Program-made: the position numbers and the translations under genes
Assembly: GCA_045590915.1 (NCBI GenBank)
Contig: JAZNRX010000227.1
Location: 1-53,219 of the forward strand
Source: Acutalibacteraceae bacterium
Lineage (GTDB): Bacteria > Bacillota > Clostridia > Oscillospirales > Acutalibacteraceae
Length of the DNA: 53,219 nucleotides
Direction of reading: 5' to 3'
The notes under the pieces: generated by a model
Seen by the model: only the letters and a program-made list of their open reading frames with translations
Databases searched by the model: none
What the model was told of the DNA's origin: nothing
Part shown: piece after piece, positions 1 through 53,219 of the stretch
How the letters are laid out: each line of letters begins with the position of its first letter
How positions within the stretch are numbered: position 1 is the first letter of the stretch

Positions 1-1
1 A

Positions 2-451
2 GAAATTTCCAACACCATCACTTTTGCAGAAAGCCTCGGTGCAAGTCTTGTTGTTATGAACATTTTAATTCCGTTACCCAATTCCGAAATCTATAATTAT
101 GCCAAACAAAAAGGTTTATTCTGTTTTCCTGATACAATCGAAAAATTAGCCTTTGAGGTTGAACAGAATGTGACAGATAATGTACTTGTCAATCTGTCTG
201 CCGTTCCTGACAGAGATTTAAAGGTTATACATTATTTCTATCAATGGAAAGCATTTTCCGGCAAGGGCTCTGTAAACAATGACTCATACGGTATAATAAA
301 AAAAGCTGCAAGCGATGCCATCAACAGAATATTCAAACACGGCATTAAGGGTTTTATATACGGCACGTATTCCTCAGTCAAACAATTCAGCAGAGTATAC
401 CTATACTCTCACGCTTTCAAAAAAACACTGAAAAAATATAATCTGAAATAA
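2..451 (+). CDS. 3' part of a larger gene whose start lies left of the window; the tail resembles the C-terminal region of B12-binding/radical-SAM-type enzymes, but the function is not secure
   Basis: The frame of ORF 56..451 stays open back to base 2 (EISNTITFAESLGASLVVMNILIPLPNSEIY...). Stop is at 449-451 and a G/C hairpin follows. Confidence 0.45.
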   Translation, partial: EISNTITFAESLGASLVVMNILIPLPNSEIYNYAKQKGLFCFPDTIEKLAFEVEQNVTDNVLVNLSAVPDRDLKVIHYFYQWKAFSGKGSVNNDSYGIIKKAASDAINRIFKHGIKGFIYGTYSSVKQFSRVYLYSHAFKKTLKKYNLK

Positions 452-498
452 TCTGTCCCTCACATTTGAATTATGACCGAAACTCCGTACAAAACACG

Positions 499-540
499 CC
501 CCCCCCGACTCACCAAAGGTAAATCGGGGGGGATTTTTAT
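499..540. terminator. Hairpin terminator between convergent genes
   Basis: CCCCCCCGA (500-508) pairs with TCGGGGGGG (524-532). ATTTTTAT follows on the + strand. Confidence 0.7.
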
Positions 541-1691
541 CAGAATAATTCAATTATCCAGCCAACAAAGAAGTAGACTATTTTCATAAGTGTTGTGAGA
601 AGTGCGGGGGAGAAAAGGTCTACGAAAACGAAGGATATGTTTTCACCGGTAACTTCATTGTAGGTGAGAATTCTTGTTTCGTAGTTTGTTACATCGTTCT
701 CATTGAACTCAAAAACTCTGACGCTTCTGTCACCGCCGTTGCCGTATACGTTGAAGCCTGTACCGCCGTTATAGCCCATAACAATTCCGTCATCTGTTGT
801 GCCCACATAATCGTTTACATGGTCGTGTCCGAAGAAGGCACCCATAATATTGCCTGTTTCAAGCCATGACTCATACTGACCTGTGATATTATCAAAATCC
901 TCACTGCAGGGAGCCTCACCCAGATTTCCCTGAGCCTTATTTTCATCAAGCTTATACCACTTGTTGTCGCGGCGTGAGAAGATTGCTCCGTCCTCGTGCC
1001 ATTCGCATTCTCTGAAAAGATTATATATTTCCTTGGGAGGAATGTGCTGGAAAAGCATTGAAGGCACATTCTCACCGCCGTTTGCTGCCTTAAGCTCTGC
1101 ACTGACATTCTTATACCACTCATTCTGTCCTTCAACAACACCTGAATATCCGCCTGTTTCAGCCTTGTTGTGAGTGTTCATCATAAATACACTCATAGCA
1201 ATGCTTTCTCCGTCAGAGGAATAAACGGGAGCATTAACGGTAAATTCATCCCAGCCGTCAGTTCCGTTGAGACAATTATCATATGAGGAATAAACCGCGA
1301 ACTGCTCTGCCTTTGAAATGGTATCAAGATGGTCGTGGTCGTGATTTCCGAGAGTTACAAGGAAGGGAATATTTCTCTCCTTTAAGGGCTCAATAATATT
1401 CTGAATAGCAAGAGTCATATCCTCTTTAGTTCCGAAGGGATAAGAGTCTGCCAGCTGGTCGCCGACAAAAACAACAAGGTCGGGCTGCTCCTTATCAAGA
1501 GCCGCTTCAATAAATTCTATTGTTCTTTTATTGACACCCTCGCCCACATCCTGACTGTCATTTATCTGTAAAATCTTGAATGTACCGTCATCATTGAATT
1601 TAAGAACCTTTTCATCCTCTGCGGCAGTGCCGACAAACACAAAGGTGAAAGCAAGCGTGAAAGCAAGCACTATACTGATGATTTTTTTCAT
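540..1691 (-). CDS. Secreted calcineurin-like metallophosphoesterase
   Basis: N-terminal signal peptide (MKKIISIVLAFTLAFTFVFVGTAA). Motifs VFVGDQL, GNHDHDH and GHDHVND are present. SD GGAGGT lies upstream of the ATG at 1691. Confidence 0.8.
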   Translation of the reverse strand: MKKIISIVLAFTLAFTFVFVGTAAEDEKVLKFNDDGTFKILQINDSQDVGEGVNKRTIEFIEAALDKEQPDLVVFVGDQLADSYPFGTKEDMTLAIQNIIEPLKERNIPFLVTLGNHDHDHLDTISKAEQFAVYSSYDNCLNGTDGWDEFTVNAPVYSSDGESIAMSVFMMNTHNKAETGGYSGVVEGQNEWYKNVSAELKAANGGENVPSMLFQHIPPKEIYNLFRECEWHEDGAIFSRRDNKWYKLDENKAQGNLGEAPCSEDFDNITGQYESWLETGNIMGAFFGHDHVNDYVGTTDDGIVMGYNGGTGFNVYGNGGDRSVRVFEFNENDVTNYETRILTYNEVTGENISFVFVDLFSPALLTTLMKIVYFFVGWIIELF

Positions 1692-1709
1692 TTTATGTAC
1701 CTCCGAAAA

Positions 1710-2198
1710 TTATTTTATACCGAACTGCTTAAGACCGGACCATTTAACACCCCAGTTATTTGCCCAGCTCTCGCAGTAAAGCTTATAATAGGAAACATTG
1801 TTCTTCTTTCTGTAATCAGCGAAGAAATTACACCATATTGCAGAAGGAAGAGCCACAACAATCCAATATAAAGGCCCTAAAAGAAGACATTGAATTGTGT
1901 GTCCGTATTCGTGGATTTTTGTGTTATTTGTCCAAAGCTCAGCCTTGCCGTCAGCTATGAATATAAAGAGACCCAAAGAAAGACCGCCCCAGTTTCCCGG
2001 AATATAGGTTATAAAGGAATTCATAAATTTCTCTGTGCGGTATTTTTTTCTCAGAATAAGATAGATTATTCCGCTTATTGCATTCACGGGAAGTCCCCAT
2101 GTAAACTGCACCAGATAGAAAAGAACTCTCTCAAAGCCCTTTGTTGCTATGGATTTATCCTTGACATTTTTAATTCTTGCTCTAACCATATTCATCAC
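1710..2198 (-). CDS. Small integral membrane protein with an HExxH motif (HEYGH); possible membrane metalloprotease-like protein
   Basis: 162-aa ORF with several hydrophobic segments and the motif KIHEYGHTIQ. SD GGAGGAG lies upstream. Confidence 0.5.
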   Translation of the reverse strand: MMNMVRARIKNVKDKSIATKGFERVLFYLVQFTWGLPVNAISGIIYLILRKKYRTEKFMNSFITYIPGNWGGLSLGLFIFIADGKAELWTNNTKIHEYGHTIQCLLLGPLYWIVVALPSAIWCNFFADYRKKNNVSYYKLYCESWANNWGVKWSGLKQFGIK

Positions 2199-2286
2199 TC
2201 CTCCGTCTTTTCAGTATACAAAAAAAATCATATTTTGGCAATAGAAAAATAAAATTCACCAATATCACAAAGATACAAAAAATATA

Positions 2287-2315
2287 TTGATTTTTTGGTT
2301 AAAATAATTTAGAAT
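2287..2315 (+). promoter_or_regulatory. Candidate sigma-A promoter for ccdA-tlpA
   Basis: TTGATT (2287-2292), 17 nt spacer, TAGAAT (2310-2315), about 40 nt upstream of ccdA. Confidence 0.45.
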
Positions 2316-2355
2316 AGTCTTAAATTAAAATCATTCTAAAAAATTGAGGTTATAT

Positions 2356-3018
2356 ATGCAATATCTTGTCTCCTTTATTGAGGGAATTGTCACATTTATT
2401 TCCCCCTGTCTTCTTCCTATGCTTCCCGTTTATCTCACATATTTCGCTGGGGGCGGGGAAAGAAGCACAAAAAAGACTCTTATCGGTGCCGCAGGTTTTG
2501 TTCTCGGCTTCACCGCAGTATTTACAGCACTCGGTGCATTGGCGGGAACACTGGGAAGTCTTCTCAGACAATATGAAACCGCTGTCAACATCATTCTCGG
2601 ACTTATTGTAATTGTCTTCGGTCTGAATTACATCGGAGTTTTCAGACTGAAAATATTCAGAGGCGGCGGTAAAGCCGTAAAAAATACCGAAATGGGATTT
2701 TTCTCCGCCTTCCTTTTCGGTGTGGTGTTTTCTGTGGGCTGGACACCCTGCGTGGGAGCATTTTTAGGCTCCGCACTGGCAATGGCGTCAAGCGAGGGCG
2801 ACACAATGAAAGGCATCATAATGCTTCTTCTGTATTCGCTGGGACTTGGTGTTCCCTTTCTTTTAAGTGCCGTTCTCATAGATAAGCTCAAGGGTGCCTT
2901 CACTTTCATCAAGAAAAACTATAAGATAATCAACACCGTCTGCGGAGTTTTCCTCATAATTGTGGGAGTTCTTATGATGACGGGACTTCTCAATAAATTT
3001 CTTACAATACTGAGCTAA
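2356..3018 (+). CDS. ccdA: Cytochrome c biogenesis / thiol-disulfide electron transporter, CcdA (DsbD) family
   Basis: Multi-TM protein with the two conserved Cys motifs FISPCLLPMLPVY and GWTPCVGAFLG. The ATG at 2356 has GAGG 6 nt upstream; the ORF track begins at TTG 2344. Confidence 0.85.
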   Translation: MQYLVSFIEGIVTFISPCLLPMLPVYLTYFAGGGERSTKKTLIGAAGFVLGFTAVFTALGALAGTLGSLLRQYETAVNIILGLIVIVFGLNYIGVFRLKIFRGGGKAVKNTEMGFFSAFLFGVVFSVGWTPCVGAFLGSALAMASSEGDTMKGIIMLLLYSLGLGVPFLLSAVLIDKLKGAFTFIKKNYKIINTVCGVFLIIVGVLMMTGLLNKFLTILS

Positions 3019-3028
3019 GGAGCAGAAT

Positions 3029-3580
3029 ATGAAAAACAAATCTCTTATAATCATAAGTGCTGTTTTTGTGCTGATTTTAGGCGTTGCACTTCTTCTCTAC
3101 CCCAAGCTTTCCGAAAAAGCAGCCGAAGCCGAAGCCACAACAAAGGAGAACACAAGCATCTCCGATACCGTACAGTATCAGAAATATAAGGACATAAGAA
3201 TTTTTGACAGGAACGGTAATGAAGTTCTGCTTTCCGATTTTGAGGGAAAGCCCGTAATTCTCAACTTCTGGGCAACCTGGTGCGGCTATTGCATACAGGA
3301 AATGCCCGACTTCGAGGATGCATATAAAAAATACGGAAATGAAATTGAATTTCTTATGATAAACACCGACGACGGCATAGAAAAGGGAGAGAGCTTCATA
3401 GCCGACAAGGGCTATTCCTTCCCAACCTGCTATGACCTTGAATACAACGCCGCCATAACCTACGGCGTTTCGGGAATTCCCCGCACCATAGCAATAGACA
3501 AGGACGGAAATATCCGATACAACCGTTCGGGAATGCTCACCGCCGAAGGACTCCAAAGCATTATTGAAATGATAAAATAA
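3029..3580 (+). CDS. Membrane-anchored thioredoxin-fold thiol:disulfide oxidoreductase (TlpA/ResA-like)
   Basis: N-terminal TM anchor and the CxxC motif in WATWCGYC. It lies directly downstream of ccdA, with SD AAGGAG. Confidence 0.85.
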   Translation: MKNKSLIIISAVFVLILGVALLLYPKLSEKAAEAEATTKENTSISDTVQYQKYKDIRIFDRNGNEVLLSDFEGKPVILNFWATWCGYCIQEMPDFEDAYKKYGNEIEFLMINTDDGIEKGESFIADKGYSFPTCYDLEYNAAITYGVSGIPRTIAIDKDGNIRYNRSGMLTAEGLQSIIEMIK

Positions 3581-3600
3581 GAAAAAAACAAGAAAAGAAT

Positions 3601-3633
3601 CAGGTCATACCGCTCAAATAACGGTATGACCTG
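3601..3633. terminator. Bidirectional hairpin terminator
   Basis: CAGGTCATACCG / CGGTATGACCTG form a 12-bp perfect stem between convergent genes. Confidence 0.75.
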
Positions 3634-3638
3634 TGTTG

Positions 3639-5387
3639 TTATATAGAATTAAACCAGACTTCCGAGCTTTCCAAGCCCACAGAACCTCGTAGAATAAGTC
3701 TTGCATCAGCAGCAGTAAGCTTTTGTTCGCCGCTGTCCTTTTGAATATTTCCTGCCTCAATAAACCACCCCGCAGAATTTTTTTCAAGCCCGACGCTTGC
3801 ACGCAGAGTAAGTCTTGCATCAGCGGCGGAAACAACTCCGTTCGAGTCAAGGTCGCCCTTTACAACAACGGTATATTCTGTTCCGTCAGGAAGAGAAACT
3901 GTCATACCGCTTCCAAGCTTTTTATCCGCCTCCACAGGTTTTCCGTTCACATCAGTAATTTTTGCTTCGGGAATTGCCTGCAGAAGCTGACCTGTTAAAA
4001 CGCCGGCCTTTGAAGCAAAGCTTTCTTCGCCAATTACCTTGATATCTGCAACAGAACTAAGAATATTATCGGAGTAATCAAATTCGCGTTTCTCTGCTGC
4101 TATATATATTTCTATGAAGCCGCCGCAATAATTTCCCGGATCATCATAAGAATCTCTTGAGCATACCAGTATTGATGCATAGCCTTCAGAAAGTGCCGTG
4201 ATTTCTCCCGTGGATGAAACAGTGGCAATTTCAGGATAAAGGCTCTCATAAGTGACAACTCTGCCGTTTGCAATTTCACTTTCTATCCACAGAGGCACGG
4301 GGGTGTCTATCTTTTCACCGAGAATAAATGTGGGGGCACCCCATGTGAGTGTATATTCATCCGCATCCCCTGAAAGCTTCAGAGGTGATGAGCCAAAGGG
4401 AAGAAAATACTTTTCACCGTTATATTCCTTTACGGTACACCCTGCAATTATGCCGTTTTGCTTTGTATAATAGCCTAAATTCTCCCCATAGTTTATCCAT
4501 CCGCCTGAATAACATTCATCATTTATCATACTGAATTTTCTTTCAGGATCTTCAATATGATAAAATCCGTCTCCACCGCCGTTGCCGCTGTCGTATCTGT
4601 TCTTTGTATAGTACGGAACACTGCCGTTAAGGTTAGAACCGCCCTCTGCGGCATTCCCCCAATATTCTGAAGCAGGAATACCGTTTTTATAGTGCATAAA
4701 TCTGCCGTCGATGTAAAAAATACTGTCACCGTAATAAACATATTCGCAGTTCATTCCCTCATAATAAGGTGAAACACCTTCCATAAAATCGGTGAAATAC
4801 CAACGGGAGATAAATTCTCTGTCTGTGGTTCCGAACACATCGAAAAGAGGATCAAAAAGATTCCATGTACCGTTATAATACACCATAACCCAGCCGTGAT
4901 TAATCTCGCGGTTTTCAAGCTTTATAAAATCTTTCATATCCCCTCTTGTACCTGCACAGTAAACCGCAGGAACACCCGCAAGACGAAGCACCTGCGAAAT
5001 AAAAAGTCCTATTCCCAGACAATTACCCGTACGGTTTGCAAATACATCTATGGGGAAATAATATGTCGATTCAGAATATGACTTATACCTGATATTTCTG
5101 TCTGCCCAGCAAACAACCGCATCTGTCTTTTCTTTATCGGTCTTACAGTTTTTTGTAAGCATATCAGCAAGCTTCTGCAAAGCTGCCTTATCGGAAGCTG
5201 TTCCGAAAGAAAAATCAAGTCCAAGCTCGGGAAATTTTTCAATATATATTTCATCAAGATATGAATAGGCAGCATCGGTAATTTTCGGCGTCATTGATAT
5301 GGCGGGAGTTTCAGCCGCCACAGCCGACAGCGGAAAAGCCGTAATAATCAAAAGAATTACCAACATCAAAGACAATGCTTTTTTCAT
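3639..5387 (-). CDS. Secreted transglutaminase-like cysteine protease-fold protein with a C-terminal dockerin-type double repeat
   Basis: Signal peptide is present. The Cys/His/Asp core is NRTGNCLG ... HGWVMVYY ... LFDP. C-terminal repeats are DLDSNGVVSAADARLTLRASVGLE and KLTAADARLILRGSVGLE. The start is ambiguous (TTG 5405, ATG 5396 or 5387); 5387 has AAAGGA upstream. Confidence 0.75.
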   Translation of the reverse strand: MKKALSLMLVILLIITAFPLSAVAAETPAISMTPKITDAAYSYLDEIYIEKFPELGLDFSFGTASDKAALQKLADMLTKNCKTDKEKTDAVVCWADRNIRYKSYSESTYYFPIDVFANRTGNCLGIGLFISQVLRLAGVPAVYCAGTRGDMKDFIKLENREINHGWVMVYYNGTWNLFDPLFDVFGTTDREFISRWYFTDFMEGVSPYYEGMNCEYVYYGDSIFYIDGRFMHYKNGIPASEYWGNAAEGGSNLNGSVPYYTKNRYDSGNGGGDGFYHIEDPERKFSMINDECYSGGWINYGENLGYYTKQNGIIAGCTVKEYNGEKYFLPFGSSPLKLSGDADEYTLTWGAPTFILGEKIDTPVPLWIESEIANGRVVTYESLYPEIATVSSTGEITALSEGYASILVCSRDSYDDPGNYCGGFIEIYIAAEKREFDYSDNILSSVADIKVIGEESFASKAGVLTGQLLQAIPEAKITDVNGKPVEADKKLGSGMTVSLPDGTEYTVVVKGDLDSNGVVSAADARLTLRASVGLEKNSAGWFIEAGNIQKDSGEQKLTAADARLILRGSVGLESSEVWFNSI

Positions 5388-5403
5388 TTTATTCATCCTT
5401 TTC

Positions 5404-5440
5404 AAAAAATCTCTGCAACCGTAAGAGGTGCAGAGACTTT
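5404..5440 (-). terminator. thrS intrinsic terminator
   Basis: TCTCTGCA (5410-5417) pairs with TGCAGAGA (5429-5436). A T-run follows on the minus strand (A-run 5404-5409 on +). Confidence 0.75.
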
Positions 5441-5447
5441 AATTTAT

Positions 5448-7391
5448 TTACCAGATTACTCTCGTTTCGATTTCTTCGGAAATCAGCTTAATGAAGTCGG
5501 AAACGCTCTGAACACCCTGATCGCCGTGACCGCGTTTTCTTACGGAAACGGTGAAATCCTCAGCTTCCTTGTCACCGATAACAAGCATATAGGGGATTTT
5601 TTCAAGCTGTGCTTCTCTGAGCTTATAGCCCAGCTTTTCACTTCTTGTATCAACATCAACCTTTACAATGCCTGCTTCCTCAAGTGCTTTTTTAACGGCA
5701 TATGCGGCATCTTGATGACGGTCTGCAATGGGAAGAATACGTACCTTTTCGGGAGCAAGCCATACGGGGAAGGCACCTGCATACTTTTCAATAAGAAGAG
5801 CAAGTGTTCTTTCGTAGCATCCGATTGACGTACGGTGAATGATGTAAGGATTCTTCTTTGTGCCGTCGGGGGCAACATATTCCATACCGAATTTTTCAGC
5901 AAGCATCTGGTCAATCTGGATTGTGATAAGAGTATCCTCCTTGCCGTGAACATTCTTGATCTGAATGTCAAGCTTGGGGCCGTAGAAGGCGGCTGCACCG
6001 ATACCGATTTTGTAGTTGATGCCGAGGTTATCAAGGATTTCAGCCATAATTCCCTGTGCCTCATCCCACTGCTCCACTGTTCCGATATACTTATCCTTGT
6101 CATCGGGATCCCACTGTGAGAAACGGTAGGAAACATCCTCATAAAGACCTAAGGTTTTAAGCATAAAGGTTGTCAGCTCAAGACAGCTCTTGAATTCGTC
6201 ACTGAGCTGTTCGGGAGTGCACATAAGATGGCCTTCTGAAATTGTGAACTGACGCACACGGATAAGGCCGTGCATTTCACCGGAAGCCTCATTTCTGAAA
6301 AGCGTTGAGGTTTCGGCAAGTCTCATGGGAAGATCCCTGTATGAGCGTGCACGGTTTAAGTATGCTTGATACTGGAAGGGACAGGTCATGGGACGAAGGG
6401 CAAACACCTCATCATCCTTTTCCTCATCACCCATAACAAACATACCGTCCTTGTAGTGATCCCAGTGTCCCGAAATCTTATAAAGATCACTCTTTGCCAT
6501 AAGAGGAGTCTTGGTTCTCACCCAGCCTCTGCTTCTTTCCTCATCCTCAACAAAACGCTGAAGTGTCTGGATTATATCACAGCCCTTGGGAAGAAGAATG
6601 GGAAGTCCCTGACCAATGGTGTCAACAGTTGTGAATATTTCAAGCTCACGGCCAAGCTTATTGTGATCTCTTCTTTTTGCTTCCTCAAGTGCTTCAAGAT
6701 ATGCGTCAAGGTCTGCCTGCTTTGTGAAAGCAGTACCGTAAATTCTCTGAAGCATCTTGTTCTTTTCGTCGCCTCTCCAATATGCACCTGTGCAGGAGGT
6801 AAGCTTGAATGCCTTAACTCTTGAGGTATCGGGAAGATGTGGGCCGGCACAAAGCTCTGTGAATTCACCCTGCTTATAGAAGCTGATATTCTCGCCCTTG
6901 TCAGCGTGTTCCCTGATAAGCTCAACCTTATAGATTTCTCCCTGCTCCTCATAGAATTTAACAGCTTCATCGGGTGTCATTTCAAACTGAGTAAGCTCAA
7001 GTCCCTCTTTGACAATCTTCTTCATTTCAGCTTCAATTTTTTCAAGCTCCTCGGGAGAAAATGCCTTGGGAACATCAAAATCATAATAGAAGCCCTTATC
7101 TATTGCGGGACCGATAGCAAGCTTTGCTTCGGGATAAAGTCTTTTTACTGCCTGTGCGAGAATGTGGGAAGCGGTGTGGCGGAATGCCTTTTTACCGTCC
7201 TCATCATCAAATGTGAGAAATTCCACTTCGCAGTCTTTCTCAATCTTTGTGCGAAGGTCACAGAGGCTACCGTCAATTTTACATACGCATACTGCCTTAT
7301 AAAGACCTGCACCTATGGATTTTGCAATTTCAGCAGCAGAAATTCCGCTTTCAAACTGCTTTACATCATCTCTTAATTTTACGTTTACCAT
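5448..7391 (-). CDS. thrS: Threonine--tRNA ligase
   Basis: About 647 aa with an N-terminal TGS-like region, class II motifs (FRNEASGEMHGLIRVRQFT, AAFYGPKLD) and an anticodon-binding C-terminus. A T-box leader lies upstream. The ATG at 7391 is preferred over the GTG at 7400. Confidence 0.95.
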   Translation of the reverse strand: MVNVKLRDDVKQFESGISAAEIAKSIGAGLYKAVCVCKIDGSLCDLRTKIEKDCEVEFLTFDDEDGKKAFRHTASHILAQAVKRLYPEAKLAIGPAIDKGFYYDFDVPKAFSPEELEKIEAEMKKIVKEGLELTQFEMTPDEAVKFYEEQGEIYKVELIREHADKGENISFYKQGEFTELCAGPHLPDTSRVKAFKLTSCTGAYWRGDEKNKMLQRIYGTAFTKQADLDAYLEALEEAKRRDHNKLGRELEIFTTVDTIGQGLPILLPKGCDIIQTLQRFVEDEERSRGWVRTKTPLMAKSDLYKISGHWDHYKDGMFVMGDEEKDDEVFALRPMTCPFQYQAYLNRARSYRDLPMRLAETSTLFRNEASGEMHGLIRVRQFTISEGHLMCTPEQLSDEFKSCLELTTFMLKTLGLYEDVSYRFSQWDPDDKDKYIGTVEQWDEAQGIMAEILDNLGINYKIGIGAAAFYGPKLDIQIKNVHGKEDTLITIQIDQMLAEKFGMEYVAPDGTKKNPYIIHRTSIGCYERTLALLIEKYAGAFPVWLAPEKVRILPIADRHQDAAYAVKKALEEAGIVKVDVDTRSEKLGYKLREAQLEKIPYMLVIGDKEAEDFTVSVRKRGHGDQGVQSVSDFIKLISEEIETRVIW

Positions 7392-7411
7392 AAAAACCAC
7401 CCTTTATATGA

Positions 7412-7612
7412 GGTCGGAGTTCGGAAGTCGGAAGTAGGAGACCGAAAAACTGAACTTACCGCCATATTTTAACAAACAAAGCAAAACGAAGTTTTGCAAA
7501 ACAAGCCGTTTACGGCTTCCTTAACATTTGACAAAGTCAAATATATCACTCGTTTCAAAAAAAACGAATAACACTGCCCGCAAGGGCAATATCACTTGCA
7601 CCGACGGTGCAA
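7412..7612 (-). repeat. Composite intergenic repeat, copy A (degenerate heptad block plus six-hairpin array), reverse orientation
   Basis: Heptads are TCGGAGT TCGGAAG TCGGAAG TAGGAGA (7414-7441). Hairpins lie at 7481-7497, 7503-7518, 7527-7541, 7551-7566, 7575-7588 and 7596-7612. They are separated by TATATCACT / AATAACAC / ATATCAC, the reverse complement of GTGATAT. Confidence 0.75.
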
Positions 7613-7628
7613 ATAAAACTGTTTTTTT

Positions 7629-7873
7629 AAAAAAACAAAGAGCTTCATCCCGAAAAAACAGGATGAAGCTGATGCTCCACGGTTCCACCCGTATTGACAG
7701 ATTTACTGCCCTCTCGAAAGTCTTTAACGGGACTTATGCGGCTGACCTTATTTCAGTCGGCACTCGGGAGTGGTAGCCAATGAAAACCAACAAATAAACC
7801 GCTTTCAGCAAGCACGGTTCTCTCTGAAAAATGCCTGTTTTCAGCCTCTCCGTCAACACTTTATAATATTAAC
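7629..7873 (-). promoter_or_regulatory. T-box riboswitch leader (Thr) of thrS
   Basis: The minus strand reads AATACGGGTGGAACCGTGG (T-box sequence, + coordinates 7677-7695). Next comes the terminator AGCTTCATCC ... GGATGAAGCT (7641-7670) and a T-run. The candidate specifier is ACC, in GGCTACCACTCC (+ coordinates about 7772-7774). Confidence 0.8.
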
Positions 7874-7879
7874 AAATTC

Positions 7880-7907
7880 ATTATATACTTTTTCTGATAA
7901 AAGTCAA
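7880..7907 (-). promoter_or_regulatory. Sigma-A promoter of the thrS leader
   Basis: On the minus strand: TTGACT (7907..7902), 16 nt spacer, TATAAT (7885..7880). Confidence 0.65.
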
Positions 7908-7921
7908 GAGCTTCCCTGAAA

Positions 7922-8215
7922 TCACTGCGAAGCCTTATCAAGCCTGTAGTTTCTCACATACATTATGAGGTCAAGTCCCACCATAACGAAATTCAGACAA
8001 TAGAAAAACAGCACATACCATTTTTCCGAAAAGGAAGCCATATATGCCTCATTCATAAGCTTAGAGGCAATTCCCGCAATATATCCGAAGAATATCAGAA
8101 GAAGAAAGGGAAGACTTTTTCCCTTTGTTGTTCTTGCCTTATAGGACTTCATAACATTAAGAGGCCACGAAGCCCCGAAGGATACAATCATAAGTATTTC
8201 AAGAAATTCAGCCAT
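7922..8215 (-). CDS. Small three-TM membrane protein (PQ-loop/SemiSWEET-like guess)
   Basis: MAEFLEILMIVSFGASWPLNVMKSYKARTTKGKSLPF... with three hydrophobic helices. GGAG lies upstream of the ATG at 8215. Confidence 0.5.
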   Translation of the reverse strand: MAEFLEILMIVSFGASWPLNVMKSYKARTTKGKSLPFLLLIFFGYIAGIASKLMNEAYMASFSEKWYVLFFYCLNFVMVGLDLIMYVRNYRLDKASQ

Positions 8216-8269
8216 AAAATACACTCCGAAAAATAAATACAGAATTCACAAGGCTGCCGCCTTCACATA

Positions 8270-8827
8270 TCAGAAAACATTATGCTTTTCAACAGGAAAC
8301 GTCTGACAAACGAGATTTCTGAAATCCAGAAAATCCGCCTGTGTACGAATATTTACGTAGGGCAGAATAACCGCTCTTGCTTCTGAAAAATAGAAATAGA
8401 ACGCTGTGTTGGTTTCATAGCACACCATTACGCTGTCAAAGGAAAGCTTTTCCTCTGTTTTATCACCGAAATCCTTGATGAAACGCTTTTCGAAATCAAA
8501 GACAAGCAGACCTTCCTTGCTGTAAAGTGTATTTTCAACACTGTCCTTCTTTTTCAGACGGCGCTTCATAGTGAAAACAATAAAACGGTCACAGAAGAAA
8601 AACCACAGAACACAGAATACAGAAGAAAGAATAAGCTGTATAATAAGTAGGGTGAAATCCTTCTGATATAAAAATGTCAGAAGAGTAATCGGCAAAAGCA
8701 CAGCAGGAAAAATAAGTCGGTAATTTCTCATAGCCTTCTTTCCCGACGGTCTGTATCTTAAATAATGCTCATTAAATGCAAGATAGTCATCCGTGCTGAG
8801 CGTATAAGGAAAGCTCCATACAGGCAT
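8270..8827 (-). CDS. Hypothetical membrane protein (YcxB-like architecture: two TM helices plus a C-terminal soluble domain)
   Basis: The ATG at 8827 has SD GGAGGTG upstream. The longer ORF reaching 8899 has no SD. Confidence 0.5.
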   Translation of the reverse strand: MPVWSFPYTLSTDDYLAFNEHYLRYRPSGKKAMRNYRLIFPAVLLPITLLTFLYQKDFTLLIIQLILSSVFCVLWFFFCDRFIVFTMKRRLKKKDSVENTLYSKEGLLVFDFEKRFIKDFGDKTEEKLSFDSVMVCYETNTAFYFYFSEARAVILPYVNIRTQADFLDFRNLVCQTFPVEKHNVF

Positions 8828-8921
8828 AAAAACACCTCCGTCAAAAGATATCTGTATTTCAATAATAACACAACAGCCGATATATTTCAATATCGTCAAA
8901 ACGGGAATTTTTCATTAAAGG

Positions 8922-8950
8922 TTGACTTGAAGTGATAATTTTAGTAAAAT
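8922..8950 (+). promoter_or_regulatory. Promoter of tRNA-Arg
   Basis: TTGACT (8922-8927), 17 nt spacer, TAAAAT (8945-8950), 8 nt before the tRNA 5' end. Confidence 0.6.
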
Positions 8951-8958
8951 ACATTCAT

Positions 8959-9035
8959 CCGCCCGTGGCGCAGTTGGATAACGCAGCAGATTCCGATTCT
9001 GAAGACCGGGGGTTCAAATCCCTCCGGGCGGGCCA
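8959..9035 (+). tRNA. tRNA-Arg (anticodon CCG)
   Basis: Hand-folded cloverleaf. Acceptor stem is CCGCCCG/CGGGCGG. The anticodon loop is TTCCGAT, with T33 and A37 flanking CCG. T arm is GGGGG-TTCAAAT-CCCTC. The CCA end is encoded. Confidence 0.9.
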
Positions 9036-9040
9036 AAAAA

Positions 9041-9066
9041 TCCAAGTCGAAAGACTTGGATTTTTT
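9041..9066 (+). terminator. Intrinsic terminator after tRNA-Arg
   Basis: TCCAAGTC-gaaa-GACTTGGA followed by TTTTTT. Confidence 0.85.
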
Positions 9067-9070
9067 CATT

Positions 9071-9243
9071 TATGTCCGCAGGACATAACATCGTTACGAG
9101 CAAGGCGAGTACTTCATTTGACAGTCTGCTGTCAACTTCATTGTCAATGAACCCGACATAAAACGAAGTTGCCTTACGGCAAATGAAGTGACTTTGTCAA
9201 TGAAGTGTACCTCACGGCACAATGAAGTTGCCCTTACGGGCAA
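9071..9243. repeat. Hairpin-array repeat, copy B (ATGAAGT word, divergent halves)
   Basis: Hairpins lie at 9071-9087, 9118-9135, 9169-9182 and 9228-9243. ACTTCATT occurs at 9111-9118 and CTTCATT at 9136-9142. The reverse-complement word AATGAAGT(G) occurs at about 9182-9190, 9199-9207 and 9221-9228. Confidence 0.65.
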
Positions 9244-9333
9244 ACAAAATTGATAAAATCGTTAACATTGTAATTTAATAATATATGTGATATAATCATC
9301 CCTACAAATAAGAATTTTTAGGTGTGAAAAAGA

Positions 9334-9681
9334 ATGATTAAACACATAATGACCTTAAACCCAATTCCAATGGAAAGCATTCGCAATGGATATAAAACAA
9401 TAGAATTGCGATTATATGATGACAAAAGACAAAAAATTGTTGTTGGAGATATAATAAAGTTTGTTAATGCAAAAAATACATTGGATACCTTGAATGTAGT
9501 TGTTGAAGACTTATATATTTTCGATTCTTTTGAAGAGTTGTATAAAGAATTACCGCTATTGGAATGTGGTTATACAAAAGACAATATAGATAATGCTTCT
9601 CCAAAAGATATGGAATACTATTACTCCAAAGAAAAGCAAAACAAATATGGTGTGGTAGGGATAAAAATATCGATTATTTAA
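9334..9681 (+). CDS. ASCH domain protein
   Basis: 115 aa: MTLNPIPMESIRNGYKTIELRLYDDKRQKIVVGDIIKF..., typical of an ASCH/PUA-like fold. It is visibly more AT-rich than its neighbours. SD is AGGTG. Confidence 0.7.
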   Translation: MIKHIMTLNPIPMESIRNGYKTIELRLYDDKRQKIVVGDIIKFVNAKNTLDTLNVVVEDLYIFDSFEELYKELPLLECGYTKDNIDNASPKDMEYYYSKEKQNKYGVVGIKISII

Positions 9682-9732
9682 TACACAACTTCCAATTCGT
9701 CGAGCTGTTGCTATTTTAACCTGTAAACACAG

Positions 9733-9764
9733 AAAAACCGACTTGTTTCGCCAAGTCGGTTTTT
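9733..9764 (+). terminator. Intrinsic terminator after the ASCH gene
   Basis: AAAAACCGACTTG / CAAGTCGGTTTTT form a 13-bp stem with a trailing T-run. Confidence 0.8.
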
Positions 9765-9787
9765 CAACTAAATCAACCCTTTCGGCT

Positions 9788-9943
9788 GGGTGAAATATTG
9801 CTTCGCAATGTGAAATACGAGCAATGCTCGTGTAAAATCGCTGCGGCGGTGGGTGGATTTAATTTCATATTTTGCTGTAGCAAAATATTTCACCAAAGGT
9901 GCAAACCTTTGATTTCACCGTGAGCGTAAGCGAACGATTTCAC
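9788..9943. repeat. Hairpin-array repeat, copy C (GTGAAAT word, convergent halves)
   Basis: The left half has GTGAAAT at 9790 and 9810 and GTAAAAT at 9832. The right half has AATTTCAT at 9861 and ATTTCAC at 9887, 9912 and 9937. Hairpins lie at 9797-9809, 9817-9831, 9839-9848, 9869-9886, 9894-9911 and 9919-9936. Confidence 0.75.
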
Positions 9944-10077
9944 TTAAAAATGTAGTGGTTCAAACCCATAACTCAAAATTTTAAAGGGCATCGAATTTGT
10001 GCTAAGAAATTTAGCAAATCCGTCATTTTATGCAAAAAACTGAGGTATTTTTCTATTTTCTGACACTTCTCTGCGTA

Positions 10078-10105
10078 TTGACATAAAACTCAGTTATGAT
10101 ATAAT
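10078..10105 (+). promoter_or_regulatory. Strong sigma-A promoter of the V-ATPase operon (extended -10)
   Basis: TTGACA (10078-10083), 16 nt spacer, TGaTATAAT (10097-10105). Confidence 0.7.
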
Positions 10106-10224
10106 TACTATAAATATGTAAACGAGGAGGGAGCCGACTGTCTGCAAAGAGGGTTGGTTCCTTTATGTCTTTTTTGCGGAAGAATAATTCCGCAATTTAT
10201 GTTTACTAAAAAGGAGACAGTGTT

Positions 10225-10842
10225 ATGGAAATTCAACTTCTGGAGCTTATTGAGCAGATAAAAAAAGACGGTGTTGATGCCGCCGAGGAAAAGGCTGCTG
10301 AAATTCTCAACTCAGCAAAGGCACAGGCTGAAAAAATTATTTCCGATGCAAAATTACAGGCAGATGCTCTTATAGCCAACGCTAAAGCAGAAAACGAAAA
10401 AACCGTGAAATCCGGAGAGGATGCACTTCGTCAGGCAGGAAGAAACCTTCTTATCTCTTTCAGAGAAAGTGTTGCAAGAGAGCTGAAGGCAATTATTGAC
10501 AGTAATGTCAATAAAGCTTTTTCATCTGAGGATTTCACAAAGCTTATCATCACGGCAGTTGAAAGCAGAACAAAAAATCCCGAAGCAGAGGATTTGTCTG
10601 TCCTTTTGTCATCCGATGACCTTAATAAGCTTGAGGAGGCACTTCTTTCACTTCTTAAAGAAAAAATGCTGGGCGGTGTCACCTTAAAAGCTACAGACAG
10701 CTTTGACGGAGGCTTCCGTATCAGTGCCGATAAGAGCGGTGCATATTACGATTTCTCCTCAGAGGCAGTAACAGATATGCTTTCGGCATATCTCAGTCCC
10801 AAGGTCACCGCACTTCTGAAAGAGGCTGAAAACAATGGCTGA
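10225..10842 (+). CDS. ntpE: V-type ATPase subunit E
   Basis: A/E/K-rich helical N-terminus (AEEKAAEILNSAKAQAEKIISDAKLQADALIANAKAENEK). First gene of the V-ATPase operon, with SD AAAGGAG. Confidence 0.8.
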   Translation: MEIQLLELIEQIKKDGVDAAEEKAAEILNSAKAQAEKIISDAKLQADALIANAKAENEKTVKSGEDALRQAGRNLLISFRESVARELKAIIDSNVNKAFSSEDFTKLIITAVESRTKNPEAEDLSVLLSSDDLNKLEEALLSLLKEKMLGGVTLKATDSFDGGFRISADKSGAYYDFSSEAVTDMLSAYLSPKVTALLKEAENNG

Positions 10843-11392
10843 TTATTATTTTATATCCCAGCTTCCGTCTCTTGACGGTATTTCGGAAGGCACTCCTCTG
10901 CCAATAACCGAGGAACGCTTTCTGGAGCTGAGTGAACAGAATCTGAAAAAAAAGACCTTCGCGGAGTTAAATAGGCTTTCTCTGATACCCGATAAAAATC
11001 CCGTAAAATCCGTCTCACAGCTTGTTGACAGGTGGAACGAGGAAGAAAAAAATCTCCGCCTTGTTTTAGGGAAGCTTCGTGCCCAGAGAATGAACAAAAG
11101 CTTCAATGAGGATGCCCCCGCGGTAAATCCTCTTATTATTCAGGCGGCAAAAACTGCCGTCGACTCAGAAAGCCCCATGGAAGCGGAAAAATTCCTTAAC
11201 CGCTTCCGCCTTGAGCTTCTTGAAGCTATGAGACCTCTCGATTCATTTTCGGAGGACTATATCTTCTACTATCTTCTGAAGCTTCGGCTTCTTTCACGAA
11301 TAAGGCAGTTTGACACCCTGACAGGCGAAAGGGAATACAAAAATATTTACAACTCCATAATCAGTAAGGACAGAACGGAGGAAACACAATGA
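10835..11392 (+). CDS. DUF2764-like V-ATPase operon protein (occupies the C/d-subunit position)
   Basis: MADYYFISQLPSLDG.... It sits between E and A, as in the Bacteroides/Treponema-type E-DUF2764-A-B-D-I-K operons. Its start overlaps the E stop. Confidence 0.6.
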   Translation: MADYYFISQLPSLDGISEGTPLPITEERFLELSEQNLKKKTFAELNRLSLIPDKNPVKSVSQLVDRWNEEEKNLRLVLGKLRAQRMNKSFNEDAPAVNPLIIQAAKTAVDSESPMEAEKFLNRFRLELLEAMRPLDSFSEDYIFYYLLKLRLLSRIRQFDTLTGEREYKNIYNSIISKDRTEETQ

Positions 11393-13164
11393 CCGAAAAC
11401 AAAGGCAAGGTTGTAAGCATCAACGGAAACCTTGTGTCCGTTAAATTCACGGGCAATGTTTCAATGAACGAAATATGCTATGTTATCGTTGACGGCACAA
11501 AGCTGAAAAGTGAAATTATCCGTATCCGCGGCGATATTGCACAGATACAGGTTTATGAAATGACAAACGGCATCAAAAACGGTGACGAGGTAGAATTTAC
11601 AGGTGAAATGCTCTCGGCACAGCTTGGTCCCGGACTTCTGGGACAGGTTTATGACGGACTTCAGAATCCCCTGCCCGAGCTTGCTAAAAAGGCAGGCTGG
11701 TTCCTTGAAAGAGGTGTATATGCCGACTCTCTTGACGGTGAAAGAAAATGGGAATTCACCCCCACAGCAAAGGCGGGAGAGGTTTTCCGTGCAGGTGAGT
11801 ATATAGGAACCGTTCCCGAGGGAGCCTTCACACACAAAATTTTCATCCCCTTCAACCTTTTAGGAGCATATACCCTTAAATCAATAGCTCCCAAGGGTGA
11901 ATATACGGTAAACGAAACCATTGCGGTCGTCACGGACGAAAGAGGCAGAGAAATCCCTCTTTCAATGTCATTCCGCTGGCCCGTAAAGCGTGCTGTCAAG
12001 TGCTACAGTGAAAGACTTGCTCCCGTTGAAACCATGGAAACAAAGGTTCGTCTTATTGACTCCTTCTTCCCTGTTGCAAAGGGCGGAACCTATTGTACTC
12101 CCGGTCCCTTCGGCGCAGGAAAAACCGTTTTACAGCACACCACATCAAAATACGCGGATGTGGATATCGTTATCATTGCTGCCTGCGGCGAAAGAGCCGG
12201 TGAGGTTGTTGAAACACTGACAGAATTTCCCGAGCTTAAGGATCCCAGAACAAACCGCTCGCTTATGGAGCGTACAATAATCATCTGCAATACCTCCTCA
12301 ATGCCCGTTGCATCCCGTGAAGCATCGGTTTATACCTCTGTTACACTTGCAGAATATTACAGACAGATGGGACTCAATGTTCTTCTGCTTGCCGACTCCA
12401 CATCCCGTTGGGCACAGGCTCTGCGTGAAATGTCGGGAAGACTTGAGGAAATCCCCGGAGAAGAAGCCTTCCCCGCATATCTCGAATCATATATTGCCGC
12501 ATTCTACGAAAGAGCAGGCTATGTCCGTCTCCCCGACGGTTCTGCAGGCTCTGTCACCATAGGCGGTACCGTATCCCCCGCAGGCGGTAACTTTGAAGAA
12601 CCCGTAACACAGGCAACCCTTAAAGTTGTCGGTGCCTTCCACGGTCTTTCCCGTGAACGCTCGGATGCAAGAAAATATCCTGCAATAGATCCTCTTATTT
12701 CCTGGTCAAAATATAAGACGGTTATAGAAACAAAGAAATCACAGTTTTTAAAGAGCATACTTCTTGACGGTGACGAAATCGGCTCTATGATGAAGGTTGT
12801 AGGCGAAGAAGGCACAAACATCTCTGACTATACAGTATACCTTAAGGCTCAGATGCTTGATGCGGTATATCTTCAGCAGAACTCCTTTGACCTCACCGAT
12901 GCGGACTGTACAACTGCACGTCAGCGTTATGTTACCGATAAGCTTGTAAAAATTCTCGGCAGTGAATATACTTTGGGCAACAAGGACGAGGCAAGAGACT
13001 TCTTCAACCGTATGCGTCAGAGATTTATTGACTGGAACTATACATCCTTTGAAAGCGATGCCTTCCAAAAGGCTGAAAAGGAAATTGATGCATTATACAG
13101 TGAGGGTAACGCAGCCTTAAGCGACAATGCCCTCAGCGTACTGAAAGGCGGTGCGGATATATGA
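11389..13164 (+). CDS. ntpA: V-type ATPase catalytic subunit A
   Basis: 591 aa with Walker [10 protein letters not shown], a Walker B-like segment [16 protein letters not shown], and a non-homologous insert region. Confidence 0.95.
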
Positions 13165-14456
13165 GCAAGGTATACAACAGAATAGAGTCCATCACCGGCA
13201 ACGTCATAACCGTAAAAGCCGAAGGAGTAAAATATAATGAGCTGGCACTCATAAACACCCGCTTCGGAAAATCACTGGCACAGGTCAACAAAATTGACGG
13301 CGATACTGTTTCACTTCAGGTTTTTGCAGGCGGTCAGGGTGTTTCCACAGGTGACGAGGTGCGTTTTTCGGGAAACGAAATGAAAATATCCTTCAGCGAA
13401 GACTTACTCGGAAGAATTTTCAACGGCTCGGGTGAGCCAAGAGACAAGGGCCCCGCACTCACGGAAAATATGACGGCAATCGGCGGTCCCTCCGTAAATC
13501 CCACAAACCGTATTCTCGCAAACCGTATGATGAGAACAAACATCCCGATGATAGATATGTTCAACACTCTTGTTGTATCGCAGAAGCTTCCCATCTTCTC
13601 CATTTCCGGTGAGCCCTACAATCAGCTTCTTGCAAGAATTGCCCTTCAGGCTGATGCAGATGTTATAGTTCTCGGCGGCATGGGACTTAAATATGACGAC
13701 TTCCTTTACTTTAAGGAGGAGCTTTCAAACGGCGGTGCCTTAAGCAAAACGGTTATGTTCATTCACACCGCATCCGATCCCACAGTTGAATGTATGATGA
13801 TTCCCGATATGGCACTTGCAGTTGCAGAGCAGTTTGCATTACAGGACAAGGACGTGCTTGTTCTTCTGACAGATATGACAAACTTTGCGGATGCCATGAA
13901 GGAAATTGCAATTACACAAGAGCAGGTTCCCTCAAACCGAGGCTATCCGGGTGACCTCTATTCCCAGCTTGCATCCCGTTACGAAAAGGCAGTTGACTTC
14001 GCAAATTCAGGCTCCGTAACGGTTCTCGCAGTTACAACAATGCCCGGTGACGACGTAACGCATCCCGTACCTGACAATACAGGCTATATCACCGAAGGCC
14101 AGTATTATCTCAAGGGCGGACGAATTGAGCCCTTCGGCTCACTTTCACGACTCAAGCAGAATGTCAACGGAAAAACCCGTAAGGACCACCGTGCTCTTAT
14201 GGATGCTATGATCCGTATGTATTCCTCCTACAAAGAAACGCTTGAAAAGAAAAATATGGGCTTTTCAATGTCAAAATGGGACGAAAAGCTTCTGAAATAC
14301 GGTCTTCTCTTTGAAAACAAGCTTATGGACCTGTCGGTAAATCTTTCCCTTGAGGACTCGCTGGACTTAGGCTGGAGAATTCTTGCCGACTGCTTCAGCA
14401 AGGATGAAACAGGTATAAAATCAGACCTTACCGATGAATTCTGGCCCGAAGGTTAA
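13161..14456 (+). CDS. ntpB: V-type ATPase subunit B
   Basis: 431 aa, an A/B-family fold without a canonical P-loop. The start ATG overlaps the A stop (ATATGA). Confidence 0.9.
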
Positions 14457-14470
14457 GGAGGACAACAGCT

Positions 14471-15103
14471 TTGGCAAAAATCAAATTAACTAAAAATGAG
14501 TTAAAGGTACAAAAGGATGCTCTCAAAATGTACCGCAGATATTTGCCTACTCTGACACTTAAAAAACAGCAGCTTCAATCGGAAATAAGAACAATTCAGC
14601 AAAAAGCACAAGAGGTCCGAAAGGAAAAGGAGCAGCTTGAAAACGGCTTTTCCCAATGGATTGCCGTATTCAGTGAAAAGGATGCCTTTCCCGAGGGAAT
14701 TATTACCGTAAGCGGCATAAAAAAAGGCGTGGGAAACATCGCAGGTGTTGAAATCCCCACCTATGAGGGTGCCGAATTTACACGAAGCGACTATGATTTA
14801 TATTTCACTCCCCTGTGGGTTGATATAGCCGCAGACCATATGGAAAAGGCAATTTCCCTCGACCTTGAAGCAGAAGTGTTGGACGAACAGGTGAGACTTC
14901 TTGAAAAGGAGCTTACAGCCACCTCACAAAGAGTAAACCTGTTTGAAAAGGTCAAAATCCCCGAAACTCTTGAGAACATCAGAAAAATCTCGATATATAT
15001 GGCAGACCAGCAGGTCAGTGCCGTTGTACGCTCAAAAATATCAAAGCGTAAAATAGCCGCCCGTGATGAAATCCCCGCAGAAACGGAGGTCAACGCTTTA
15101 TGA
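14471..15103 (+). CDS. ntpD: V-type ATPase subunit D
   Basis: Long coiled-coil protein (KLTKNELKVQKDALKMYRRYLPTLTLKKQQL). TTG start with SD AAGGAGGA upstream. Confidence 0.85.
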   Translation: MAKIKLTKNELKVQKDALKMYRRYLPTLTLKKQQLQSEIRTIQQKAQEVRKEKEQLENGFSQWIAVFSEKDAFPEGIITVSGIKKGVGNIAGVEIPTYEGAEFTRSDYDLYFTPLWVDIAADHMEKAISLDLEAEVLDEQVRLLEKELTATSQRVNLFEKVKIPETLENIRKISIYMADQQVSAVVRSKISKRKIAARDEIPAETEVNAL

Positions 15104-17022
15104 TAGTACCTATGAAAAAAATATCGCTCATTGTGATGGGTGATAAGAAAAAGGAAACGCTGCGCATTCTTCGAAAACTGGGAATTCTTCATATAGAAAT
15201 TTCCGAGGGACACGGAGAGGAGCTTCAGCGATTAAAGGAAAAAAGGGACCTTCTTGAAGGTGCATTATTCATTCTTTCAGAAAAGAAAATCAAAAATGCA
15301 AAAAAAATAAGTGTTGATTACACCGAGGCACTGAACACTGCGAGAGAAATAATTTCTCTTGAGGAAGAAAAAAAACAGTGCTTATCACAGAAGCTGACGC
15401 TTATTTCAGAGCTTGAACGCTTAAAGGGCTGGGGAGACATAGAGCCTCTGAAAATCAGTGAGCTTAAGGAAAAGGGCATAGAGCTGCACCTTTTCGACTC
15501 TCCCGTATCGGAATATGAGGCTCTCGGTGAGGACGTTAAAACACTGTGCCTCGAAAAAACAAAGCACAGCGTGAAATTTGCACTCATCAAAGAAGAAGAT
15601 ACACCTGTTCCCGACAGCATAAAGGCATTTTGCCTCACCCTTCCCGAGATGTCTACGGCTGAAATAAAAGAAAAAATCAGACACCTTGAGGAAATTTCAG
15701 AAAATGCCGACAAAAAAATCTGTTCAATGGCAGGTACCGCTGACAGCATAAAGACTGCCGTCAACAAGCTTTTACAGGAAACACAGTTTGAAATCTTCAA
15801 CACGGGAATGGAAACTGAATATCTTTCTCCCGATGAAAGAAACGGCATATCCGTAGCATATTTCACAGGCTTTGTTGAAGAGGAAAACCTCCCGAAGCTG
15901 CAGGATGCCGCAAGGGAAAACAAATGGGGACTTGTTGTCAGCACTCCCACAGAGGAGGACGATGCTCCCACAAAGCTCAAAAACAATAAATTTGTCAGCC
16001 TCATTTATCCCCTGACAGACTTTCTGGGAACCGTACCCGGCTATTTTGAATATGACATTTCAGGCTGGTTTTTATCGTTTATTCTTATTTTCTTCGGAAT
16101 AATCTTCGGTGACGGCGGTTACGGACTTCTCATATGCTCGGTTACGGGAGCACTGATTATAAAATCCGTTGTATCAAAAAAGAGCATCTCCCCCGCATTT
16201 TTACTTGTGGGACTTTTAGGGCTTTCCACAATTCTCTGGGGAACGCTTACTTGCACATGGTTCGGTCTTTCTCCCGAGCAAATTCCCTTATGGCTTCAGA
16301 AGCTGTCAATTCCCGTAATCTCAAATGTATATGCCGACAAAATATGGTATCCCTTCTGGACAGGCGGCGAATACGGACTTACAACTGCACAGAATTTGCA
16401 GATATTCTGCTTCACGCTGGCACTTATTCAGCTGAGCGTTGCTCATATAAAGGTTGCCGTCAGAAACAGAAAATCCCTTAAAATTCTCGGTGACATCGGC
16501 TCTGTAATGCAGCTTCTGGGAATATACTATGTAGTTTTAAGCTTCGTTGTAAACGCACAGGTTTTCAGTTTCTCCCTTGTAATAGGGGGTATTCCCGTGG
16601 GTACTGCGGCTCTCATTCTTGTAGGAACAGGCTTCGTTTTAAGCTTCGTTTTCTCGAATTTCGAGGGCAGTATCATTAAATCCGTTCTGGCAAGCCTCAA
16701 AAACATCGTTTCCGTGCTTTTAGGCGTCGTAAACGTCTTCTCTGATATTGTTTCATACATTCGTCTGTGGGCGGTAGGTCTTGCAGGTGCGGCAATATCA
16801 CAGACGGTAAACGAGCTTGCAAGCCCAATGCTGGGAAAGCTGATGTTTATGATATTCGCAATAATTCTTCTTGTGTTCGGCCACGGACTGAATATGATAC
16901 TCAATGTCCTGTCGGTTATCGTTCACGGCATAAGACTGAACACACTGGAATTCTCATCCCATCTTGATATGTCCTGGAGCGGACACAAATTCACACCCTT
17001 CAAAGAACAAACTGATAAATAA
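15100..17022 (+). CDS. ntpI: V-type ATPase subunit I (a-subunit)
   Basis: 640 aa with a hydrophilic coiled N-terminal half and a multi-TM C-terminal half carrying the conserved Arg segment SYIRLWAVGLAG. Confidence 0.9.
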   Translation: MIVPMKKISLIVMGDKKKETLRILRKLGILHIEISEGHGEELQRLKEKRDLLEGALFILSEKKIKNAKKISVDYTEALNTAREIISLEEEKKQCLSQKLTLISELERLKGWGDIEPLKISELKEKGIELHLFDSPVSEYEALGEDVKTLCLEKTKHSVKFALIKEEDTPVPDSIKAFCLTLPEMSTAEIKEKIRHLEEISENADKKICSMAGTADSIKTAVNKLLQETQFEIFNTGMETEYLSPDERNGISVAYFTGFVEEENLPKLQDAARENKWGLVVSTPTEEDDAPTKLKNNKFVSLIYPLTDFLGTVPGYFEYDISGWFLSFILIFFGIIFGDGGYGLLICSVTGALIIKSVVSKKSISPAFLLVGLLGLSTILWGTLTCTWFGLSPEQIPLWLQKLSIPVISNVYADKIWYPFWTGGEYGLTTAQNLQIFCFTLALIQLSVAHIKVAVRNRKSLKILGDIGSVMQLLGIYYVVLSFVVNAQVFSFSLVIGGIPVGTAALILVGTGFVLSFVFSNFEGSIIKSVLASLKNIVSVLLGVVNVFSDIVSYIRLWAVGLAGAAISQTVNELASPMLGKLMFMIFAIILLVFGHGLNMILNVLSVIVHGIRLNTLEFSSHLDMSWSGHKFTPFKEQTDK

Positions 17023-17034
17023 AGGAGAATAGTT

Positions 17035-17460
17035 ATGAATTTAGGATTATTAGCAACAGCACTGGCAATGGGCATTGCCGCAACAGGCTCTGCAATCGGA
17101 ATCGGAATTGCAGGTCAGGCATCAATCGGAGCATGGAAAAAATGCTATATGAACAACAAGGCGGCTCCCTTCATTCTCACCGTTTTTGCAGGTGCCCCCC
17201 TCACACAGACCATTTACGGCTTCCTTCTTATGCAGCAGATGAAGTCCTCAAGTGCAGATCCCTCCTTCCTTTTCGGACTGGGAATTGCATCAGGTCTTGC
17301 CATGGCAGTTTCCGCTTACGTACAGGGTAAAGCAGGTGCCGCAGGTGCAGATGCTCTTGCAGAAACAGGAAAAGGCTTTTCACAGTACATCACAGTTGTC
17401 GGTCTTTGCGAAACAGTTGCCCTTTTCGCCCTCGTTTTCAGCATGGTTGCTCTCGGCTGA
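17035..17460 (+). CDS. ntpK: V-type ATPase proteolipid subunit K
   Basis: 141 aa, a four-TM duplicated c-type subunit with a carboxylate in the last helix (GLCETVALFALV). Confidence 0.9.
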   Translation: MNLGLLATALAMGIAATGSAIGIGIAGQASIGAWKKCYMNNKAAPFILTVFAGAPLTQTIYGFLLMQQMKSSSADPSFLFGLGIASGLAMAVSAYVQGKAGAAGADALAETGKGFSQYITVVGLCETVALFALVFSMVALG

Positions 17461-17521
17461 TTTATCCGACAAAAAAACACTTCTTCTGCGTTATGCAGAA
17501 AAAGCATTTCTGGTGAAATAT

Positions 17522-17560
17522 ACGGTGCAGCAGATTACTGTTGCACCGTGTTTTCGTTTT
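17522..17560 (+). terminator. V-ATPase operon terminator, embedded in a short copy of the hairpin-array repeat
   Basis: ACGGTGCA (17522-17529) pairs with TGCACCGT (17542-17549), then GTTTTCGTTTT. It is preceded by GGTGAAATA (17512-17520) and by the hairpin TTCTGC-gttat-GCAGAA (17482-17498). Confidence 0.75.
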
Positions 17561-17953
17561 ACAAAGCCTTTTTGAATTCTCTTTTCCGTTTCTGACATTT
17601 CAGCTTTACGGATTTGTGCATAATTTATTGATACAGATAAAACACTGAAAGAAAATATCATAAACACTATTCTTAAAGATACCCATCCCGTTTATCAGTA
17701 TGCAGAGCATCTTCTGATCACCGATTTTACAAACGCTGTGAATACGGAAAGAACTGTATAATTAATCTGTGTGCTTTCATTGTACAAATCAGTGACGGTT
17801 TCGTCGGAAGTGCAGATATCAGAACAACCAAGAAAGATTTTACTCTCTCTTGGTTGTTTCTTTTTCTTCTGCAATGAAGGGTATATGATTTGTGTGTTAC
17901 ATTATTCCGTTACGCCGAGTCCCAATTCATCGGCTTTGAGCTTCATTACCTCA

Positions 17954-19723
17954 TTACAGCTTAATATTTTCGTTTATACGCTTCATAAGGTCAATGTCAA
18001 CCTTGACAATTCTTCTGTCATAGGTGAGAAGTCCGTTTGTCTCATCTTCAACGTCACTGACCTCTGTATAAACAAGAGCAGAAAGTCCTTTTTTATGAAT
18101 AAGGGGCTGAATTCTCTTGAGATAGAGATGCTCAAGTGCCTTTTCAAGAGCATCCTTTGACTTATATATTCTATAGCCGAAGGTCTTGTCTGCATTGAAG
18201 CGATGTCCGTCTATTGACATTGAATAACCGCCGAACTCAGTGAGTGCCACAGCTCTTTCATCATCCTTGCCGTATTTCGGGAAAATGAAGGGAGTGAAAT
18301 AAATATGGAAGCTGTTAAGGTCGCCTGCACCCTGATCGTGCCAGCCGGAAGCGTGGTCAATAATTCTTGTGTTGTCAAGGCTTCTGAAATAATCTGTTGC
18401 CTTAACGGAGTCAAACTGTCCCCATCCCTCATTGAAGGGTACCCAAAGACATATGGAAACACTGTTATAAAGAGTGTCAATCATTCGCTTTGCATCGGTG
18501 TAATATTCCTCTCTGCCCTTTTTGTCAAGACGGGAGAAAAGCTTATAATTTTCACTTGTGTCCTTGACTCCCAAGGTCTTTTTGAGACCTGTGGCAAGAG
18601 CGAAGGCGGGAAGAATTGTGGTTGCGGCATTGTTATATACATCGCCGCCGTTAATCATATCCTGCCATACAAGCATTCCCAGCCTGTCACAGTGATAATA
18701 CCAACGAAGAGGCTCAATCTTGATGTGCTTGCGAAGCATATTGAAACCCATTTCCTTCATTGTGGCAATATCATAAATGAGAGCCTCATCAGACGGTGCG
18801 GTGTACATACCGTCACTCCAATAGCCCTGATCAAGAAGTCCGTTCTGGAAATAGGGCTCGTTATTGAGCATAAGACGGGTAAAGCCCTCACTGTCCTTTC
18901 CGATGCCGAACTTTCTCATACCGAAATAGCTTCTGACCTCGTCATTACCGCAGGTGATTTTAAGGTCATAGAGCTTGGGATTTTCGGGAGTCCACTTTTC
19001 ATAGGAATTAAGCTTAAGCACTGCAGTGTCACCTGAACACTCGGCACTTGCAACAGCCTCACCGTTATCATATGCGGTAACACAGATACCCTTATTCTCA
19101 CCCTCTGTAAGCACTTCGACCTTGAGAATGTCACTGTCTATGTCGGGGGTGAGTTTAATTGATTTTATATAGCTTTCGGGAACTTCCTCAAGCCACACTG
19201 TCTGCCATATACCCGACTGTGGTGTATACCAAATGTTACCTCTCTTTGAGGTCTGCTTGCCCGATGCCTGTGAGCCCTTTTCCGAGGGATCCGTAACCTT
19301 AAGTGTAATTTCGTTTTCACCGTCTTTTATAACTCTTGTTATATCAACGCTGAATGGGAAATAACCGCCGAAATGTGTGCCGAAATGCGTGCCGTTTACA
19401 TTAACCTCACATTTATAGTCAACTGCACCGAAGTGAAGAAGCACTCTGTCTGCGGTCTTTTTAAAGCTGAATTTCTTTCTGTAATAAAGCGTATCGTCGG
19501 GTGTTACATTTCTTTCAACACCGCTTAAAATACATTCGGGACTGAAAGGAACAATAATCTCCCCTTCATAGCCTTTGAATTCATCCCTTGTGGGATAAAT
19601 TGCATAATCCCATTTTCCGTTAAGGCAGATAAAGGAGTCTCTTTGCATCTGCGGACGGGGATAATCGTTAAGGGGCATTTCCTTGTTAAGATTTTCGCCC
19701 CATGGGGTAAGAAGCTTTTCCAT
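17954..19723 (-). CDS. Glycoside hydrolase family 2 (beta-galactosidase/beta-glucuronidase-type)
   Basis: 589 aa with an N-terminal sugar-binding region (NGKWDYAIY), a TIM-barrel segment (MLRKHIKIEP, WQDMINGG) and the acid/base region VPFNEGWGQFD. Confidence 0.85.
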   Translation of the reverse strand: MEKLLTPWGENLNKEMPLNDYPRPQMQRDSFICLNGKWDYAIYPTRDEFKGYEGEIIVPFSPECILSGVERNVTPDDTLYYRKKFSFKKTADRVLLHFGAVDYKCEVNVNGTHFGTHFGGYFPFSVDITRVIKDGENEITLKVTDPSEKGSQASGKQTSKRGNIWYTPQSGIWQTVWLEEVPESYIKSIKLTPDIDSDILKVEVLTEGENKGICVTAYDNGEAVASAECSGDTAVLKLNSYEKWTPENPKLYDLKITCGNDEVRSYFGMRKFGIGKDSEGFTRLMLNNEPYFQNGLLDQGYWSDGMYTAPSDEALIYDIATMKEMGFNMLRKHIKIEPLRWYYHCDRLGMLVWQDMINGGDVYNNAATTILPAFALATGLKKTLGVKDTSENYKLFSRLDKKGREEYYTDAKRMIDTLYNSVSICLWVPFNEGWGQFDSVKATDYFRSLDNTRIIDHASGWHDQGAGDLNSFHIYFTPFIFPKYGKDDERAVALTEFGGYSMSIDGHRFNADKTFGYRIYKSKDALEKALEHLYLKRIQPLIHKKGLSALVYTEVSDVEDETNGLLTYDRRIVKVDIDLMKRINENIKL

Positions 19724-19725
19724 AT

Positions 19726-20403
19726 TTATTCCTCCAGACTTAATACTGCATCAATTACTTCTTCAACAAAAGAAACCTCACGGTCTGCTTTTTTTATTCC
19801 GTCAAGCCAGAAGCCGGTGGATTTCATCCATATTGTGTGCCAGCCTGCATTTCTCGCACCCTCTATATCATTTATGGGGTTGTCACCCACATATACCATT
19901 TCATCGGGAGAAAAACCGAATTTTTCTCTCATTATATCAAAAATTTCTCTGTCGGGCTTATGCACACCGTAGTCACCCGTTGCAATAATTTCATCAAAAT
20001 GCTCCGAAAGACAAAGATTATTCAGCTTCGCATATTGAAGCTTATGAGTTCCGTTTGTTATAAGCCCCGTTTTATAGCCCATCAAATGAAGCTTTTCAAA
20101 CATGGGTATTGCTTCAGGAAAGGGGACCGAAATCAATTCAAAATACTTAAAAAGAAATGCATGGTACTGCTCAAAGGAAGGCACAAGGGAAAACACTTCC
20201 TTTTTGCAAAGACTGCCGAAAACTTTTTCCCAGCCCGAATAAACACAGGTGTCATCGGCATTGCACCAGATATCCCCTATTTCCTCATCCGACATATTTT
20301 TATTTACCCGAAATTCACTTCTCAACTCAGGAACAAGGCGTTTAAGCGTGCCGTGACGGTCAAAAAGTGTGTGATCAAGGTCAAATACTACTGCTTTTAT
20401 CAT
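19726..20403 (-). CDS. HAD-superfamily hydrolase
   Basis: Motif I VVFDLDHTLFD, motif II ITNGT and motif IV YVGDNPINDIEGA. Confidence 0.85.
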   Translation of the reverse strand: MIKAVVFDLDHTLFDRHGTLKRLVPELRSEFRVNKNMSDEEIGDIWCNADDTCVYSGWEKVFGSLCKKEVFSLVPSFEQYHAFLFKYFELISVPFPEAIPMFEKLHLMGYKTGLITNGTHKLQYAKLNNLCLSEHFDEIIATGDYGVHKPDREIFDIMREKFGFSPDEMVYVGDNPINDIEGARNAGWHTIWMKSTGFWLDGIKKADREVSFVEEVIDAVLSLEE

Positions 20404-21473
20404 CTGTCAAACAACCCTTCAAAATCCTTTCCCCCACAGCTTTCAAGGGGAAGCTCAACGGGAAGTCCGGTGCTCATTGATTTATAAATTGCAAGCACAC
20501 TTTCAAGGGCACGCTTTCCTGCATGGGCATCAACATAAGGAGCTCTGTCCTTTTCTATTGCATCTTTCACATCAGCGAAAAGACTGGTGTGTCCGTTGCC
20601 GTATACATTGGCGGTCTTTTCGTGAAAGCCGTCCTTCATATCCTCGGGATTATCAAGGAATTTCCATACATCAATGGTATTTGCACTTGTTCCCCCAAGC
20701 TTCACGGCACCCTCACTTCCGATAAGGGTGAGATGCTCCTCCATATCGAAGCCGGGAACATTGACCGTACCCTCAACGGTGGCAATAACACCGTTGCTGA
20801 ATTCAAAAACCGCGGTGCCTGCATCCTCTGCCTCAATATAGGGGTGATGCTGTCTTCTTGTGGCTCCGTATACCCTCTGAAGCTCATCGCCGCACATCCA
20901 CCGAAGAAGATCAATTCCGTGAATACACTGATTCATAAGCGTTCCGCCGTCGCTTTCGAATTTTCCGCGCCAGTCTGCCTGCTTATAATAGTCCTCACCC
21001 CTGCCCCAACGAACCGTAATTGCGGCATTGGAAAGCTTTCCGAAGCGTCCCTTTTCAAGTGCCGTTCTCATTTGCTGAACAGCAATATTAAAGCGGTTCT
21101 GATGGCAGGCTGAAACCTTAACACCCATTTCCTCGGAAAGACTTATAATTTTATCGGCATCCTCAATGCTCATTGCCATGGGCTTTTCAATTATAACATT
21201 GATTTTCCGCTTTATTGCTTCAAGTGCCGCCTCGGCATGAAGACCGCTGGGAAGCGCTATGCTGACAAGCTCGGGCTTTTCAGCATCATACATCTCCGTA
21301 AACGAGCTGTATCTTCTGATGCTTTCACTGTCACAGGGGACAGCACGGGCAAACATATCGTCAATATGGGAGTTATCAATATCACAAACGGCAAGTATCC
21401 GGAAGCCGTTTTCAACAGCCGCCTTTATATGACTGGGAGACACTCTCCCGCAACCCACAAGTGCATATCTCAT
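20400..21473 (-). CDS. Gfo/Idh/MocA-family NAD(P)-dependent oxidoreductase
   Basis: N-terminal Rossmann motif MRYALVGCGRVS, plus EKPMA and a typical C-terminal alpha/beta domain. It overlaps the HAD gene start. Confidence 0.85.
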   Translation of the reverse strand: MRYALVGCGRVSPSHIKAAVENGFRILAVCDIDNSHIDDMFARAVPCDSESIRRYSSFTEMYDAEKPELVSIALPSGLHAEAALEAIKRKINVIIEKPMAMSIEDADKIISLSEEMGVKVSACHQNRFNIAVQQMRTALEKGRFGKLSNAAITVRWGRGEDYYKQADWRGKFESDGGTLMNQCIHGIDLLRWMCGDELQRVYGATRRQHHPYIEAEDAGTAVFEFSNGVIATVEGTVNVPGFDMEEHLTLIGSEGAVKLGGTSANTIDVWKFLDNPEDMKDGFHEKTANVYGNGHTSLFADVKDAIEKDRAPYVDAHAGKRALESVLAIYKSMSTGLPVELPLESCGGKDFEGLFDR

Positions 21474-21573
21474 AAGTATTCTCCAAAAAAATGTTATATA
21501 TAATTATTTTAGTATTATATATATGAACTGTCAACAGAATTTCAAAAAATCCCTTTGTGTAATATTTAAAAAG

Positions 21574-21609
21574 AAAAAAACTCCGAAGCCGAAGCTTCGG
21601 AGAATTTTT
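21574..21609. terminator. Bidirectional hairpin terminator
   Basis: CTCCGAAGC-cga-AGCTTCGGAG (21581-21602), flanked by an A-run and a T-run. Confidence 0.8.
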
Positions 21610-21615
21610 GTCTAA

Positions 21616-22539
21616 TTAGTAAACGAAGTTATAGAACTTGCAGTAGTTCCACATATGACCGGACTTGTTTTCAATCTTACCAACGATAAGCTTTGCATAA
21701 CCGATAATAATATCAACATCAGCTGTGTGGTCGATGGAAACGAACTGTCCGTCGGGAGTCATAACAGCTTCAATCTTATAGCCCTTGTAGATAACATGAA
21801 TGTCACTGAAATCTGTGAGAACCTTGTTAACAGTGCTGTCATTTCTGAGTGTATTTTCAATATCTTCCCAGTAAAGAAGAGCACCTGTAACCTGTCCAAG
21901 AACGGAGCCTTCCTTCTTGGGTGTGTCTTCATCCTGCATGATGATTGTGATTTTGTAGTTTGAGCCGTCAGCTACGCATGTTGCAGACTTAACTTTGGAA
22001 AGGTCTGTAAGTGTCCATGCTGCAATTCTTCTCATTGCATCCTCTGAGCCCTTTTCGTTAACCTGCTCTGAAGCCTGATCTTCTGTTGTCATGAAGTTAC
22101 CGAGAACACTTGTAACGATGTTGTTGATTGTTGAACCGCCGACATTAACAGCGTCAACATTCTGCCATTCCTTCTTTGTGTAACCAACCTTGCCTGCCTT
22201 GATGTCATCTACACCCTTCTTGTAGAAAGCTGTGATTTCAGCAGTTGTAGCGGGCATCTTGTTGCCTGCGGGAGCAGCAGTTGTTGCTTCACCTGAGGGA
22301 GCAGCTGTTGTTGTCTCTGTTGAGGGAGTCTGCTGAGGAGCAGCTGTTGTCTGCTCGGGAGCGGGTGTCTGTGTCTGAGCACCTGTCGAAACCTGACCGC
22401 CTACAAGACCGCTGATGTCGATGTCGTTACCGTCTTTGTCAACAAAGCGAACGTGAATTTCCTGTGTGCAAGAAGCAAAAGCAAAAAGCATGCTTGCAAC
22501 AAGAGCAAGAGCAATTACTCTGAAAACATTTTTCTTCAT
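21616..22539 (-). CDS. Lipoprotein of unknown function (paralogue 1)
   Basis: Lipobox FASC, a T/A/P-rich linker, and a roughly 200-aa domain ending ...KFYNFVY. Shares blocks with the 22696..23601 product. Confidence 0.7.
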   Translation of the reverse strand: MKKNVFRVIALALVASMLFAFASCTQEIHVRFVDKDGNDIDISGLVGGQVSTGAQTQTPAPEQTTAAPQQTPSTETTTAAPSGEATTAAPAGNKMPATTAEITAFYKKGVDDIKAGKVGYTKKEWQNVDAVNVGGSTINNIVTSVLGNFMTTEDQASEQVNEKGSEDAMRRIAAWTLTDLSKVKSATCVADGSNYKITIIMQDEDTPKKEGSVLGQVTGALLYWEDIENTLRNDSTVNKVLTDFSDIHVIYKGYKIEAVMTPDGQFVSIDHTADVDIIIGYAKLIVGKIENKSGHMWNYCKFYNFVY

Positions 22540-22695
22540 TAGGTATGTACCCCTTTCAATGTTACGGCATCAGCCGCTTGTGTTTATGCATAATATATGC
22601 AATACATCAATAATTTACAACATTAATATAGAATTGTCAAGTGACTTTATTAAAATTAACTTTAACAAAATCTGCTTTTTGCAAAAAAAGTCGGA

Positions 22696-23601
22696 TTAAT
22701 AAGAAAATTTACTGTAATTTGTTGTGGAGGTGAGGGTTATGTCAACATCGGTGTTGATGGTGACAACCTTTTTTACTGTGGCATCCTTGAGGCTCATAAC
22801 ACAGGTAACATATGTTTCATAGGATACGACCTTGCCGTCGGGAGAGAAAACCGCCTTGGCATAACAGCCGGAATATTTAACCTCAATATTCTTTCTTTCC
22901 ACGGTTGCCCCGACCTTCGGAGCATATTTATTCACAACATCGTCAACGGTTATGAAATTAAATACCTTTGCATATGCACTTTCATCCTTTGTGGGATTTT
23001 TAGCATCGGGCATAGTAACCGTAACAACATAATTTGATCCTTGCGTTGAAAGAGTTATATCCTTAATATCAGACATCTGAAGCTGTGAAACATATCTTTC
23101 GCCGTCGGGAGACATAAGCTCCACACAGGACTGTCCCTTTGAGGCATTGGAAATTTCCGTTTCCTCTGAAAGAAGAGCACCTTTTACGAAATCAACAAGA
23201 GTGTTTGCGACCTGATTTGACAGAACAATATCGGAAACCGTTGTCAGCTTTGCTCTTTCAAATGAGGGCATGGTCTCCTTTACATTATTCATATTGGTAT
23301 TGAAATAATCAAGAAGCTGAGCCTTTGTCATTTCGGTGGGAACCTTTACGGCAGGGGCAGGTGCGGCAGTTGTGCCTTCGGAATTCGGTGCCGAGGTGGT
23401 GTTTTCGGGTGCCGAGGTCAAATGCTCAGAGGTAGTCACCTCGGGAAGTGTCTCATATTCGGCTGCAGTGGTGTTTTCGGGAGCATCCGCCTGCACATCG
23501 TCCTGCTGGGGCAGAGAAATCGTAACCTTCATACATGAGGACATAAAAAGTGCGGAAAATACCAGTGTCAGCACAAGTATTGAAGAAACTGTTTTTTTCA
23601 T
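22696..23601 (-). CDS. Lipoprotein of unknown function (paralogue 2)
   Basis: Lipobox MSSC and a T/A/P/E linker. GSNYVVTVTMPDAKNPTKDES matches GSNYKITIIMQDEDTPKKEGS in paralogue 1. The ATG at 23601 has AAAGGA upstream; the ORF track starts at 23628. Confidence 0.7.
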   Translation of the reverse strand: MKKTVSSILVLTLVFSALFMSSCMKVTISLPQQDDVQADAPENTTAAEYETLPEVTTSEHLTSAPENTTSAPNSEGTTAAPAPAVKVPTEMTKAQLLDYFNTNMNNVKETMPSFERAKLTTVSDIVLSNQVANTLVDFVKGALLSEETEISNASKGQSCVELMSPDGERYVSQLQMSDIKDITLSTQGSNYVVTVTMPDAKNPTKDESAYAKVFNFITVDDVVNKYAPKVGATVERKNIEVKYSGCYAKAVFSPDGKVVSYETYVTCVMSLKDATVKKVVTINTDVDITLTSTTNYSKFSY

Positions 23602-23748
23602 AAATGGAGTTCCTTTCTTTTTTCTCATTAAATAATTTACAACATCCGTTGTTTTTTGTCAACGGAATATATATGGTATTTCTTTCTTCTTGACTGGAGC
23701 GGTGTTTATATATATAATTACATATAGTAATACGAAAGGAACGATGAT

Positions 23749-25044
23749 GTGAAAAAGTATATTTCGGCAATACTGATTGCTTCCCTTCTTTTTTCACTTA
23801 AAATATCCGTTTTCGCCTTTGAAATAAAAAATCAGATAATTCCCGCACCCGTTATTACGCAGTTTTCGGAAGACTTCACGGAGGAAGAAAAAGCATACAT
23901 CTTTTCCTTCACCGATAACCTTTCCGATGCGGAGGAATTAAGAGAGCTTATATATTCCGTGGCATTGGATGAATTCGGAAGCGTTGACAGGCTTCTTTCA
24001 TCAAATCAGAGCTATCTTGCCGCAAAAACGGAAAATTACTGTCAGATAAGCGTTTCGGACTCGGAATGGTATACCTTAAAGGCAGTTCCGAACACCTTTT
24101 CACTTTCCTTTTTCGGTGAAATTCTCCCCGCCCTCAGAAATGCCGGAAAAGATTTATCCTCTCTCACCGACGGATTTTCCCTTAATGTGAGAATTCTCAC
24201 AGCCTCGGAGAATTTCAGAGAGGAAAATGTGAAGACGGTTTATGTTTATACCGCCTCCGAAGTAAAAGAAATCTCCTGTCCCTCCTTCTGTTACATAATA
24301 ACGGACATCCCCGAGGATGCGGTTTTCTCCGAAGAATTCAGCATTGACGGATTCTTCAATTCCCCCGTCAAAGAGGACATTCTCCTCCCCGTTCCCGAAA
24401 GAGAGGGCTATAATTTTGACGGCTGGTCCCTTGAGGATGATAAAAGAATAAATGTCATTCCCAAAGGCTTAAAAGCCGTAAATCTCAAATCCCACTGGCT
24501 TCCCAAGGTTTATGAAATAAACTATTTTATCACTACCTATGATACGGACAAGTCCTTTTCTCTGGGCGGTGCCGACAACAGTCACAATCCCGTGGAATAT
24601 ACCGTGGGAGAAGCTGTAAAAATCCGTGACCTGAAGCCGCCCATAGCAGGCTTCACCTTTGACGGATGGTATCTCACAAGGGATTTTTCAGGTGAGAGAA
24701 TAACCGAAATAAAAGCGGGCGAAACAGGCGACAAGCTTCTTTATGCGAAATGGCTTTCGGATAAGGACCTTGAAGAAGAAAAAGATAAAAGAAGACAGGA
24801 ATTTATAAAAAACGGTAAATTCGGCGATATAAACGACGACGGAAAAATCACCGCCGCCGATGCGAGAATTGTGCTTCGCTGTGCAGTTAAGCTTGAAGAG
24901 CCCGACTCCGAGCTCCTTAAAAGAGTTGATTACGGCAACACGGGAAAAATCTCGGCAGAAAATGCCCGAACAACACTTCGCATCTCTGTGGGACTTGACA
25001 GTCTTTACGATATTTTATTGGAAAACGGGAGACTTCCCGACTGA
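23749..25044 (+). CDS. Secreted protein with Listeria-Bacteroides-type repeats and a C-terminal dockerin-type module
   Basis: Signal peptide; GYNFDGWSL and GFTFDGWYL repeat signatures. Dockerin-type repeats are DINDDGKITAADARIVLRCAVKLEE and NTGKISAENARTTLRISVGLD. GTG start with AAAGGAA upstream. Confidence 0.7.
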   Translation: MKKYISAILIASLLFSLKISVFAFEIKNQIIPAPVITQFSEDFTEEEKAYIFSFTDNLSDAEELRELIYSVALDEFGSVDRLLSSNQSYLAAKTENYCQISVSDSEWYTLKAVPNTFSLSFFGEILPALRNAGKDLSSLTDGFSLNVRILTASENFREENVKTVYVYTASEVKEISCPSFCYIITDIPEDAVFSEEFSIDGFFNSPVKEDILLPVPEREGYNFDGWSLEDDKRINVIPKGLKAVNLKSHWLPKVYEINYFITTYDTDKSFSLGGADNSHNPVEYTVGEAVKIRDLKPPIAGFTFDGWYLTRDFSGERITEIKAGETGDKLLYAKWLSDKDLEEEKDKRRQEFIKNGKFGDINDDGKITAADARIVLRCAVKLEEPDSELLKRVDYGNTGKISAENARTTLRISVGLDSLYDILLENGRLPD

Positions 25045-25058
25045 TAAAGGACGGTAAT

Positions 25059-26579
25059 ATGAAAAAATTAATTTCTCTCATACTTGTCTCAATCCTGATA
25101 TTTTCAATGTCTCCCCTTTGCTTTGCCGCATTTTCAACAGGAAAATATAAGGTAACGGCAAGCCATGCAGATATATACTTTTCGGCAAACACCACAAGCC
25201 GCAAATTAGGTGAAATCCCGAAAAACACTTATATTGAAATAACTGAAATAAGAAACAACACCTTCGGAAAAGCCTATCTTGCATCAGAAGATATAACAGG
25301 CTGGGTGCTTCTCGAAAAGCTCACCTTTATTGAAAGCAGTGACAAGGACACAGAAATAAAGGAAATAAAAATAAAAGAGCTTCCCCTGAAGACCTTATAT
25401 GTTGACGGCATTGACGAGCTTGACCTTACGGGACTTTCTCTTGTCTCGGTTGACAAAAACGGCAAGGAAGCACCCGTTTATGAATACAGCGTCTTCGCAC
25501 CCGAGATGAAGGGTGTGGGTGAAAAAACGGTGATAATAACCTATTCTCCCGACGGCAAGCACATCTTTACAACTCAGTTCAGTGTTACCGTTGTCAGAGA
25601 GGATGCGGTAAAAATATCCGTCATCACACCGCCCGCGACCGAATATCTTGAAAACCGGCCCTTAGACCTGTCGGAATTAAAAATCCGGACTGAGTTCACC
25701 GATGCGTCAAAAAACGTGACACTGACTTATGATGAAATAATTAAAAACAGTGACTATACCATTTCGGGCTGTCATGGTGAAAAACACGGCGATGCACTGA
25801 AAAAGGGTGAGCATACAATAAGCATCAGCTATAAATATGCGGATGTCAGCTGCTCGGTCACAATAAATGTAACACCCCGAACTCTCGTCTCTCTCACCGT
25901 AAAGCAGCAGCCTCTTAATCTCACCGTTTATTCAAATGAGGAAATCCCCGTTCTTGACGGACTTATTCTTGAAGCCGTTTACGACAACGGTGAAATTGAG
26001 GATGTTTATCACTATTCCTGTGAAGCCGTATGCGAGCCCGAAAACTTCGCAATCGGTCCCGGCAATCCCGTTGAAGTGCATTTCGGCGGAAAATCCGTAA
26101 CTCTGTATTTCCGCTATTCACTTGCAGTACCCGTAAAAATCATCCTTGAATTCAAGGATAAAGATGGCAACACCGTTCCCATAACCTACTTAAAGGGTGA
26201 GGAGATTGACCTGAGCGGTATAAGAGTCCGTCTGGTTTACAGTGACGACAGCTTCGAATATATAAACGATTATAAAATGAGCTCACCCGACTATAAAATT
26301 ATGGGCTCACAGAATATAAGCGTTGAATATATGGAATTTTCAGAGGTTTTCACAATTCACATCTCCCCCTACTACAGCAAGGGTGATGTAAACGGAGACG
26401 GCAATGTCACCGCAAAGGATGCAAGAACAATTCTCCGTGCATCAGTGGGACTCACCACTCTCGGCGGACAGCTTTTCTTTGCAGGCGACACCACAAGAGA
26501 CGGCAAAATTTCCGCCGCAGATGCGAGACTTGCTCTTCGAGCCTCAGTCGGTCTCGAAAATCTCTATATAACATTGTAA
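25059..26579 (+). CDS. Secreted SH3b plus repeated Ig-like domains plus dockerin-type module protein
   Basis: Signal peptide and an SH3b-like N-terminus (YKVTASHADIYFSANTTSRKLGEIPKNTYIEI...GWVLLEKL). Several roughly 90-aa repeats follow (LDLTGL.., LDLSEL.., IDLSGI..). C-terminal repeats are DVNGDGNVTAKDARTILRASVGL and TRDGKISAADARLALRASVGLE. Confidence 0.7.
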   Translation: MKKLISLILVSILIFSMSPLCFAAFSTGKYKVTASHADIYFSANTTSRKLGEIPKNTYIEITEIRNNTFGKAYLASEDITGWVLLEKLTFIESSDKDTEIKEIKIKELPLKTLYVDGIDELDLTGLSLVSVDKNGKEAPVYEYSVFAPEMKGVGEKTVIITYSPDGKHIFTTQFSVTVVREDAVKISVITPPATEYLENRPLDLSELKIRTEFTDASKNVTLTYDEIIKNSDYTISGCHGEKHGDALKKGEHTISISYKYADVSCSVTINVTPRTLVSLTVKQQPLNLTVYSNEEIPVLDGLILEAVYDNGEIEDVYHYSCEAVCEPENFAIGPGNPVEVHFGGKSVTLYFRYSLAVPVKIILEFKDKDGNTVPITYLKGEEIDLSGIRVRLVYSDDSFEYINDYKMSSPDYKIMGSQNISVEYMEFSEVFTIHISPYYSKGDVNGDGNVTAKDARTILRASVGLTTLGGQLFFAGDTTRDGKISAADARLALRASVGLENLYITL

Positions 26580-26604
26580 ATTAAAACCGAAAGGATAAAT
26601 TATT

Positions 26605-26901
26605 ATGAGCAATAACAAAAACACTCCCATCCCCGAAGAAGAAGTACCCGTATTTGAATTTGTTGACGAGGACGGCAATGTAGAAAAGTTTGAAATCCTC
26701 GGCTTTGTGGAATATGAAGGTGTTGACTATGTGGCACTTCTTCCCGAAGGCGACGAAGAGGGCCCCGTTCACATTCTTGAGGTAATCGAGGAGCTGGATT
26801 CCGATTACGATACCTATGCAGGAATAGAGGATCAGGAGCTTGTTGACAAAATCTTCGCAAAGTTTATGGAAGAAAACAAGGACAGATTTAATTTTATATG
26901 A
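26605..26901 (+). CDS. DUF1292 family protein
   Basis: 98 aa, acidic: FEFVDEDGNVEKFEILGFVEYEGVDYVALLPEGDEE... Confidence 0.75.
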   Translation: MSNNKNTPIPEEEVPVFEFVDEDGNVEKFEILGFVEYEGVDYVALLPEGDEEGPVHILEVIEELDSDYDTYAGIEDQELVDKIFAKFMEENKDRFNFI

Positions 26902-26903
26902 AC

Positions 26904-26938
26904 ACAAGCGGAGCCCTCGGCTCCGCTTGTTCTGTTTT
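26904..26938. terminator. Bidirectional hairpin terminator
   Basis: ACAAGCGGAGCC-ctc-GGCTCCGCTTGT (26904-26930), then TCTGTTTT. Confidence 0.8.
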
Positions 26939-27611
26939 AACGGTATTTTTTCATAAGTGAGGAGAAAAGCTCCTTTGCCGACGGCGGTGTATAGGTTATG
27001 GCATTGGCTCCCGCCGCCACCGTTCTTCCTATAGTTTCGGCAGTGGGACCGCCTGTGGCAATAATGGGCACATCGGGGAATTTCTCTCTTATTTTTCTCA
27101 CAAGCTCCGGTGTTCCCTCTGCGGCGGCAACATTGAGAATAGACGCACCTGCATCCAGTCTTGCTTTTATATCCGTATCTTCACTGACCACCGTTATTAC
27201 AACAGGCACATCAACCTCTTTTGCAACGGCATAAACATTTTCATCGGACACGGGAGCATTAAGAACCACTCCGCAGGCACCCTGTGCCTCTACATCCTTT
27301 GCAAGAGTAACAGTTCTTTCTCCCTGAGTTGTTCCGCCTCCGACACCGCAGAAAACGGGAGTGTACGCCCCCTTTATAATAGACTCGGAAATTGCAACCT
27401 GAGGTGTAAAGGGATATACAGCAAAAACCGCATCGGCATCGCAGTTTCGGATTATTGCAATATCTGTTGAGAAAATAAATGTTTTTAACTTTCTTCCGAA
27501 AACATTTATTCCGCTGCACTGTCTTGCAACTTCGGGAACAGTTATGATATTATGTCTTAAACGGCTTTCATAGGACGGTATTTTGTTCTTCATTTCATTT
27601 ACATCCGACAT
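26937..27611 (-). CDS. Probable TIM-barrel (phosphate-binding) protein; specific function unknown
   Basis: 224 aa with alternating beta/alpha character and Gly-rich phosphate-loop-like segments (CGVGGGTTQG, IIATGGPT). SD is AAAGGAG. Confidence 0.4.
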   Translation of the reverse strand: MSDVNEMKNKIPSYESRLRHNIITVPEVARQCSGINVFGRKLKTFIFSTDIAIIRNCDADAVFAVYPFTPQVAISESIIKGAYTPVFCGVGGGTTQGERTVTLAKDVEAQGACGVVLNAPVSDENVYAVAKEVDVPVVITVVSEDTDIKARLDAGASILNVAAAEGTPELVRKIREKFPDVPIIATGGPTAETIGRTVAAGANAITYTPPSAKELFSSLMKKYR

Positions 27612-27692
27612 TATATTTTCTCCTTTACTGCATTCTTTTTTTGCATTCTATCATAAAGCCTTTGTATAATCAAACCGAAAAGAGACCTTATT

Positions 27693-28517
27693 ATGTATAA
27701 AAAAATTTATCTTGAAATCACCAATGTATGCAATCTCAGTTGCACCTTCTGTCACAAAACCTCACGAAAGAAAAGATTTATTACAGAAGAAGAATTCATA
27801 TATCTTCTGAAAAAAATAAGACCTCATACGGACTATCTCTATTTTCATCTTATGGGTGAGCCTCTTTTGCACCCGAATTTCAGCAAGCTTCTTTCGGTTG
27901 CCGCAGAATTTGGCTTCAGAAACACCGTCGCAACCAACGGTTTACTTATAAAAGAAAGGGAGAAGGAGCTTCTGGAGACTCCGCCGTATAAGGTGACCTT
28001 TTCCCTTCACGCATACGAGGGTAACGAAATGCCCGTAAGCCTTCGGGAGTATCTCGATAATATAATTATCTTCTGTAAAAAGGCTGAAAAAAAGGGCACA
28101 ATATGTGTGCTTCGTCTGTGGAACGAGGGCGGAGAAAACACACTCAACACCCGGATAATCGAAAGACTGAAAGAGGAATTCACTTTCAGGGAAAACAGAA
28201 AGGGCTTCACTCTTTCAGAAAAAATATATCTTGAAAGTGCCGAAAAATTCATCTGGCCCGACAAAAGTGCACCCGAGCAGGAGGTTCACTTCTGTATGGG
28301 ACTTCGTGACCACATAGGAATTCTCTGTGACGGCACGGTGGTTCCCTGCTGTCTCGATGCCGACGGGGCATTGGCACTGGGAAATCTTTTCAAAGAGGAC
28401 CTAACCGATATAATAAACAAACCCTCTGCAAGAGCGATATATGACGGTTTCACTCAAAAAAATGCCACCGCCAATCTCTGCAAGCACTGCCAATACGCCA
28501 CAAGGTTTAACTCATAA
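27693..28517 (+). CDS. Radical SAM / SPASM-domain protein
   Basis: CxxxCxxC in ITNVCNLSCTFCH. The C-terminus is Cys-rich (HFCMG..ILCDGTVVPCCLD...CKHCQY). Confidence 0.8.
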   Translation: MYKKIYLEITNVCNLSCTFCHKTSRKKRFITEEEFIYLLKKIRPHTDYLYFHLMGEPLLHPNFSKLLSVAAEFGFRNTVATNGLLIKEREKELLETPPYKVTFSLHAYEGNEMPVSLREYLDNIIIFCKKAEKKGTICVLRLWNEGGENTLNTRIIERLKEEFTFRENRKGFTLSEKIYLESAEKFIWPDKSAPEQEVHFCMGLRDHIGILCDGTVVPCCLDADGALALGNLFKEDLTDIINKPSARAIYDGFTQKNATANLCKHCQYATRFNS

Positions 28518-28546
28518 TTTAAAGGAGTACCGTTAAATTATGAGTT
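28509..28546 (+). other. 13-bp perfect inverted repeat spanning the stop codon of the radical SAM gene
   Basis: AACTCATAATTTA (28509-28521) pairs with TAAATTATGAGTT (28534-28546), with a 12-nt loop AAGGAGTACCGT. No T-run follows. Confidence 0.6.
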
Positions 28547-28780
28547 AATGATATTTCTGCTTCGCAGAAGTGATATTGCCCTTCGGGCAGTGCATTATGA
28601 GCAACACGAATAACAAGGTTGTGACGGAGTCAGGTACTTATATTCTTTGCTATGCAAAGAGTGATATATTTTCCTGCGGAAAATGTGAAGCATTTGCATC
28701 GAACTTTCTCCGACTTCCGACCTTGCAAAGCACTGTTTTCTCCGAATTCCGAAATCCGAAATCCGAATTTGCAAAGCACT
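28547..28780 (+). repeat. Composite intergenic repeat, copy D (hairpin array plus two heptad blocks), forward orientation
   Basis: AATGATAT, GTGATAT, AGTGATATA and TGTGAAG alternate with hairpins at 28555-28569, 28577-28589, 28645-28659 and 28669-28683. Next come TCTCCGACTTCCGACC (28707-28722) and TCTCCGAATTCCGAAATCCGAAATCCGAATT (28739-28769). Each block is followed by TTGCAAAGCACT. Confidence 0.75.
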
Positions 28781-29720
28781 ATGCTGTCAGCTTGCGATTT
28801 ATTCTGAGCTTTCTGTTTTCACTTCTCCACGAATAGATTATTTCGGGATTTTCAAAAATTTCGTCTAATTTTTTAATAAAGGGAACTATTTCTCCGAAAT
28901 CAAGAGCACGGTGGTCAAAGGCTATACAGACAGGTAAAATCTGACGGACTTCAATTTCATCATTTTCCGTAACAAAAGGCTTTTTCTGAACGGCACCCAC
29001 ACCGAAGGCACACACCTGCGGAGGTACTATTTCAAGAAGTGCCATAGCACCCTTCTGTCCGAGATAGGTGGAGCCGATATTTGATACCGTAACCGTTCCC
29101 TGTTCAAGATCGAAGGCAGTCAGCCTTTCGGTTTCGGGGATGGCTTCATATTCCTTTTTTGCTTTTCCCGTTAAGGTCTTCACTCTGTGCTTGCCTGTTT
29201 TTGAGCCGATAAGCCTGTAAATCGTCTTTACCAATTTACCTTTTTTTAAGCCCTTCAGGGTATCATTAAGCGACACGGAAAAAAGTGCTTCGGTGAGATC
29301 CGTATTTTCCATCCGTCTTGTGACATCATTAATATATGCGGTCATCTCATCAAGGTCACGGCTTTCAAAATTTCTTAAATTCACCGTCATCATTTTTCCG
29401 TCAGGAAGAATTGTCGGCATAGAAATATCAATATTACTGAAAGTATTTATTTGACCTCGGACTAATCTTCTGTTAAAATTGATGTGTGAATTCATTTCGG
29501 GAGCAGCCTTAAGCCCCTCGGTTATGATTTTAAGGATAAGAGTATTAAAGGTGATTTTCGTTCTATATTCGGAATTCATTTTTTTGTAAAGACTATAAAG
29601 CTGTGTCACATCCGCTTCATACATATATGATACGTGAGGGATTTCTCTCCAGCTTTCACTTGTCATATTTGCAACTATCTTTCTTTGTATTCCGAAGTGT
29701 TCCGTTTTAATTGTGTTCAT
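28779..29720 (-). CDS. Stand-alone 2-oxoacid dehydrogenase E2-type acyltransferase catalytic domain (no lipoyl or E3-binding domains)
   Basis: 313 aa with the catalytic signature AFDHRALDFGE near the C-terminus, and SD AGGAG. The last roughly 17 codons and the stop codon run into repeat copy D. Confidence 0.7.
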   Translation of the reverse strand: MNTIKTEHFGIQRKIVANMTSESWREIPHVSYMYEADVTQLYSLYKKMNSEYRTKITFNTLILKIITEGLKAAPEMNSHINFNRRLVRGQINTFSNIDISMPTILPDGKMMTVNLRNFESRDLDEMTAYINDVTRRMENTDLTEALFSVSLNDTLKGLKKGKLVKTIYRLIGSKTGKHRVKTLTGKAKKEYEAIPETERLTAFDLEQGTVTVSNIGSTYLGQKGAMALLEIVPPQVCAFGVGAVQKKPFVTENDEIEVRQILPVCIAFDHRALDFGEIVPFIKKLDEIFENPEIIYSWRSENRKLRINRKLTA

Positions 29721-29902
29721 AATAAATTCTCCTGTAAATTATTGGCAAACTCTTTTCGTCTGCTACGGTTTTAGTTTATCCGTCGGGAGAACAAAAAAAC
29801 ACCAACCGCACTTTACAAAAGCACTTTTCAATATATACTTCGGTTTACAAAATTTTCCGCAACCGTACCGCAACCGATTTTTTTACATATGGGAGGATAA
29901 AT

Positions 29903-30586
29903 ATGAATCTTTTTACTGCAAAAAAACTGATTGCCCTGAGAAAGCATTTTTCTTTTTCGCAGGAAGCACTTGCCGAAAAGGTAGGTGTCAGCCGTCAGGC
30001 AATTTCAAAGTGGGAAAGAGGAGAAGCCTCTCCCGACACCGATAATCTTATAATACTTTCAAAGCTTTACGGAATTTCCCTTGACGACCTTTTAGGTGAC
30101 AAAACCGCCGAGGAAATAATCGAAGCACTGTCCGCTGTCAGAGAAGAAAAAGAAGGATTTACTCCTGAAGAAAAAACAGAAGCACCCGCTTCTTCGGATA
30201 ATAAAAATCTATACAGCAACGAAAATCACTCCGAGCAGCCGTCTCAGCCGCAAAAAGAGGAAATAAATTTTTCCGAGCTGGGAAAAAAGCTTCTTCGTAT
30301 TCCCTATTTTCTTGTTGCAATCATCGCCTATCTTGTTCTCGGCTTTTCATTAAAGCTCTGGCATCCCTTATGGCTTATAATCCTCACCATCCCCGCATAC
30401 TATCTCACTGCATGGGCTTTTCTTGCAAAAACGAAAAAGAAAATGCTTCTTATGCTCCCCGTTTATCTCTATGCCGTAATCATATTTCTCATTCTGGGAC
30501 TTGTATTAAATCTGTGGCATCCCATGTGGTTAATATTTATCTGCATTCCCGCATACTATTGGTATGTGGCATTTATGAAAAAATAA
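29903..30586 (+). CDS. XRE-family HTH regulator fused to a duplicated membrane domain
   Basis: N-terminal HTH (FSQEALAEKVGVSRQAISKWERGEASPD). The C-terminus carries two similar TM pairs (LWHPLWLIILTIPAYYLTAWAF and LWHPMWLIFICIPAYYWYVAF). Confidence 0.8.
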   Translation: MNLFTAKKLIALRKHFSFSQEALAEKVGVSRQAISKWERGEASPDTDNLIILSKLYGISLDDLLGDKTAEEIIEALSAVREEKEGFTPEEKTEAPASSDNKNLYSNENHSEQPSQPQKEEINFSELGKKLLRIPYFLVAIIAYLVLGFSLKLWHPLWLIILTIPAYYLTAWAFLAKTKKKMLLMLPVYLYAVIIFLILGLVLNLWHPMWLIFICIPAYYWYVAFMKK

Positions 30587-30593
30587 CAGTATT

Positions 30594-30630
30594 AAAAAAA
30601 ACATCACCGCGGTTGCGGTGATGTTTTTTA
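30594..30630. terminator. Bidirectional hairpin terminator
   Basis: ACATCACCGC-ggtt-GCGGTGATGT (30601-30624), flanked by an A-run and a T-run. Confidence 0.85.
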
Positions 30631-30667
30631 TGTAATCTTTAGTTGCGAAGTCTTATTTTTCAAGGCG

Positions 30668-32443
30668 TTACACATTTTTCTTAAGGTTATATTTTTCCTT
30701 GTACTGATTGAATTCAAAATCGAAATCCTCGTTGCCGTGCTTTACGGCGTTGAGGTAATTATGGGCTTCAAATTCATCCTTTTCAGCCTCAATAACAGCA
30801 ACGGCAATATTGGAGCAATGGTCGGAAATTCTTTCGATGTTATTGAGAATATCGGAAAGAATAAAGCCAAGCTCAATAGTGCATTCGCCTGCTTTAAGAC
30901 GGTCGATATGTCTTTTTCTCACCTTTTCCGTAAGTCTGTCAATAACCTGCTCAAGAGGCTCGACACGGGCTGCCGTTGCCACATCGTTTGCAGAATATGC
31001 ATCCACAGTAATTGTGATTATTTCAATAAGAGCATCGGTTAAAACAGTAAGCTCCTTATAAGCCGCATCGGAGAACACAATGCTCTTATCCTTGATTTCC
31101 TTGGCAGTTTCAAGGAGATTGAGAGCGTGGTCACCGAGTCTTTCAAAGTTTCCGATTGAGTGAAGCATACGGCCTGTTCTTCTTGAGTCTGCATCGGAAA
31201 GAGAAAGTGCGGCAACCTTAACAAGATATGTGCCGATGTCATCCTCATAGGCATCCAGCTTTTCCTCCTGTCCTCTTATCCATTCGGCAGTCTTTTCATC
31301 ATATTCACATAAAATTGCAAAGGTGGAAAGAAGCATCTGCTTTGCCTCCCCTGCCATATTTACGGAATGGTTATCACATTCACTGACGGCAACGGAGGGC
31401 ATTCCGAGAAGTCTATCATCCATTGTAAACATATGCTTGCTGTCTTCTTTTTTGTCATTGTCCTTAACACAAAACTCGGTAAGCTTTATAATCGGCTTTG
31501 CAAAGGGTGAAAGTACAACGGTGAGAGCCACATTGAAAATGGAGTGCACAAGAGCAATACTCCATGCAGTTGCAGGCCCTCTAAACAAAGCGGGACTGAA
31601 AATTATGTCAACAACCCAGAATACGCTTGTAAACAGAACCGTTCCGATAACATTGAGAATGGTATGTATAAAAGCAACTCTCTTTGCCTTTGCATTGGTG
31701 CCCACTGCGGAAATAACCGCAGTGATACAAGTACCGATATTCTGTCCCATAATGATAGGAATTGCCATACCGATATCAATAAGCCCCGTAAGTGCCAGTG
31801 CCTGAAGCATACCCACAGAGGCGGCAGAGGACTGAATTATTGCTGTGATGACCGCACCGATAAGAACACCGAACAAGGGATTATTGAATCTTATAAATAC
31901 ATTTTCAATACCTTCAATATCCTTTATGGGATCCATAGCATTACCCATAAATTCCATTCCGTACATCAGAACGGCAAAGCCCACGAAAACCGAGCCTATG
32001 CTCTTTCTCTTTGAGTTATTTGAAAAAACAACAAATATTACACCGATAAAGGCAAGTATGGGAGAGAAGTTTTCGGGCTTTAACATCATCATACCGATGC
32101 TTGAGCTTTCAATTCCCGAAAGAGACAATATCCATGCGGTAAGTGTTGTTCCGATATTGGCACCAAAAATGATGAATATTGTCTGCGAAAAATGCATAAT
32201 ACCGGAATTTACAAGTCCCACAAGCATAACCGTAACCGCAGACGAGGACTGTACGGCTATTGTTATAATCGCACCGAAAAGTATTCCGAAAAAGGGATTT
32301 GAGGTAAACTTCTTAAGAAGTCCCTCAAGCTTGCCGCCGGCTATCTTTTCAAGGTTTCCAGACATTACATTCATTCCGAAGAGGAAAAACGCAAGGCCGC
32401 AAAGCATCTGAACAACTGATGTCACTATCTGTGTTGCACTCAT
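30668..32443 (-). CDS. Na+/phosphate cotransporter family protein with C-terminal PhoU-like repeats
   Basis: 591 aa. The duplicated signature is AVQSSSAVTVM / IIQSSAASVGM. The C-terminal helical domain carries the ERLGDH and ERISDH PhoU motifs. Confidence 0.85.
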   Translation of the reverse strand: MSATQIVTSVVQMLCGLAFFLFGMNVMSGNLEKIAGGKLEGLLKKFTSNPFFGILFGAIITIAVQSSSAVTVMLVGLVNSGIMHFSQTIFIIFGANIGTTLTAWILSLSGIESSSIGMMMLKPENFSPILAFIGVIFVVFSNNSKRKSIGSVFVGFAVLMYGMEFMGNAMDPIKDIEGIENVFIRFNNPLFGVLIGAVITAIIQSSAASVGMLQALALTGLIDIGMAIPIIMGQNIGTCITAVISAVGTNAKAKRVAFIHTILNVIGTVLFTSVFWVVDIIFSPALFRGPATAWSIALVHSIFNVALTVVLSPFAKPIIKLTEFCVKDNDKKEDSKHMFTMDDRLLGMPSVAVSECDNHSVNMAGEAKQMLLSTFAILCEYDEKTAEWIRGQEEKLDAYEDDIGTYLVKVAALSLSDADSRRTGRMLHSIGNFERLGDHALNLLETAKEIKDKSIVFSDAAYKELTVLTDALIEIITITVDAYSANDVATAARVEPLEQVIDRLTEKVRKRHIDRLKAGECTIELGFILSDILNNIERISDHCSNIAVAVIEAEKDEFEAHNYLNAVKHGNEDFDFEFNQYKEKYNLKKNV

Positions 32444-32459
32444 TTTCTATATTCCTTTC

Positions 32460-33575
32460 TCACTTGAAATACATATAAACCTGACATTTTATCATTCCGT
32501 TATAGAGCTTTCTTCTCTTGTCGGCTTTTCTGCCGAATGCCTTTTCAAACTCCTCATCGGCAGTGATTATTGTATAGCTTCTGCCCTTTTGGGCAGCAAA
32601 TCTTTCACCCATGGTTCTGTAAAGCTTTCTCGCATTTTCAATATCAAGCAGTCTCTCACCGTAAGGGGGATTTACAATAACCGTCGCTCTTTCGGTTTCG
32701 GGAGTGAAATCCTTAACATCTCTTAATGTGAAGGTGAGATATTTCTCAACACCCGCTTTTCTTGCATTCTCTCTTGCAATATCAAGAGCTACGGGATCTA
32801 TGTCATAACCGTAACCGTGGAAATCAATATCGTGCCTCTGACGGTCAACCGCCTCGCTTCTCTCCTTCTGCCATACCTCCGGGGGAACCTGTCTCCAAGC
32901 TTCCGCAGTGAATTTTCTGAATCTGCCGGGAGCTATATTAAGAGCCATCAGAGCACCCTCAATGAGAATTGTACCCGAGCCGCACATGGGATCGTAAAGG
33001 GAGTGATAGTGCCGAAGCTTTGAAATCTGACAAAGGGATGCCGCAAGAGTTTCCTTAAGAGGAGCGGCATTCGCATCGGGACGGTAGCCTCTCTTATGAA
33101 GACCTCTGCCCGAGGTGTCAATAAACAGCGACACCTGATTTTTCATTATGGAAAACTGAATCTGATAAAGAGATCCCGTTTCCTCAAACCACGGTATTGC
33201 ATATTTTGTTTTAAGCCTCTCCACAACCGCCTTTTTAATGATTGACTGACAGTCGCTGACACTGAAAAGATCGGAATTCAGAGAATATCCTTTTACGGGG
33301 AAACGGTCTTTTTTACCTATCCACTGCTCCCATGGAAGCTTTTTCGTACCCTGAAAAAGCTCCTCAAAGGAATGAGCCTCAAAGGTACCCACCATAACAA
33401 GTATTCTTTCAGCGAAGCGTGAACAGATATTTGCTCTCGCCAGAATATATTCATCACCCGAAAACAGCACTCTGCCGTTCTCGGCATTCACATCTTCAGC
33501 CCCCATCTCGCGAAGCTCATCTGCAATAAGCCCCTCAAGACCAAGTAAACAAGGAACGCAAAAATTTATTTTCAT
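32460..33575 (-). CDS. THUMP-domain class I SAM-dependent RNA methyltransferase (RlmL/YpsC-like)
   Basis: SAM motif I is DPMCGSGT and motif IV is NPPYGERL. The N-terminal region is THUMP-like. Confidence 0.8.
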   Translation of the reverse strand: MKINFCVPCLLGLEGLIADELREMGAEDVNAENGRVLFSGDEYILARANICSRFAERILVMVGTFEAHSFEELFQGTKKLPWEQWIGKKDRFPVKGYSLNSDLFSVSDCQSIIKKAVVERLKTKYAIPWFEETGSLYQIQFSIMKNQVSLFIDTSGRGLHKRGYRPDANAAPLKETLAASLCQISKLRHYHSLYDPMCGSGTILIEGALMALNIAPGRFRKFTAEAWRQVPPEVWQKERSEAVDRQRHDIDFHGYGYDIDPVALDIARENARKAGVEKYLTFTLRDVKDFTPETERATVIVNPPYGERLLDIENARKLYRTMGERFAAQKGRSYTIITADEEFEKAFGRKADKRRKLYNGMIKCQVYMYFK

Positions 33576-33596
33576 CGTTATTTCAACTCCAGTGCA

Positions 33597-34105
33597 AATT
33601 CGGAATTCGGAATTCGGAGGTTAATTAAACTTTTACTTCCCCCAAAATCTAAATCTATTTCCGCCCGTTTGTGCTTTCATTTTTTGTTCAGTTTATTTTT
33701 CTGAGTTTTGGTTATAGCAACAAGCATTTTTATTAACTCGTCACAATCCTTATAAATGCTGTCAAACTGTTCCTTTGTTATGTACTCACTTTCATACAAC
33801 AATTCCAACCAATAAGCACTTTCATCTGCTTCTTTCAACGAAACAGTAAGCTTCATATAAAAATCTGCATCAGTCTGAACCCTTGTACTTTCCCGGATAT
33901 TAGCACCAATACTTGTCCCCGAATGCAACAGCTGATTTGAAAGCACAAACTCCTTCTTTTCCGAGCACAGATATTTATTCAGCTTTATAATTCGCAAAGC
34001 AAAAGCCTTTGACTTATCACAAAGAATATTACACCTCAAAATATTCTCCTTCTAAACAGCTATAGCCGCTATTCATATTGTATCTTTTTCTCCGAAATCC
34101 GAATT
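33597..34105. mobile_element. 509-bp cassette bounded by inverted heptad blocks, carrying the four-helix-bundle gene (candidate non-autonomous element)
   Basis: The left end is AATTCGG x3 plus AGG (33597-33620). The right end is TCTCCGAAATCCGAATT (34089-34105). The innermost 17 nt match as inverted repeats at 15 of 17 positions. The cassette fills the whole intergenic gap and abuts the stop codon of the M42 peptidase gene. Confidence 0.55.
33677..34039 (-). CDS. Four-helix-bundle protein (23S rRNA intervening-sequence protein / Avd-like family)
   Basis: 120 aa: ...SNQLLHSGTSIGANIRES ... EADESAYWLELL, characteristic of this family. TTG start with AGGAG 6 nt upstream. AT-rich relative to the flanks. 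Confidence 0.75.
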   Translation of the reverse strand: MRCNILCDKSKAFALRIIKLNKYLCSEKKEFVLSNQLLHSGTSIGANIRESTRVQTDADFYMKLTVSLKEADESAYWLELLYESEYITKEQFDSIYKDCDELIKMLVAITKTQKNKLNKK

Positions 34106-35143
34106 TCAGATTGCGAAACCTGTGAGCAATCTGATTGTGTTTTCGACTCCGTCGATGTGGCTTCTTTCATAGCCGTGGGAGGAATATACGCCGGGACCTA
34201 TGAGTCCGTGGCGGAAATCATGTCCGGCACGAAGAGTGGCCTCTGCATCGCTTCCGTAATGAGGATAAATGTCAACTGCATAAGCTGCACCGGTTTTTTC
34301 CGCAGCCTCAATAAGCCTTGATGTCATATCATAGTTATATGGGCCTCCGGAATCCTTGGCACATATCGAAACCTGCTTTTCGGTGCAGATAAGTCCGTCT
34401 CCGACACAGCCCATATCAACGGAAAGCACTTCCGTTATCCCCTCAAAGGGAACTGCGGCAGCTCCGTGCCCGACTTCTTCATAAACCGTTATATGCAGAT
34501 ATATCTTTCTTTCGGGTGAAAGCTTTTCATCCTTCAGAAGCTTCGCAAAGCCTAAAATTGCCGCAACACTCAGCTTATCATCAAGAAAACGGCTTTTTAT
34601 ATAACCCGATTCCGTAACGACAGTTCTCGTATCAAAGGCAACAATATCGCCGTTTCCGATACCGAGTGCTTTCACATCATCCGCATTTTTCACATCCTCG
34701 TCAAGCACAACCTCCATATTATCAAAGCTGCGGTCGGTTTTGTTAAATTCGCCGTTGACATGGATTGAGGGATTTTTGAGAAGAAATGTGCCGTCATATA
34801 TACCGTTTTTTCTTGTTATGACACGGCAGTTTTCGCCCTCTGTATTAAAGCCGTTAAGTCCGCCGAGAGGTGTGATTCTCAGTCTGCCGTTACTCTTAAC
34901 CTCGGCAACCATTCCGCCGAGTGTATCAAGATGTGCTTCCAGAAGGAGTGCATTTTTTTCATCTTTTCCGCCGATTTCCACGGCAACTCCGCCTTTTTCA
35001 GTGATAAAAGCGGGACAGCCGACAGAAATAAACTCATTTCTGACAAATTCCGCCGCCGCTGAAGTGTATCCCGTCGGGGAATCGATCTTTAATATTTCAA
35101 CTGCTTTCTGAGTTGCAAATTCTGCATACTTTTTATACATCAT
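34106..35143 (-). CDS. M42-family metallo-aminopeptidase (FrvX/CelM-like)
   Basis: 345 aa with metal-ligand segments EAHLDTLG, FLDDKLSVA, YEEVGHGAA and SVDMG. Confidence 0.8.
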   Translation of the reverse strand: MMYKKYAEFATQKAVEILKIDSPTGYTSAAAEFVRNEFISVGCPAFITEKGGVAVEIGGKDEKNALLLEAHLDTLGGMVAEVKSNGRLRITPLGGLNGFNTEGENCRVITRKNGIYDGTFLLKNPSIHVNGEFNKTDRSFDNMEVVLDEDVKNADDVKALGIGNGDIVAFDTRTVVTESGYIKSRFLDDKLSVAAILGFAKLLKDEKLSPERKIYLHITVYEEVGHGAAAVPFEGITEVLSVDMGCVGDGLICTEKQVSICAKDSGGPYNYDMTSRLIEAAEKTGAAYAVDIYPHYGSDAEATLRAGHDFRHGLIGPGVYSSHGYERSHIDGVENTIRLLTGFAI

Positions 35144-35294
35144 ACATCACCAGAATAATACTATCACAAAATTTGTATAAATAAAAGACTTTCTACAAAA
35201 AAATAGAGATCATAATTTTATAAAAATAATTGAATTAATATTTTCATTATGTTATTATATTTATAACTATATTTGTGCGTAAGGAGTTTTTTTT

Positions 35295-37769
35295 ATGAAA
35301 CTTTTGGACAAGGCAAAAAATATTGTTTCAGACATTTTCACCTATTGGGACAAACCGGCTGCAGGCAAATATGTGCCGTATAAAGGCATTTTCGGCTATT
35401 CTGTAGGCGGCATCGGTGCTTATTTGATCATAACACTCGGCACCGCGTGTCTGCTCTCTGCAAACAACACCCTTCTTACAATGACACTGGGTGTAAAGCC
35501 CACCCATGTCTACATAATGTATGTCATCTGCGTTCTTGCAAACATTCCGCTTACGGGAATAAGAGCAAACATAATAGACAACACCCGTAACAAAGCAGGT
35601 AAATACCGTCCGTATATTCTCACCATGGCTGTGCCTTCCGCACTTCTCTGTCTTGCCATGGTATGGATTCCTTACGGCAAATTCTCGGAAATTCCTTTCC
35701 TTCAGGGCGAGATTTTCGGCCAGACAAAAGCTTATGTTCTTAAATGTGCCATCATTTTTGTTATAAATCTGCTTTTACATTTCTTCTACTATTTCTTCTA
35801 CGATGCATATGAAAATCTCATCCATGTTCTCTCCCCCGATTCACAGGAAAGAGCCAATGTGCAGTCAGTAAAGAGCGTTGTATATTCCTTTGCTCCCACG
35901 GTTGTTAACCTGCTCACTCCCCTCATAGCAGGAAATATTTTCCACACAAACACAACCGACATCCGTGTTTACAGACTTTTATATCCCATTCTGACCGTGC
36001 TCGGACTTCTTCTTTGCATCCTTGTTTATAAGAATACAGAAGAAAAAATCGTTCAGGCGAGAACACACGTTGTTCAGATCAAATTCATTGACGCTTTAAG
36101 AGCTGTTGCAAAAAACAAATATTTCTGGGTAATCTCCCTTGCCGGCTGGATAGGCTTTCTTGAAGCATCCTATGCAAACATTCTCTCATGGCTTTATAAC
36201 TACGGCGGTGCCTGTAACAGTAATGAATATGCCCTTATTGTTACGGTTTACGGAAATGCATCACTCTGGGGCATGATAATGGCTCCCTTTGCAATCAAAA
36301 AATGGGGCAAAAAGGCTGTGCTTATCGTAACAAACCTTTTCAATGTTCTCTTCATTCTCATGATGCTTCCCTGCTGTCAGGAAATTTCCCATATGACCAT
36401 ATGGCTTGTTATGGGATGTCTGTGGCTCAATGCCCTTATGGGATCTTTCGCACACATTCTCAACCCCGCAATCCAGGCTGATATCCGCGACTATCAGCAG
36501 TATAAGACCGGCGAAAGAATTGACGGTATGTTCTCTGCAGTTGCAACAATCGGCACGGTTATCACCCTTGCAACCTCAAGCGTTCTTCCCATAGTTTATG
36601 AAAAGAGCGGACTTACAGAAACAAATGCTCTTAAAATCACCTCCGATCCGAGTATTCTCGGAAGAATGCTCGGCGACGGAAAAACTGTCGGCGAAATCCT
36701 TGCGGACCAGCTTGCAAAAGGTCAGGATAACTATTCCAATGCAACCTCTGCTCTTTATGATACTAATATCCTTCTCAACCTTCTCCAGATTCTTATCATT
36801 CTCGCAGCAGTCGGTGCATTTATGAATGTTATTCCTTTCTTCTGGTATGACTTCAATGAAATCAAGCAGAAATCCGTTGTCCGTGTTCTTAAGGTCAGAG
36901 CAATGTTTGAAGATTTCGGAAACAATGTGACAAATGACACAGGACTTGTTGACGGTATCGAAATCATAAGAAACTCCCGCAAAAACTGCAGTCTTGAGCC
37001 TGCAGCCCTCGACAAAAAGAGCTATCGCTCAATAAAAGACAAGGCAGAAAAGAAGGCAGCAAAAAAAGCCTATAATGAAGCAAAAGAATTCAATAAAGAA
37101 ATTGAAATTGCAAAATTCGTGTGCGAAGAGCTTGACCATTTCAATTCCCGTGTCGGAAAATTCCGTCTGTCACAGGCAAAAGAGCTTTACGCTATGGGAA
37201 TAAATGCAATTCTCACAATGAATAAAACCAACATAAAAGAGGAGCTCAGGGCAGCAAAGCTTATGCCGTCTTCTTCAAAGGAAGAAAAGGAAATGAGAAA
37301 AGCTGCCATTGAAAATGCAAAGAAAAAGCTCACTGCAATATCCTCCGTAAAGAAATATTTCAAAAACACCACTGAGCTTGTTCAGCCCGATTTCGCAGAG
37401 CTTGACCGCCTCTACGACAGAGAGGATGCCATAAACCTTGAAATGAAGGAGCTTTATGTCAGCCTTGATGCCGCAAAGAAATTGAAGAATGCAGCAGAGA
37501 ATGCAGAGCTTTCACAGAAAATTGCATCTCTCAAGGCAGAAAAGAAGGATATTCAGGCTGCAATAAAGGACGAAATGAACCGTCACGCATACTTCAACCG
37601 CGCCGCAAAGCCCTATGTTGATGCCGAAAAGCTGATAAAGCAGGCAGAAAACTACACTCACCTTAATGAGATTGAAGACTCATATGAGGAAGCACTTCTC
37701 CGCGTAAATGAAGCCAAGGCTTTACAGGAGGAGGAAGAACTCAGAGAAAAAGCGGCAAAAGGCAAATAA
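35295..37769 (+). CDS. MFS/GPH-type transporter fused to a roughly 300-aa C-terminal K/E/A-rich coiled-coil domain
   Basis: 824 aa. Roughly the first 520 aa hold about 12 hydrophobic helices. From about residue 530 the sequence is hydrophilic and heptad-like (KKAAKKAYNEAKEFNKEIEIAK..., ...AENAELSQKIASLKAEKKDIQAAIKDE...). SD is AAGGAG. Confidence 0.7.
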   Translation: MKLLDKAKNIVSDIFTYWDKPAAGKYVPYKGIFGYSVGGIGAYLIITLGTACLLSANNTLLTMTLGVKPTHVYIMYVICVLANIPLTGIRANIIDNTRNKAGKYRPYILTMAVPSALLCLAMVWIPYGKFSEIPFLQGEIFGQTKAYVLKCAIIFVINLLLHFFYYFFYDAYENLIHVLSPDSQERANVQSVKSVVYSFAPTVVNLLTPLIAGNIFHTNTTDIRVYRLLYPILTVLGLLLCILVYKNTEEKIVQARTHVVQIKFIDALRAVAKNKYFWVISLAGWIGFLEASYANILSWLYNYGGACNSNEYALIVTVYGNASLWGMIMAPFAIKKWGKKAVLIVTNLFNVLFILMMLPCCQEISHMTIWLVMGCLWLNALMGSFAHILNPAIQADIRDYQQYKTGERIDGMFSAVATIGTVITLATSSVLPIVYEKSGLTETNALKITSDPSILGRMLGDGKTVGEILADQLAKGQDNYSNATSALYDTNILLNLLQILIILAAVGAFMNVIPFFWYDFNEIKQKSVVRVLKVRAMFEDFGNNVTNDTGLVDGIEIIRNSRKNCSLEPAALDKKSYRSIKDKAEKKAAKKAYNEAKEFNKEIEIAKFVCEELDHFNSRVGKFRLSQAKELYAMGINAILTMNKTNIKEELRAAKLMPSSSKEEKEMRKAAIENAKKKLTAISSVKKYFKNTTELVQPDFAELDRLYDREDAINLEMKELYVSLDAAKKLKNAAENAELSQKIASLKAEKKDIQAAIKDEMNRHAYFNRAAKPYVDAEKLIKQAENYTHLNEIEDSYEEALLRVNEAKALQEEEELREKAAKGK

Positions 37770-37820
37770 TGTTTTACAGGGGAGAAAAAAAGCTTTCTCC
37801 CCGAAAGAAAGAAGATAGTA

Positions 37821-38369
37821 ATGAAGCTTAAAATATTCTATGAAAAAATCTACGGCAAAATATTTTCAATTCCCCTTTTCAAGAGCCTTCTGAAAATTCC
37901 GGTAGTTGAAAAGCTTCTGCAGTATGAAATAGTGTCCTACCTCTTTTTCGGCGTTCTCACTACCGTTGTGAATTTCATCACGTATATGGCTATGGGAATT
38001 TTTGCAGGCGAAAACTATGAGGAGAAAATCCTTTTCTCCGTAGGCTCCTTTGATTTTCAGTTAGTCCTTCTTATGAACGCTGTTGCATGGATTGCCTCTG
38101 TTGTGTTTTCGTTTATAACAAACAAGCTCTTTGTTTTTGAAAGCAGCTCATGGAAGGCAGGAGTTTTTCTCAAGGAATTCCTTTCCTTTGTGGGTGCAAG
38201 AGTAATTTCCTTCCTTATTTTCGAGGAGCTTATATTTGCACTTCTCATCAATATTTTCGGAATACGCGACCTTTTTGCGAAACTTGCGGTTGCGGTTTTC
38301 GTTGTAATCTTTAATTACGTGGCAAGCAAGCTTGTCATTTTCCGAAAAAAAGGAGAAAAAGATGCTTAA
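37821..38369 (+). CDS. GtrA-family membrane protein
   Basis: 182 aa with four TM helices, YLFFGVLTTVVNFITY and a C-terminal NYVASKLVIF. Confidence 0.7.
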   Translation: MKLKIFYEKIYGKIFSIPLFKSLLKIPVVEKLLQYEIVSYLFFGVLTTVVNFITYMAMGIFAGENYEEKILFSVGSFDFQLVLLMNAVAWIASVVFSFITNKLFVFESSSWKAGVFLKEFLSFVGARVISFLIFEELIFALLINIFGIRDLFAKLAVAVFVVIFNYVASKLVIFRKKGEKDA

Positions 38370-39072
38370 TATTGCCGTTTGCGACGACGAAAAGTATATA
38401 AGCGATTTTCTGCAGAAATCCGTAATGGACTGTCTTGCAAAAGCCGACCTTGAAGGAAGTGTGACGGTTTTTGATGACGGTCAGCCCTTGGTTGACCTTT
38501 ACAAAGCCGAAAAAGCCAATTTCGATATAATTCTTCTTGACATCACAATGAGAGAATGCGACGGAATGACAGCAGCAAAAATAATAAGAGGCTTTGACAG
38601 TAAGGTTATGATAGTTTTCGTCACTGCCTCCGCCGAATATGTTTTTTCGGGCTATGAGGTGAGAGCCTTCAGATATATTCTCAAGCCCGAGCTTCTTCAC
38701 GGCTTCACGGGTGTGTTCAAGGAGTGCCTCGATGAAATAACAAAATCCAATGAGCAGCGCTTCACCTTCCAGAAGGCCGCAGAAACCGTCAGTGTGCCTC
38801 TTCGCGACATCCTTTATTTTGAAAGCGATAAGAGAATAATAAACATAATAACATCAAATGAAGAATTCTCCTTTTACGGCAAGCTTGATGACATTGAAGC
38901 TCAACTGAAAAAGCAGGATTTTGTCAGATGCCACCAATCATTCCTTGTAAATGCAAAAAAAATAACCTCTGTCAGAAACAATGAGCTCTCCCTCAACAAC
39001 GGAAAAAGCATCCCCGTCAGCAAAAGACGGGCAAAAGAAACCAACGAAGCATTTTTATGGGCAATGAGATAA
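38362..39072 (+). CDS. LytTR-family response regulator (canonical receiver)
   Basis: The receiver has CDDEK and the phospho-acceptor context FDIILLDITM. The C-terminal domain is LytTR (FVRCHQSFLVN). The ATG at 38362 has GGAGAAAAAG upstream and overlaps the end of gtrA. Confidence 0.85.
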   Translation: MLNIAVCDDEKYISDFLQKSVMDCLAKADLEGSVTVFDDGQPLVDLYKAEKANFDIILLDITMRECDGMTAAKIIRGFDSKVMIVFVTASAEYVFSGYEVRAFRYILKPELLHGFTGVFKECLDEITKSNEQRFTFQKAAETVSVPLRDILYFESDKRIINIITSNEEFSFYGKLDDIEAQLKKQDFVRCHQSFLVNAKKITSVRNNELSLNNGKSIPVSKRRAKETNEAFLWAMR

Positions 39073-39075
39073 GCT

Positions 39076-40428
39076 ATGATTGAAATAATTACCGAAAACT
39101 ATCAGGATATAATACTGAACACCGCAAGAATTTTTTCCTCGGTGTTTGAAATTCTGTTGGCATTTCTTCTCATAAACAATTTTTTCAAGCCACGTGCCCG
39201 TCTTAAGAAGGTGGATTATATCCCCTTTTTCCTGCTTGCCGCCGCGGTTATCTTTCTGCAGGAATATAAAAATGTGGGCTACACAAAATATATACTGGAA
39301 TGTGTTGTTCTGATAATAATCCTTTTCGGTATGTATCAGGGAAAGCTCAGGCACAAGCTTGCGGGTAGCGTAATCTTCATTGCACTTCTCGGAATATCCG
39401 TTGTGCTTTCGGACCTCTCATACGGTATTATAACAGACCATATGAACACCCCTACGGACGAAAGCTCACCCTTTTCGGCACTTCTTAAAATAACTCTTTC
39501 CAACACTATAATGATTCCCCTTGCAGTGCTAACGGGAACACTTCTCAAGGACAGAGCCAACGGAAGCCTTGCCTTCAGAATGTGGACGGGACTTTTAGTT
39601 GTCCCTGCTGTGACACTTATAACCTTTTCCGTATTCCAGTATATAATCGAAACATATGAACTGAACCAACAGATAAAGGCATACATCTATCTTTCCTGCA
39701 CAGGCATAATTCTCATAAATGCCGTGGTTTTTGTAATGTTCTGGTTCAACCAGCGTCAACACGGAATAAAAAGAGAAAATGACCTTCTGACCTCACAGAT
39801 AAATTCACAGGAAATATCAATAAAAAATCTTGAGAATGCATATAACCGTACAAGGAACTTCCGTCACGATATAAAAAATCATCTTCTGACAATGAACATC
39901 CTTGCGGAAAACGGTGATATTGATGAGATAAAAAAATATCTCAAGGAAATGAGCGTAATTTTAGACGAATCCTCATATGTGAGAATTACAGGCATTTCGG
40001 CAGTGGATGCCATTCTCAACGAAAAGCTCTATGAGGCACAGTCCCACAGCATAACGACTAATTACGATGTTATGCATATGACCGAAAATAATATAAAGCC
40101 TGTGGATATGTGCATAATTCTCAGTAACGCTCTGGATAATGCAATAGAGGCAAATCAGTCAATAGAGGAACCCGAAAAAAGATATATAAAGCTCAAAATG
40201 TCGGGTAACGGTGATTTTACTGTAATTTCAGTTATCAATCCTACCGACAAGGCTCCCGTAAAACGCTCACCCAACACCTATGTAACATCAAAAAATGATG
40301 CCAAAAATCACGGCTTCGGTCTTAAAAGTATTGAAAGCACCGCCAAAAAATACGACGGTGAAATGCTTACAAAATATGAAGACAAAACCTTTACTCTTGT
40401 AATAAAGCTTAATGCACAATCCGATTGA
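39076..40428 (+). CDS. AgrC/LytS-like GHKL sensor histidine kinase
   Basis: About six N-terminal TM helices, H-box RNFRHDIKNHL, N-box LSNALDNAIEA and G-box NHGFGLKSIE. Confidence 0.85.
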   Translation: MIEIITENYQDIILNTARIFSSVFEILLAFLLINNFFKPRARLKKVDYIPFFLLAAAVIFLQEYKNVGYTKYILECVVLIIILFGMYQGKLRHKLAGSVIFIALLGISVVLSDLSYGIITDHMNTPTDESSPFSALLKITLSNTIMIPLAVLTGTLLKDRANGSLAFRMWTGLLVVPAVTLITFSVFQYIIETYELNQQIKAYIYLSCTGIILINAVVFVMFWFNQRQHGIKRENDLLTSQINSQEISIKNLENAYNRTRNFRHDIKNHLLTMNILAENGDIDEIKKYLKEMSVILDESSYVRITGISAVDAILNEKLYEAQSHSITTNYDVMHMTENNIKPVDMCIILSNALDNAIEANQSIEEPEKRYIKLKMSGNGDFTVISVINPTDKAPVKRSPNTYVTSKNDAKNHGFGLKSIESTAKKYDGEMLTKYEDKTFTLVIKLNAQSD

Positions 40429-40438
40429 GGTGGAAATT

Positions 40439-41350
40439 ATGAATAAAGAAATTCTCAGTGAAATCAGAAAGCTCAAGGAAGAAACAGGAACGGTAATTCT
40501 TGCCCACACCTATCAGAATCCCGAAATAATCGAAATTGCCGATATTACGGGTGACTCCTTTGCTCTTGCAAAAAAAAGTCTTGAAGCAGGTGCAAAAAGG
40601 GTTATTATGTGCGGTGTTCGCTTTATGGCGGAAAGCGTAAAAATACTTTCTCCCGAAACCGAGGTTATTCTTCCCGTCCCCGAAGCCACCTGTCCCATGG
40701 CTGAAATGATAAGCCCCGAAAGAGTAAGAGAATACAAAAAGAACAACCCTGAGGCTATGGTTGTTGCATATATAAACACCACCGCCGCACTGAAGGCGGA
40801 ATGCGACGTGTGTGTCACCTCCTCAAGTGCTCTTAAAATCGTCGGACAGCTCAATTCTCCCGAAATTCTTTTCATTCCCGATAAAAATCTCGGCACCTTT
40901 GTAAAAGAGCTTTTCCCCGAAAAAAATATTGTGGTGTGGGACGGCTACTGCCCCATACACGCGAGAATTACAGAGGATGATATACTGAAAGCAAAAAATG
41001 AGCATCCCGAGGCACTTCTTGCAGTCCATCCCGAATGTGAAAGGGATGTTGTGAAGCACGCCGATATGGCAGGCTCAACAGCAGAAATAATTGACTATGC
41101 ACTGAAAGCAGATAAGCCCGTAATCATAGGCACGGAAAGAGGCGTTGCGGATTATCTTATCCCCCATTATCCCGAAAAGGTCTTCTATCACCTTTGCCCC
41201 GAAAAGCTTACCTGCAAGGATATGAAATATACAACTCCCGAAAGCATCCTTCTTGCCCTTAAGGGTGAGGGCGGAGAAAAAATTGAGCTGTGCGAGGAGC
41301 TTCGAATTAAAGCTAAGCACAGTATAGATGAGATGCTCAGACTCGGTTAA
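40439..41350 (+). CDS. nadA: Quinolinate synthase
   Basis: ILAHTYQ, CPMAEM, AYINTTA and VHPEC segments. SD GAGGTGG lies 10 nt after the kinase stop. Confidence 0.9.
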   Translation: MNKEILSEIRKLKEETGTVILAHTYQNPEIIEIADITGDSFALAKKSLEAGAKRVIMCGVRFMAESVKILSPETEVILPVPEATCPMAEMISPERVREYKKNNPEAMVVAYINTTAALKAECDVCVTSSSALKIVGQLNSPEILFIPDKNLGTFVKELFPEKNIVVWDGYCPIHARITEDDILKAKNEHPEALLAVHPECERDVVKHADMAGSTAEIIDYALKADKPVIIGTERGVADYLIPHYPEKVFYHLCPEKLTCKDMKYTTPESILLALKGEGGEKIELCEELRIKAKHSIDEMLRLG

Positions 41351-41362
41351 GAGGTGAAAAAA

Positions 41363-42826
41363 ATGGCAGACAATGTAAATGTAGTTGATGTTCTTATTGT
41401 AGGCTCGGGAGTTGCGGGCATGTACGGTGCTTTGCAATTTGATAACGATACGAGCGTTATGATACTTTCAAAATATTCAAAAACCACCTCCAATTCAAAT
41501 CTTGCACAGGGCGGTGTTGCCGCAGTGCTTGATACCGTCAATGACAGCTTTGACCTTCACATAAAGGATACCTTTATTGCAGGCCGCCACGAAAACGATC
41601 CCGAAAGCGTTGATGTCCTTGTCAGCGAGGGCCCCGACGATGTGAGAAAAATCATGGAAATGGGCGTACGCTTTGACAGGGATAAGGACGGAGAGCTTGA
41701 TATGACTCTTGAGGGCGGTCACTGCAAAAGAAGAATTGTCCATTATAAAGACTGCACAGGTGCGGAAATGGTCAGAGGTCTTTTAGCACAGGTTGAGCAG
41801 AGAGAAAATATCATTTACAAGGAAAACACCGTTCTTGTCAGACTTGTCCGTGTCAGAAGCGGTTTTCGGGCAGACCTTCTTCACGACGGTGAATATTCCA
41901 GTGTATTCTGCAGCTTCTGCATGCTTTGCACAGGCGGTGTGGGAAGAGTTTACAAGTATACAACAAACCCCAAATCCGCAACAGGTGACGGCATAAGAAT
42001 AGCCTATGAATTAGGTGCAAAAATTAAAAATCTCAGCTACATACAGTTCCATCCCACTGCCTTCAATTCCGAAAACGGCGAGCAGTTTCTGATAAGCGAA
42101 TCCGTCAGAGGCGAGGGTGCATATCTTCTCAACTGCAACAAGGAGAGATTTATGGACCGCTATGATGATCGCCTTGAGCTTGCCCCCCGTGATGTAGTTT
42201 CCAAGTCAATCATCCTTGAAAGCAGAAGAACGGGAAGCAATAATTTCTATCTGGACATCACCCATGAGGATGCCGACTTCTTAAGAGAACGCTTCCCCGC
42301 AATTTCCGAGGGCTGCAGTCAGTACGGTGTTGATATAACAAAGGATCTCATTCCGGTATTCCCCTGTCAGCACTATCTTATGGGCGGAATTGAGGTTGAC
42401 ATTGACTCAAAAACAACGGTTCCCCGCCTTTATGCCTGCGGTGAGTGTGCAAACACAGGTGTTCATGGCAAAAACCGTCTTGCAAGTAATTCACTGCTTG
42501 AGGCTCTCGTATTCTCAAGGCGTGCGGCAGAGGATATAAAAAGATGTATGCTTAACGGCTTTGCAAAGGTAAGCGAGCTTCCCGTTGAGCTTGATTTTTC
42601 AGGTGCACCTCTCCCCGAGGGACTTCGCACGGAAATCAGAAGCATTATGCAAAGAGCATATTTCGTGCTTCCCGATGCAGGTGCAATACGCTTCGGTCTT
42701 AAGCAGATAGACAACATCTTAAAGCGTCTCAAGGGTGCAAAGTATGCCCAGACCACAAAATATCTGGAAGCCCTGTCACTTGCCACCTGCGCATATATAA
42801 TACTTAAAGAAGCAGAGGAATCCTGA
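41363..42826 (+). CDS. nadB: L-aspartate oxidase
   Basis: FAD motif VLIVGSGVAGM, plus HYLMGGI and RLASNSLLEALVF. The ATG at 41363 follows AAGAGGTGA. Confidence 0.9.
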   Translation: MADNVNVVDVLIVGSGVAGMYGALQFDNDTSVMILSKYSKTTSNSNLAQGGVAAVLDTVNDSFDLHIKDTFIAGRHENDPESVDVLVSEGPDDVRKIMEMGVRFDRDKDGELDMTLEGGHCKRRIVHYKDCTGAEMVRGLLAQVEQRENIIYKENTVLVRLVRVRSGFRADLLHDGEYSSVFCSFCMLCTGGVGRVYKYTTNPKSATGDGIRIAYELGAKIKNLSYIQFHPTAFNSENGEQFLISESVRGEGAYLLNCNKERFMDRYDDRLELAPRDVVSKSIILESRRTGSNNFYLDITHEDADFLRERFPAISEGCSQYGVDITKDLIPVFPCQHYLMGGIEVDIDSKTTVPRLYACGECANTGVHGKNRLASNSLLEALVFSRRAAEDIKRCMLNGFAKVSELPVELDFSGAPLPEGLRTEIRSIMQRAYFVLPDAGAIRFGLKQIDNILKRLKGAKYAQTTKYLEALSLATCAYIILKEAEES

Positions 42827-42850
42827 TTTTGCTTCACTAAATCAGGCTTT

Positions 42851-42989
42851 AATTCGGAATTCGGAATTCGGATTTCGGAGAAACAATCAGCTTCAGTTTG
42901 TACTTCAAACTATTTAATTATTTATCATTAACAAAACACGACACTTAAAGTTTTCATATCTCCGAATTCCGAACTCCGAATTCCGAATT
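42851..42989. mobile_element. 139-bp MITE-like element with 31-nt heptad-repeat terminal inverted repeats, between nadB and nadC
   Basis: The left arm is AATTCGGAATTCGGAATTCGGATTTCGGAGA (42851-42881). The right arm is TCTCCGAATTCCGAACTCCGAATTCCGAATT (42959-42989). The arms are complementary at 29 of 31 positions and enclose a 77-bp AT-rich core. Confidence 0.7.
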
Positions 42990-43041
42990 ATTTTTTCTCG
43001 GTTTCAGTTTACGGTTTTCGAACAGTCAAAGGAGAAAAAAT

Positions 43042-43878
43042 ATGTTGTTGCCTCAGTTTTACATTGACGATATTATAAAAAAGGCTCTGGCGGAGGATAT
43101 TAATTATCTTGACACTGCCACAGCTTATGTTATTCCCGAAGATGCCATTACCACTGCAAAATTTGTTTCAAAGGCTCAGGGTGTTCTTTGCGGCATTGAA
43201 ATAGCCTTAAGGGTTTTCCGGCTTCTCGACTCAGACTGTCAGTTCACCGTTTATAAGCAGGACGGCGACAGAATTCAGCAGGGCGACCTTATTGCAACAA
43301 TGAAGGGCAAGGCATCAATGCTTTTACAGGGAGAAAGAACCGCTCTCAATATTTTACAGCATATGTCGGGTATTGCCACCGCTACAAATGAAGCGGTTGA
43401 GCTTGTAAAGGGTACGTCTGTCAGCATTGCGGATACAAGAAAAACTCTCCCCGGACTTCGTGCCTTACAGAAATATGCAGTAACCTGCGGAGGCGGCAAA
43501 AACCACCGCTATAATCTTTCCGACTGTGCAATGCTCAAGGATAATCACATTGATGCAGGCGGCGGAATTACCGCAACAGTAAAGGCTCTTCGCGAAAAAA
43601 TCGGACATACGGTTAAAATTGAAGTTGAAACAAGAAATATGGACGAGGTAAAAGAAGCGGTTTCGGCAGGAGCAGACATCATTATGCTTGACAATATGAG
43701 TGCCGAACAGATGAAGGAAGCCGTTACATTTATTGACGGCAGAGCCTTAACCGAGGCTTCCGGCAACATCACTGCCGAAAATATCAGGGAAAAGGCTTCA
43801 TCGGGAATTGACATCATTTCCATGGGAGCACTTACCCACTCCGTAAAAGCATTTGACATTTCAATGAGAATTGACTGA
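43042..43878 (+). CDS. nadC: Nicotinate-nucleotide diphosphorylase (carboxylating)
   Basis: 278 aa with ERTALN, TRKT, MLKDNHI and IMLDNM motifs. Confidence 0.9.
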   Translation: MLLPQFYIDDIIKKALAEDINYLDTATAYVIPEDAITTAKFVSKAQGVLCGIEIALRVFRLLDSDCQFTVYKQDGDRIQQGDLIATMKGKASMLLQGERTALNILQHMSGIATATNEAVELVKGTSVSIADTRKTLPGLRALQKYAVTCGGGKNHRYNLSDCAMLKDNHIDAGGGITATVKALREKIGHTVKIEVETRNMDEVKEAVSAGADIIMLDNMSAEQMKEAVTFIDGRALTEASGNITAENIREKASSGIDIISMGALTHSVKAFDISMRID

Positions 43879-44735
43879 TGAAAAAGCTGTCTTCAAGAAA
43901 AAAAACACTGTCAGTGTGTTTTTCTCTGATATTTCTTCTGTTATTCAGCCTTTATGCCTACTATCAGAACAATTATCTCACCGTAACAAATTACGGCATA
44001 AGCGATGAAAAAATCCCCGAAGCCTTTGACGGCTTTGTCATAGCACAGGTTTCCGATTTTCATAATACCCAATCGGAAAAGCTTCAGGAGGATGTCATCA
44101 ACGCACTTCGGGAAATAAAGCCCGATATAATTGTGCTGACGGGAGATTTCATTGATACGAGAAAAACCGACACCGCCCTTGCCCTCTCTTATGCCGAAAG
44201 GCTTATTTCAGTTGCTCCCGTTTATATGTCTGCGGGAAATCATGAGGCGGCAACAGTTTACGAATATCCGCCCTTTGAAAAGGATATGCGTTCTCTCGGA
44301 GTAACGGTTCTTCGCAACAACTGTGAACAAATAGAGAAAAACGGACAGCTCATAAATATTATGGGCATTGACGATCCCGTATTCTTCCCCGGTGAAGATA
44401 AATATGAAAAAATCGCACAGGGAATTGACAGTGTTGAATACGATAAAAGCATTTTTACAATAACCCTCTCCCATCGCCCCGAAGTTTTCAGGGTTTATGT
44501 TGAAAAGAAGCAGGACCTTGTGCTGTCGGGCCACGCCCACGGCGGACAGTTCCGACTGCCCTTTATCGGAGGTCTTTTCATCCCCACGGAAGGCTTATTT
44601 CCGAAATACACCGAAGGAGTTCACGAGGAGCAGGAAACAAAAATGGTCATAAGCCGAGGCATCGGCTCAAGTGTATTCCCCATAAGAATAAACAACCGCC
44701 CCGAGCTTGTAATAATAACTCTCATGAACAGCTGA
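43878..44735 (+). CDS. Membrane-anchored metallophosphoesterase (YkuE-like)
   Basis: N-terminal TM helix, then VSDFHN, LTGDFID, GNHE and GHAHGGQ. The ATG overlaps the nadC stop. Confidence 0.8.
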   Translation: MKKLSSRKKTLSVCFSLIFLLLFSLYAYYQNNYLTVTNYGISDEKIPEAFDGFVIAQVSDFHNTQSEKLQEDVINALREIKPDIIVLTGDFIDTRKTDTALALSYAERLISVAPVYMSAGNHEAATVYEYPPFEKDMRSLGVTVLRNNCEQIEKNGQLINIMGIDDPVFFPGEDKYEKIAQGIDSVEYDKSIFTITLSHRPEVFRVYVEKKQDLVLSGHAHGGQFRLPFIGGLFIPTEGLFPKYTEGVHEEQETKMVISRGIGSSVFPIRINNRPELVIITLMNS

Positions 44736-44774
44736 AAACTCTGACTGACAAAGAAATACTGCAATTAAAATTGC

Positions 44775-44796
44775 CGGATATCCCTCGGGATATCCG
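44775..44796. terminator. Hairpin between convergent genes
   Basis: CGGATATCCC-tc-GGGATATCCG. A short T-run follows on the minus strand. Confidence 0.6.
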
Positions 44797-44815
44797 ACAG
44801 TCTCATATTATATTT

Positions 44816-46801
44816 TTATCCGATGGGGAAAATCATTGAAACATTTTCCTTGATCATTTCAATGATGCTGTTGAAAAATCTGATAAGCTTTTCAATAAGA
44901 AGCTGGAATTTGCTTGTTACGGGAGAATTATTCTCCACCAGAGAAGCATCATCCTCAAGCATCCATATCTGTGTTGAATAGAAGGGGTTTGCTGTACCTA
45001 TCATAAGACCTGAATCCATATTTGCAAAAACTCTGAGACCGTGGTTATAGGGATCACCGAAGCCGTTTGTTGTGATAGTATTGAAGCTGACACCGTCTTC
45101 ACTTACATAAAGGTCAAAGCCTCTGTCGGCAGTTACGGTATACTGTGAGCATTCAAGGATACCTTCAATAATCTTCCACACCTTCTTTATTGCGGCTATG
45201 GTTTCCTCACTGTTTCCGAATTTTTCGGTTACGGCAGACATATCCATATTCTTGAAGATATTTACAAGCTCGTCAACACTGAAGTTTTCGAAAAGATTTT
45301 TCGCAGCCTGAATATCTCTGTCAGCTTCTGATGTGATTTCAAGGAGAGTCTTGACGAAACCTAAAAGTCTCTGCCAATCGGGGATAGACATTGTGAGAAC
45401 ATCACCGTTTGTAAGCTGTGCCACAGGCTCAAGAAGACTGCTTGTATCAAATGTACCGACATAAAGCTTGCCGTTATAGGATGTCATTCTCCATATGTAC
45501 TGATTTTCGTGTCTGCCGAAGCCTGAACCGATACCTGAAAGGCTGCCTTCGGGGAACATTGCTGTTGCATCACCCACAACAAGCTCAATATTTTCATTCT
45601 TGTCCATTCTGTAAAGGCTTACAGACTGTTCAAGGTTTCTGTTCATAAATTCGAAATCTGACTTAAAGAGGATACCCTCAAGAGCCAGCTGCTCATCATT
45701 ATATTCACCGAGATAGAGATAATCTCCGTAAACCTGAAGAACACAGGCACCTGCTCTTGTTCTTTCGGGATCAATACCGAAGGTGTACTTTGCACCGTCG
45801 TTTTCCTTGTCACCTGCAATGGCAGTCCAGCTCCATGTACCGTCTTCATTCTCGTCACCGCGTACAAGTGCGAAGGACTGCATGCTGTATTCATCAGGCT
45901 TGTTTTCGGGAGTACCTGTGCAAAGAGATACATAAACACTGCCGTTGAATTCAACCATTTCCCAGATAGATCCGCCGTAAATACTATCTGTATAGTGGAA
46001 TGCAGGATAATTGAAAAGTGCTTCCTGATCCGCAATTTCAGTGAAAGCCTCCTGACCGAGCCAAGGCTCATTGGCAATAAGAATCTGGGGACCTTCAAGT
46101 GTTACGGCACTTACAATAAGCTTGTCCTGATAAACACAAAGACCGCGGATGGTAGAACAGATATTTGCCTTGTGAGCAGCCCAGGCATCCGTTGCACTGA
46201 TACCTGCATAAACTACCTTGCATTCGTCAGTTTCGGGATCTACCTGAACGATTTTTGCAAGTCCGCCCACAGAACCGCAGAAATAAAGCTTACCCTTATA
46301 TTCGCAGCCGTTACGGAGAAGAACATTGATACCGTCAATGGACTTACCCATAAGCTGTGTAACCTCGTTTGTATGAACATTGACCTTTACAAGCACACCG
46401 CCTGCATTGAAGCCGTCCACTTCACCTGTAAAGAAGTCACCGTGGAACATAACGTCAAGAGCTGCCTGCATCTGAGACTTGTCAAAGCTGTTTCCGAGAA
46501 CACTGTCCATAAAGTCCAGCGTCTGTCCCATTGCATTATAGCAGGTTGCAACATACACATAATCTCCCACACCGATAGCAGCCCAAGAATAATTCTGTCC
46601 TCTTGCACCCTGACCGAGATCTGTTGCAGCAGTAACACCGCCGCCTACATAGTCAACAATACCGTCAACCTCACAAAGTTTCTTGTCGGGATGAGAAATC
46701 TTTGTGGCGGTATACTTACCCGACTTGGAGGAATAAGTAACCGAACCGTTGAATGCCACCGAGCAAACCGCAAAGCTGAACAGCATTACAACTGACAGCA
46801 A
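44816..46801 (-). CDS. Large secreted protein of unknown function, probably beta-propeller-like with an inserted helical region. The N-terminus is interrupted by an in-frame TGA (see findings).
   Basis: 661-aa ORF starting at a TTG. It has recurring G-x-hydrophobic-Y-hydrophobic strand motifs (GDYVYVAT, GKLYFCGS, GSVYVSLC, GDYLYLGE, GKLYVGTF). An SD-preceded ATG at 46834 is in the same frame, with TGA at 46805-46807. Confidence 0.6.
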   Translation of the reverse strand: MLSVVMLFSFAVCSVAFNGSVTYSSKSGKYTATKISHPDKKLCEVDGIVDYVGGGVTAATDLGQGARGQNYSWAAIGVGDYVYVATCYNAMGQTLDFMDSVLGNSFDKSQMQAALDVMFHGDFFTGEVDGFNAGGVLVKVNVHTNEVTQLMGKSIDGINVLLRNGCEYKGKLYFCGSVGGLAKIVQVDPETDECKVVYAGISATDAWAAHKANICSTIRGLCVYQDKLIVSAVTLEGPQILIANEPWLGQEAFTEIADQEALFNYPAFHYTDSIYGGSIWEMVEFNGSVYVSLCTGTPENKPDEYSMQSFALVRGDENEDGTWSWTAIAGDKENDGAKYTFGIDPERTRAGACVLQVYGDYLYLGEYNDEQLALEGILFKSDFEFMNRNLEQSVSLYRMDKNENIELVVGDATAMFPEGSLSGIGSGFGRHENQYIWRMTSYNGKLYVGTFDTSSLLEPVAQLTNGDVLTMSIPDWQRLLGFVKTLLEITSEADRDIQAAKNLFENFSVDELVNIFKNMDMSAVTEKFGNSEETIAAIKKVWKIIEGILECSQYTVTADRGFDLYVSEDGVSFNTITTNGFGDPYNHGLRVFANMDSGLMIGTANPFYSTQIWMLEDDASLVENNSPVTSKFQLLIEKLIRFFNSIIEMIKENVSMIFPIG

Positions 46802-46999
46802 TGCTCAAAAAAGTCTTGTTGATTTTTTCTTCATAAAAAATCCGTCCTTAAATTATTCAAACAGGTAAACCCATTCGTACGCAAATTTTACTAAAATTTC
46901 ATTAAACTAAAACTCGCAATATTTAAATAAACTGTTAAGGTTTACGGATAATCTTGTTCTTTTTGTGTCAAATGCTCTTGTAAACGCCGTACAGGATAT

Positions 47000-47248
47000 T
47001 CAATTCTCATTGCTTTGGGCTATCACCAAAAGCATACCGGCAAGAATTACTCCGCATATCACAAGAATAAGACCTTTCGGTGAATTCCATATACAAATAA
47101 GCTCACAAAGTCCGAAAATTCCCGATGCAATCAGCAGAATGATACCTGTTTCCTTTCTCTTTTCCGAGAGCTTTCCGAGAAATGCCGCCACAGCCAGAAT
47201 AACAGATAAAACCGATGCAACAAAAAACAGCACGGATAACAGCTTCAT
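47000..47248 (-). CDS. Small three-TM membrane protein encoded directly downstream of the atypical LytTR regulator
   Basis: 82 aa: MKLLSVLFFVASVLSVILAVAAFLGKL... SD GAAAGGAG lies 7 nt upstream of the ATG at 47248. Confidence 0.6.
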   Translation of the reverse strand: MKLLSVLFFVASVLSVILAVAAFLGKLSEKRKETGIILLIASGIFGLCELICIWNSPKGLILVICGVILAGMLLVIAQSNEN

Positions 47249-47261
47249 ATTAATTCTCCTT

Positions 47262-47987
47262 TCACAAGCAAACGGCTTCACTGCCCTGCTCTTTAATATA
47301 GTTATCATAAATCTTCAATGCTTCCTGCCTTTTTCTGACACTTACGGGAACCCTCGAACCGTCTGTCAGCTCAATTTCGTTTATTCCGAAGCATTTTATG
47401 TAATTCATATTGACAACAAAGCCCTGATGAACCCTGACAAAGCCGTGGGGTGACAGAATTTCCTGTATTTCGGAAATTTTACCTACTGCCTCATATTCAC
47501 CGTCTGCCGTATGCACTGTCAGATGGCGCATATAGCCCTCAACGAAGCTGATTTTGTCAATCTGAATTTTATTTCTTGTGCTTTCCCATTTGAGCACTAT
47601 GCTCGCATTAACTCTTCTGTATTGGTTCAATGCTCTGCCAAGAACCTCTGAAAATTCCATATCCTTCAAGGGTTTCCCGAGATAAAGCAGAGACTCTACT
47701 CTGAACACATCAAAAATACAGTCGGAATGGGAGGACATAAAAATAATTACGGTACGGGGAGATACCGCACGGATTATCCCCACGGCTTCAATCCCGTTGA
47801 TGCCTTCCATTTCAATGGAAATAAATAAAATGTCAAAATATGCACCGTCTTTATAACACTCGATAAGCTCCTGTGCCGAAGAGAAATCCGAAACATCAAG
47901 GCTGTCTGTCACTGATAATGCCGAGCGAAGCCTGCTTCTGATTTCTCCTATAAAGGAGCTGTCATCATCACAAATGCCGATTTTCAT
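47262..47987 (-). CDS. LytTR-family regulator with a receiver-like domain that lacks the phospho-acceptor Asp
   Basis: The N-terminus reads ICDDDSS. The expected acceptor context reads FDILFISIEMEG, with Ser in place of Asp. The conserved SSH and LGKP segments are retained. The LytTR domain is FVRVHQGFVVN. SD is GAAGGAGG. Confidence 0.8.
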   Translation of the reverse strand: MKIGICDDDSSFIGEIRSRLRSALSVTDSLDVSDFSSAQELIECYKDGAYFDILFISIEMEGINGIEAVGIIRAVSPRTVIIFMSSHSDCIFDVFRVESLLYLGKPLKDMEFSEVLGRALNQYRRVNASIVLKWESTRNKIQIDKISFVEGYMRHLTVHTADGEYEAVGKISEIQEILSPHGFVRVHQGFVVNMNYIKCFGINEIELTDGSRVPVSVRKRQEALKIYDNYIKEQGSEAVCL

Positions 47988-48011
47988 AATCCGCCTCCTT
48001 CAGATAATCAA

Positions 48012-48045
48012 GAAAAAAAGACATCCCCGCGCAAACGGAGATGTC
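48012..48045 (-). terminator. Intrinsic terminator between the small peptide ORF and the LytTR gene
   Basis: The minus strand reads GACATCTCCG-tttgcg-CGGGGATGTC, a 10-bp stem with one G-U pair, followed by TTTTTTT. Confidence 0.75.
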
Positions 48046-48069
48046 CCGACAAAAGTCTATAATATTCTG

Positions 48070-48177
48070 TCAACAAAGAAAAGCCGACAAAACAACACTC
48101 CGCATAGATTTATTCTTACCCTCAAGCACCATACCGCACACGGTGTGAAGCTGTAATGTATTCATAGTATTTGTCAT
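48070..48177 (-). CDS. Candidate 35-aa peptide gene (MTNTMNTLQLHTVCGMVLEGKNKSMRSVVLSAFLC)
   Basis: Not in the ORF track because it is under 60 aa. An ATG is preceded by GGAAGGTGG. It has its own -35/-10 promoter upstream and a terminator downstream. Confidence 0.45.
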   Translation of the reverse strand: MTNTMNTLQLHTVCGMVLEGKNKSMRSVVLSAFLC

Positions 48178-48210
48178 TTTGTCCACCTTCCTTTCAATTA
48201 ATTTTTCTTC

Positions 48211-48239
48211 ATTCTATCAGCATAATACCTTATTGTCAA
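48211..48239 (-). promoter_or_regulatory. Sigma-A promoter for the small peptide / LytTR unit
   Basis: On the minus strand: TTGACA (48239..48234), 17 nt spacer, TAGAAT (48216..48211), with a TG one base upstream of the -10. Confidence 0.6.
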
Positions 48240-48267
48240 ACACTTTTGCCAAAAACTGCAAAAGTGT
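48240..48267. promoter_or_regulatory. 10-bp-arm palindrome abutting the -35 box (candidate operator/activator site)
   Basis: ACACTTTTGC (48240-48249), caaaaact, GCAAAAGTGT (48258-48267). Confidence 0.5.
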
Positions 48268-48290
48268 CGTTTTTAAATGCAGAAGTGTAG

Positions 48291-48328
48291 AAAAAAAGCT
48301 CCTTTCCGACAAAGGAAAGAAGCTTTTT
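48291..48328 (-). terminator. Terminator of the MBOAT-DHHW operon
   Basis: AGCTCCTTTCC / GGAAAGAAGCT form a stem with one mismatch. A T-run follows on the minus strand. Confidence 0.75.
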
Positions 48329-48330
48329 AC

Positions 48331-49440
48331 TCATTTCATCGCAACCGAGTTATTGAGAAGAACTGTGCTGTAAAGGAAAAGGACTTCATCTGCATTTTCA
48401 AAATCCACAAGACCTGTCAATGAGCCCGAGGCAATATATCTTATATCAACCACGGTAATTTTTGAATAGCTTCCGATGAAAAGAGGGGCTATGGAGCTTC
48501 CGAAGGAATCGCGGAATAAAACAAGCTCTCTCTTTTCTGAGGCTTCCTTGTTTTCTATAACGGAAACCGCAACAGTACCGGAAAGGAACATTTCATAAAG
48601 GTCTGCACCTTCAAGCTTTTTCATATCGTAAACAGGGAAGCCCTGTGCCTTACCCGAGTCGTAATTGGTAACCGTTGCACCGTTTACGGCATCGTTTGTG
48701 AGATAGATTATCTCGTCTGTGGGAACCTTAAATCCCGACTGATTATAATAAACCCCGTAGAATGGCTGTTCTATTTTATTTTCCGTAAAATCATCCTCAA
48801 AGGCAGCACCCATAGATGTTACAAGCTTTTCGGCAACATCAACGATGCTTTCCTGCTTCCAGTGAGTATCGGTGGTATAATAGTCATCTGCCTCCAGCAA
48901 GGGCATTATATCAATATACTGCGAGAAAGAAGTCTTTTCCGAAAGCTTTCGGGCAAATTCATTGTAATCAAATGCCAGATAGCCGTTTTTCTGAGCAATA
49001 AAGCAGTTTTTATCGGGAACAACAGACAAATATACCTTAGCCTCGGTATCCTTTATATATTTATCATATATAAAGGTGAATTTATCTGCGGCATAATCAA
49101 TCATATCATCCTTCATGGGATATTCAAGCTTTGAAAGATGGCCGTCTGCCTGAAAAATCTTGTTATTATCCATCTTATTGAAAAGATATTCCGATGCATA
49201 TGCCTTGATGCTTCTGAACAAATCACGAAGAGGGAACTGGTCGGGAGATGCATCCTCAAAGCTTTTCATATATTCACCCGACAGCACGGCTTCCATTGAA
49301 AAATCGGGAAGAAGTGAAAGCTTTCTTCTTTCGGACTCGGAATATTCTGTGGGAGCCTTGAACATAAACCACGCAGACAAACCGAAAATCAAAACACCTG
49401 ACAAGGCGATTGTTACAATATATTTAAGCTTTTCTTTCAT
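48331..49440 (-). CDS. DHHW-family protein (AlgX/DltD-like partner of MBOAT acyltransferases)
   Basis: N-terminal TM anchor and motif YYTTDTHW (a DHHW variant). Located immediately downstream of the MBOAT gene. Confidence 0.75.
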   Translation of the reverse strand: MKEKLKYIVTIALSGVLIFGLSAWFMFKAPTEYSESERRKLSLLPDFSMEAVLSGEYMKSFEDASPDQFPLRDLFRSIKAYASEYLFNKMDNNKIFQADGHLSKLEYPMKDDMIDYAADKFTFIYDKYIKDTEAKVYLSVVPDKNCFIAQKNGYLAFDYNEFARKLSEKTSFSQYIDIMPLLEADDYYTTDTHWKQESIVDVAEKLVTSMGAAFEDDFTENKIEQPFYGVYYNQSGFKVPTDEIIYLTNDAVNGATVTNYDSGKAQGFPVYDMKKLEGADLYEMFLSGTVAVSVIENKEASEKRELVLFRDSFGSSIAPLFIGSYSKITVVDIRYIASGSLTGLVDFENADEVLFLYSTVLLNNSVAMK

Positions 49441-49455
49441 AACAATTACCTCCGA

Positions 49456-50856
49456 TTAAAATCTGAAATATAAGAACGGGTTAAATGAGCCGTCCACCAG
49501 ATATGCGGTACAAAGAATTATAATACCTGCGGCAAAGGCGGGGGCAAGAACCGAAATAACTGTGTTTCCTGCTTTTGACCGCGAAAGCTTTCCGACAATG
49601 AGCTTGGGAACGGGTGTTGCACCCACAGCCGCCATAAGCATAACGGGAGCATAGCTTCGAAGATTATAAAGCCACTCGGCACCGGCAAGTCCCGTTGCTC
49701 CTATTCCGAACATTCCGCCGACATACTGTAAAGCCTCGCCCATGCCTGCGGCATTGAAGATTACAAAGCTTATAACAATAAGGAAAAGCACATATATACG
49801 GGACAGCACCCTTGATTTTGCGAGATATTTTCCAAGGAACATTTTTTCAAGAGTGAGAAGCACCGCAAAATAAAGTCCCCATACTATAAAATTCCAGTCG
49901 GCACCGTGCCAGAAACCTGTTAAAAACCACACTACAAAAATATTTCTCAAGTGCTTAACGGTTGAAACACGGTTTCCGCCCAAGGGAATATAAACATAAT
50001 CTCTGAACCACTGTCCGAGAGACATATGCCAACGTCTCCAGAATTCCGTAACGCTCTTTGAGATATAGGGATAGTTGAAGTTTTCCATAAAGGTGAAGCC
50101 TAAGATTTTACCGAGACCTATTGCCATATCACTGTAGCCCGAGAAATCGAAATAGATGTGAAGTGAGAAAGCCACGGCATAAAGCCAATAGAAAGCCACC
50201 GTCTTTTCATCGGTTGCCTTGAAGGTCTCGCAAAGCTCACCGAGAGCATTTGCAATAAGAATTTTCTTCCCGAAGCCGATACAGAAGCGGATTATACCCT
50301 CATAAGTCTTTTTAATCGTATGCGTACGGGTTCTCAGCTCATTTTCAACATCACTGTAACGGACAATGGGACCTGCAATAAGCTGTGGGAACATAGTAAT
50401 ATATGCACCTAAGGTTATGGGATTTTTCTGTGCGGGCACATCCCCTCTGTAAACATCCACGGTATAGCTTAAAATCTGGAAGGTGTAAAAGCTGATACCA
50501 ATGGGAAGAGCAATACGAAGAAGGGGCACCGAAAGGCCTGTTGCGCTGTTGAAATTCGAAATGAAGAAATCAACATATTTGAAATATATCAGAAATACCA
50601 GATCAACACCGACGGACAGTATCATAAACAGCTTTGAAAGCTTCTTTCCTCTGAATTTTTCAATCAGCAAACCGAAAACATATCCCACAAGAATAGAGAT
50701 TATCATTATAATACAATATCTCGGCTCACCCCATGCATAGAAAACAAGGCCCGAAATGAGAAGCACTGTGTTTTTAAGCACCTTGGGAGCAATGAGATAA
50801 AGTATCAGAACAACAGGAAGAAAGAAATATAAAAATGAAATACTGGAAAAAAGCAT
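49456..50856 (-). CDS. MBOAT-family membrane O-acyltransferase (AlgI/DltB-like)
   Basis: 466 aa, multi-TM, with the signature FWRRWHMSLGQWFRDYVYIPLGGNR. Confidence 0.9.
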   Translation of the reverse strand: MLFSSISFLYFFLPVVLILYLIAPKVLKNTVLLISGLVFYAWGEPRYCIIMIISILVGYVFGLLIEKFRGKKLSKLFMILSVGVDLVFLIYFKYVDFFISNFNSATGLSVPLLRIALPIGISFYTFQILSYTVDVYRGDVPAQKNPITLGAYITMFPQLIAGPIVRYSDVENELRTRTHTIKKTYEGIIRFCIGFGKKILIANALGELCETFKATDEKTVAFYWLYAVAFSLHIYFDFSGYSDMAIGLGKILGFTFMENFNYPYISKSVTEFWRRWHMSLGQWFRDYVYIPLGGNRVSTVKHLRNIFVVWFLTGFWHGADWNFIVWGLYFAVLLTLEKMFLGKYLAKSRVLSRIYVLFLIVISFVIFNAAGMGEALQYVGGMFGIGATGLAGAEWLYNLRSYAPVMLMAAVGATPVPKLIVGKLSRSKAGNTVISVLAPAFAAGIIILCTAYLVDGSFNPFLYFRF

Positions 50857-50930
50857 TTTAACTTCTCCTTAAAACAAAAAGGGAGCCGAATTTTCAGCTC
50901 CCTCTCTCAAAGTCTTTTACAAACAACTAA

Positions 50931-51590
50931 TTAAGCAGCTGTTGTTTCTTCTACAGTTTCTTCTTCTGCAACAGTTTCGTCAGCAGCTGTTTCTGCATCG
51001 GGATCAAATGCTGCGGGGCCGTCAAGCTCGTCGCCTGCGATGTCGCCGCCTTCTACTTCGCCTTCGCCTTCAGCCTCGGGCTGTTCGAAGGAAAGAGGAG
51101 CCATGATGAAGAATACGAAGTTGCCTTCTGTAGCTGTGAGCATTTCTTCAGCAGCTGTGCAGATGTTCCAACGAAGGTTTGCATTGTCCTTAAGAGTTGT
51201 AACGAAAGCGTCTGCGTCTGCATCAGCAGCAAGCTCGAATACATAGCTTACGAAGGGGATTGTGCCGATCATGGGCATGAAAGCTGTACAAGCAGCGAAG
51301 CCTGTGATGTCAGCATCAAAGCCTGCAAGATAGCCTGCTTCCATATCCTGAACCATGGGCATAAATGCTACTGTTTCGTTTGTTGAAAGAGCAGTTGCGA
51401 TTGTGTTTGCTGTTGCGCCTTCTTTTACAGCTTCAGCCTTGAAAGCTTCAACAAATGTTGCAGCAACTGTCATTTCGCCGGCAGTTGTTTCTTCAAGAGT
51501 TGTTGTTTCGTCGTTGTTACCTGTTGTTGCACATGCAACAAGACCGATAACTACAATAAGAGCGAGTACGATTGCGATAACTTTTTTCAT
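50931..51590 (-). CDS. Acidic lipoprotein of unknown function
   Basis: Lipobox LVAC and a very acidic C-terminal tail (EAEGEGEVEGGDIAGDELDG...). Confidence 0.65.
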   Translation of the reverse strand: MKKVIAIVLALIVVIGLVACATTGNNDETTTLEETTAGEMTVAATFVEAFKAEAVKEGATANTIATALSTNETVAFMPMVQDMEAGYLAGFDADITGFAACTAFMPMIGTIPFVSYVFELAADADADAFVTTLKDNANLRWNICTAAEEMLTATEGNFVFFIMAPLSFEQPEAEGEGEVEGGDIAGDELDGPAAFDPDAETAADETVAEEETVEETTAA

Positions 51591-51666
51591 TTTGGTTTTC
51601 TCCTTTTGGATATGTTTTTTTGTTTTTATATATTGAAAATCACCCTGAGTGAGTAATTTACATATA

Positions 51667-52233
51667 TCAGCTCAATGTGTCCGTAAAGCAGGCTGTCCAC
51701 TGTGATACGTCATTGTCATAGTAAAGCTTTACATAATGGAAGCCGTTTTTATCCTTGAGTGTGATTAAATAGCTGAAGCTTGGATCAGGCACGGGTACCA
51801 CCCACTTGCATTTCAGCTCACCTGAAAAAACGCCCGTTTTGTTATTGTCTGCAAGGATTTCACCGTTTTCGGAATAAAGAGTACCCCAGCTTGTGAAAAC
51901 CTCTGTCTCGGTTCTGAGATTGATTGTCAGGTCACACATAATTTCATTGCCAAGTCTTGCAAGCATCAGTGACTCGGACTGTGCCTGTGTGATGTGAACC
52001 TCTTCGGTAAGCCTTTCGGCACCCACATACACCTCGGGAGTCTTATCCGAATTCATAAAGAAAAATCCCGCAACAAGAATGACAGCGATTGCCGCGGCAA
52101 GTGAGCCTATTCTTCTGAACTGAACAAGCTTTCCGCTTTTTACTTCTGTTTCGTCGGCGTTCACTATTCTGTCATAAAGTTCTTCGGGTGCTTTTATATT
52201 CAGATATTCTTCTCTGAACCTACTGTCAGACAT
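51667..52233 (-). CDS. Putative anti-sigma factor (single-pass membrane protein)
   Basis: The start ATG (52233) overlaps the sigma-factor stop (ATGTCTGA). It has a short cytoplasmic N-terminus, one TM helix (SLAAAIAVILVAGFFF) and an extracytoplasmic domain. Confidence 0.6.
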   Translation of the reverse strand: MSDSRFREEYLNIKAPEELYDRIVNADETEVKSGKLVQFRRIGSLAAAIAVILVAGFFFMNSDKTPEVYVGAERLTEEVHITQAQSESLMLARLGNEIMCDLTINLRTETEVFTSWGTLYSENGEILADNNKTGVFSGELKCKWVVPVPDPSFSYLITLKDKNGFHYVKLYYDNDVSQWTACFTDTLS

Positions 52234-52786
52234 TGAACTCCTCCTTTTCCAAAAGTAATTTAAGTGCATCTCTGCCTCTGGATAATCTCATTTTCACTGC
52301 AGAGGCTGAAATTTTCAGCGACCTTGCAATACTGTCAATGCTCATATCCTCGAGGTAGTGAAGAACAATAACGGTTCTGATTTTCTCGGGAAGCTTTTCT
52401 ATCTCATCAAGAATTCCCGTGCTGTCATCAGAAAAATGATCTCTGTAAACAAGCTTTTCGGCAGTCGAAATATCCTCATGGGAGCGAATGGCATTCTTAC
52501 GGTAAATATCGTGACACTGATTGACTGTTGCCCGTATAAACCAAGCCTTTTCGTGCTCGTCAGATAAGAATATTGTTTTTTTCTTTATATATTTCAGAAA
52601 CACATCCTGAACGGCATCCATCGCATCATCGGGATTACGAAGCTGCATCAGAGCAATTCTGTAAAGCATATCCGAATAGCGTAAATAAACCGCAGATATA
52701 TCAGTTTCCGCCTTTGAAGACCAACCCAACTGACTGCCTCCTATCTGTAATACGTTTGAGAAAACAAAAAAGTCACACAAAGTCAA
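52226..52786 (-). CDS. ECF-type sigma-70 family RNA polymerase sigma factor
   Basis: Region 2 is DAMDAVQDVFLKY..WFIRATVNQCHD. The region 4 HTH is MSIDSIARSLKISASAVKMRLSRGR. The likely true start is TTG at 52729, with AGGAGG 7 nt upstream, rather than ATG at 52786. Confidence 0.8.
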   Translation of the reverse strand: MTLCDFFVFSNVLQIGGSQLGWSSKAETDISAVYLRYSDMLYRIALMQLRNPDDAMDAVQDVFLKYIKKKTIFLSDEHEKAWFIRATVNQCHDIYRKNAIRSHEDISTAEKLVYRDHFSDDSTGILDEIEKLPEKIRTVIVLHYLEDMSIDSIARSLKISASAVKMRLSRGRDALKLLLEKEEFNV

Positions 52787-52809
52787 AAAAAATTCTGATT
52801 TTTTTTGAC

Positions 52810-53018
52810 AATGATATTCATAGCTTCGCTATGAGTGAAATTCATTCCTACGGAATGAGTGAAATTCTTTGCAATACAAAGAATGATATATTTTCCTGAG
52901 GAAAATATGAAGGAAGGCGTAAACGCCTTGTTCCGCTCCGCTCTAAAACACTCGTACCTTCGTTACATTGCTGAAATTTGATTGCATTTGTGTAGACCTG
53001 TCTCCGAATTCCGAATTC
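52810..53018 (+). repeat. Composite intergenic repeat, copy F (five exactly 24-nt-phased word-plus-hairpin units, then a heptad block), forward orientation
   Basis: Units start at 52810, 52834, 52858, 52882 and 52906. The words are AATGATATT, AGTGAAATT, AGTGAAATT, AATGATATA and TATGAAGG. Hairpins lie at 52819-52833, 52843-52857, 52867-52881, 52891-52905 and 52914-52929. The heptad block is TCTCCGAATTCCGAATTC (53001-53018). Confidence 0.8.
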
Positions 53019-53028
53019 AACAATGCCT

Positions 53029-53219
53029 CTACATTTCAAGTATCTTCCCTATAGATCCGTTGTCGTTTATTATTTCGGAGAAAAATTCATGTGCCCATAC
53101 ATTATGCCTTATTCCCTGCTTTTTGTCAAAGGCAAAATATATTCTGCCGTTCACTGCAAGCTTGACGGCAACGAAGAAGGATGTGAAGAAGTCCTTTTTC
53201 ATTGTAAATGGAATCTCGA
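53029..53219 (-). CDS. 3' end of an unidentified gene. The frame is open to the right window edge; an internal ATG at 53202 has no SD.
   Basis: ...EIPFTMKKDFFTSFFVAVKLAVNGRIYFAFDKKQGIRHNVWAHEFFSEIINDNGSIGKILEM, then stop. Not in the ORF track. Confidence 0.3.
   Translation of the reverse strand, partial: EIPFTMKKDFFTSFFVAVKLAVNGRIYFAFDKKQGIRHNVWAHEFFSEIINDNGSIGKILEM

Follow-up and report, generated by a model that had tools for sequence, protein, structure and literature searches.

The window analyzed here is the whole of a 53,219-nucleotide stretch of DNA from an Acutalibacteraceae bacterium (contig JAZNRX010000227.1). An earlier note had described at least eight copies (the eight listed are here A to H) of an undescribed composite repeat along it, in which a run of variable hairpins with constant linkers (module 1) was combined with a block of tandem heptads (module 2). 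That the copies are non-random, structured, and dispersed was borne out, as both kinds of unit lie far above shuffle expectation: a strict scan of the window gave 8 linker-hairpin-linker units against 0.06 expected in shuffles, and the heptad pattern TCCGAANTCCGA (up to one mismatch) gave 18 matches against 1.03 expected, a count reached in 0 of 100 shuffles. The pairing of the module 1 hairpins is likewise maintained even though stem sequences differ from unit to unit.

Module 1 of copy A lies within the 5' leader of thrS, flanked by a T-box terminator and heptads. The T-box (RF00230, 7656–7865, minus strand; 63.3 bits, E = 1.8e-11) has its terminator directly 5' of a minus-strand array of six perfect hairpins with GTGATAT and GTGTTAT linkers (7481–7621), and the heptads (7412–7441, minus strand; TCTCCTA CTTCCGA CTTCCGA ACTCCGA CC) stop 10–20 nt short of the thrS ribosome-binding site and ATG (7391). 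Copy B (9071–9243, no strand assigned) follows the terminator of a tRNA-Arg (8959–9035); by sequence and fold it is a divergent array with ATGAAGT linkers in its right part and the reverse complement, ACTTCAT, in its left. Copy C has a canonical left arm (9765–9843, plus strand) that begins ~30 nt past the terminator of an ASCH gene, and an inverted right arm (9857–9945, minus strand) whose linkers read ATTTCAC on the plus strand. The 5' word of the left arm, AACTAAATCAACCC, is similar to the TAAATCCACCC of related elements, where TAAATCCACCC is complementary to a central GGGTGGATTTA. The left arm is 75.6% identical to an element in locus L231, and the inverted-arm layout is found there as well as in L208, L168, L155, L215, L238, and L382. 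Module 1 of copy E (28548–28693, plus strand) consists of two hairpins, a 50-nt gap, and two hairpins common to copy H; two heptad blocks follow (28707–28722, plus strand, TCTCCGACTTCCGACC; 28739–28769, plus strand, TCTCCGA ATTCCGA AATCCGA AATCCGA AT), each succeeded by TTGCAAAGCAC, and the second ends ~10 nt from the stop of a minus-strand 2-oxoacid dehydrogenase gene. Copy H combines five hairpins (52811–52929, plus strand; linkers ATGATAT, GTGAAAT, GTGAAAT, ATGATAT, and ATGAAGG in order) with heptads (53001–53018, plus strand; TCTCCGA ATTCCGA ATTC) located ~70 nt upstream of a probable plus-strand start at 53089.

The site claimed as copy D (17482–17560, plus strand) was rejected as a repeat member. 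It holds two terminator hairpins, one of them the terminator of the V-ATPase operon, and a lone GGTGAAAT word, and when searched alone against Rfam it gave no Gut-1 match at E ≤ 10. In the relative L382, a full Gut-1 element occupies this position after the V-ATPase operon.

Five arms in the window match the Gut-1 RNA motif of Rfam (RF01706), with E values from 1.7e-10 to 9.7e-4 and two of the five reaching the gathering score. These are the left arm of copy C (64 bits, E = 1.7e-10, above gathering), copy H (52809–52894, 51.3 bits, E = 2.8e-7, above gathering), copy A (7538–7621, minus strand, 46.4 bits, E = 4.8e-6), the right arm of copy C (40 bits, E = 1.9e-4), and copy E (28530–28601, 37.3 bits, E = 9.7e-4). 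The array at copy B is present as claimed, but its plus arm scores just 18.6 bits (9161–9233). Module 1, with its variable hairpins and constant GTGAAAT-type linker, is the Gut-1 motif. This motif was described by Weinberg et al. 2010 (Genome Biol 11:R31, PMC2864571) as a single ncRNA motif from 'human gut only', with 43 examples, without context or an assigned function, and was graded 'RNA: Y'. Module 1 is thus already catalogued rather than undescribed; the earlier note had allowed for a match to a catalogued family of known function, and here the cataloguing is present while no function is assigned. Like the published motif, the window arrays consist of at least three short hairpins of variable sequence with constant A-U and U-G closing pairs, joined by GAA within GUGAAAU, and come from gut or rumen Clostridia (Acutalibacteraceae-like). 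Unlike it, they are multi-copy, variable in length, often in inverted arms, and beside terminators; they also have the linker variants GTGATAT, ATGAAGT, and ATGTAAT, and show module swapping and insertion polymorphism.

The Gut-1 unit is a short perfect hairpin with a 4–8 bp stem and a T-N-C-biased loop, successive units being separated by a 7-nt linker, RTGAWRT. In full elements, a centre separates the left arm from a right arm that repeats it in inverted orientation. Among variable stems (n = 91) there are 495 Watson-Crick pairs, 0 G-T, and 2 A-C, while the constant AU/GU closing pairs belong to the Rfam consensus. Zero G-U among 498 variable stem pairs is unusual for a structurally selected RNA, and agrees with palindromes at the DNA level or with a mechanism that generates them. 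The arrays are also mosaic. For example, two paralogs in L382 keep hairpins 1, 2, 5, and 7, with hairpins 3, 4, and 6 swapped for unrelated ones and the linkers around them unchanged. Across the loci listed, at least 121 units contain at least 79 distinct stems, and at least 19 stems are common to several loci. The comparison with relatives that the earlier note had proposed revealed presence/absence polymorphism: the thrS-leader array is missing from the orthologous leaders of L246 (95% ThrRS identity; T-box ortholog at 92.2 bits for RF00230) and L247, and L382, 85% identical in DNA across the V-ATPase operon, has different Gut-1 elements at the tRNA-Arg site. A search of 58 kb from three syntenic or related loci gave no Gut-1 match at E ≤ 0.01.

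With regard to placement, canonical elements have a terminator 26–37 nt upstream. Among the matches listed, single arms have a co-oriented upstream gene in 10 cases and not in 2, and an upstream terminator was detectable for about a third of GTGAWAT clusters (14/40); in one subfamily (L124, L130, L199, L200) none was detected. A less likely alternative is that the arrays are genuine trans-acting ncRNAs whose copies are gene-family members under selection, possibly multivalent sponges that show GAA/GUGAAAU junctions to an RNA-binding protein or to the 16S rRNA 3' end. The constant closing pairs and GAA junction of the Rfam consensus, the 'RNA: Y' rating (PMC2864571), the loop and sense-orientation biases, and the conservation of particular hairpins across distant metagenomic loci are in line with this, as is the fact that linker positions 1 and 6 vary only between purines, which preserves pairing only if G-U counts. 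However, the arrays, which sit directly after terminators or within a leader, lack a consistent promoter of their own; close relatives have none at the orthologous sites, and arm number and hairpin content vary in mosaic fashion. The lack of G-U pairs in variable stems also argues against it, and the linker of an inverted second arm is complementary to that of the first and would mask it.

The two remaining sites have no hairpin module and consist of inverted heptad pairs. Nor are all copies strictly intergenic, since copy F (33597–34105, ~510 nt) holds a gene for a four-helix-bundle protein of 120 aa that belongs to the 23S rRNA intervening-sequence protein family (S23p; 33677–34039, minus strand; PF05635, E = 1.3e-27; TIGR02436, E = 4.3e-31; PDB 2rld_A, E = 1.3e-37), a family that also includes Avd. 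This ORF is equipped with a Shine-Dalgarno sequence of its own. In transcript orientation, the 5' arm (34089–34105, minus strand, AAATTCGGATTTCGGAGA) directly abuts the TGA stop of an M42 peptidase gene, and the 3' arm (33597–33620, minus strand, CCTCCGA ATTCCGA ATTCCGA ATT) ends 22 nt ahead of the start codon of an RlmL-like methyltransferase; this arm is conserved, at 4 heptads, in L241, L242, and L243. In the MFE fold as well as in the centroid fold (z = -3.5), the two arms pair into a stem that encloses the entire ORF. Copy G (42851–42989, plus strand), a hairpin element that contains no ORF, lies between nadB and nadC; its arms at 42851–42881 and 42959–42989 enclose an 81-nt interior and pair over 30 bp, with 2 mismatches (-50.9 kcal/mol, z = -10.1). 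The same site has an element with a different interior in L241 and is empty in L242 (79-nt spacer). Armed four-helix-bundle cassettes were found in the syntenic relatives L241–L243, in Spirochaetales and Synergistaceae MAGs, in a Mucilaginibacter MAG (L019; Bacteroidota), and in L092, and a close homolog, P0077, has no arms. A full-text literature search found no report linking heptad repeats with four-helix-bundle genes. The arm pair with its S23p gene is built like a 23S rRNA intervening sequence (IVS), yet it lies between protein genes. IVSs with an S23p ORF are known from Leptospira and Coxiella, and copy F resembles them in its terminal inverted repeats, which close a stem around the ~120-aa PF05635 gene. 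The Coxiella IVS, long suspected of mobility, measures 428–444 nt, has a terminal stem of 28 bp, contains an S23p ORF, and is excised by RNase III (PMC4990558). Copy F differs in not lying in helix 25 or 45 of 23S rRNA, in having arms of tandem heptads, and in the Shine-Dalgarno sequence of its ORF, and a gene-less version exists here in copy G.

Rfam gave no match for module 2, (TCCGAAN)n. The blocks of this module had been said always to end in TCTCCGA on the inner side; TCTCC is present in 7 of 8 blocks, the exception being CCTCC at 33597–33620. A collection scan found such runs in many bacterial phyla. Among the matches listed, 34 have an opposite-strand gene stop no more than 30 nt away, against 10 for a mirror control, and 10 have a same-strand start at that distance, against 4. 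At least 68 inverted pairings were counted among the 119 loci listed, where one array may count in several pairings. In transcript orientation, a stop codon is followed by (NTTCGGA)n, an interior, (TCCGAAN)n, and the next start codon, and paired blocks fold to a 17–30 bp duplex. Such a duplex could form without the 7-nt period of the arms. The runs would belong to a widespread class of bacterial heptanucleotide repeats, which also takes in cyanobacterial STRR. Previously reported heptanucleotide repeats (Mrazek 2007; TAACTGA, PMC4679880) are likewise intergenic tandem 7-nt units in 2–6 or more copies, often just upstream of start codons and patchy across phyla. TAACTGA repeats, known from Beggiatoaceae, Cyanobacteria, and Bacteroidetes, have a different unit, and only one indirect repeat was reported alongside 169 direct sets (PMC4679880), whereas inverted-arm pairing is frequent in TCCGAAN. 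It is unlikely that the heptads are simple repeats prone to slippage and without function, with inverted pairs and four-helix-bundle neighbours as by-products and solo blocks at most unstructured leaders that help ribosome loading. Heptanucleotide units are, as Mrazek 2007 is cited in PMC4679880, the commonest long simple repeats in prokaryotes, heptad copy number differs between orthologs and between samples, and TAACTGA repeats are similarly placed before start codons. On the other hand, the TCCGAAN unit recurs over many phyla with a consistent stop/start grammar, matched inverted arm sets surround similar cargo genes in at least four phyla, and the thrS-leader block is conserved between species.

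The position of Gut-1 next to terminators recalls bacterial class C group II introns, which insert after intrinsic terminators. The resemblance is in working only, namely sense insertion directly 3' of terminator stem-loops; Gut-1 has no intron RNA domains or reverse transcriptase and is far smaller. It seems improbable that Gut-1 arrays belong to the non-autonomous retroelements, or to other elements that recognize terminator stem-loops and insert after them in one orientation, with an RNA structure constrained because RNA is the transposition intermediate. Junctions do lie directly after terminator T-tracts, the T-box terminator predates the insertion, the 10:2 sense bias among the matches listed and the RNA-type constant wobble pairs agree, and the thrS insertion lies between direct repeats of CTTTGTTT(T/G)TT; but these may simply reflect the tail of a second terminator, neither a reverse transcriptase nor an intron-like sequence is nearby, many arrays are without an upstream terminator, and mosaic hairpin replacement is left unaccounted for.

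Copies A, E, and H share the same module order and orientation and a homologous core (TCTTTGC..GCAAAGA, RTGATAT, ATTTTCC..GGAAAAT, RTGAAGG, AAGSCGTAAACGSCTT). A shared order and orientation had been taken to mean a single element type. The agreement holds, but the modules separate: the L246 thrS leader keeps the heptads and has no hairpins, 26 metagenomic Gut-1 loci had no heptad runs, and no Gut-1 was found at the heptad loci scanned, including six other Clostridia MAG loci. On sequence evidence, the window repeats would be two separate things side by side, not one undescribed element. Their constant order can follow because each module has its own placement rule, Gut-1 settling in sense orientation downstream of a gene or terminator and TCCGAAN in sense orientation just upstream of the next start codon. 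REP/BIME of enterobacteria and BOX of pneumococci are short, non-coding, structured, modular intergenic multi-copy repeats. They resemble Gut-1 in having palindromic units that alternate in orientation, linker motifs, no transposase of their own, and (probably for Gut-1 as well) transcription with neighbouring genes; they differ in that their palindromic module is conserved while Gut-1 has a constant linker and a free palindrome, in sequence, and in that no RAYT was found in the window. REP recognition needs a conserved palindrome and a 5' tetranucleotide. The proposal of one composite REP/REPIN-like element, mobilized as ssDNA by a RAYT or IS200/IS605-type Y1 HUH transposase elsewhere in the genome, is very doubtful: it would suit the dispersed copies in both orientations, inverted arms, perfect palindromes, insertion polymorphism, and agreement of A, E, and H, but hairpins and heptads occur separately, Gut-1 stems vary in sequence, a GTAG-like 5' word is missing, the window ORFs scanned contain no transposase or Y1/HUH domain (as the note had said of transposases), and no protein family recurs near arrays in the 26 loci examined.

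We favor, with a probability of roughly 0.55, two independent structured intergenic repeats, Gut-1 arrays and (TCCGAAN)n runs, that are adjacent because of separate placement rules. No enzyme copying either was found among the window ORFs scanned, and the Gut-1 copying factor would act in trans. Besides the missing enzyme, points that weigh against this reading are the lack of G-U pairs in the variable stems, the GTGAWAT clusters with no terminator upstream, the 7-nt period that a heptad duplex does not call for, and the armless homolog P0077. What is new for Gut-1 is that it forms mosaic elements in multiple copies, commonly with inverted arms and usually just 3' of an intrinsic terminator, together with presence/absence differences and module swapping among close relatives. 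The arrays would be non-coding, non-autonomous elements that duplicate within the genome, swap whole hairpin modules at linkers, turn over fast between related species, and settle in sense orientation just 3' of an intrinsic terminator or gene end. They would be transcribed as the tail of read-through transcripts or as leaders, where their stacked hairpins may serve as neutral-to-useful 3' or 5' structure modules comparable to REP/BIME or BOX. Solo heptad blocks lie in leaders near the ribosome-binding site. The heptad duplex may serve as a processing stem of the RNase III type and so allow an insert between cistrons, and the arms and the S23p gene may travel together as a cassette.

Both kinds of repeat reported in the earlier note, hairpin arrays with RTGAWRT-type linkers (module 1) and tandem (TCCGAAN)n heptad runs (module 2), are present in the window and are not due to chance. 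The pattern TCCGAANTCCGA, with at most one mismatch, matched the window 18 times against 1.03 expected, with no shuffle reaching 18, and Tandem Repeats Finder placed period-7 arrays at 7413, 28741, 33597, 42851, 42961 and 53003. Reading and folding of the claimed regions gave runs of perfect 4–8 bp hairpins, with RTGAWRT words between them, at 7481-7621 (-), 9071-9243, 9765-9945, 28548-28693 and 52811-52929, and a strict linker-hairpin-linker scan of the window returned 8 units compared with 0.06 in shuffles. Not all of the eight proposed copies (A–H) are what they were taken to be. Copy D (17482-17560) consists only of terminator hairpins and one GGTGAAAT word, and Rfam gave no Gut-1 match there even when that stretch was searched alone. 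Copies F (33597-34105) and G (42851-42989) have no hairpin module at all, and F, described as strictly intergenic, has a 120-aa gene inside it. The proposal of an undescribed composite family does not stand because both modules belong to known kinds: the hairpin module is catalogued in Rfam (RF01706), without a known function, while the heptads had no Rfam match beyond chance miRNA-type ones.

Module 1 is the Gut-1 RNA motif, since the Rfam scan identified the hairpin arrays as RF01706. Two arms, at 9765-9843 (+, 64 bits) and 52809-52894 (+, 51.3 bits), scored above the covariance-model gathering threshold of 50 bits, and three more were detected at E <= 1e-3: 7538-7621 (-, 46.4 bits), 9857-9945 (-, 40 bits) and 28530-28601 (+, 37.3 bits). 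The arm of copy B (9071-9243) reached just 18.6 bits. The Rfam consensus, with its free-sequence helices, constant A-U and U-G closing pairs and only the GAA of GUGAAAU unpaired, already contains the hairpin and linker features noted earlier. Among 121 Gut-1 units the linker was GTGAAAT in 52 and GTGATAT in 45; there were 79 distinct stems, 19 of them recurring in at least two loci. The closest relatives of the window's proteins, which include dockerin-bearing ones, come from Acutalibacteraceae or Clostridia MAGs; for its ThrRS, NadC and ASCH proteins, a search for identical sequences returned no record. A hairpin array at 1085-1290 of the relative L382 has the same architecture as Gut-1, with the linker ATGTAAT on its left and ATTACAT on its right. 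It is not detected by RF01706, which indicates that the Rfam model covers only part of a wider family.

The published motif, known from 43 examples, was judged to be a probable non-coding RNA (PMC2864571); full-text searches found no later work on it. A true trans-acting sRNA or sponge would fit this classification, as well as the constant closing pair, which is a U-G wobble in most units and thus an RNA-type feature. The variable stems contain 495 Watson-Crick pairs, 2 A-C pairs and no G-T pair, and such an absence of G-T pairs is unusual for RNA under selection. Gut-1 has the behavior of a scattered mosaic repeat found next to terminators, and experiments suited to repeat biology make more sense for it than those designed for a single sRNA gene. 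We regard the sRNA or sponge explanation as rather unlikely.

The TCCGAAN runs belong to the class of heptanucleotide repeats: they are tandem 7-nt units of non-coding DNA and more frequent than expected (the 18 matches against 1.03). Heptanucleotide units are reported to be the commonest long simple repeats of prokaryotes, and TAACTGA repeats that immediately precede start codons have been described, without known function, from Beggiatoaceae, Cyanobacteria and Bacteroidetes (PMC4679880). A scan for three TCCGAAN units in one genome per species yielded at least 119 loci. Those listed come from Verrucomicrobiota, Acidobacteriota, Bacteroidales, Planctomycetota, Cyanobacteria, Myxococcota-type MAGs and several Clostridia; many have 4–13 units, and the flanks of the listed matches often carry related or different heptad runs (GCGGATT, GGAATGC, GGGGAGT and others). 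Their placement follows a rule. Of 132 blocks from the listed loci, 34 had an opposite-strand gene stopping no more than 30 nt from their 3' end, compared with 10 in the mirror control, and 10 had a same-strand start no more than 30 nt downstream, compared with 4. Along the transcript the grammar reads stop, (NTTCGGA)n, interior, (TCCGAAN)n, start, and in the window it is obeyed at thrS, nadC and the methyltransferase gene, as well as where the peptidase and 2-oxoacid dehydrogenase genes stop. Within the set of at least 119, 68 inverted pairings of arrays were found among the loci listed, a count in which one array may enter several pairings, and their interiors were mostly 20–150 nt. That the heptads are functionless slippage repeats appears quite improbable to us: unit number does vary, with 2 heptads in the left arm of copy F in the window and 4 in its relatives L241 and L242, and the blocks nonetheless keep to this placement.

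The two modules are separable and do not make up the single composite element proposed earlier. Unlike that of L246, a close relative (ThrRS 95%), the window's thrS leader carries ~180 nt of Gut-1 hairpins, inserted after the terminator T-tract and ahead of a spacer; L246 has this spacer and the heptads without hairpins. In L247, a distant relative (ThrRS 83%), the T-box terminator leads straight to the ribosome-binding site. No heptad run was found near 26 genuine metagenomic Gut-1 loci, and no Gut-1 in the heptad loci of other Clostridia. The hairpin stretch is homologous among copies A (7412-7612), E (28547-28780) and H (52810-53018); A and H have no common spacer before the heptads, and that of A is the one also present in the hairpin-less L246. 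Two independent placement rules thus account for the constant order and orientation of the modules, and a single composite unit is not needed. Because the thrS insert lies between the T-box terminator and the start codon, it is expected to be transcribed only after antitermination. The T-box leader itself (7656-7865, -) scored 63 bits, below the Rfam gathering score of 93, and its L246 ortholog 92.2. On its two sides the insertion has CTTTGTTTTTTT, following the T-box terminator, and CTTTGTTTGTT, following the last hairpin (7567-7641 and 7470-7497, -), which may represent a target duplication or just another tail resembling that of a terminator.

The gene within copy F, ORF 33677-34039 (-), matches PF05635 (E = 1.3e-27), TIGR02436 (E = 4.3e-31) and PDB entry 2rld_A (E = 1.3e-37). 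Its 120-aa product is accordingly a member of the 23S rRNA intervening-sequence protein (four-helix-bundle/S23p) family, to which Avd belongs as well. The ORF is bracketed by inverted heptad blocks, and these arms close the whole 523-nt segment (33590-34112, -) in both the MFE and centroid folds. The gene-less copy G (42851-42989), between nadB and nadC, folds into a 30-bp stem (z = -10); its site is empty in the related species L242, but there is no clear target duplication. The 23S rRNA intervening sequence (IVS) of Coxiella, 428–444 nt in length, encloses an S23p ORF within a 28-bp terminal stem. RNase III excises it, and suspicions that it is mobile are of long standing (PMC4990558). Copy F is likewise an IVS-like cassette, encoding a PF05635/TIGR02436 protein within terminal inverted repeats that form a stem enclosing the ORF. 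Unlike the IVSs, which occupy helix 25 or 45 of 23S rRNA, it sits between M42 peptidase and RlmL-like methyltransferase genes, and Rfam found no rRNA in the window. A MITE would have terminal inverted repeats, a target-site duplication and an autonomous relative with a transposase; inverted arms are present here, and the sole gene-carrying version encodes a four-helix-bundle protein and not a known transposase.

The armed-ORF layout recurs in L241-243, which are syntenic relatives, and in the comparison loci L248, L252, L019 and L092. Ten ORFs in the listed heptad loci, of which there are at least 119, matched the four-helix-bundle profile, most of them flanked by inverted heptad arrays of locus-specific type (TCCGAAA, GACGAAT, CAGCGAC, GGCCTCA). 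Proteins 65–84% identical to the window's are found with TCCGAAT/TCCGCAT arms in L241-L243, and armed proteins in this identity range are also encoded in Spirochaetales MAGs, where smpB and ssrA flank the gene, and in a Synergistaceae MAG. Four-helix-bundle genes with inverted arrays of very different sequence (CAGCGAC, GACGAAT, GGCCTCA) were seen in other phyla (L009 2750-3700, L050 1600-2600, L092 660-1330, L035 4960-5480), and the L092 genome has two paralogs with different arm types. An armless homolog on JGI contigs (L254-L261), 68–78% identical to armed ones, lies between SNF2-family helicase and N6/N4 DNA methyltransferase genes, with its start and stop overlapping them. This arrangement, which was seen on 22 contigs, may be a defence-type operon. 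The correspondence between protein similarity and heptad type is suggestive, yet it is confounded by phylogeny, and the armless close homolog is a further caution. Full-text searches found no literature joining heptamer repeats with IVSs or four-helix-bundle proteins.

Right-arm segments of copy F are present as 2 duplicates in L243 and 4–5 in L242, which is the same species from another sample. The tandemly amplified unit (L242 10364-10994, L243 1587-1857) is ~185 nt and comprises the 3' end of the four-helix-bundle gene, the spacer and the right heptad arm. A similar duplication lies beside ssrA in a Spirochaetales MAG (L248 1830-2080 compared with L251 690-800). Such amplification points to recurrent unequal recombination at the arm. 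In practical terms, both repeats appear to break assemblies, the heptad arms those made from short reads. The Logan contig L120, which shares 99.9% identity with window 33597-36853, stops precisely where the 33597 heptad arm begins to be met, at 33597, and very short contigs carry many of the four-helix-bundle homologs.

Canonical Gut-1 elements have a fixed order: a gene or tRNA, an intrinsic terminator, CAAC(G/T)AAAT..AATCC(ACCC), 3–4 hairpins with GTGAAAT linkers, the centre GTGGGTGGATTTA(A/T)TTTCA, to which the 5' word is complementary, and an inverted arm with ATTTCAC linkers. Copy C (9788-9943) has exactly this layout and is 75.6% identical to an element located after a tRNA in L231, among unrelated genes. 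Where single arms occur, the upstream gene is co-oriented in 10 cases versus 2. Gut-1 elements are duplicated, polymorphic for insertion and subject to module exchange, and they turn over quickly. Presence/absence polymorphism is seen in the L246 thrS leader, which lacks Gut-1, and in L382, which is 85% identical in DNA to the window across the V-ATPase operon and has differing elements. After tRNA-Arg, L382 carries a GTGATAT-type element and the ATGTAAT-type array, and the window an ATGAAGT-type array, an extra ASCH gene and a GTGAAAT-type element; after the V-ATPase operon there is a full Gut-1 element in L382 and a terminator only in the window. No Gut-1 was found at E <= 0.01 in 58 kb from three related genomes. 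Two L382 paralogs have kept hairpins 1, 2, 5 and 7, while hairpins 3, 4 and 6 are unrelated and the linkers unchanged.

The ASCH-domain gene (9334-9681, within 9268-9766) comes with a promoter-like site and a terminator of its own. The orthologous spacer of L382, between tRNA-Arg and the V-ATPase operon, lacks this gene, which looks like a small insert between two hairpin-array elements. Another intergenic repeat of ~120 nt (..GATTATATGTCCC..GGGAAGTAAACTTCCC..GATGGACT..CGAAAACG..GCCGTTTTCTTG) occurs in L242 at 1-293, 13903-14206, 14870-15183, 16117-16268 and 17010-17488, one of these sites being where the window has copy E. The window also has 27- and 39-nt tandem repeats at 22265-22371, within ORF 21616-22539, whose repetitive protein has no Pfam or NCBIfam match.

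A retroelement-like mechanism that targets terminators would suit the canonical Gut-1 elements, which have a terminator 26–37 nt upstream, but a terminator precedes only 14 of the 40 clusters overall, and we consider this origin very improbable. Even less credence is given to the RAYT/REPIN model of the earlier note. The REP palindrome is conserved and has a conserved 5' tetranucleotide, in contrast to the Gut-1 palindromes with their 79 distinct stems in 121 units, and the conserved word of Gut-1 is an inter-hairpin linker and does not lie within a conserved palindrome. The window was correctly said to have no transposase, and the ORFs scanned in it extended this to HUH and recombinase genes, with no Y1_Tnp/HUH match among them and hence no HUH/RAYT gene flanked by inverted copies. 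About 26 of the 120 metagenome pattern matches listed are genuine Gut-1, most of the rest being unrelated tandem repeats, and the ORFs around these 26 arrays, once clustered, showed no family that recurs. Of the 120 pattern matches listed from the viral collection, only 3 looked like real arrays (L289, L311, L359), so there is no sign of a phage vector. Several known systems were rejected: CRISPR-like arrays (here the 7-nt 'spacer' is constant and the hairpin varies, the reverse of CRISPR logic, and cas genes are absent), integron attC sites (their GTTRRRY core is similar to GTGAAAT, but inverse cores flank one long imperfect palindrome and cassettes lie between sites), type III toxin-antitoxin RNA arrays (exact tandem repeats beside a toxin gene), a K-turn or box C/D-like linker (its GA dinucleotides do not adjoin the helices), a Rex or CRP half-site in the linker, and, for the GGA-bearing heptad strand, a CsrA sponge (several heptad-carrying phyla are, to our knowledge, not known to have CsrA).

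The overall picture that we favor, with a probability of roughly 0.55, is that of two independent repeat classes. Gut-1 arrays would be passengers resembling REP/BIME or BOX elements and copied in trans; they would be transcribed together with neighboring genes, as their tails or leaders, and either tolerated or used as structure modules. Paired heptads would act as RNase III-type processing stems that let inserts sit between cistrons, and solo heptad blocks would sit in leaders near the ribosome-binding site.

As far as full-text searches on Gut-1, heptamer repeats and IVS/four-helix-bundle proteins show, three observations are new: Gut-1 as a repeat-like, terminator-associated mosaic, its linker variants, and S23p-family genes outside rRNA bounded by inverted tandem-heptad arms in several phyla. 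Gut-1, in Rfam since 2010 as an orphan 'sRNA' without host or context, can now be placed in Acutalibacteraceae-like gut Clostridia. The link between S23p genes and heptad arms is the most interesting lead, as the arms connect 23S IVSs, the very numerous 'four helix bundle protein' genes and the excess of heptanucleotide repeats. A bolder reading, tentative and on present evidence doubtful, is that S23p-family genes move between phyla as self-contained cassettes bounded by inverted heptad arrays, the 23S IVSs being the special case in rRNA. Heptad arrays, whether paired, gene-less or solo, might then be cis sites, for example bound unit by unit by the pentameric protein or cut as duplex RNA. 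The system would constitute a new mobile or RNA-processing class without a recognisable transposase, with Gut-1 arrays as a second, terminator-seeking class in the same genomes. Should the link made by the arms hold up, a defined protein and a defined 7-nt site would make it possible to test where IVSs come from and whether they move.

Follow-up and report, generated by a model that had tools for sequence, protein, structure and literature searches.

Inverted heptad arrays around four-helix-bundle genes in protein-coding operons and their likeness to rRNA intervening sequences

In the window analysed here, a stretch of DNA of 53,219 nucleotides, a small gene encoding a four-helix-bundle (4HB) protein lies between two protein-coding genes and is enclosed by two inverted blocks of tandem heptanucleotides. 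Intervening sequences (IVSs) of rRNA that carry an open reading frame have been described in Coxiella burnetii, Leptospira, Brucella and Haemophilus, as well as among CPR 16S/23S insertions (PMC4990558; PMC11270868), and the S23p or 4HB protein was still called 'functionally uncharacterized' in 2024 (PMC11270868). The initial annotation of the window proposed that its 4HB gene sits in an IVS-like, inverted-repeat-bounded cassette outside rRNA. The question raised by this locus is whether gene and arrays indeed form one unit, and what kind of element such a unit would be. It touches on puzzles that have stood for about 30 years, namely the origin and spread of 23S IVSs, the S23p protein, and the excess of intergenic heptanucleotide tandem repeats in bacteria.

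The cassette at the M42-THUMP junction

The cassette is a 509-nt unit (33597-34105) that consists, in gene orientation, of a heptad arm, an SD sequence, a minus-strand ORF of 120 codons' worth of protein (120 aa) and a second, inverted heptad arm. It occupies the junction from the stop codon of an M42 peptidase gene (34106-35143, minus strand) to the SD of a THUMP/RlmL-like methyltransferase gene (32460-33575, minus strand). The intergenic space had been taken as one unit in the initial annotation, which is borne out for this span; positions 33576-33596 (minus strand), which hold the methyltransferase SD, are a host intercistronic spacer outside the cassette. Domain matches of the ORFs agree with the identities given earlier to the two neighbours, and the genes within about 3 kb of the cassette encode an MFS transporter, the M42 peptidase, the THUMP methyltransferase and an Na/Pi cotransporter. 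The 5' arm (34089-34105) reads AATTCGGATTTCGGAGA on the minus strand, that is, two heptads and GAGA, and starts immediately behind the stop codon of the M42 gene (TCA on the plus strand, 34106-34108). It is followed by a leader (34040-34088, minus strand) with the SD AAGGAG at 34046-34051, 6 nt ahead of the TTG start of the 4HB gene (33677-34039, minus strand), and the stop codon of this gene is separated from the 3' arm by a trailer (33621-33676, minus strand). The 3' arm (33597-33620) comprises three heptads, CCTCCGAATTCCGAATTCCGAATT on the minus strand, and is complementary to the 5' arm. As stated in the initial annotation, the left block is AATTCGGAATTCGGAATTCGGAGG and the right block, adjoining the M42 stop codon, is TCTCCGAAATCCGAATT; once reverse-complemented, the right block agrees with the left block at 15 of the latter's inner 17 nt. 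The description of the gene as AT-rich also holds, with 34.7% GC against 44.8% and 46.0% in the neighbours.

A repeat search recovered the arms as inverted pairs of 23 nt (I1; 83% complementary) and 16 nt (I3; 94%), at a spacing of 470-479 nt. The predicted duplex of the window arms, which hold two to three heptads each, is 16 bp long (-23.6 kcal/mol); in relatives, with four to five heptads per arm, it is 34-35 bp (-40 to -56 kcal/mol). The predicted minimum-free-energy fold of the cassette RNA is closed by the arm stem (z = -3.5). The window stem, at 16 bp, is short for RNase III. Promoter, terminator and Rfam scans of the window cassette returned neither an Rfam family nor a site resembling a promoter or terminator.

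The 120-aa protein matches PF05635 with 96.5 bits over residues 6-107 (cut-off 33.8) and TIGR02436 with 107.4 bits over residues 7-114 (cut-off 24). This family is large, with 16,284 clusters at 50% identity (E <= 1e-3). A profile of 20 homologues gave PDB 2RLD, a Bacteroides thetaiotaomicron protein with five chains, as the closest solved structure (E = 1e-48). In the family motif R-x3-S-x3-N-x2-E, part of GxxRxxxSxxxNxxE (PMC3936711), residues S43, N47 and E50 of the window protein are invariant among the 20 homologues, while H replaces the R39 found in at least 90% of them. The gene is under purifying selection, with dN/dS of 0.03-0.07 among relatives (0.04-0.07 for the window gene against L002, L003 and L007), like its housekeeping neighbours. 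A profile search revealed no transposase or recombinase domain in this protein, the product of the only ORF of the cassette, and the PADLOC defence models gave no match. By analogy with Avd, a nucleic-acid-binding pentameric barrel, we favour the view that the 4HB protein may bind the heptad duplex of its own cassette.

Relatives that carry the gene at this locus without heptad blocks, the case named in the initial annotation as contrary to its reading, did not appear; the relatives have heptad blocks at the same locus, and the order M42-4HB-THUMP is kept together with four-heptad inverted arms in L002, L003, L004 and L007. The arms are near-identical among relatives despite saturated synonymous sites (dS 1.4-3.6), in contrast to the leader and trailer, which are unalignable. 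The spacer 3' of the cassette, before the THUMP gene, measures 17-25 nt in relatives, and their loci (pieces of 7-10 kb) contained no further heptad arrays. As judged from synonymous divergence (dS >1), the cassette at the window locus is old and vertically inherited rather than recently inserted.

This one junction exists in three different states among close relatives. A relative whose THUMP protein is 88% identical (L201) has a 135-nt inverted-repeat spacer, a different element, at the junction. In relatives with a THUMP protein 71-82% identical, synteny is lost. For a different cassette, that of Nostoc plasmids, those without it, such as C057, have about 200 nt of unrelated DNA in its place, and the empty-site check gave no clean case, since both candidate sites (L201 and C057) hold other sequence. 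Inspection of the element boundaries of the window, L002, L003, L007 and L216 showed no target-site duplication.

Cassettes and heptad arrays beyond the window locus

Whether other copies of the gene are also flanked by heptad blocks, a check proposed in the initial annotation, could be answered from metagenome and plasmid homologues, nearly all of which are. The metagenome set comprised 66 distinct homologues with 58-71% identity to the window protein, and a strict detector found a period-7 array upstream in 57 and downstream in 51 of these 66. The inverted-repeat score between the two flanks of one homologue had a median of 22 in this set, compared with 7.5 for shuffled flanks, 11 for cross-locus pairs and 8 (maximum 10.5) for 153 random locations. 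Inverted heptad arms were present around all 14 plasmid-borne homologues checked (38-55% identity), which belong to Spirochaetota, Bacteroidota, Cyanobacteriota, Chloroflexota and Bacillota. Cultured carriers include Monoglobus pectinilyticus (gene order HsdS-4HB-HsdR), Treponema saccharophilum (pTS1), Nostoc punctiforme (pNPUN01) and Bacteroides thetaiotaomicron. Among phage records, only 2 of 50,697 contained a homologue, both distant and without heptad arms. The core of the initial annotation, an IVS-like 4HB cassette bounded by inverted repeats outside rRNA, is thus supported and extends far beyond the window.

The cassettes are compact, with a length of 408-610 nt (median 466) and a 3' arm that begins at the stop codon. 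Their orientation relative to both neighbours is ++ at 28 loci and -- at 3 loci. The neighbours belong to diverse, unrelated operons and include R-M subunits, ABC permeases, SmpB, EngA, Ddl and RuvC, among others; no conserved 23S motif was found in any cassette locus retrieved. One metatranscriptome run (X12) contains the region in low-depth contigs of related strains, and the RNA runs for a high-coverage human-gut cassette (L154) were assembled contigs or mislabelled DNA throughout. As far as our literature search reached, this widespread class of compact cassettes is undescribed as a class; barring a local remark in a paper on the Coxiella IVS (PMC4990558), the search found no paper on a general link between 4HB genes and heptads.

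The heptad sequence varies by locus, and the two arms of one cassette covary. Across 44 arm pairs aligned in phase, 89.5% of the cells are paired compared with 75.3% in shuffles; the percentage paired is inflated by the choice of arm pairs by complementarity. Double-sided changes in these pairs numbered 130, against 49.7 +/- 5.1 in shuffles, none of which (0/500) reached the observed count, and the covariation score was 0.365 against at most 0.068 in slid controls. In orthologous Nostoc cassettes, for example, AAGTCGG//CCGACTT in one corresponds to AAGTCGC//GCGACTT in another, and in one Nostoc cassette the right arm has grown to about 40 units. Position 4 of the heptad (T/G) is uncoordinated between the arms (G:A 70 times, T:C 49 times) and therefore leaves periodic mismatches in many stems. 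The wobble asymmetry, with 40 sense-strand G:U pairs compared with 26 A:C pairs, does not give significant evidence of RNA-level selection (p of about 0.1). Heptad type drifts along with protein sequence, and proteins at least 90% identical keep the same heptad in different contexts. Arms and ORF travel as one, and the arms are conserved and covary while other non-coding DNA drifts. A role of the heptads as three-frame stop signals was considered and rejected, as stop codons are absent from the commonest heptads, AATTCGG and AATGCGG.

Heptad arrays also occur apart from the gene. In the window, the module AATTCGGAATTCGG (up to two mismatches) has 18 matches, compared with 0.65 expected, an enrichment of about 28-fold that was reached in 0 of 100 shuffles, and period-7 arrays number 7, compared with 0.22 in shuffles. 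Five array sites lie beyond the cassette, one of them an ORF-less inverted pair. This sister element (42851-42989), with arms at 42851-42882 and 42959-42989 and about 76 nt between them, has the heptad arms of the cassette in identical polarity and is located between two co-directional ORFs; its duplex is 30 bp long (-48.8 kcal/mol). The module that the initial annotation had seen in both the cassette ends and the arms of a MITE is indeed found in these two arms. Orphan arrays with the cassette module lie at 28707-28783, in two units, TCTCCGACTTCCGACC and TCTCCGAATTCCGAAATCCGAAATCCGAATT, each followed by T(T)GCAAAGCACT. Another occupies 53001-53018 (TCTCCGAATTCCGAATTC), and one at 7410-7442 (GAGGTCGGAGTTCGGAAGTCGGAAGTAGGAGACC) is directly upstream of a threonyl-tRNA synthetase-like ORF (5448-7400, minus strand). 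Heptad arrays occur in many phyla, and orphan arrays far outnumber cassettes. A 4HB ORF was present within 300 nt of only 2 of 112 array loci, from which it follows that the arrays do not need the gene in cis. Diverged 4HB genes hidden beside orphan arrays were sought with a broader HMM, built from 150 family representatives and the plasmid proteins, and the count was still 2 of 112.

Explanations for the cassette and its arms

The best explanation, in which we place a cautious degree of confidence, is that of an IVS-type 4HB cassette living in mRNA operons as a selfish or commensal element, with arms that pair in RNA for processing by RNase III. Transcription would come only from read-through of the host operon, in the order M42, 4HB, THUMP and Na/Pi. 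The arms would then pair in the polycistronic RNA to give a long duplex joining the host flanks, and this duplex, as homology to IVSs suggests, would be a substrate of RNase III, so that the cassette RNA is cut out or insulated. Such removal or insulation would make the insertion tolerable in rRNA as well as in operons. The tandem repetition within each arm allows the stem to form in any register, so that pairing would persist although slippage often adds or removes heptads. The cassette would be a low-cost element with horizontal spread, leaving behind ORF-less hairpins and orphan arrays.

The initial annotation had offered two possibilities, that the gene is cargo of the repeat element or that the stem directs RNA processing. 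The former finds comparative support in the ORF-less inverted pairs, the orphan arrays, the unrelated operons and the heptad kept by proteins at least 90% identical. As to the latter, we infer by homology with IVSs that the arm stem may direct RNA processing. Some observations count against the RNA model: covarying terminal inverted repeats are also expected of a DNA transposon, the window stem has 16 bp, the G:U excess is not significant and heptad position 4 is uncoordinated. The best explanation as a whole has to contend with orphan arrays that greatly outnumber cassettes, and with the lack of a clean empty site or target-site duplication.

A mobile element acting at the DNA level is a live, if less likely, alternative. 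The arrays would then be terminal inverted repeats or hairpin recombination sites in ssDNA, the 4HB protein or a host enzyme would be the mobility factor, the ORF-less pairs and orphan arrays would be MITE-like derivatives or footprints, and the RNA stem would be incidental. The inverted arms covary as transposon ends do, the pair at 42851-42989 has the same arms and no ORF, and of 84 orphan arrays, 18 are accompanied by an inverted partner at a distance of 4-410 nt, compared with 0 of 84 in shuffles. Further points in the same direction are the three junction states in close relatives and the diversity of contexts, with proteins 65-70% identical to that of the window in records whose source names are Oscillospiraceae, Spirochaetales and Synergistaceae. 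The G:U excess predicted by RNA-level selection is not significant. In addition, earlier authors, as cited in PMC4990558, proposed that IVSs are remnants of transposition, or mobile elements with an ORF for mobility. However, neither a target-site duplication at the boundaries inspected nor a clean empty site was found, the 120-aa bundle is unlike known transposases or recombinases, none of which is encoded nearby, and the cassette has been stable at the window locus while dS passed 1. The strong co-orientation with host transcription (28 vs 3) is also not required by a DNA-only model. A DNA-level element is compatible with the RNA model.

Distinctly unlikely is the proposal that the arrays are primary, independent elements of the STRR type, which originated by slippage and serve as intercistronic regulatory or mRNA-stability signals, with the 4HB protein as an autoregulated, trans-acting array binder. 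Arrays are very common without the gene in many phyla, and abundant intergenic heptamer repeats are known from Xanthomonas, Nostoc, Microcystis and Beggiatoaceae (PMC4692102; PMC4679880). The orphan arrays of the window share the heptad of the cassette arms, heptad type drifts with the sequence of a strongly constrained protein, and arrays are located shortly before start codons, a position also reported for TAACTGA repeats (PMC4692102; PMC4679880). This proposal nevertheless leaves three features unexplained: the flanking arrays are complementary and inverted instead of direct, the size of the unit is constant at 408-610 nt and matches that of rRNA IVSs, and the unit as a whole occurs in dozens of unrelated operons. 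A chance juxtaposition of two unrelated low-complexity repeats around an ordinary small gene has a probability of practically nil: the window copy alone is weak (15/17 match, 16-bp stem), but the module is enriched about 28-fold in the window, the arrangement is conserved at orthologous loci and recurs around nearly all homologues examined, plasmid-borne ones included, and the metagenome flank scores are never reached in random-location and shuffle controls, which together refute it.

Returning to the IVS-type cassette, the data say that IVSs, the S23p protein and heptad repeats are parts of one element, the gene lying between complementary arrays in the large majority of cases examined. The IVS-sized unit would then have its main place in mRNA operons, and its occurrence in rRNA would be a special case. 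A bolder and rather doubtful extension is that TIGR02436 proteins bind 7-nt-periodic nucleic acid in a sequence-specific manner, each paralogue having its own heptad, with orphan arrays as targets or derivatives. If so, each TIGR02436 paralogue would recognize a duplex RNA stem or DNA, and thousands of orphan arrays (the STRR, GGGAATC, TAACTGA and AATTCGG family) would be trans targets or proliferated, non-autonomous cassette derivatives. A single system with a readable protein-heptad code would then unite the rRNA IVSs, the heptamer repeats and the S23p/Avd-like proteins. Several testable hypotheses are opened up, including RNase III processing at the arms, pentamer binding to heptad duplexes and mobility of the unit. 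The cassettes found within restriction-modification, CRISPR, BREX-like and transporter operons may be passengers; 4HB genes within such operons have been read as possible system components (PMC3936711).

Relation to known systems

Integron gene cassettes resemble the cassettes described here in being compact and promoterless, with a single ORF, imperfect inverted-repeat bounds, expression (here presumed) from an upstream host promoter and an orientation shared with that promoter. Unlike them, the 4HB cassettes have no attC structure, integrase or attI platform, and they are found one at a time in ordinary operons, not lined up in arrays. The likeness to MITEs and to REP/BIME lies in short, dispersed, intergenic, inverted-repeat-bounded elements that are often co-transcribed with operons and whose ORF-less copies outnumber the coding ones. 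However, the cassette arms are tandem 7-mers and not unique terminal sequences, the coding copy here has a 120-aa helical bundle, and the cassette has no transposase or RAYT-like gene and no visible target-site duplication.

Avd is a pentameric, positively charged barrel of four-helix bundles similar to S23 proteins, and folds of DGR RNA have been inspected for Avd-binding stem-loops and TR-flanking duplexes (bioRxiv 10.1101/2023.10.23.563531). The protein superfamily is common to both systems, and in DGRs the protein acts with an RNA that has complementary segments flanking the template. The window protein differs in belonging to the TIGR02436 branch, and a scan of the flanking ORFs over about 3 kb revealed no reverse transcriptase.

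STRR-type repeats share with the present arrays a period of 7, an intergenic or intercistronic position, a copy number that varies between close relatives, inverted pairs and a sporadic spread across phyla, whereas the arrays here are the complementary arms of a gene cassette. The heptad of a Planktothrix plasmid cassette is CCCCAAT, which we take to be the STRR1 unit. GGGAATC occurs in Xanthomonas with about 70 convergent inverted pairs, GGGGATT in Nostoc, and TAACTGA repeats in Beggiatoaceae, cyanobacteria and Bacteroidetes (PMC4692102; PMC4679880). These papers explain heptamer repeats by G-quadruplex formation, translational control or polymerase slippage, and the terms S23, 'intervening sequence' and 'four helix' are absent from them.

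The rRNA IVSs belong with the cassettes by protein family (S23p/PF05635) and by size, the Coxiella 23S rRNA IVS being 428-444 nt long (PMC4990558), the window cassette 509 nt and the class 408-610 nt. In both, terminal inverted repeats form a stem, which measures 28 bp in Coxiella and is predicted to have 16 bp in the window cassette and 34-35 bp in those of relatives, and shorter, ORF-less versions of both exist. Neither has a promoter of its own, and expression, presumably also that of the cassettes, thus depends on the host transcript. The cassette lies between the protein-coding genes of an operon, whereas IVSs lie in helix 25 or 45 of 23S rRNA, and its ORF is preceded by a good SD and evolves under purifying selection, in contrast to the S23p ORF of the Coxiella IVS, which is decaying and probably untranslated. 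Excision by RNase III has been demonstrated for IVSs, in vitro in the case of Coxiella (PMC4990558), and would by homology apply to the cassettes. The link to rRNA IVSs drawn in the initial annotation is closer than its author knew: variable numbers of tandem heptamers make up the arms here, and in Coxiella they lie in the 5' end of the IVS as GACAGAT x2-3, variable in number among strains and included in its terminal stem (PMC4990558).

Cassette anatomy at the M42|THUMP locus

The four-helix-bundle (4HB) ORF of the window is found at 33677-34039 on the minus strand (120 codons, with a TTG start codon and AAGGAG ending 6 nt before it), flanked by both heptad blocks of a cassette spanning 33597-34105. 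As described in the initial annotation, the blocks read AATTCGGAATTCGGAATTCGGAGG (33597-33620) and TCTCCGAAATCCGAATT (34089-34105), are inverted with an inner match at 15/17 positions, and the second directly abuts the M42 peptidase stop codon (gene at 34106-35143, minus strand). The repeat search returned this arm pair as 23 nt at 83% complementarity, and also as 16 nt at 94%. A THUMP/RlmL-type methyltransferase gene (32460-33575) and a Na/Pi cotransporter gene lie downstream of the 4HB ORF in the same direction, and all four genes form a single co-directional cluster. The 4HB gene is indeed AT-rich (34.7% GC vs 45-46% in its neighbours). Its product scored 96.5 bits against PF05635 and 107.4 bits against TIGR02436 ('four helix bundle protein'), and a profile of its homologues matched PDB 2RLD (E = 1e-48). 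Codon 39 (33923-33925) encodes His in the window protein and Arg in at least 90% of 20 close homologues, in which R39 is part of a conserved R-x3-S-x3-N-x2-E motif. The cassette region contained no promoter-like sites (0 vs 2.1 expected), no terminator-like sites (0 vs 0.7) and no Rfam match. In the predicted minimum-free-energy fold of the cassette RNA, the structure is closed by the arm stem, which is short in the window copy (16 bp only).

The exact window 4HB protein is on record in one other contig only, which ends within a heptad array. Where 4HB proteins are 80-84% identical (in one NCBI assembly and in several metagenome contigs from ENA), the order M42, 4HB, THUMP, Na/Pi is kept and inverted heptad blocks are present in every case. 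Arms of these relatives consist of four heptads each, AATTCGG four times followed by GAGA on the left, and TCTC followed by CGAATTC four times on the right. Synonymous sites are saturated between these genomes (dS 1.4-3.6) and the cassette leader and trailer are unalignable, yet the arms are near-identical and the dN/dS of the 4HB ORF (0.03-0.07) is similar to that of neighbouring genes. Thus, both the arms and the 4HB protein are constrained. The cassette is an old resident of this locus and did not arrive recently.

Two other states of the same junction were found. In L216 (2424-3000), a relative whose THUMP protein is 89% identical to that of the window, the cassette encodes a 4HB protein only 67% identical (dN 0.23 vs 0.05-0.07 for THUMP); its arms are of the AATTAGG/AATTAAG kind, and CCGAATT is retained as the outermost heptad of the right arm. 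This copy would be accounted for by either concerted evolution of the arms in place or exchange via recombination within the arrays. In L201-L206 (THUMP 88% identical), the junction lacks a 4HB ORF; instead, a perfect 16-nt inverted repeat (AAATCATAATTTATCG / CGATAAATTATGATTT) closes a 135-nt spacer (2866-3000), perhaps the remnant of a cassette or else a different cassette.

Three relatives carry tandem duplications that take in the 4HB 3' end and the right heptad arm, with a unit of about 173 nt present four times in L003 (5363-5995), two copies in L004 (1586-1858) and two copies of 230 nt in L007 (5399-5702; junction at a TTGGT(T)GG microhomology). Copy number of this duplication varies between samples, and such contig copy numbers need care since heptad repeats fragment short-read assemblies, as evident from contigs of the source sample that break inside heptad arrays (the end of L001; window positions 33597-33619 and 34087 in sequencing run X1). 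Loose contig ends at these breaks lead into other arrays (AATGCGT, CCGACTT).

Generality and covariation of the heptad arms

A scan of metagenome contigs with the homologue alignment yielded 80 loci encoding proteins of 58-71% identity. Nearly all of them contain a run of 7-nt repeats just 5' of the start codon and a complementary run whose beginning is at or over the stop codon. Both flanks were available for 66 distinct genes, in which a strict period-7 detector found the upstream array 57 times and the downstream array 51 times. When the two flanks of each gene were compared with one another, the best complementarity score had a median of 22, as compared with 7.5 for shuffled flanks, 11 for cross-locus pairs and 8 (maximum 10.5) for 153 random positions on the same contigs. 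In the 60 loci with an arm score of at least 14, arms had a median length of 33 nt and cassettes measured 408-610 nt (median 466).

The same rule was found in cultured organisms. Plasmid records searched with tblastn gave 31 with a 4HB homologue, of which 14 were examined (Treponema saccharophilum, Bernardetia, Chondrinema, Monoglobus pectinilyticus, two Chlorohelix and eight cyanobacteria). Inverted heptad arrays border all 14 genes (product identity to the window protein, 38-55%), each gene having its own kind (including TTAGTGA, ACTGGTC, AAGTCGG, GATTTTA, GTAAAAA, TAATTCG and GAAAGNG; GATTTAC with CCCCAAT in Planktothrix). The expectation that other copies of the gene would carry heptad blocks was thus borne out in plasmids as in metagenomes. 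Within its class the window copy is ordinary, and we have little doubt that the cassette anatomy and its generality are real. Two distant homologues (35-42% identity), from unverified human faecal phage records (L237 and L238), lacked heptad arms, which sets a limit to the arm rule within PF05635. Ahead of each of these phage homologues, an 8-mer recurs at several scattered positions and in either orientation (GTGATATT in one, TGAAATAT in the other), and a terminator-like hairpin follows one of the homologues.

Heptads vary by locus (for example AATTCGG, AATGCGG, AATGCGT, AATTCAT, AATGAAG, AATTAAG, AGTTAGG, AATTAGC), and within any one cassette both arms always agree. Over 44 phase-aligned arm pairs, pairing is seen in 89.5% of cells vs 75.3% after shuffling, and double-sided changes number 130 vs 49.7 +/- 5.1, a value reached in 0/500 shuffles; these arms were selected by complementarity, and the independent point is that heptads differ between loci. 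The covariation score falls from 0.365 to 0.068 or less when the partner arm is slid by 1-3 columns. Orthologous Nostoc cassettes 5' of xisH show a compensatory change in every unit (AAGTCGG//CCGACTT vs AAGTCGC//GCGACTT). The right arm of one, L236 (Nostoc sp. ATCC 53789 plasmid pNsp_b), located between the 4HB stop and xisH, is expanded to about 40 GCGACTT/ACGACTT units and the left arm has 4, whereas the N. punctiforme orthologue has 4 + 4 units of a heptad with one position changed in either arm. Positions 5-7 covary in the metagenome loci; position 4 switches between T and G inside single arrays (AATTCGG/AATGCGG, AATTCAT/AATGCAT), unmirrored in the opposite arm (70 G:A and 49 T:C mismatches). 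A G:U excess, as a test of RNA-level selection in the arms, was non-significant (40 vs 26). The heptad is unchanged between 4HB proteins at least 90% identical in differing contexts, and differs by 1-3 bases at about 82% identity. Both arms and the ORF therefore move and diverge as a unit.

Placement in operons and arrays lacking the gene

In the metagenome set, 28 loci have both neighbours co-directional with the 4HB gene and 3 have both opposed to it. The 5' arm begins a few bases from the stop codon of the upstream gene and the 3' arm begins at the 4HB stop; in the window, as in its relatives, the latter ends 17-25 nt ahead of the next start codon, so that the next gene retains its SD. Arms, ORF and arrangement form a single conserved unit aligned with host transcription. 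Neighbours are very diverse (ABC permeases, SmpB, EngA, Ddl, RuvC and others), restriction-modification or helicase genes making up about one quarter of them in the metagenome set. Plasmid contexts comprise HsdS|HsdR, helicase|methylase, DUF1156|Swt1-HEPN, cas2|cas1, RND adaptor|permease and xisH.

Roughly one in four cassettes, an apparent excess, lies inside restriction-modification or helicase-methylase operons such as HsdS|HsdR (L121-L200; plasmid loci L224, L226, L228 and L229), and further ones adjoin cas1/cas2. Plasmids of Gloeocapsa PCC 7428 (L230, Cyanobacteria) and Chlorohelix allophototropha (L231, Chloroflexi) both carry a DUF1156 methylase-like gene, 4HB and a Swt1-family HEPN gene in this order, with a shared heptad family (GATTTTA/GATTTGG). 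Possibly, this defence-type operon moved as a whole, its passenger cassette included.

Heptad arrays also occur without the gene. The module is enriched in the window (18 matches vs 0.65 expected), as are period-7 arrays (7 vs 0.22 in shuffles). An ORF-less inverted pair at 42851-42989, with heptad arms and polarity as in the cassette, has a 30-bp stem (-48.8 kcal/mol) enclosing about 76 nt and is located between two co-directional ORFs, 25 nt past the stop of the first; it is a short counterpart of the 4HB cassette. Solitary intergenic arrays of the cassette's heptad family are found at 7410-7442, 28707-28783 and 53001-53018. One solitary array lies directly upstream of a threonyl-tRNA synthetase-like ORF, and another has two units, with T(T)GCAAAGCACT after each of them; AATT-TGCA also terminates right arms in the cassettes of relatives. 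An exact scan of species-representative genomes for CTCCGAAWTCCGAAWTCCGAA gave at least 112 loci, in Cyanobacteria, Planctomycetes, Verrucomicrobia, Acidobacteria, Chloroflexi, Bacteroidota, Fibrobacter and Oscillospiraceae/Acutalibacteraceae, among others. Among the matches listed, a 4HB ORF was within 300 nt in only 2/112, the broad family HMM included, and an inverted partner was 4-410 nt away in 18/84 arrays with enough flank vs 0/84 shuffled. Coding cassettes are thus far fewer than ORF-less hairpins and solitary arrays.

Proposed mechanism and relation to known elements

By homology with 23S rRNA intervening sequences (IVSs), the arms would pair within the operon transcript, RNase III would cut the duplex and the insertion would thereby be tolerated; tandem arms would let the stem form in any register despite gain or loss of heptads. 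Caution on mechanism is suggested by the non-significant G:U excess, the uncoordinated position 4, the 16-bp window stem and the boundaries, where neither a clean empty site (among candidate junctions in the relative L201 and in Nostoc plasmids) nor a target-site duplication (at those inspected) was found. We give RNase III processing of the arm stem an even chance. That each 4HB protein recognizes its own heptad, orphan arrays being its targets or offspring, seems improbable.

Heptamer repeats have been described in Xanthomonas (GGGAATC, about 70 convergent inverted pairs) and Nostoc (GGGGATT) (PMC4692102) and in Beggiatoaceae (TAACTGA) (PMC4679880), in papers from which the terms S23, 'intervening sequence' and 'four helix' are absent. 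A survey of cas genes listed 18 4HB-family genes in cas loci without explanation (PMC3936711), and a 2024 survey still termed the IVS-encoded protein S23p 'functionally uncharacterized' (PMC11270868). Avd, the accessory protein of diversity-generating retroelements (DGRs), is a pentameric, positively charged barrel resembling S23 proteins, and DGR RNA folds have been inspected for Avd-binding stem-loops (bioRxiv 10.1101/2023.10.23.563531). Our literature search found no statement of a general 4HB-heptad rule, and as far as we could find the cassette class is undescribed as such.

[quoted passage not shown] It encodes an S23p ORF of the same family as the window protein, with 2-3 tandem GACAGAT heptamers, strain-variable in number, just 5' of this ORF (PMC4990558). 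The IVS analogy drawn in the initial annotation is right and deeper than was stated, since the match extends to the heptamers. The Coxiella IVS has the anatomy of the window cassette but is sited in rRNA; we class the cassette as an IVS-type element within mRNA operons.

Follow-up and report, generated by a model that had tools for sequence, protein, structure and literature searches.

The window, by which we mean the whole stretch of 53,219 nt analysed here, carries near its end an ECF sigma factor gene (positions 52226-52729, minus strand) that starts with TTG, codes for a protein of 167 aa and matches the Pfam families Sigma70_r2 and r4_2. Its upstream neighbour, gene X, lies on the same strand and reaches into the window with its 3' end (53029-53219, minus strand), as shown by the gene call on contig L333 (260 aa) and an alignment at 97%. 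This contig, which belongs to the same species (97% identity), covers the entire intergenic region, and the model of the sigma gene is identical on L001 and L333. A hairpin array, called copy F, had been placed by the preliminary description between an upstream gene and the sigma gene; this placement is correct, and both genes are on the minus strand. We also considered copy F as the 5' leader of a plus-strand ORF starting at 53089, and rejected this possibility since L333 has the 260-aa minus-strand gene.

On the sigma side of the array we found a putative ECF-type promoter of the sigma operon (52748-52779, minus strand; TGTGAC ... AAACGTATTA), which is conserved in L335, L336 and L337, and downstream of it the RBS AGGAGG (52737-52742, minus strand). 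In four species (the window and L335-L339) a motif TGTGAC(C/T)...AAACGT(A/T)TTA stands upstream of the sigma RBS and is probably an autoregulated ECF promoter. An exact-protein look-up of the long anti-sigma ORF and of the 57-aa ORF gave no match.

Anatomy and folding of copy F

Read directly from the sequence, copy F (52810-52929) consists of five units of 24 nt each, just as had been claimed. Each unit is made of a word of 8-9 nt ((A/T)(A/G)TGA(A/T)...) followed by a palindrome of 5-6 bp. The units are AATGATATT with CATAG-cttcg-CTATG (unit 1, from 52810), AGTGAAATT with CATTC-ctacg-GAATG (unit 2, from 52834), AGTGAAATT with CTTTG-caata-CAAAG (unit 3, from 52858), AATGATATA with TTTTCC-tga-GGAAAA (unit 4, from 52882) and TATGAAGG with AAGGCG-taaa-CGCCTT (unit 5, from 52906), the 9-nt word being identical in units 2 and 3. 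When the region was folded, the words were found to pair in large part, giving stems of 8-10 bp with 2-3 unpaired bases (GAA or GAU) between them; each hairpin is closed by an A-U pair, next to it by U.G or U-A, and by one further pair. What had been described as constant linkers are thus, in the fold, largely the closing base pairs of the hairpins. The folded hairpins extend from 52815 to 52837 (hp1), 52840 to 52860 (hp2), 52864 to 52884 (hp3), 52887 to 52909 (hp4) and 52914 to 52929 (hp5). A sixth one, hp0 (52782-52809), stands immediately before unit 1, which it abuts; by sequence and fold it is an A/T-only palindrome, GTCAAAAAAAA-ttctga-TTTTTTTTGAC. On the other side, hp5 is followed by a fast-evolving spacer (52930-53000) and then by tandem heptads (53001-53018; TCCGAAT, about 2.3 copies), which were detected by TRF and as the repeat families D2/D3; no strand is assigned to hp0, spacer or heptads. 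An inverted repeat (52973-52993 against 52775-52795, 76% complementary) encloses copy F.

The RNA fold of copy F has a z-score of -7.7 on the plus strand and -7.3 on the minus strand, with energies of -52.7 and -49.1 kcal/mol, respectively, and folding both strands as DNA gave z-scores of -8.7 and -9.7. Our array detector is a simple search for chains of word, hairpin and word. We counted five linker-hairpin-linker chains in the window, compared with 0.13 per dinucleotide shuffle, and the dinucleotide shuffles never produced a four-linker chain. As a negative control, we searched unrelated Firmicutes contigs of gut and termite origin, 387 kb in all, and obtained 0 arrays; this set was made of contigs from a metagenome scan with the sigma protein, which hold only paralogues of it (identity at most 47%). 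TRF did not call the copy F region a tandem repeat, because the stems differ.

Copy F belongs to the Rfam family Gut-1

With cmscan, copy F matched the Gut-1 RNA (RF01706) at 52809-52894 on the plus strand with 51.3 bits (E = 2.8e-7 over the whole window), and it therefore reaches the curated gathering score of 50 bits. The match spans three hairpins joined by (A/G)UGA(A/U)AU, and in the alignment to the model the words of copy F read AUGAUAU, GUGAAAU, GUGAAAU and AUGAUAU. Gut-1 was described by Weinberg et al. 2010 from 43 examples, found in human gut metagenomes only, and its consensus is made of three hairpins with variable stems joined by GUGAAAU (PMC2864571). In Table 1 of that paper the motif is marked 'Y' for RNA and 'n' for cis-regulatory, with the rating of a certain RNA and a likely noncoding RNA, and no function was assigned to it (PMC2864571). 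Rfam gives its type as sRNA, and a literature search on the accession RF01706 found this paper as the sole one citing it (PMC2864571).

Alignment and fold of copy F give three hairpins at the GUGAAAU spacing, closed by A-U and U.G pairs that come from the linkers; the stems vary while the pairing is kept, as seen in pair counts from 44 arrays and checked on an unselected sample (see below). Copy F is a member of an already catalogued repeat family, Gut-1 (RF01706). The 'CRISPR-inverted logic' of the preliminary description is accordingly not a new one, since copy F scores as a known Rfam family. It resembles the family in its short variable-stem hairpins joined by GUGAAAU and in passing the gathering score. 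It differs from the model by two extra units, the leading A/T hairpin, the spacer and the heptad repeats, and two of its words are of the AUGAUAU variant. There is also a difference in kind: Gut-1 was published as a candidate sRNA, whereas the present data describe a multi-copy repeat without orientation preference.

Strain and species comparison of the sigma locus

When the window was compared with L333, neither the stems (0/54) nor the words (0/44) differed, while differences were found in the loops (3/22), in the spacer (7/71) and in the sigma gene (3/504). By hypergeometric estimates, the chance that all three changes in the array fall in loops is about 0.005, and for the seven non-loop changes the chance that every one hits the spacer, leaving stems and words untouched, is about 0.002. 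The stems and heptamers of copy F are thus under constraint between strains. The heptad run has 2 copies in the window and 4 in L333 (793-825), with an indel of 14 nt.

Orthologous sigma loci were available from three other species, L335 and L336 at 75% protein identity and L337-339 at 69%. These loci keep an hp0-like palindrome of an A-run and a T-run, the promoter motif and the RBS; in contrast, we found no hairpin array and no heptads at any of these loci. Since the array is absent while hp0 and the promoter are kept, copy F would be a lineage-specific insertion, placed in the window's lineage beside a pre-existing A/T hairpin upstream of the putative ECF promoter. The upstream gene differs between species at this locus, so that the 'insertion' coincides with a synteny break. 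The three related species whose sigma loci have no array make the proposed regulatory tie between array and sigma gene unlikely. Nor is the array to be counted as a conserved element of the control region of that gene; the likely ECF promoter sits between the two. In its Rfam orientation, copy F is antisense to both flanking genes.

Other Gut-1 arrays in the window

The 53-kb window contains five Gut-1 arrays, copy F included, in both orientations and with stems that differ from one to the other. Two of them, at 9765-9843 (plus strand, 64.0 bits) and 9857-9945 (minus strand, 40.0 bits), form a convergent pair (9765-9945, no strand assigned) that begins straight after a terminator. The pair is homologous to the pairs that follow tRNA genes in L110, L097, L038, L112, L111 and L030. 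Identity with post-tRNA pairs of other species is as high as 88%, and the flanks give no nucleotide alignment. A long-range inverted repeat of 10-11 nt, for example AAATCCACCC...GGGTGGATTT, was observed around the short-period array of such pairs.

The match at 7538-7621 (minus strand, 46.4 bits) is part of an extended copy (7405-7621, minus strand) with five hairpins, a spacer and (TCCGAMT)3, located between a T-box terminator and the start codon of thrS, the latter gene being identified by its Pfam ThrRS match. From this position it follows that the repeat is tolerated in a 5' UTR, in the Rfam orientation. In this region (7405-7865, minus strand), the T-box leader upstream of thrS scored 63 bits, which is below the gathering score of 93. 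The remaining match, at 28530-28601 (plus strand, 37.3 bits), falls in copy D (28505-28769, plus strand), which has hp0, hairpin units and heptads and lies between convergent genes. The recurrence of copy F units in copy D was confirmed, with 90% identity over 49 nt between 28642-28690 and 52864-52912.

Alignment of copies F, D and 7621-7405 revealed a common heptad architecture. The order in this extended form is hp0, three to four hairpins, a word (GTGAAGG, GTTAAGG or TATGAAGG) with hp5, the spacer and the tandem heptads, and the same form was found in L005, L006, L047, L068, L072 and L034. Elsewhere in the window, tandem repeats with periods of 27 and 39 nt were observed at 22265-22371, within an ORF (21616-22539) that has no Pfam match.

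The Gut-1 family across genomes

We sampled the family by a linker-pattern scan with one genome per species, covering at least 120 stretches. Among the matches listed, hairpin arrays were present in 69 of 120 stretches; the carriers, again among the matches listed, were nearly all gut MAGs of Clostridia, Eubacteriales, Oscillospiraceae, Acutalibacteraceae, Ruminococcaceae and Christensenellaceae, and a few Akkermansia contigs in the same set also had arrays. The family form is an array in which the heptamer GTGAAAT (variants GTGATAT and ATGATAT) frames short palindromes that are nearly perfect. As seen by the detector, arrays reach at most four words and three hairpins, most of them having 3-4 units, and the commonest stem length is 7. 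The shortest period is 18 nt and the longest 28 nt, the modes being 20 and 24-25, and the 24 nt of copy F are accounted for by a word of 7 nt, two arms of 7 bp and the 3-nt loop between them. The 24-nt phase stressed in the preliminary description is therefore exact in copy F and in a strain of the same species (L333/L334), but it does not hold across the family: this register is local to copy F and is not a family trait.

In 44 arrays, whose rows were picked by the hairpin detector and whose pair counts were taken from hairpins 1 and 2 only, 99.5% of the cells were paired at 14 pairs. Each of the 10 variable stem positions showed all four Watson-Crick pair types, and G-U pairs were absent from these positions in the 44 arrays. 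In a sample drawn without hairpin selection, 193 of 280 linker-to-linker segments had 5/5 anchored Watson-Crick pairs. These counts bear out the view that the pairing is kept while the stem sequence is free.

Crude ORF calls place 86 of 102 arrays between genes. The same calls give no preferred orientation with respect to the upstream gene (same strand 46, opposite strand 44), and on the downstream side the counts are 38 versus 30. Neighbouring array pairs are convergent in about 17 cases and divergent in 2. Arrays nearly always begin immediately after a hairpin; often this is a rho-independent terminator that belongs to a tRNA gene, and the tRNAs concerned vary. Near-identical copies were found at multiple loci in the MAG JAZTZP01 and in L047, and long-range inverted repeats surround copy F, the array of L100 and the short-period arrays of pairs.

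Many arrays sit at contig ends, and the Logan contig of the copy F locus terminates within the array. L047 and L100, in which the same array is found at both ends, were considered as small circular elements; this was rejected as their genes are ordinary chromosomal ones, and their ends are assembly breaks bounded by repeats. A pattern scan of viral contigs (120 stretches) gave about 8 true Gut-1 arrays, the remainder having no array or simple tandem repeats. BLAST searches with the pair element against plasmids and with copy F against phages gave no match.

Strand, RNA and DNA

On the Rfam strand, the closing position is U.G in 292 cases, U-A in 22 and C-G in 3, against 5 that do not pair, and this conserved closing pair favours the Rfam strand. 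Other features point in a different direction. In a wobble-pair strand test, single mismatches on the Rfam strand were A.C in 13 cases and G.T in 1 in a first, narrower sample, and 13 against 4 in a wider one, in which several cases are boundary artefacts. The loops on the GTGAAAT strand show, at all loci L002-L121, a strong bias to TTC, TGC, TAC, TTGC and TTAC. Read on the opposite strand, the same loops are GAA, GCA, GTA, GCAA and GTAA, closed by C-G; GNA and GNRA loops are types known for very stable hairpins. The GNA/GNRA loops, the missing G-U pairs and the excess of A.C would speak for the strand opposite to that of Rfam or for a constraint at the DNA level, and the evidence on the strand is therefore mixed. 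When the minus strand of copy F was scanned for terminators, hp5 alone matched the pattern, the other hairpins preceding AAUUUCACU or AAUAUCAUU, which are poor in U.

Heptad runs and four-helix-bundle genes

In the window, (TCCGAAT)n heptads are found on the three extended Gut-1 copies, in a gene-less inverted pair at 42851-42989 and on the flanks of a gene for a four-helix-bundle protein (33677-34039, minus strand; TIGR02436/PF05635). The heptads around this gene, (AATTCGG)3 at 33597-33619 and CTCCGAAATCCGAAT at 34090-34112, are inverted and 83% complementary. Homologues of the protein with 65-84% identity occur in Clostridia, Spirochaetales, Synergistaceae and in one helicase-methylase operon, and all of them are bounded by inverted (AATTCGG)n/(CCGAATT)n heptads; the segment 33597-34112 looks like a cassette shared across phyla. 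The gene-less pair consists of (AATTCGG)4 and (TCCGAAT)4 around some 80 nt; its fold has a stem of about 30 bp, with an energy of -50.9 kcal/mol and a z-score of -8.75. The pair may represent the cassette in miniature.

Ten four-helix-bundle genes were counted in the Gut-1 loci and the window, and eight of them adjoin GTGAAAT arrays or pure GTGAAAT heptad runs. In L007, L037, L107, L048 and L024 the gene lies less than 50 nt from a Gut-1 array pair. In L020, L026 and L089 it stands beside pure (GTGAAAT)n or (ATTTCAC ATCTCAC)n runs, and in L089 heptads and hairpins are mixed. One of these genes comes from a Chlorobi MAG.

A heptamer periodicity is also known from the cyanobacterial STRR heptanucleotide repeats and from the 23S rRNA intervening-sequence/four-helix-bundle cassettes, whose inverted terminal repeats are able to form a long stem around the PF05635 gene. 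The likeness extends to GTGAAAT, which occurs as a pure tandem heptad in some of our loci; the repeats of these known systems are plain tandem ones with no palindrome between the heptamers, unlike Gut-1. In the literature searched, we found no description of a link between them and Gut-1.

Comparison with known repeat systems

The REP/BIME elements of enterobacteria are clusters of extragenic palindromes with short conserved motifs between them, often located after genes; they occur in many copies per genome, and both orientations are found within one cluster. Gut-1 resembles them by its clusters of palindromes, its short constant motifs, its sites after genes and its occurrence in both orientations. 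In the window it has five arrays in 53 kb, and contig breaks were observed at copies. REP stems follow a genome-wide consensus, and their GTAG head is recognised by RAYT transposases. In Gut-1, by contrast, the stems are almost free in sequence and the heptamer alone is constant; the stems differ among the five arrays of the window, near-identical copies being found in some MAGs only. Of 20 window proteins compared with Pfam and NCBIfam, none is a transposase. The BOX elements of Streptococcus pneumoniae are modular intergenic repeats as well, whose internal units vary in number and which are predicted to fold strongly, and their modules are conserved in sequence. The design of a heptamer plus a free palindrome is found in Gut-1 and not in BOX.

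With CRISPR arrays, copy F has in common the regular alternation of constant and variable segments, but nothing further in the way of a CRISPR array: a CRISPR repeat measures 23 nt or more whereas the constant word of copy F has 7-9 nt, and CRISPR spacers are non-palindromic whereas the variable part of copy F is a self-complementary hairpin of 13-18 nt. The scan of the same 20 window proteins against Pfam and NCBIfam gave no cas genes. CRISPR-like and type III antitoxin-like readings were both rejected on anatomy. As regards MITEs, the inverted repeat that encloses copy F is 76% complementary, and no clear duplication or empty site was found.

Discussion

Copy F is best explained, with a probability that we put at roughly 55%, as a six-hairpin member of Gut-1, the family itself being a dispersed, probably mobile extragenic repeat of the REP/BIME kind and not a single-copy gene. 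The heptamer together with a row of hairpins in a single strand, be it DNA or RNA, would be the feature recognised for copying or maintenance. Such a recognition would explain why the structure and the frame are kept while the stem sequence is free. A mobile repeat also accounts for the lack of orientation preference and the sites beside existing hairpins, and for the assembly breaks and the lineage-specific presence. Several points stand against this explanation. We found neither a mobilising enzyme nor a target-site duplication nor a clean empty site, the stems differ among the copies of one genome, unlike those of classical REPs or of fresh transposition copies, and Weinberg et al. 2010 gave Gut-1 the rating of a certain RNA that is likely to be noncoding (PMC2864571).

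That rating, with 'Y' for RNA and 'n' for cis-regulatory (PMC2864571), and the Rfam type sRNA are the starting point for regarding Gut-1 as a gene for a trans-acting small RNA. In that case 52809-52930 would be transcribed independently from the plus strand, its three to five GAA-linked hairpins serving to bind a protein or a target. The conserved A-U and U.G closing pairs, which exist on the Rfam strand only, agree with this, as does the slightly more stable plus-strand fold, and GUGAAAU could pair with itself (G.U, U-A, G.A, A.A, A.G, A-U, U.G). We nevertheless hold an sRNA gene to be improbable: five arrays per 53 kb in both orientations, most copies starting straight after a terminator, a Rfam strand antisense to both neighbours of copy F, and orthologous loci that do without the array are not what such a gene would lead one to expect. 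The stems moreover lack G-U pairs at all of their 10 variable positions, and inspection of upstream flanks brought out no promoter-like motif that the copies have in common. A cis-acting role, in which the array would serve the ECF sigma operon as its leader or as a control element upstream of it, has the position of the array in its favour, 80-200 nt ahead of the sigma start codon and along the same axis of transcription. It is very improbable, given that three orthologous loci keep the promoter-like motif and the RBS with no array, that this motif stands between array and gene, and that elements of this type also stand in the thrS leader, behind tRNA genes and at the 3' ends of genes that converge. 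As for chance, or a simple tandem repeat of no structural meaning, the 9-nt word shared by units 2 and 3 and the AT-rich local sequence might suggest it. The probability we allow it is negligible in view of the shuffles (0.13 chains against 5), of stems that differ and that TRF does not report as a tandem repeat, of the Rfam match, and of the conservation of stems and linkers between strains.

Another possibility is that the hairpin arrays and tandem heptamers are the nucleic-acid partner, as binding platform or cassette ends, of the Avd-like four-helix-bundle proteins of TIGR02436/PF05635, a family that resembles the DGR protein Avd (PMC10053308). The neighbourhood of eight of the ten genes to GTGAAAT arrays or heptad runs, the inverted heptads around the window gene and all of its 65-84% homologues, and the presence of the same heptads on all three extended Gut-1 copies of the window all point towards such a partnership. 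On the other hand, some 62 of 70 array loci have no four-helix-bundle gene nearby, the loci were chosen by the GTGAAAT pattern and form a biased sample, and in L007, L037, L107, L048 and L024 no matching second array follows the gene; we regard the partnership as a speculative proposal. In a broader and equally tentative form, the Gut-1 arrays, the heptamer runs ((TCCGAAT)n and (GTGAAAT)n) and the Avd-like PF05635/TIGR02436 genes could make up one modular, mobile system with a 7-nt frame. The cassette with the gene, bounded by inverted heptamer arrays, would then have non-autonomous relatives in the hairpin arrays and the gene-less inverted heptad pairs, or these would serve the pentameric protein as a platform for binding.

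If copy F is, as we favour, a member of a dispersed mobile repeat, it may still act locally. Read-through from gene X would yield six consecutive stable hairpins of the minus strand and then a U-rich stretch, all of it ahead of the sigma promoter. The likely effect would be that such read-through is kept out of the sigma operon and that the gene X mRNA is protected at its 3' end. Against an effect as terminator or insulator, the heptamer makes a poor U-tract on the transcribed strand (AUUUCAC or AUAUCAU). A role of copy F as a regulator dedicated to the sigma gene is unlikely.

Altogether, the observation is real and well above chance, and the preliminary description was right in part on the structure and wrong on the phase, the novelty and the tie to the sigma gene. 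Taken alone, copy F is one more instance of an Rfam family that has been without a function since 2010. The family as a whole is to be re-read as a multi-copy, orientation-free repeat that, in gut Oscillospirales and related Clostridia, is associated with terminators and tRNA genes. Its stems and heptamers are constrained between strains, and at least one of its copies is apparently a lineage-specific insertion. In practice, Gut-1 arrays break the short-read assemblies of gut MAGs. If the link between heptamer arrays and Avd-like proteins is true, it would provide a testable handle, and a function, for an RNA motif and a protein family that are both orphans.
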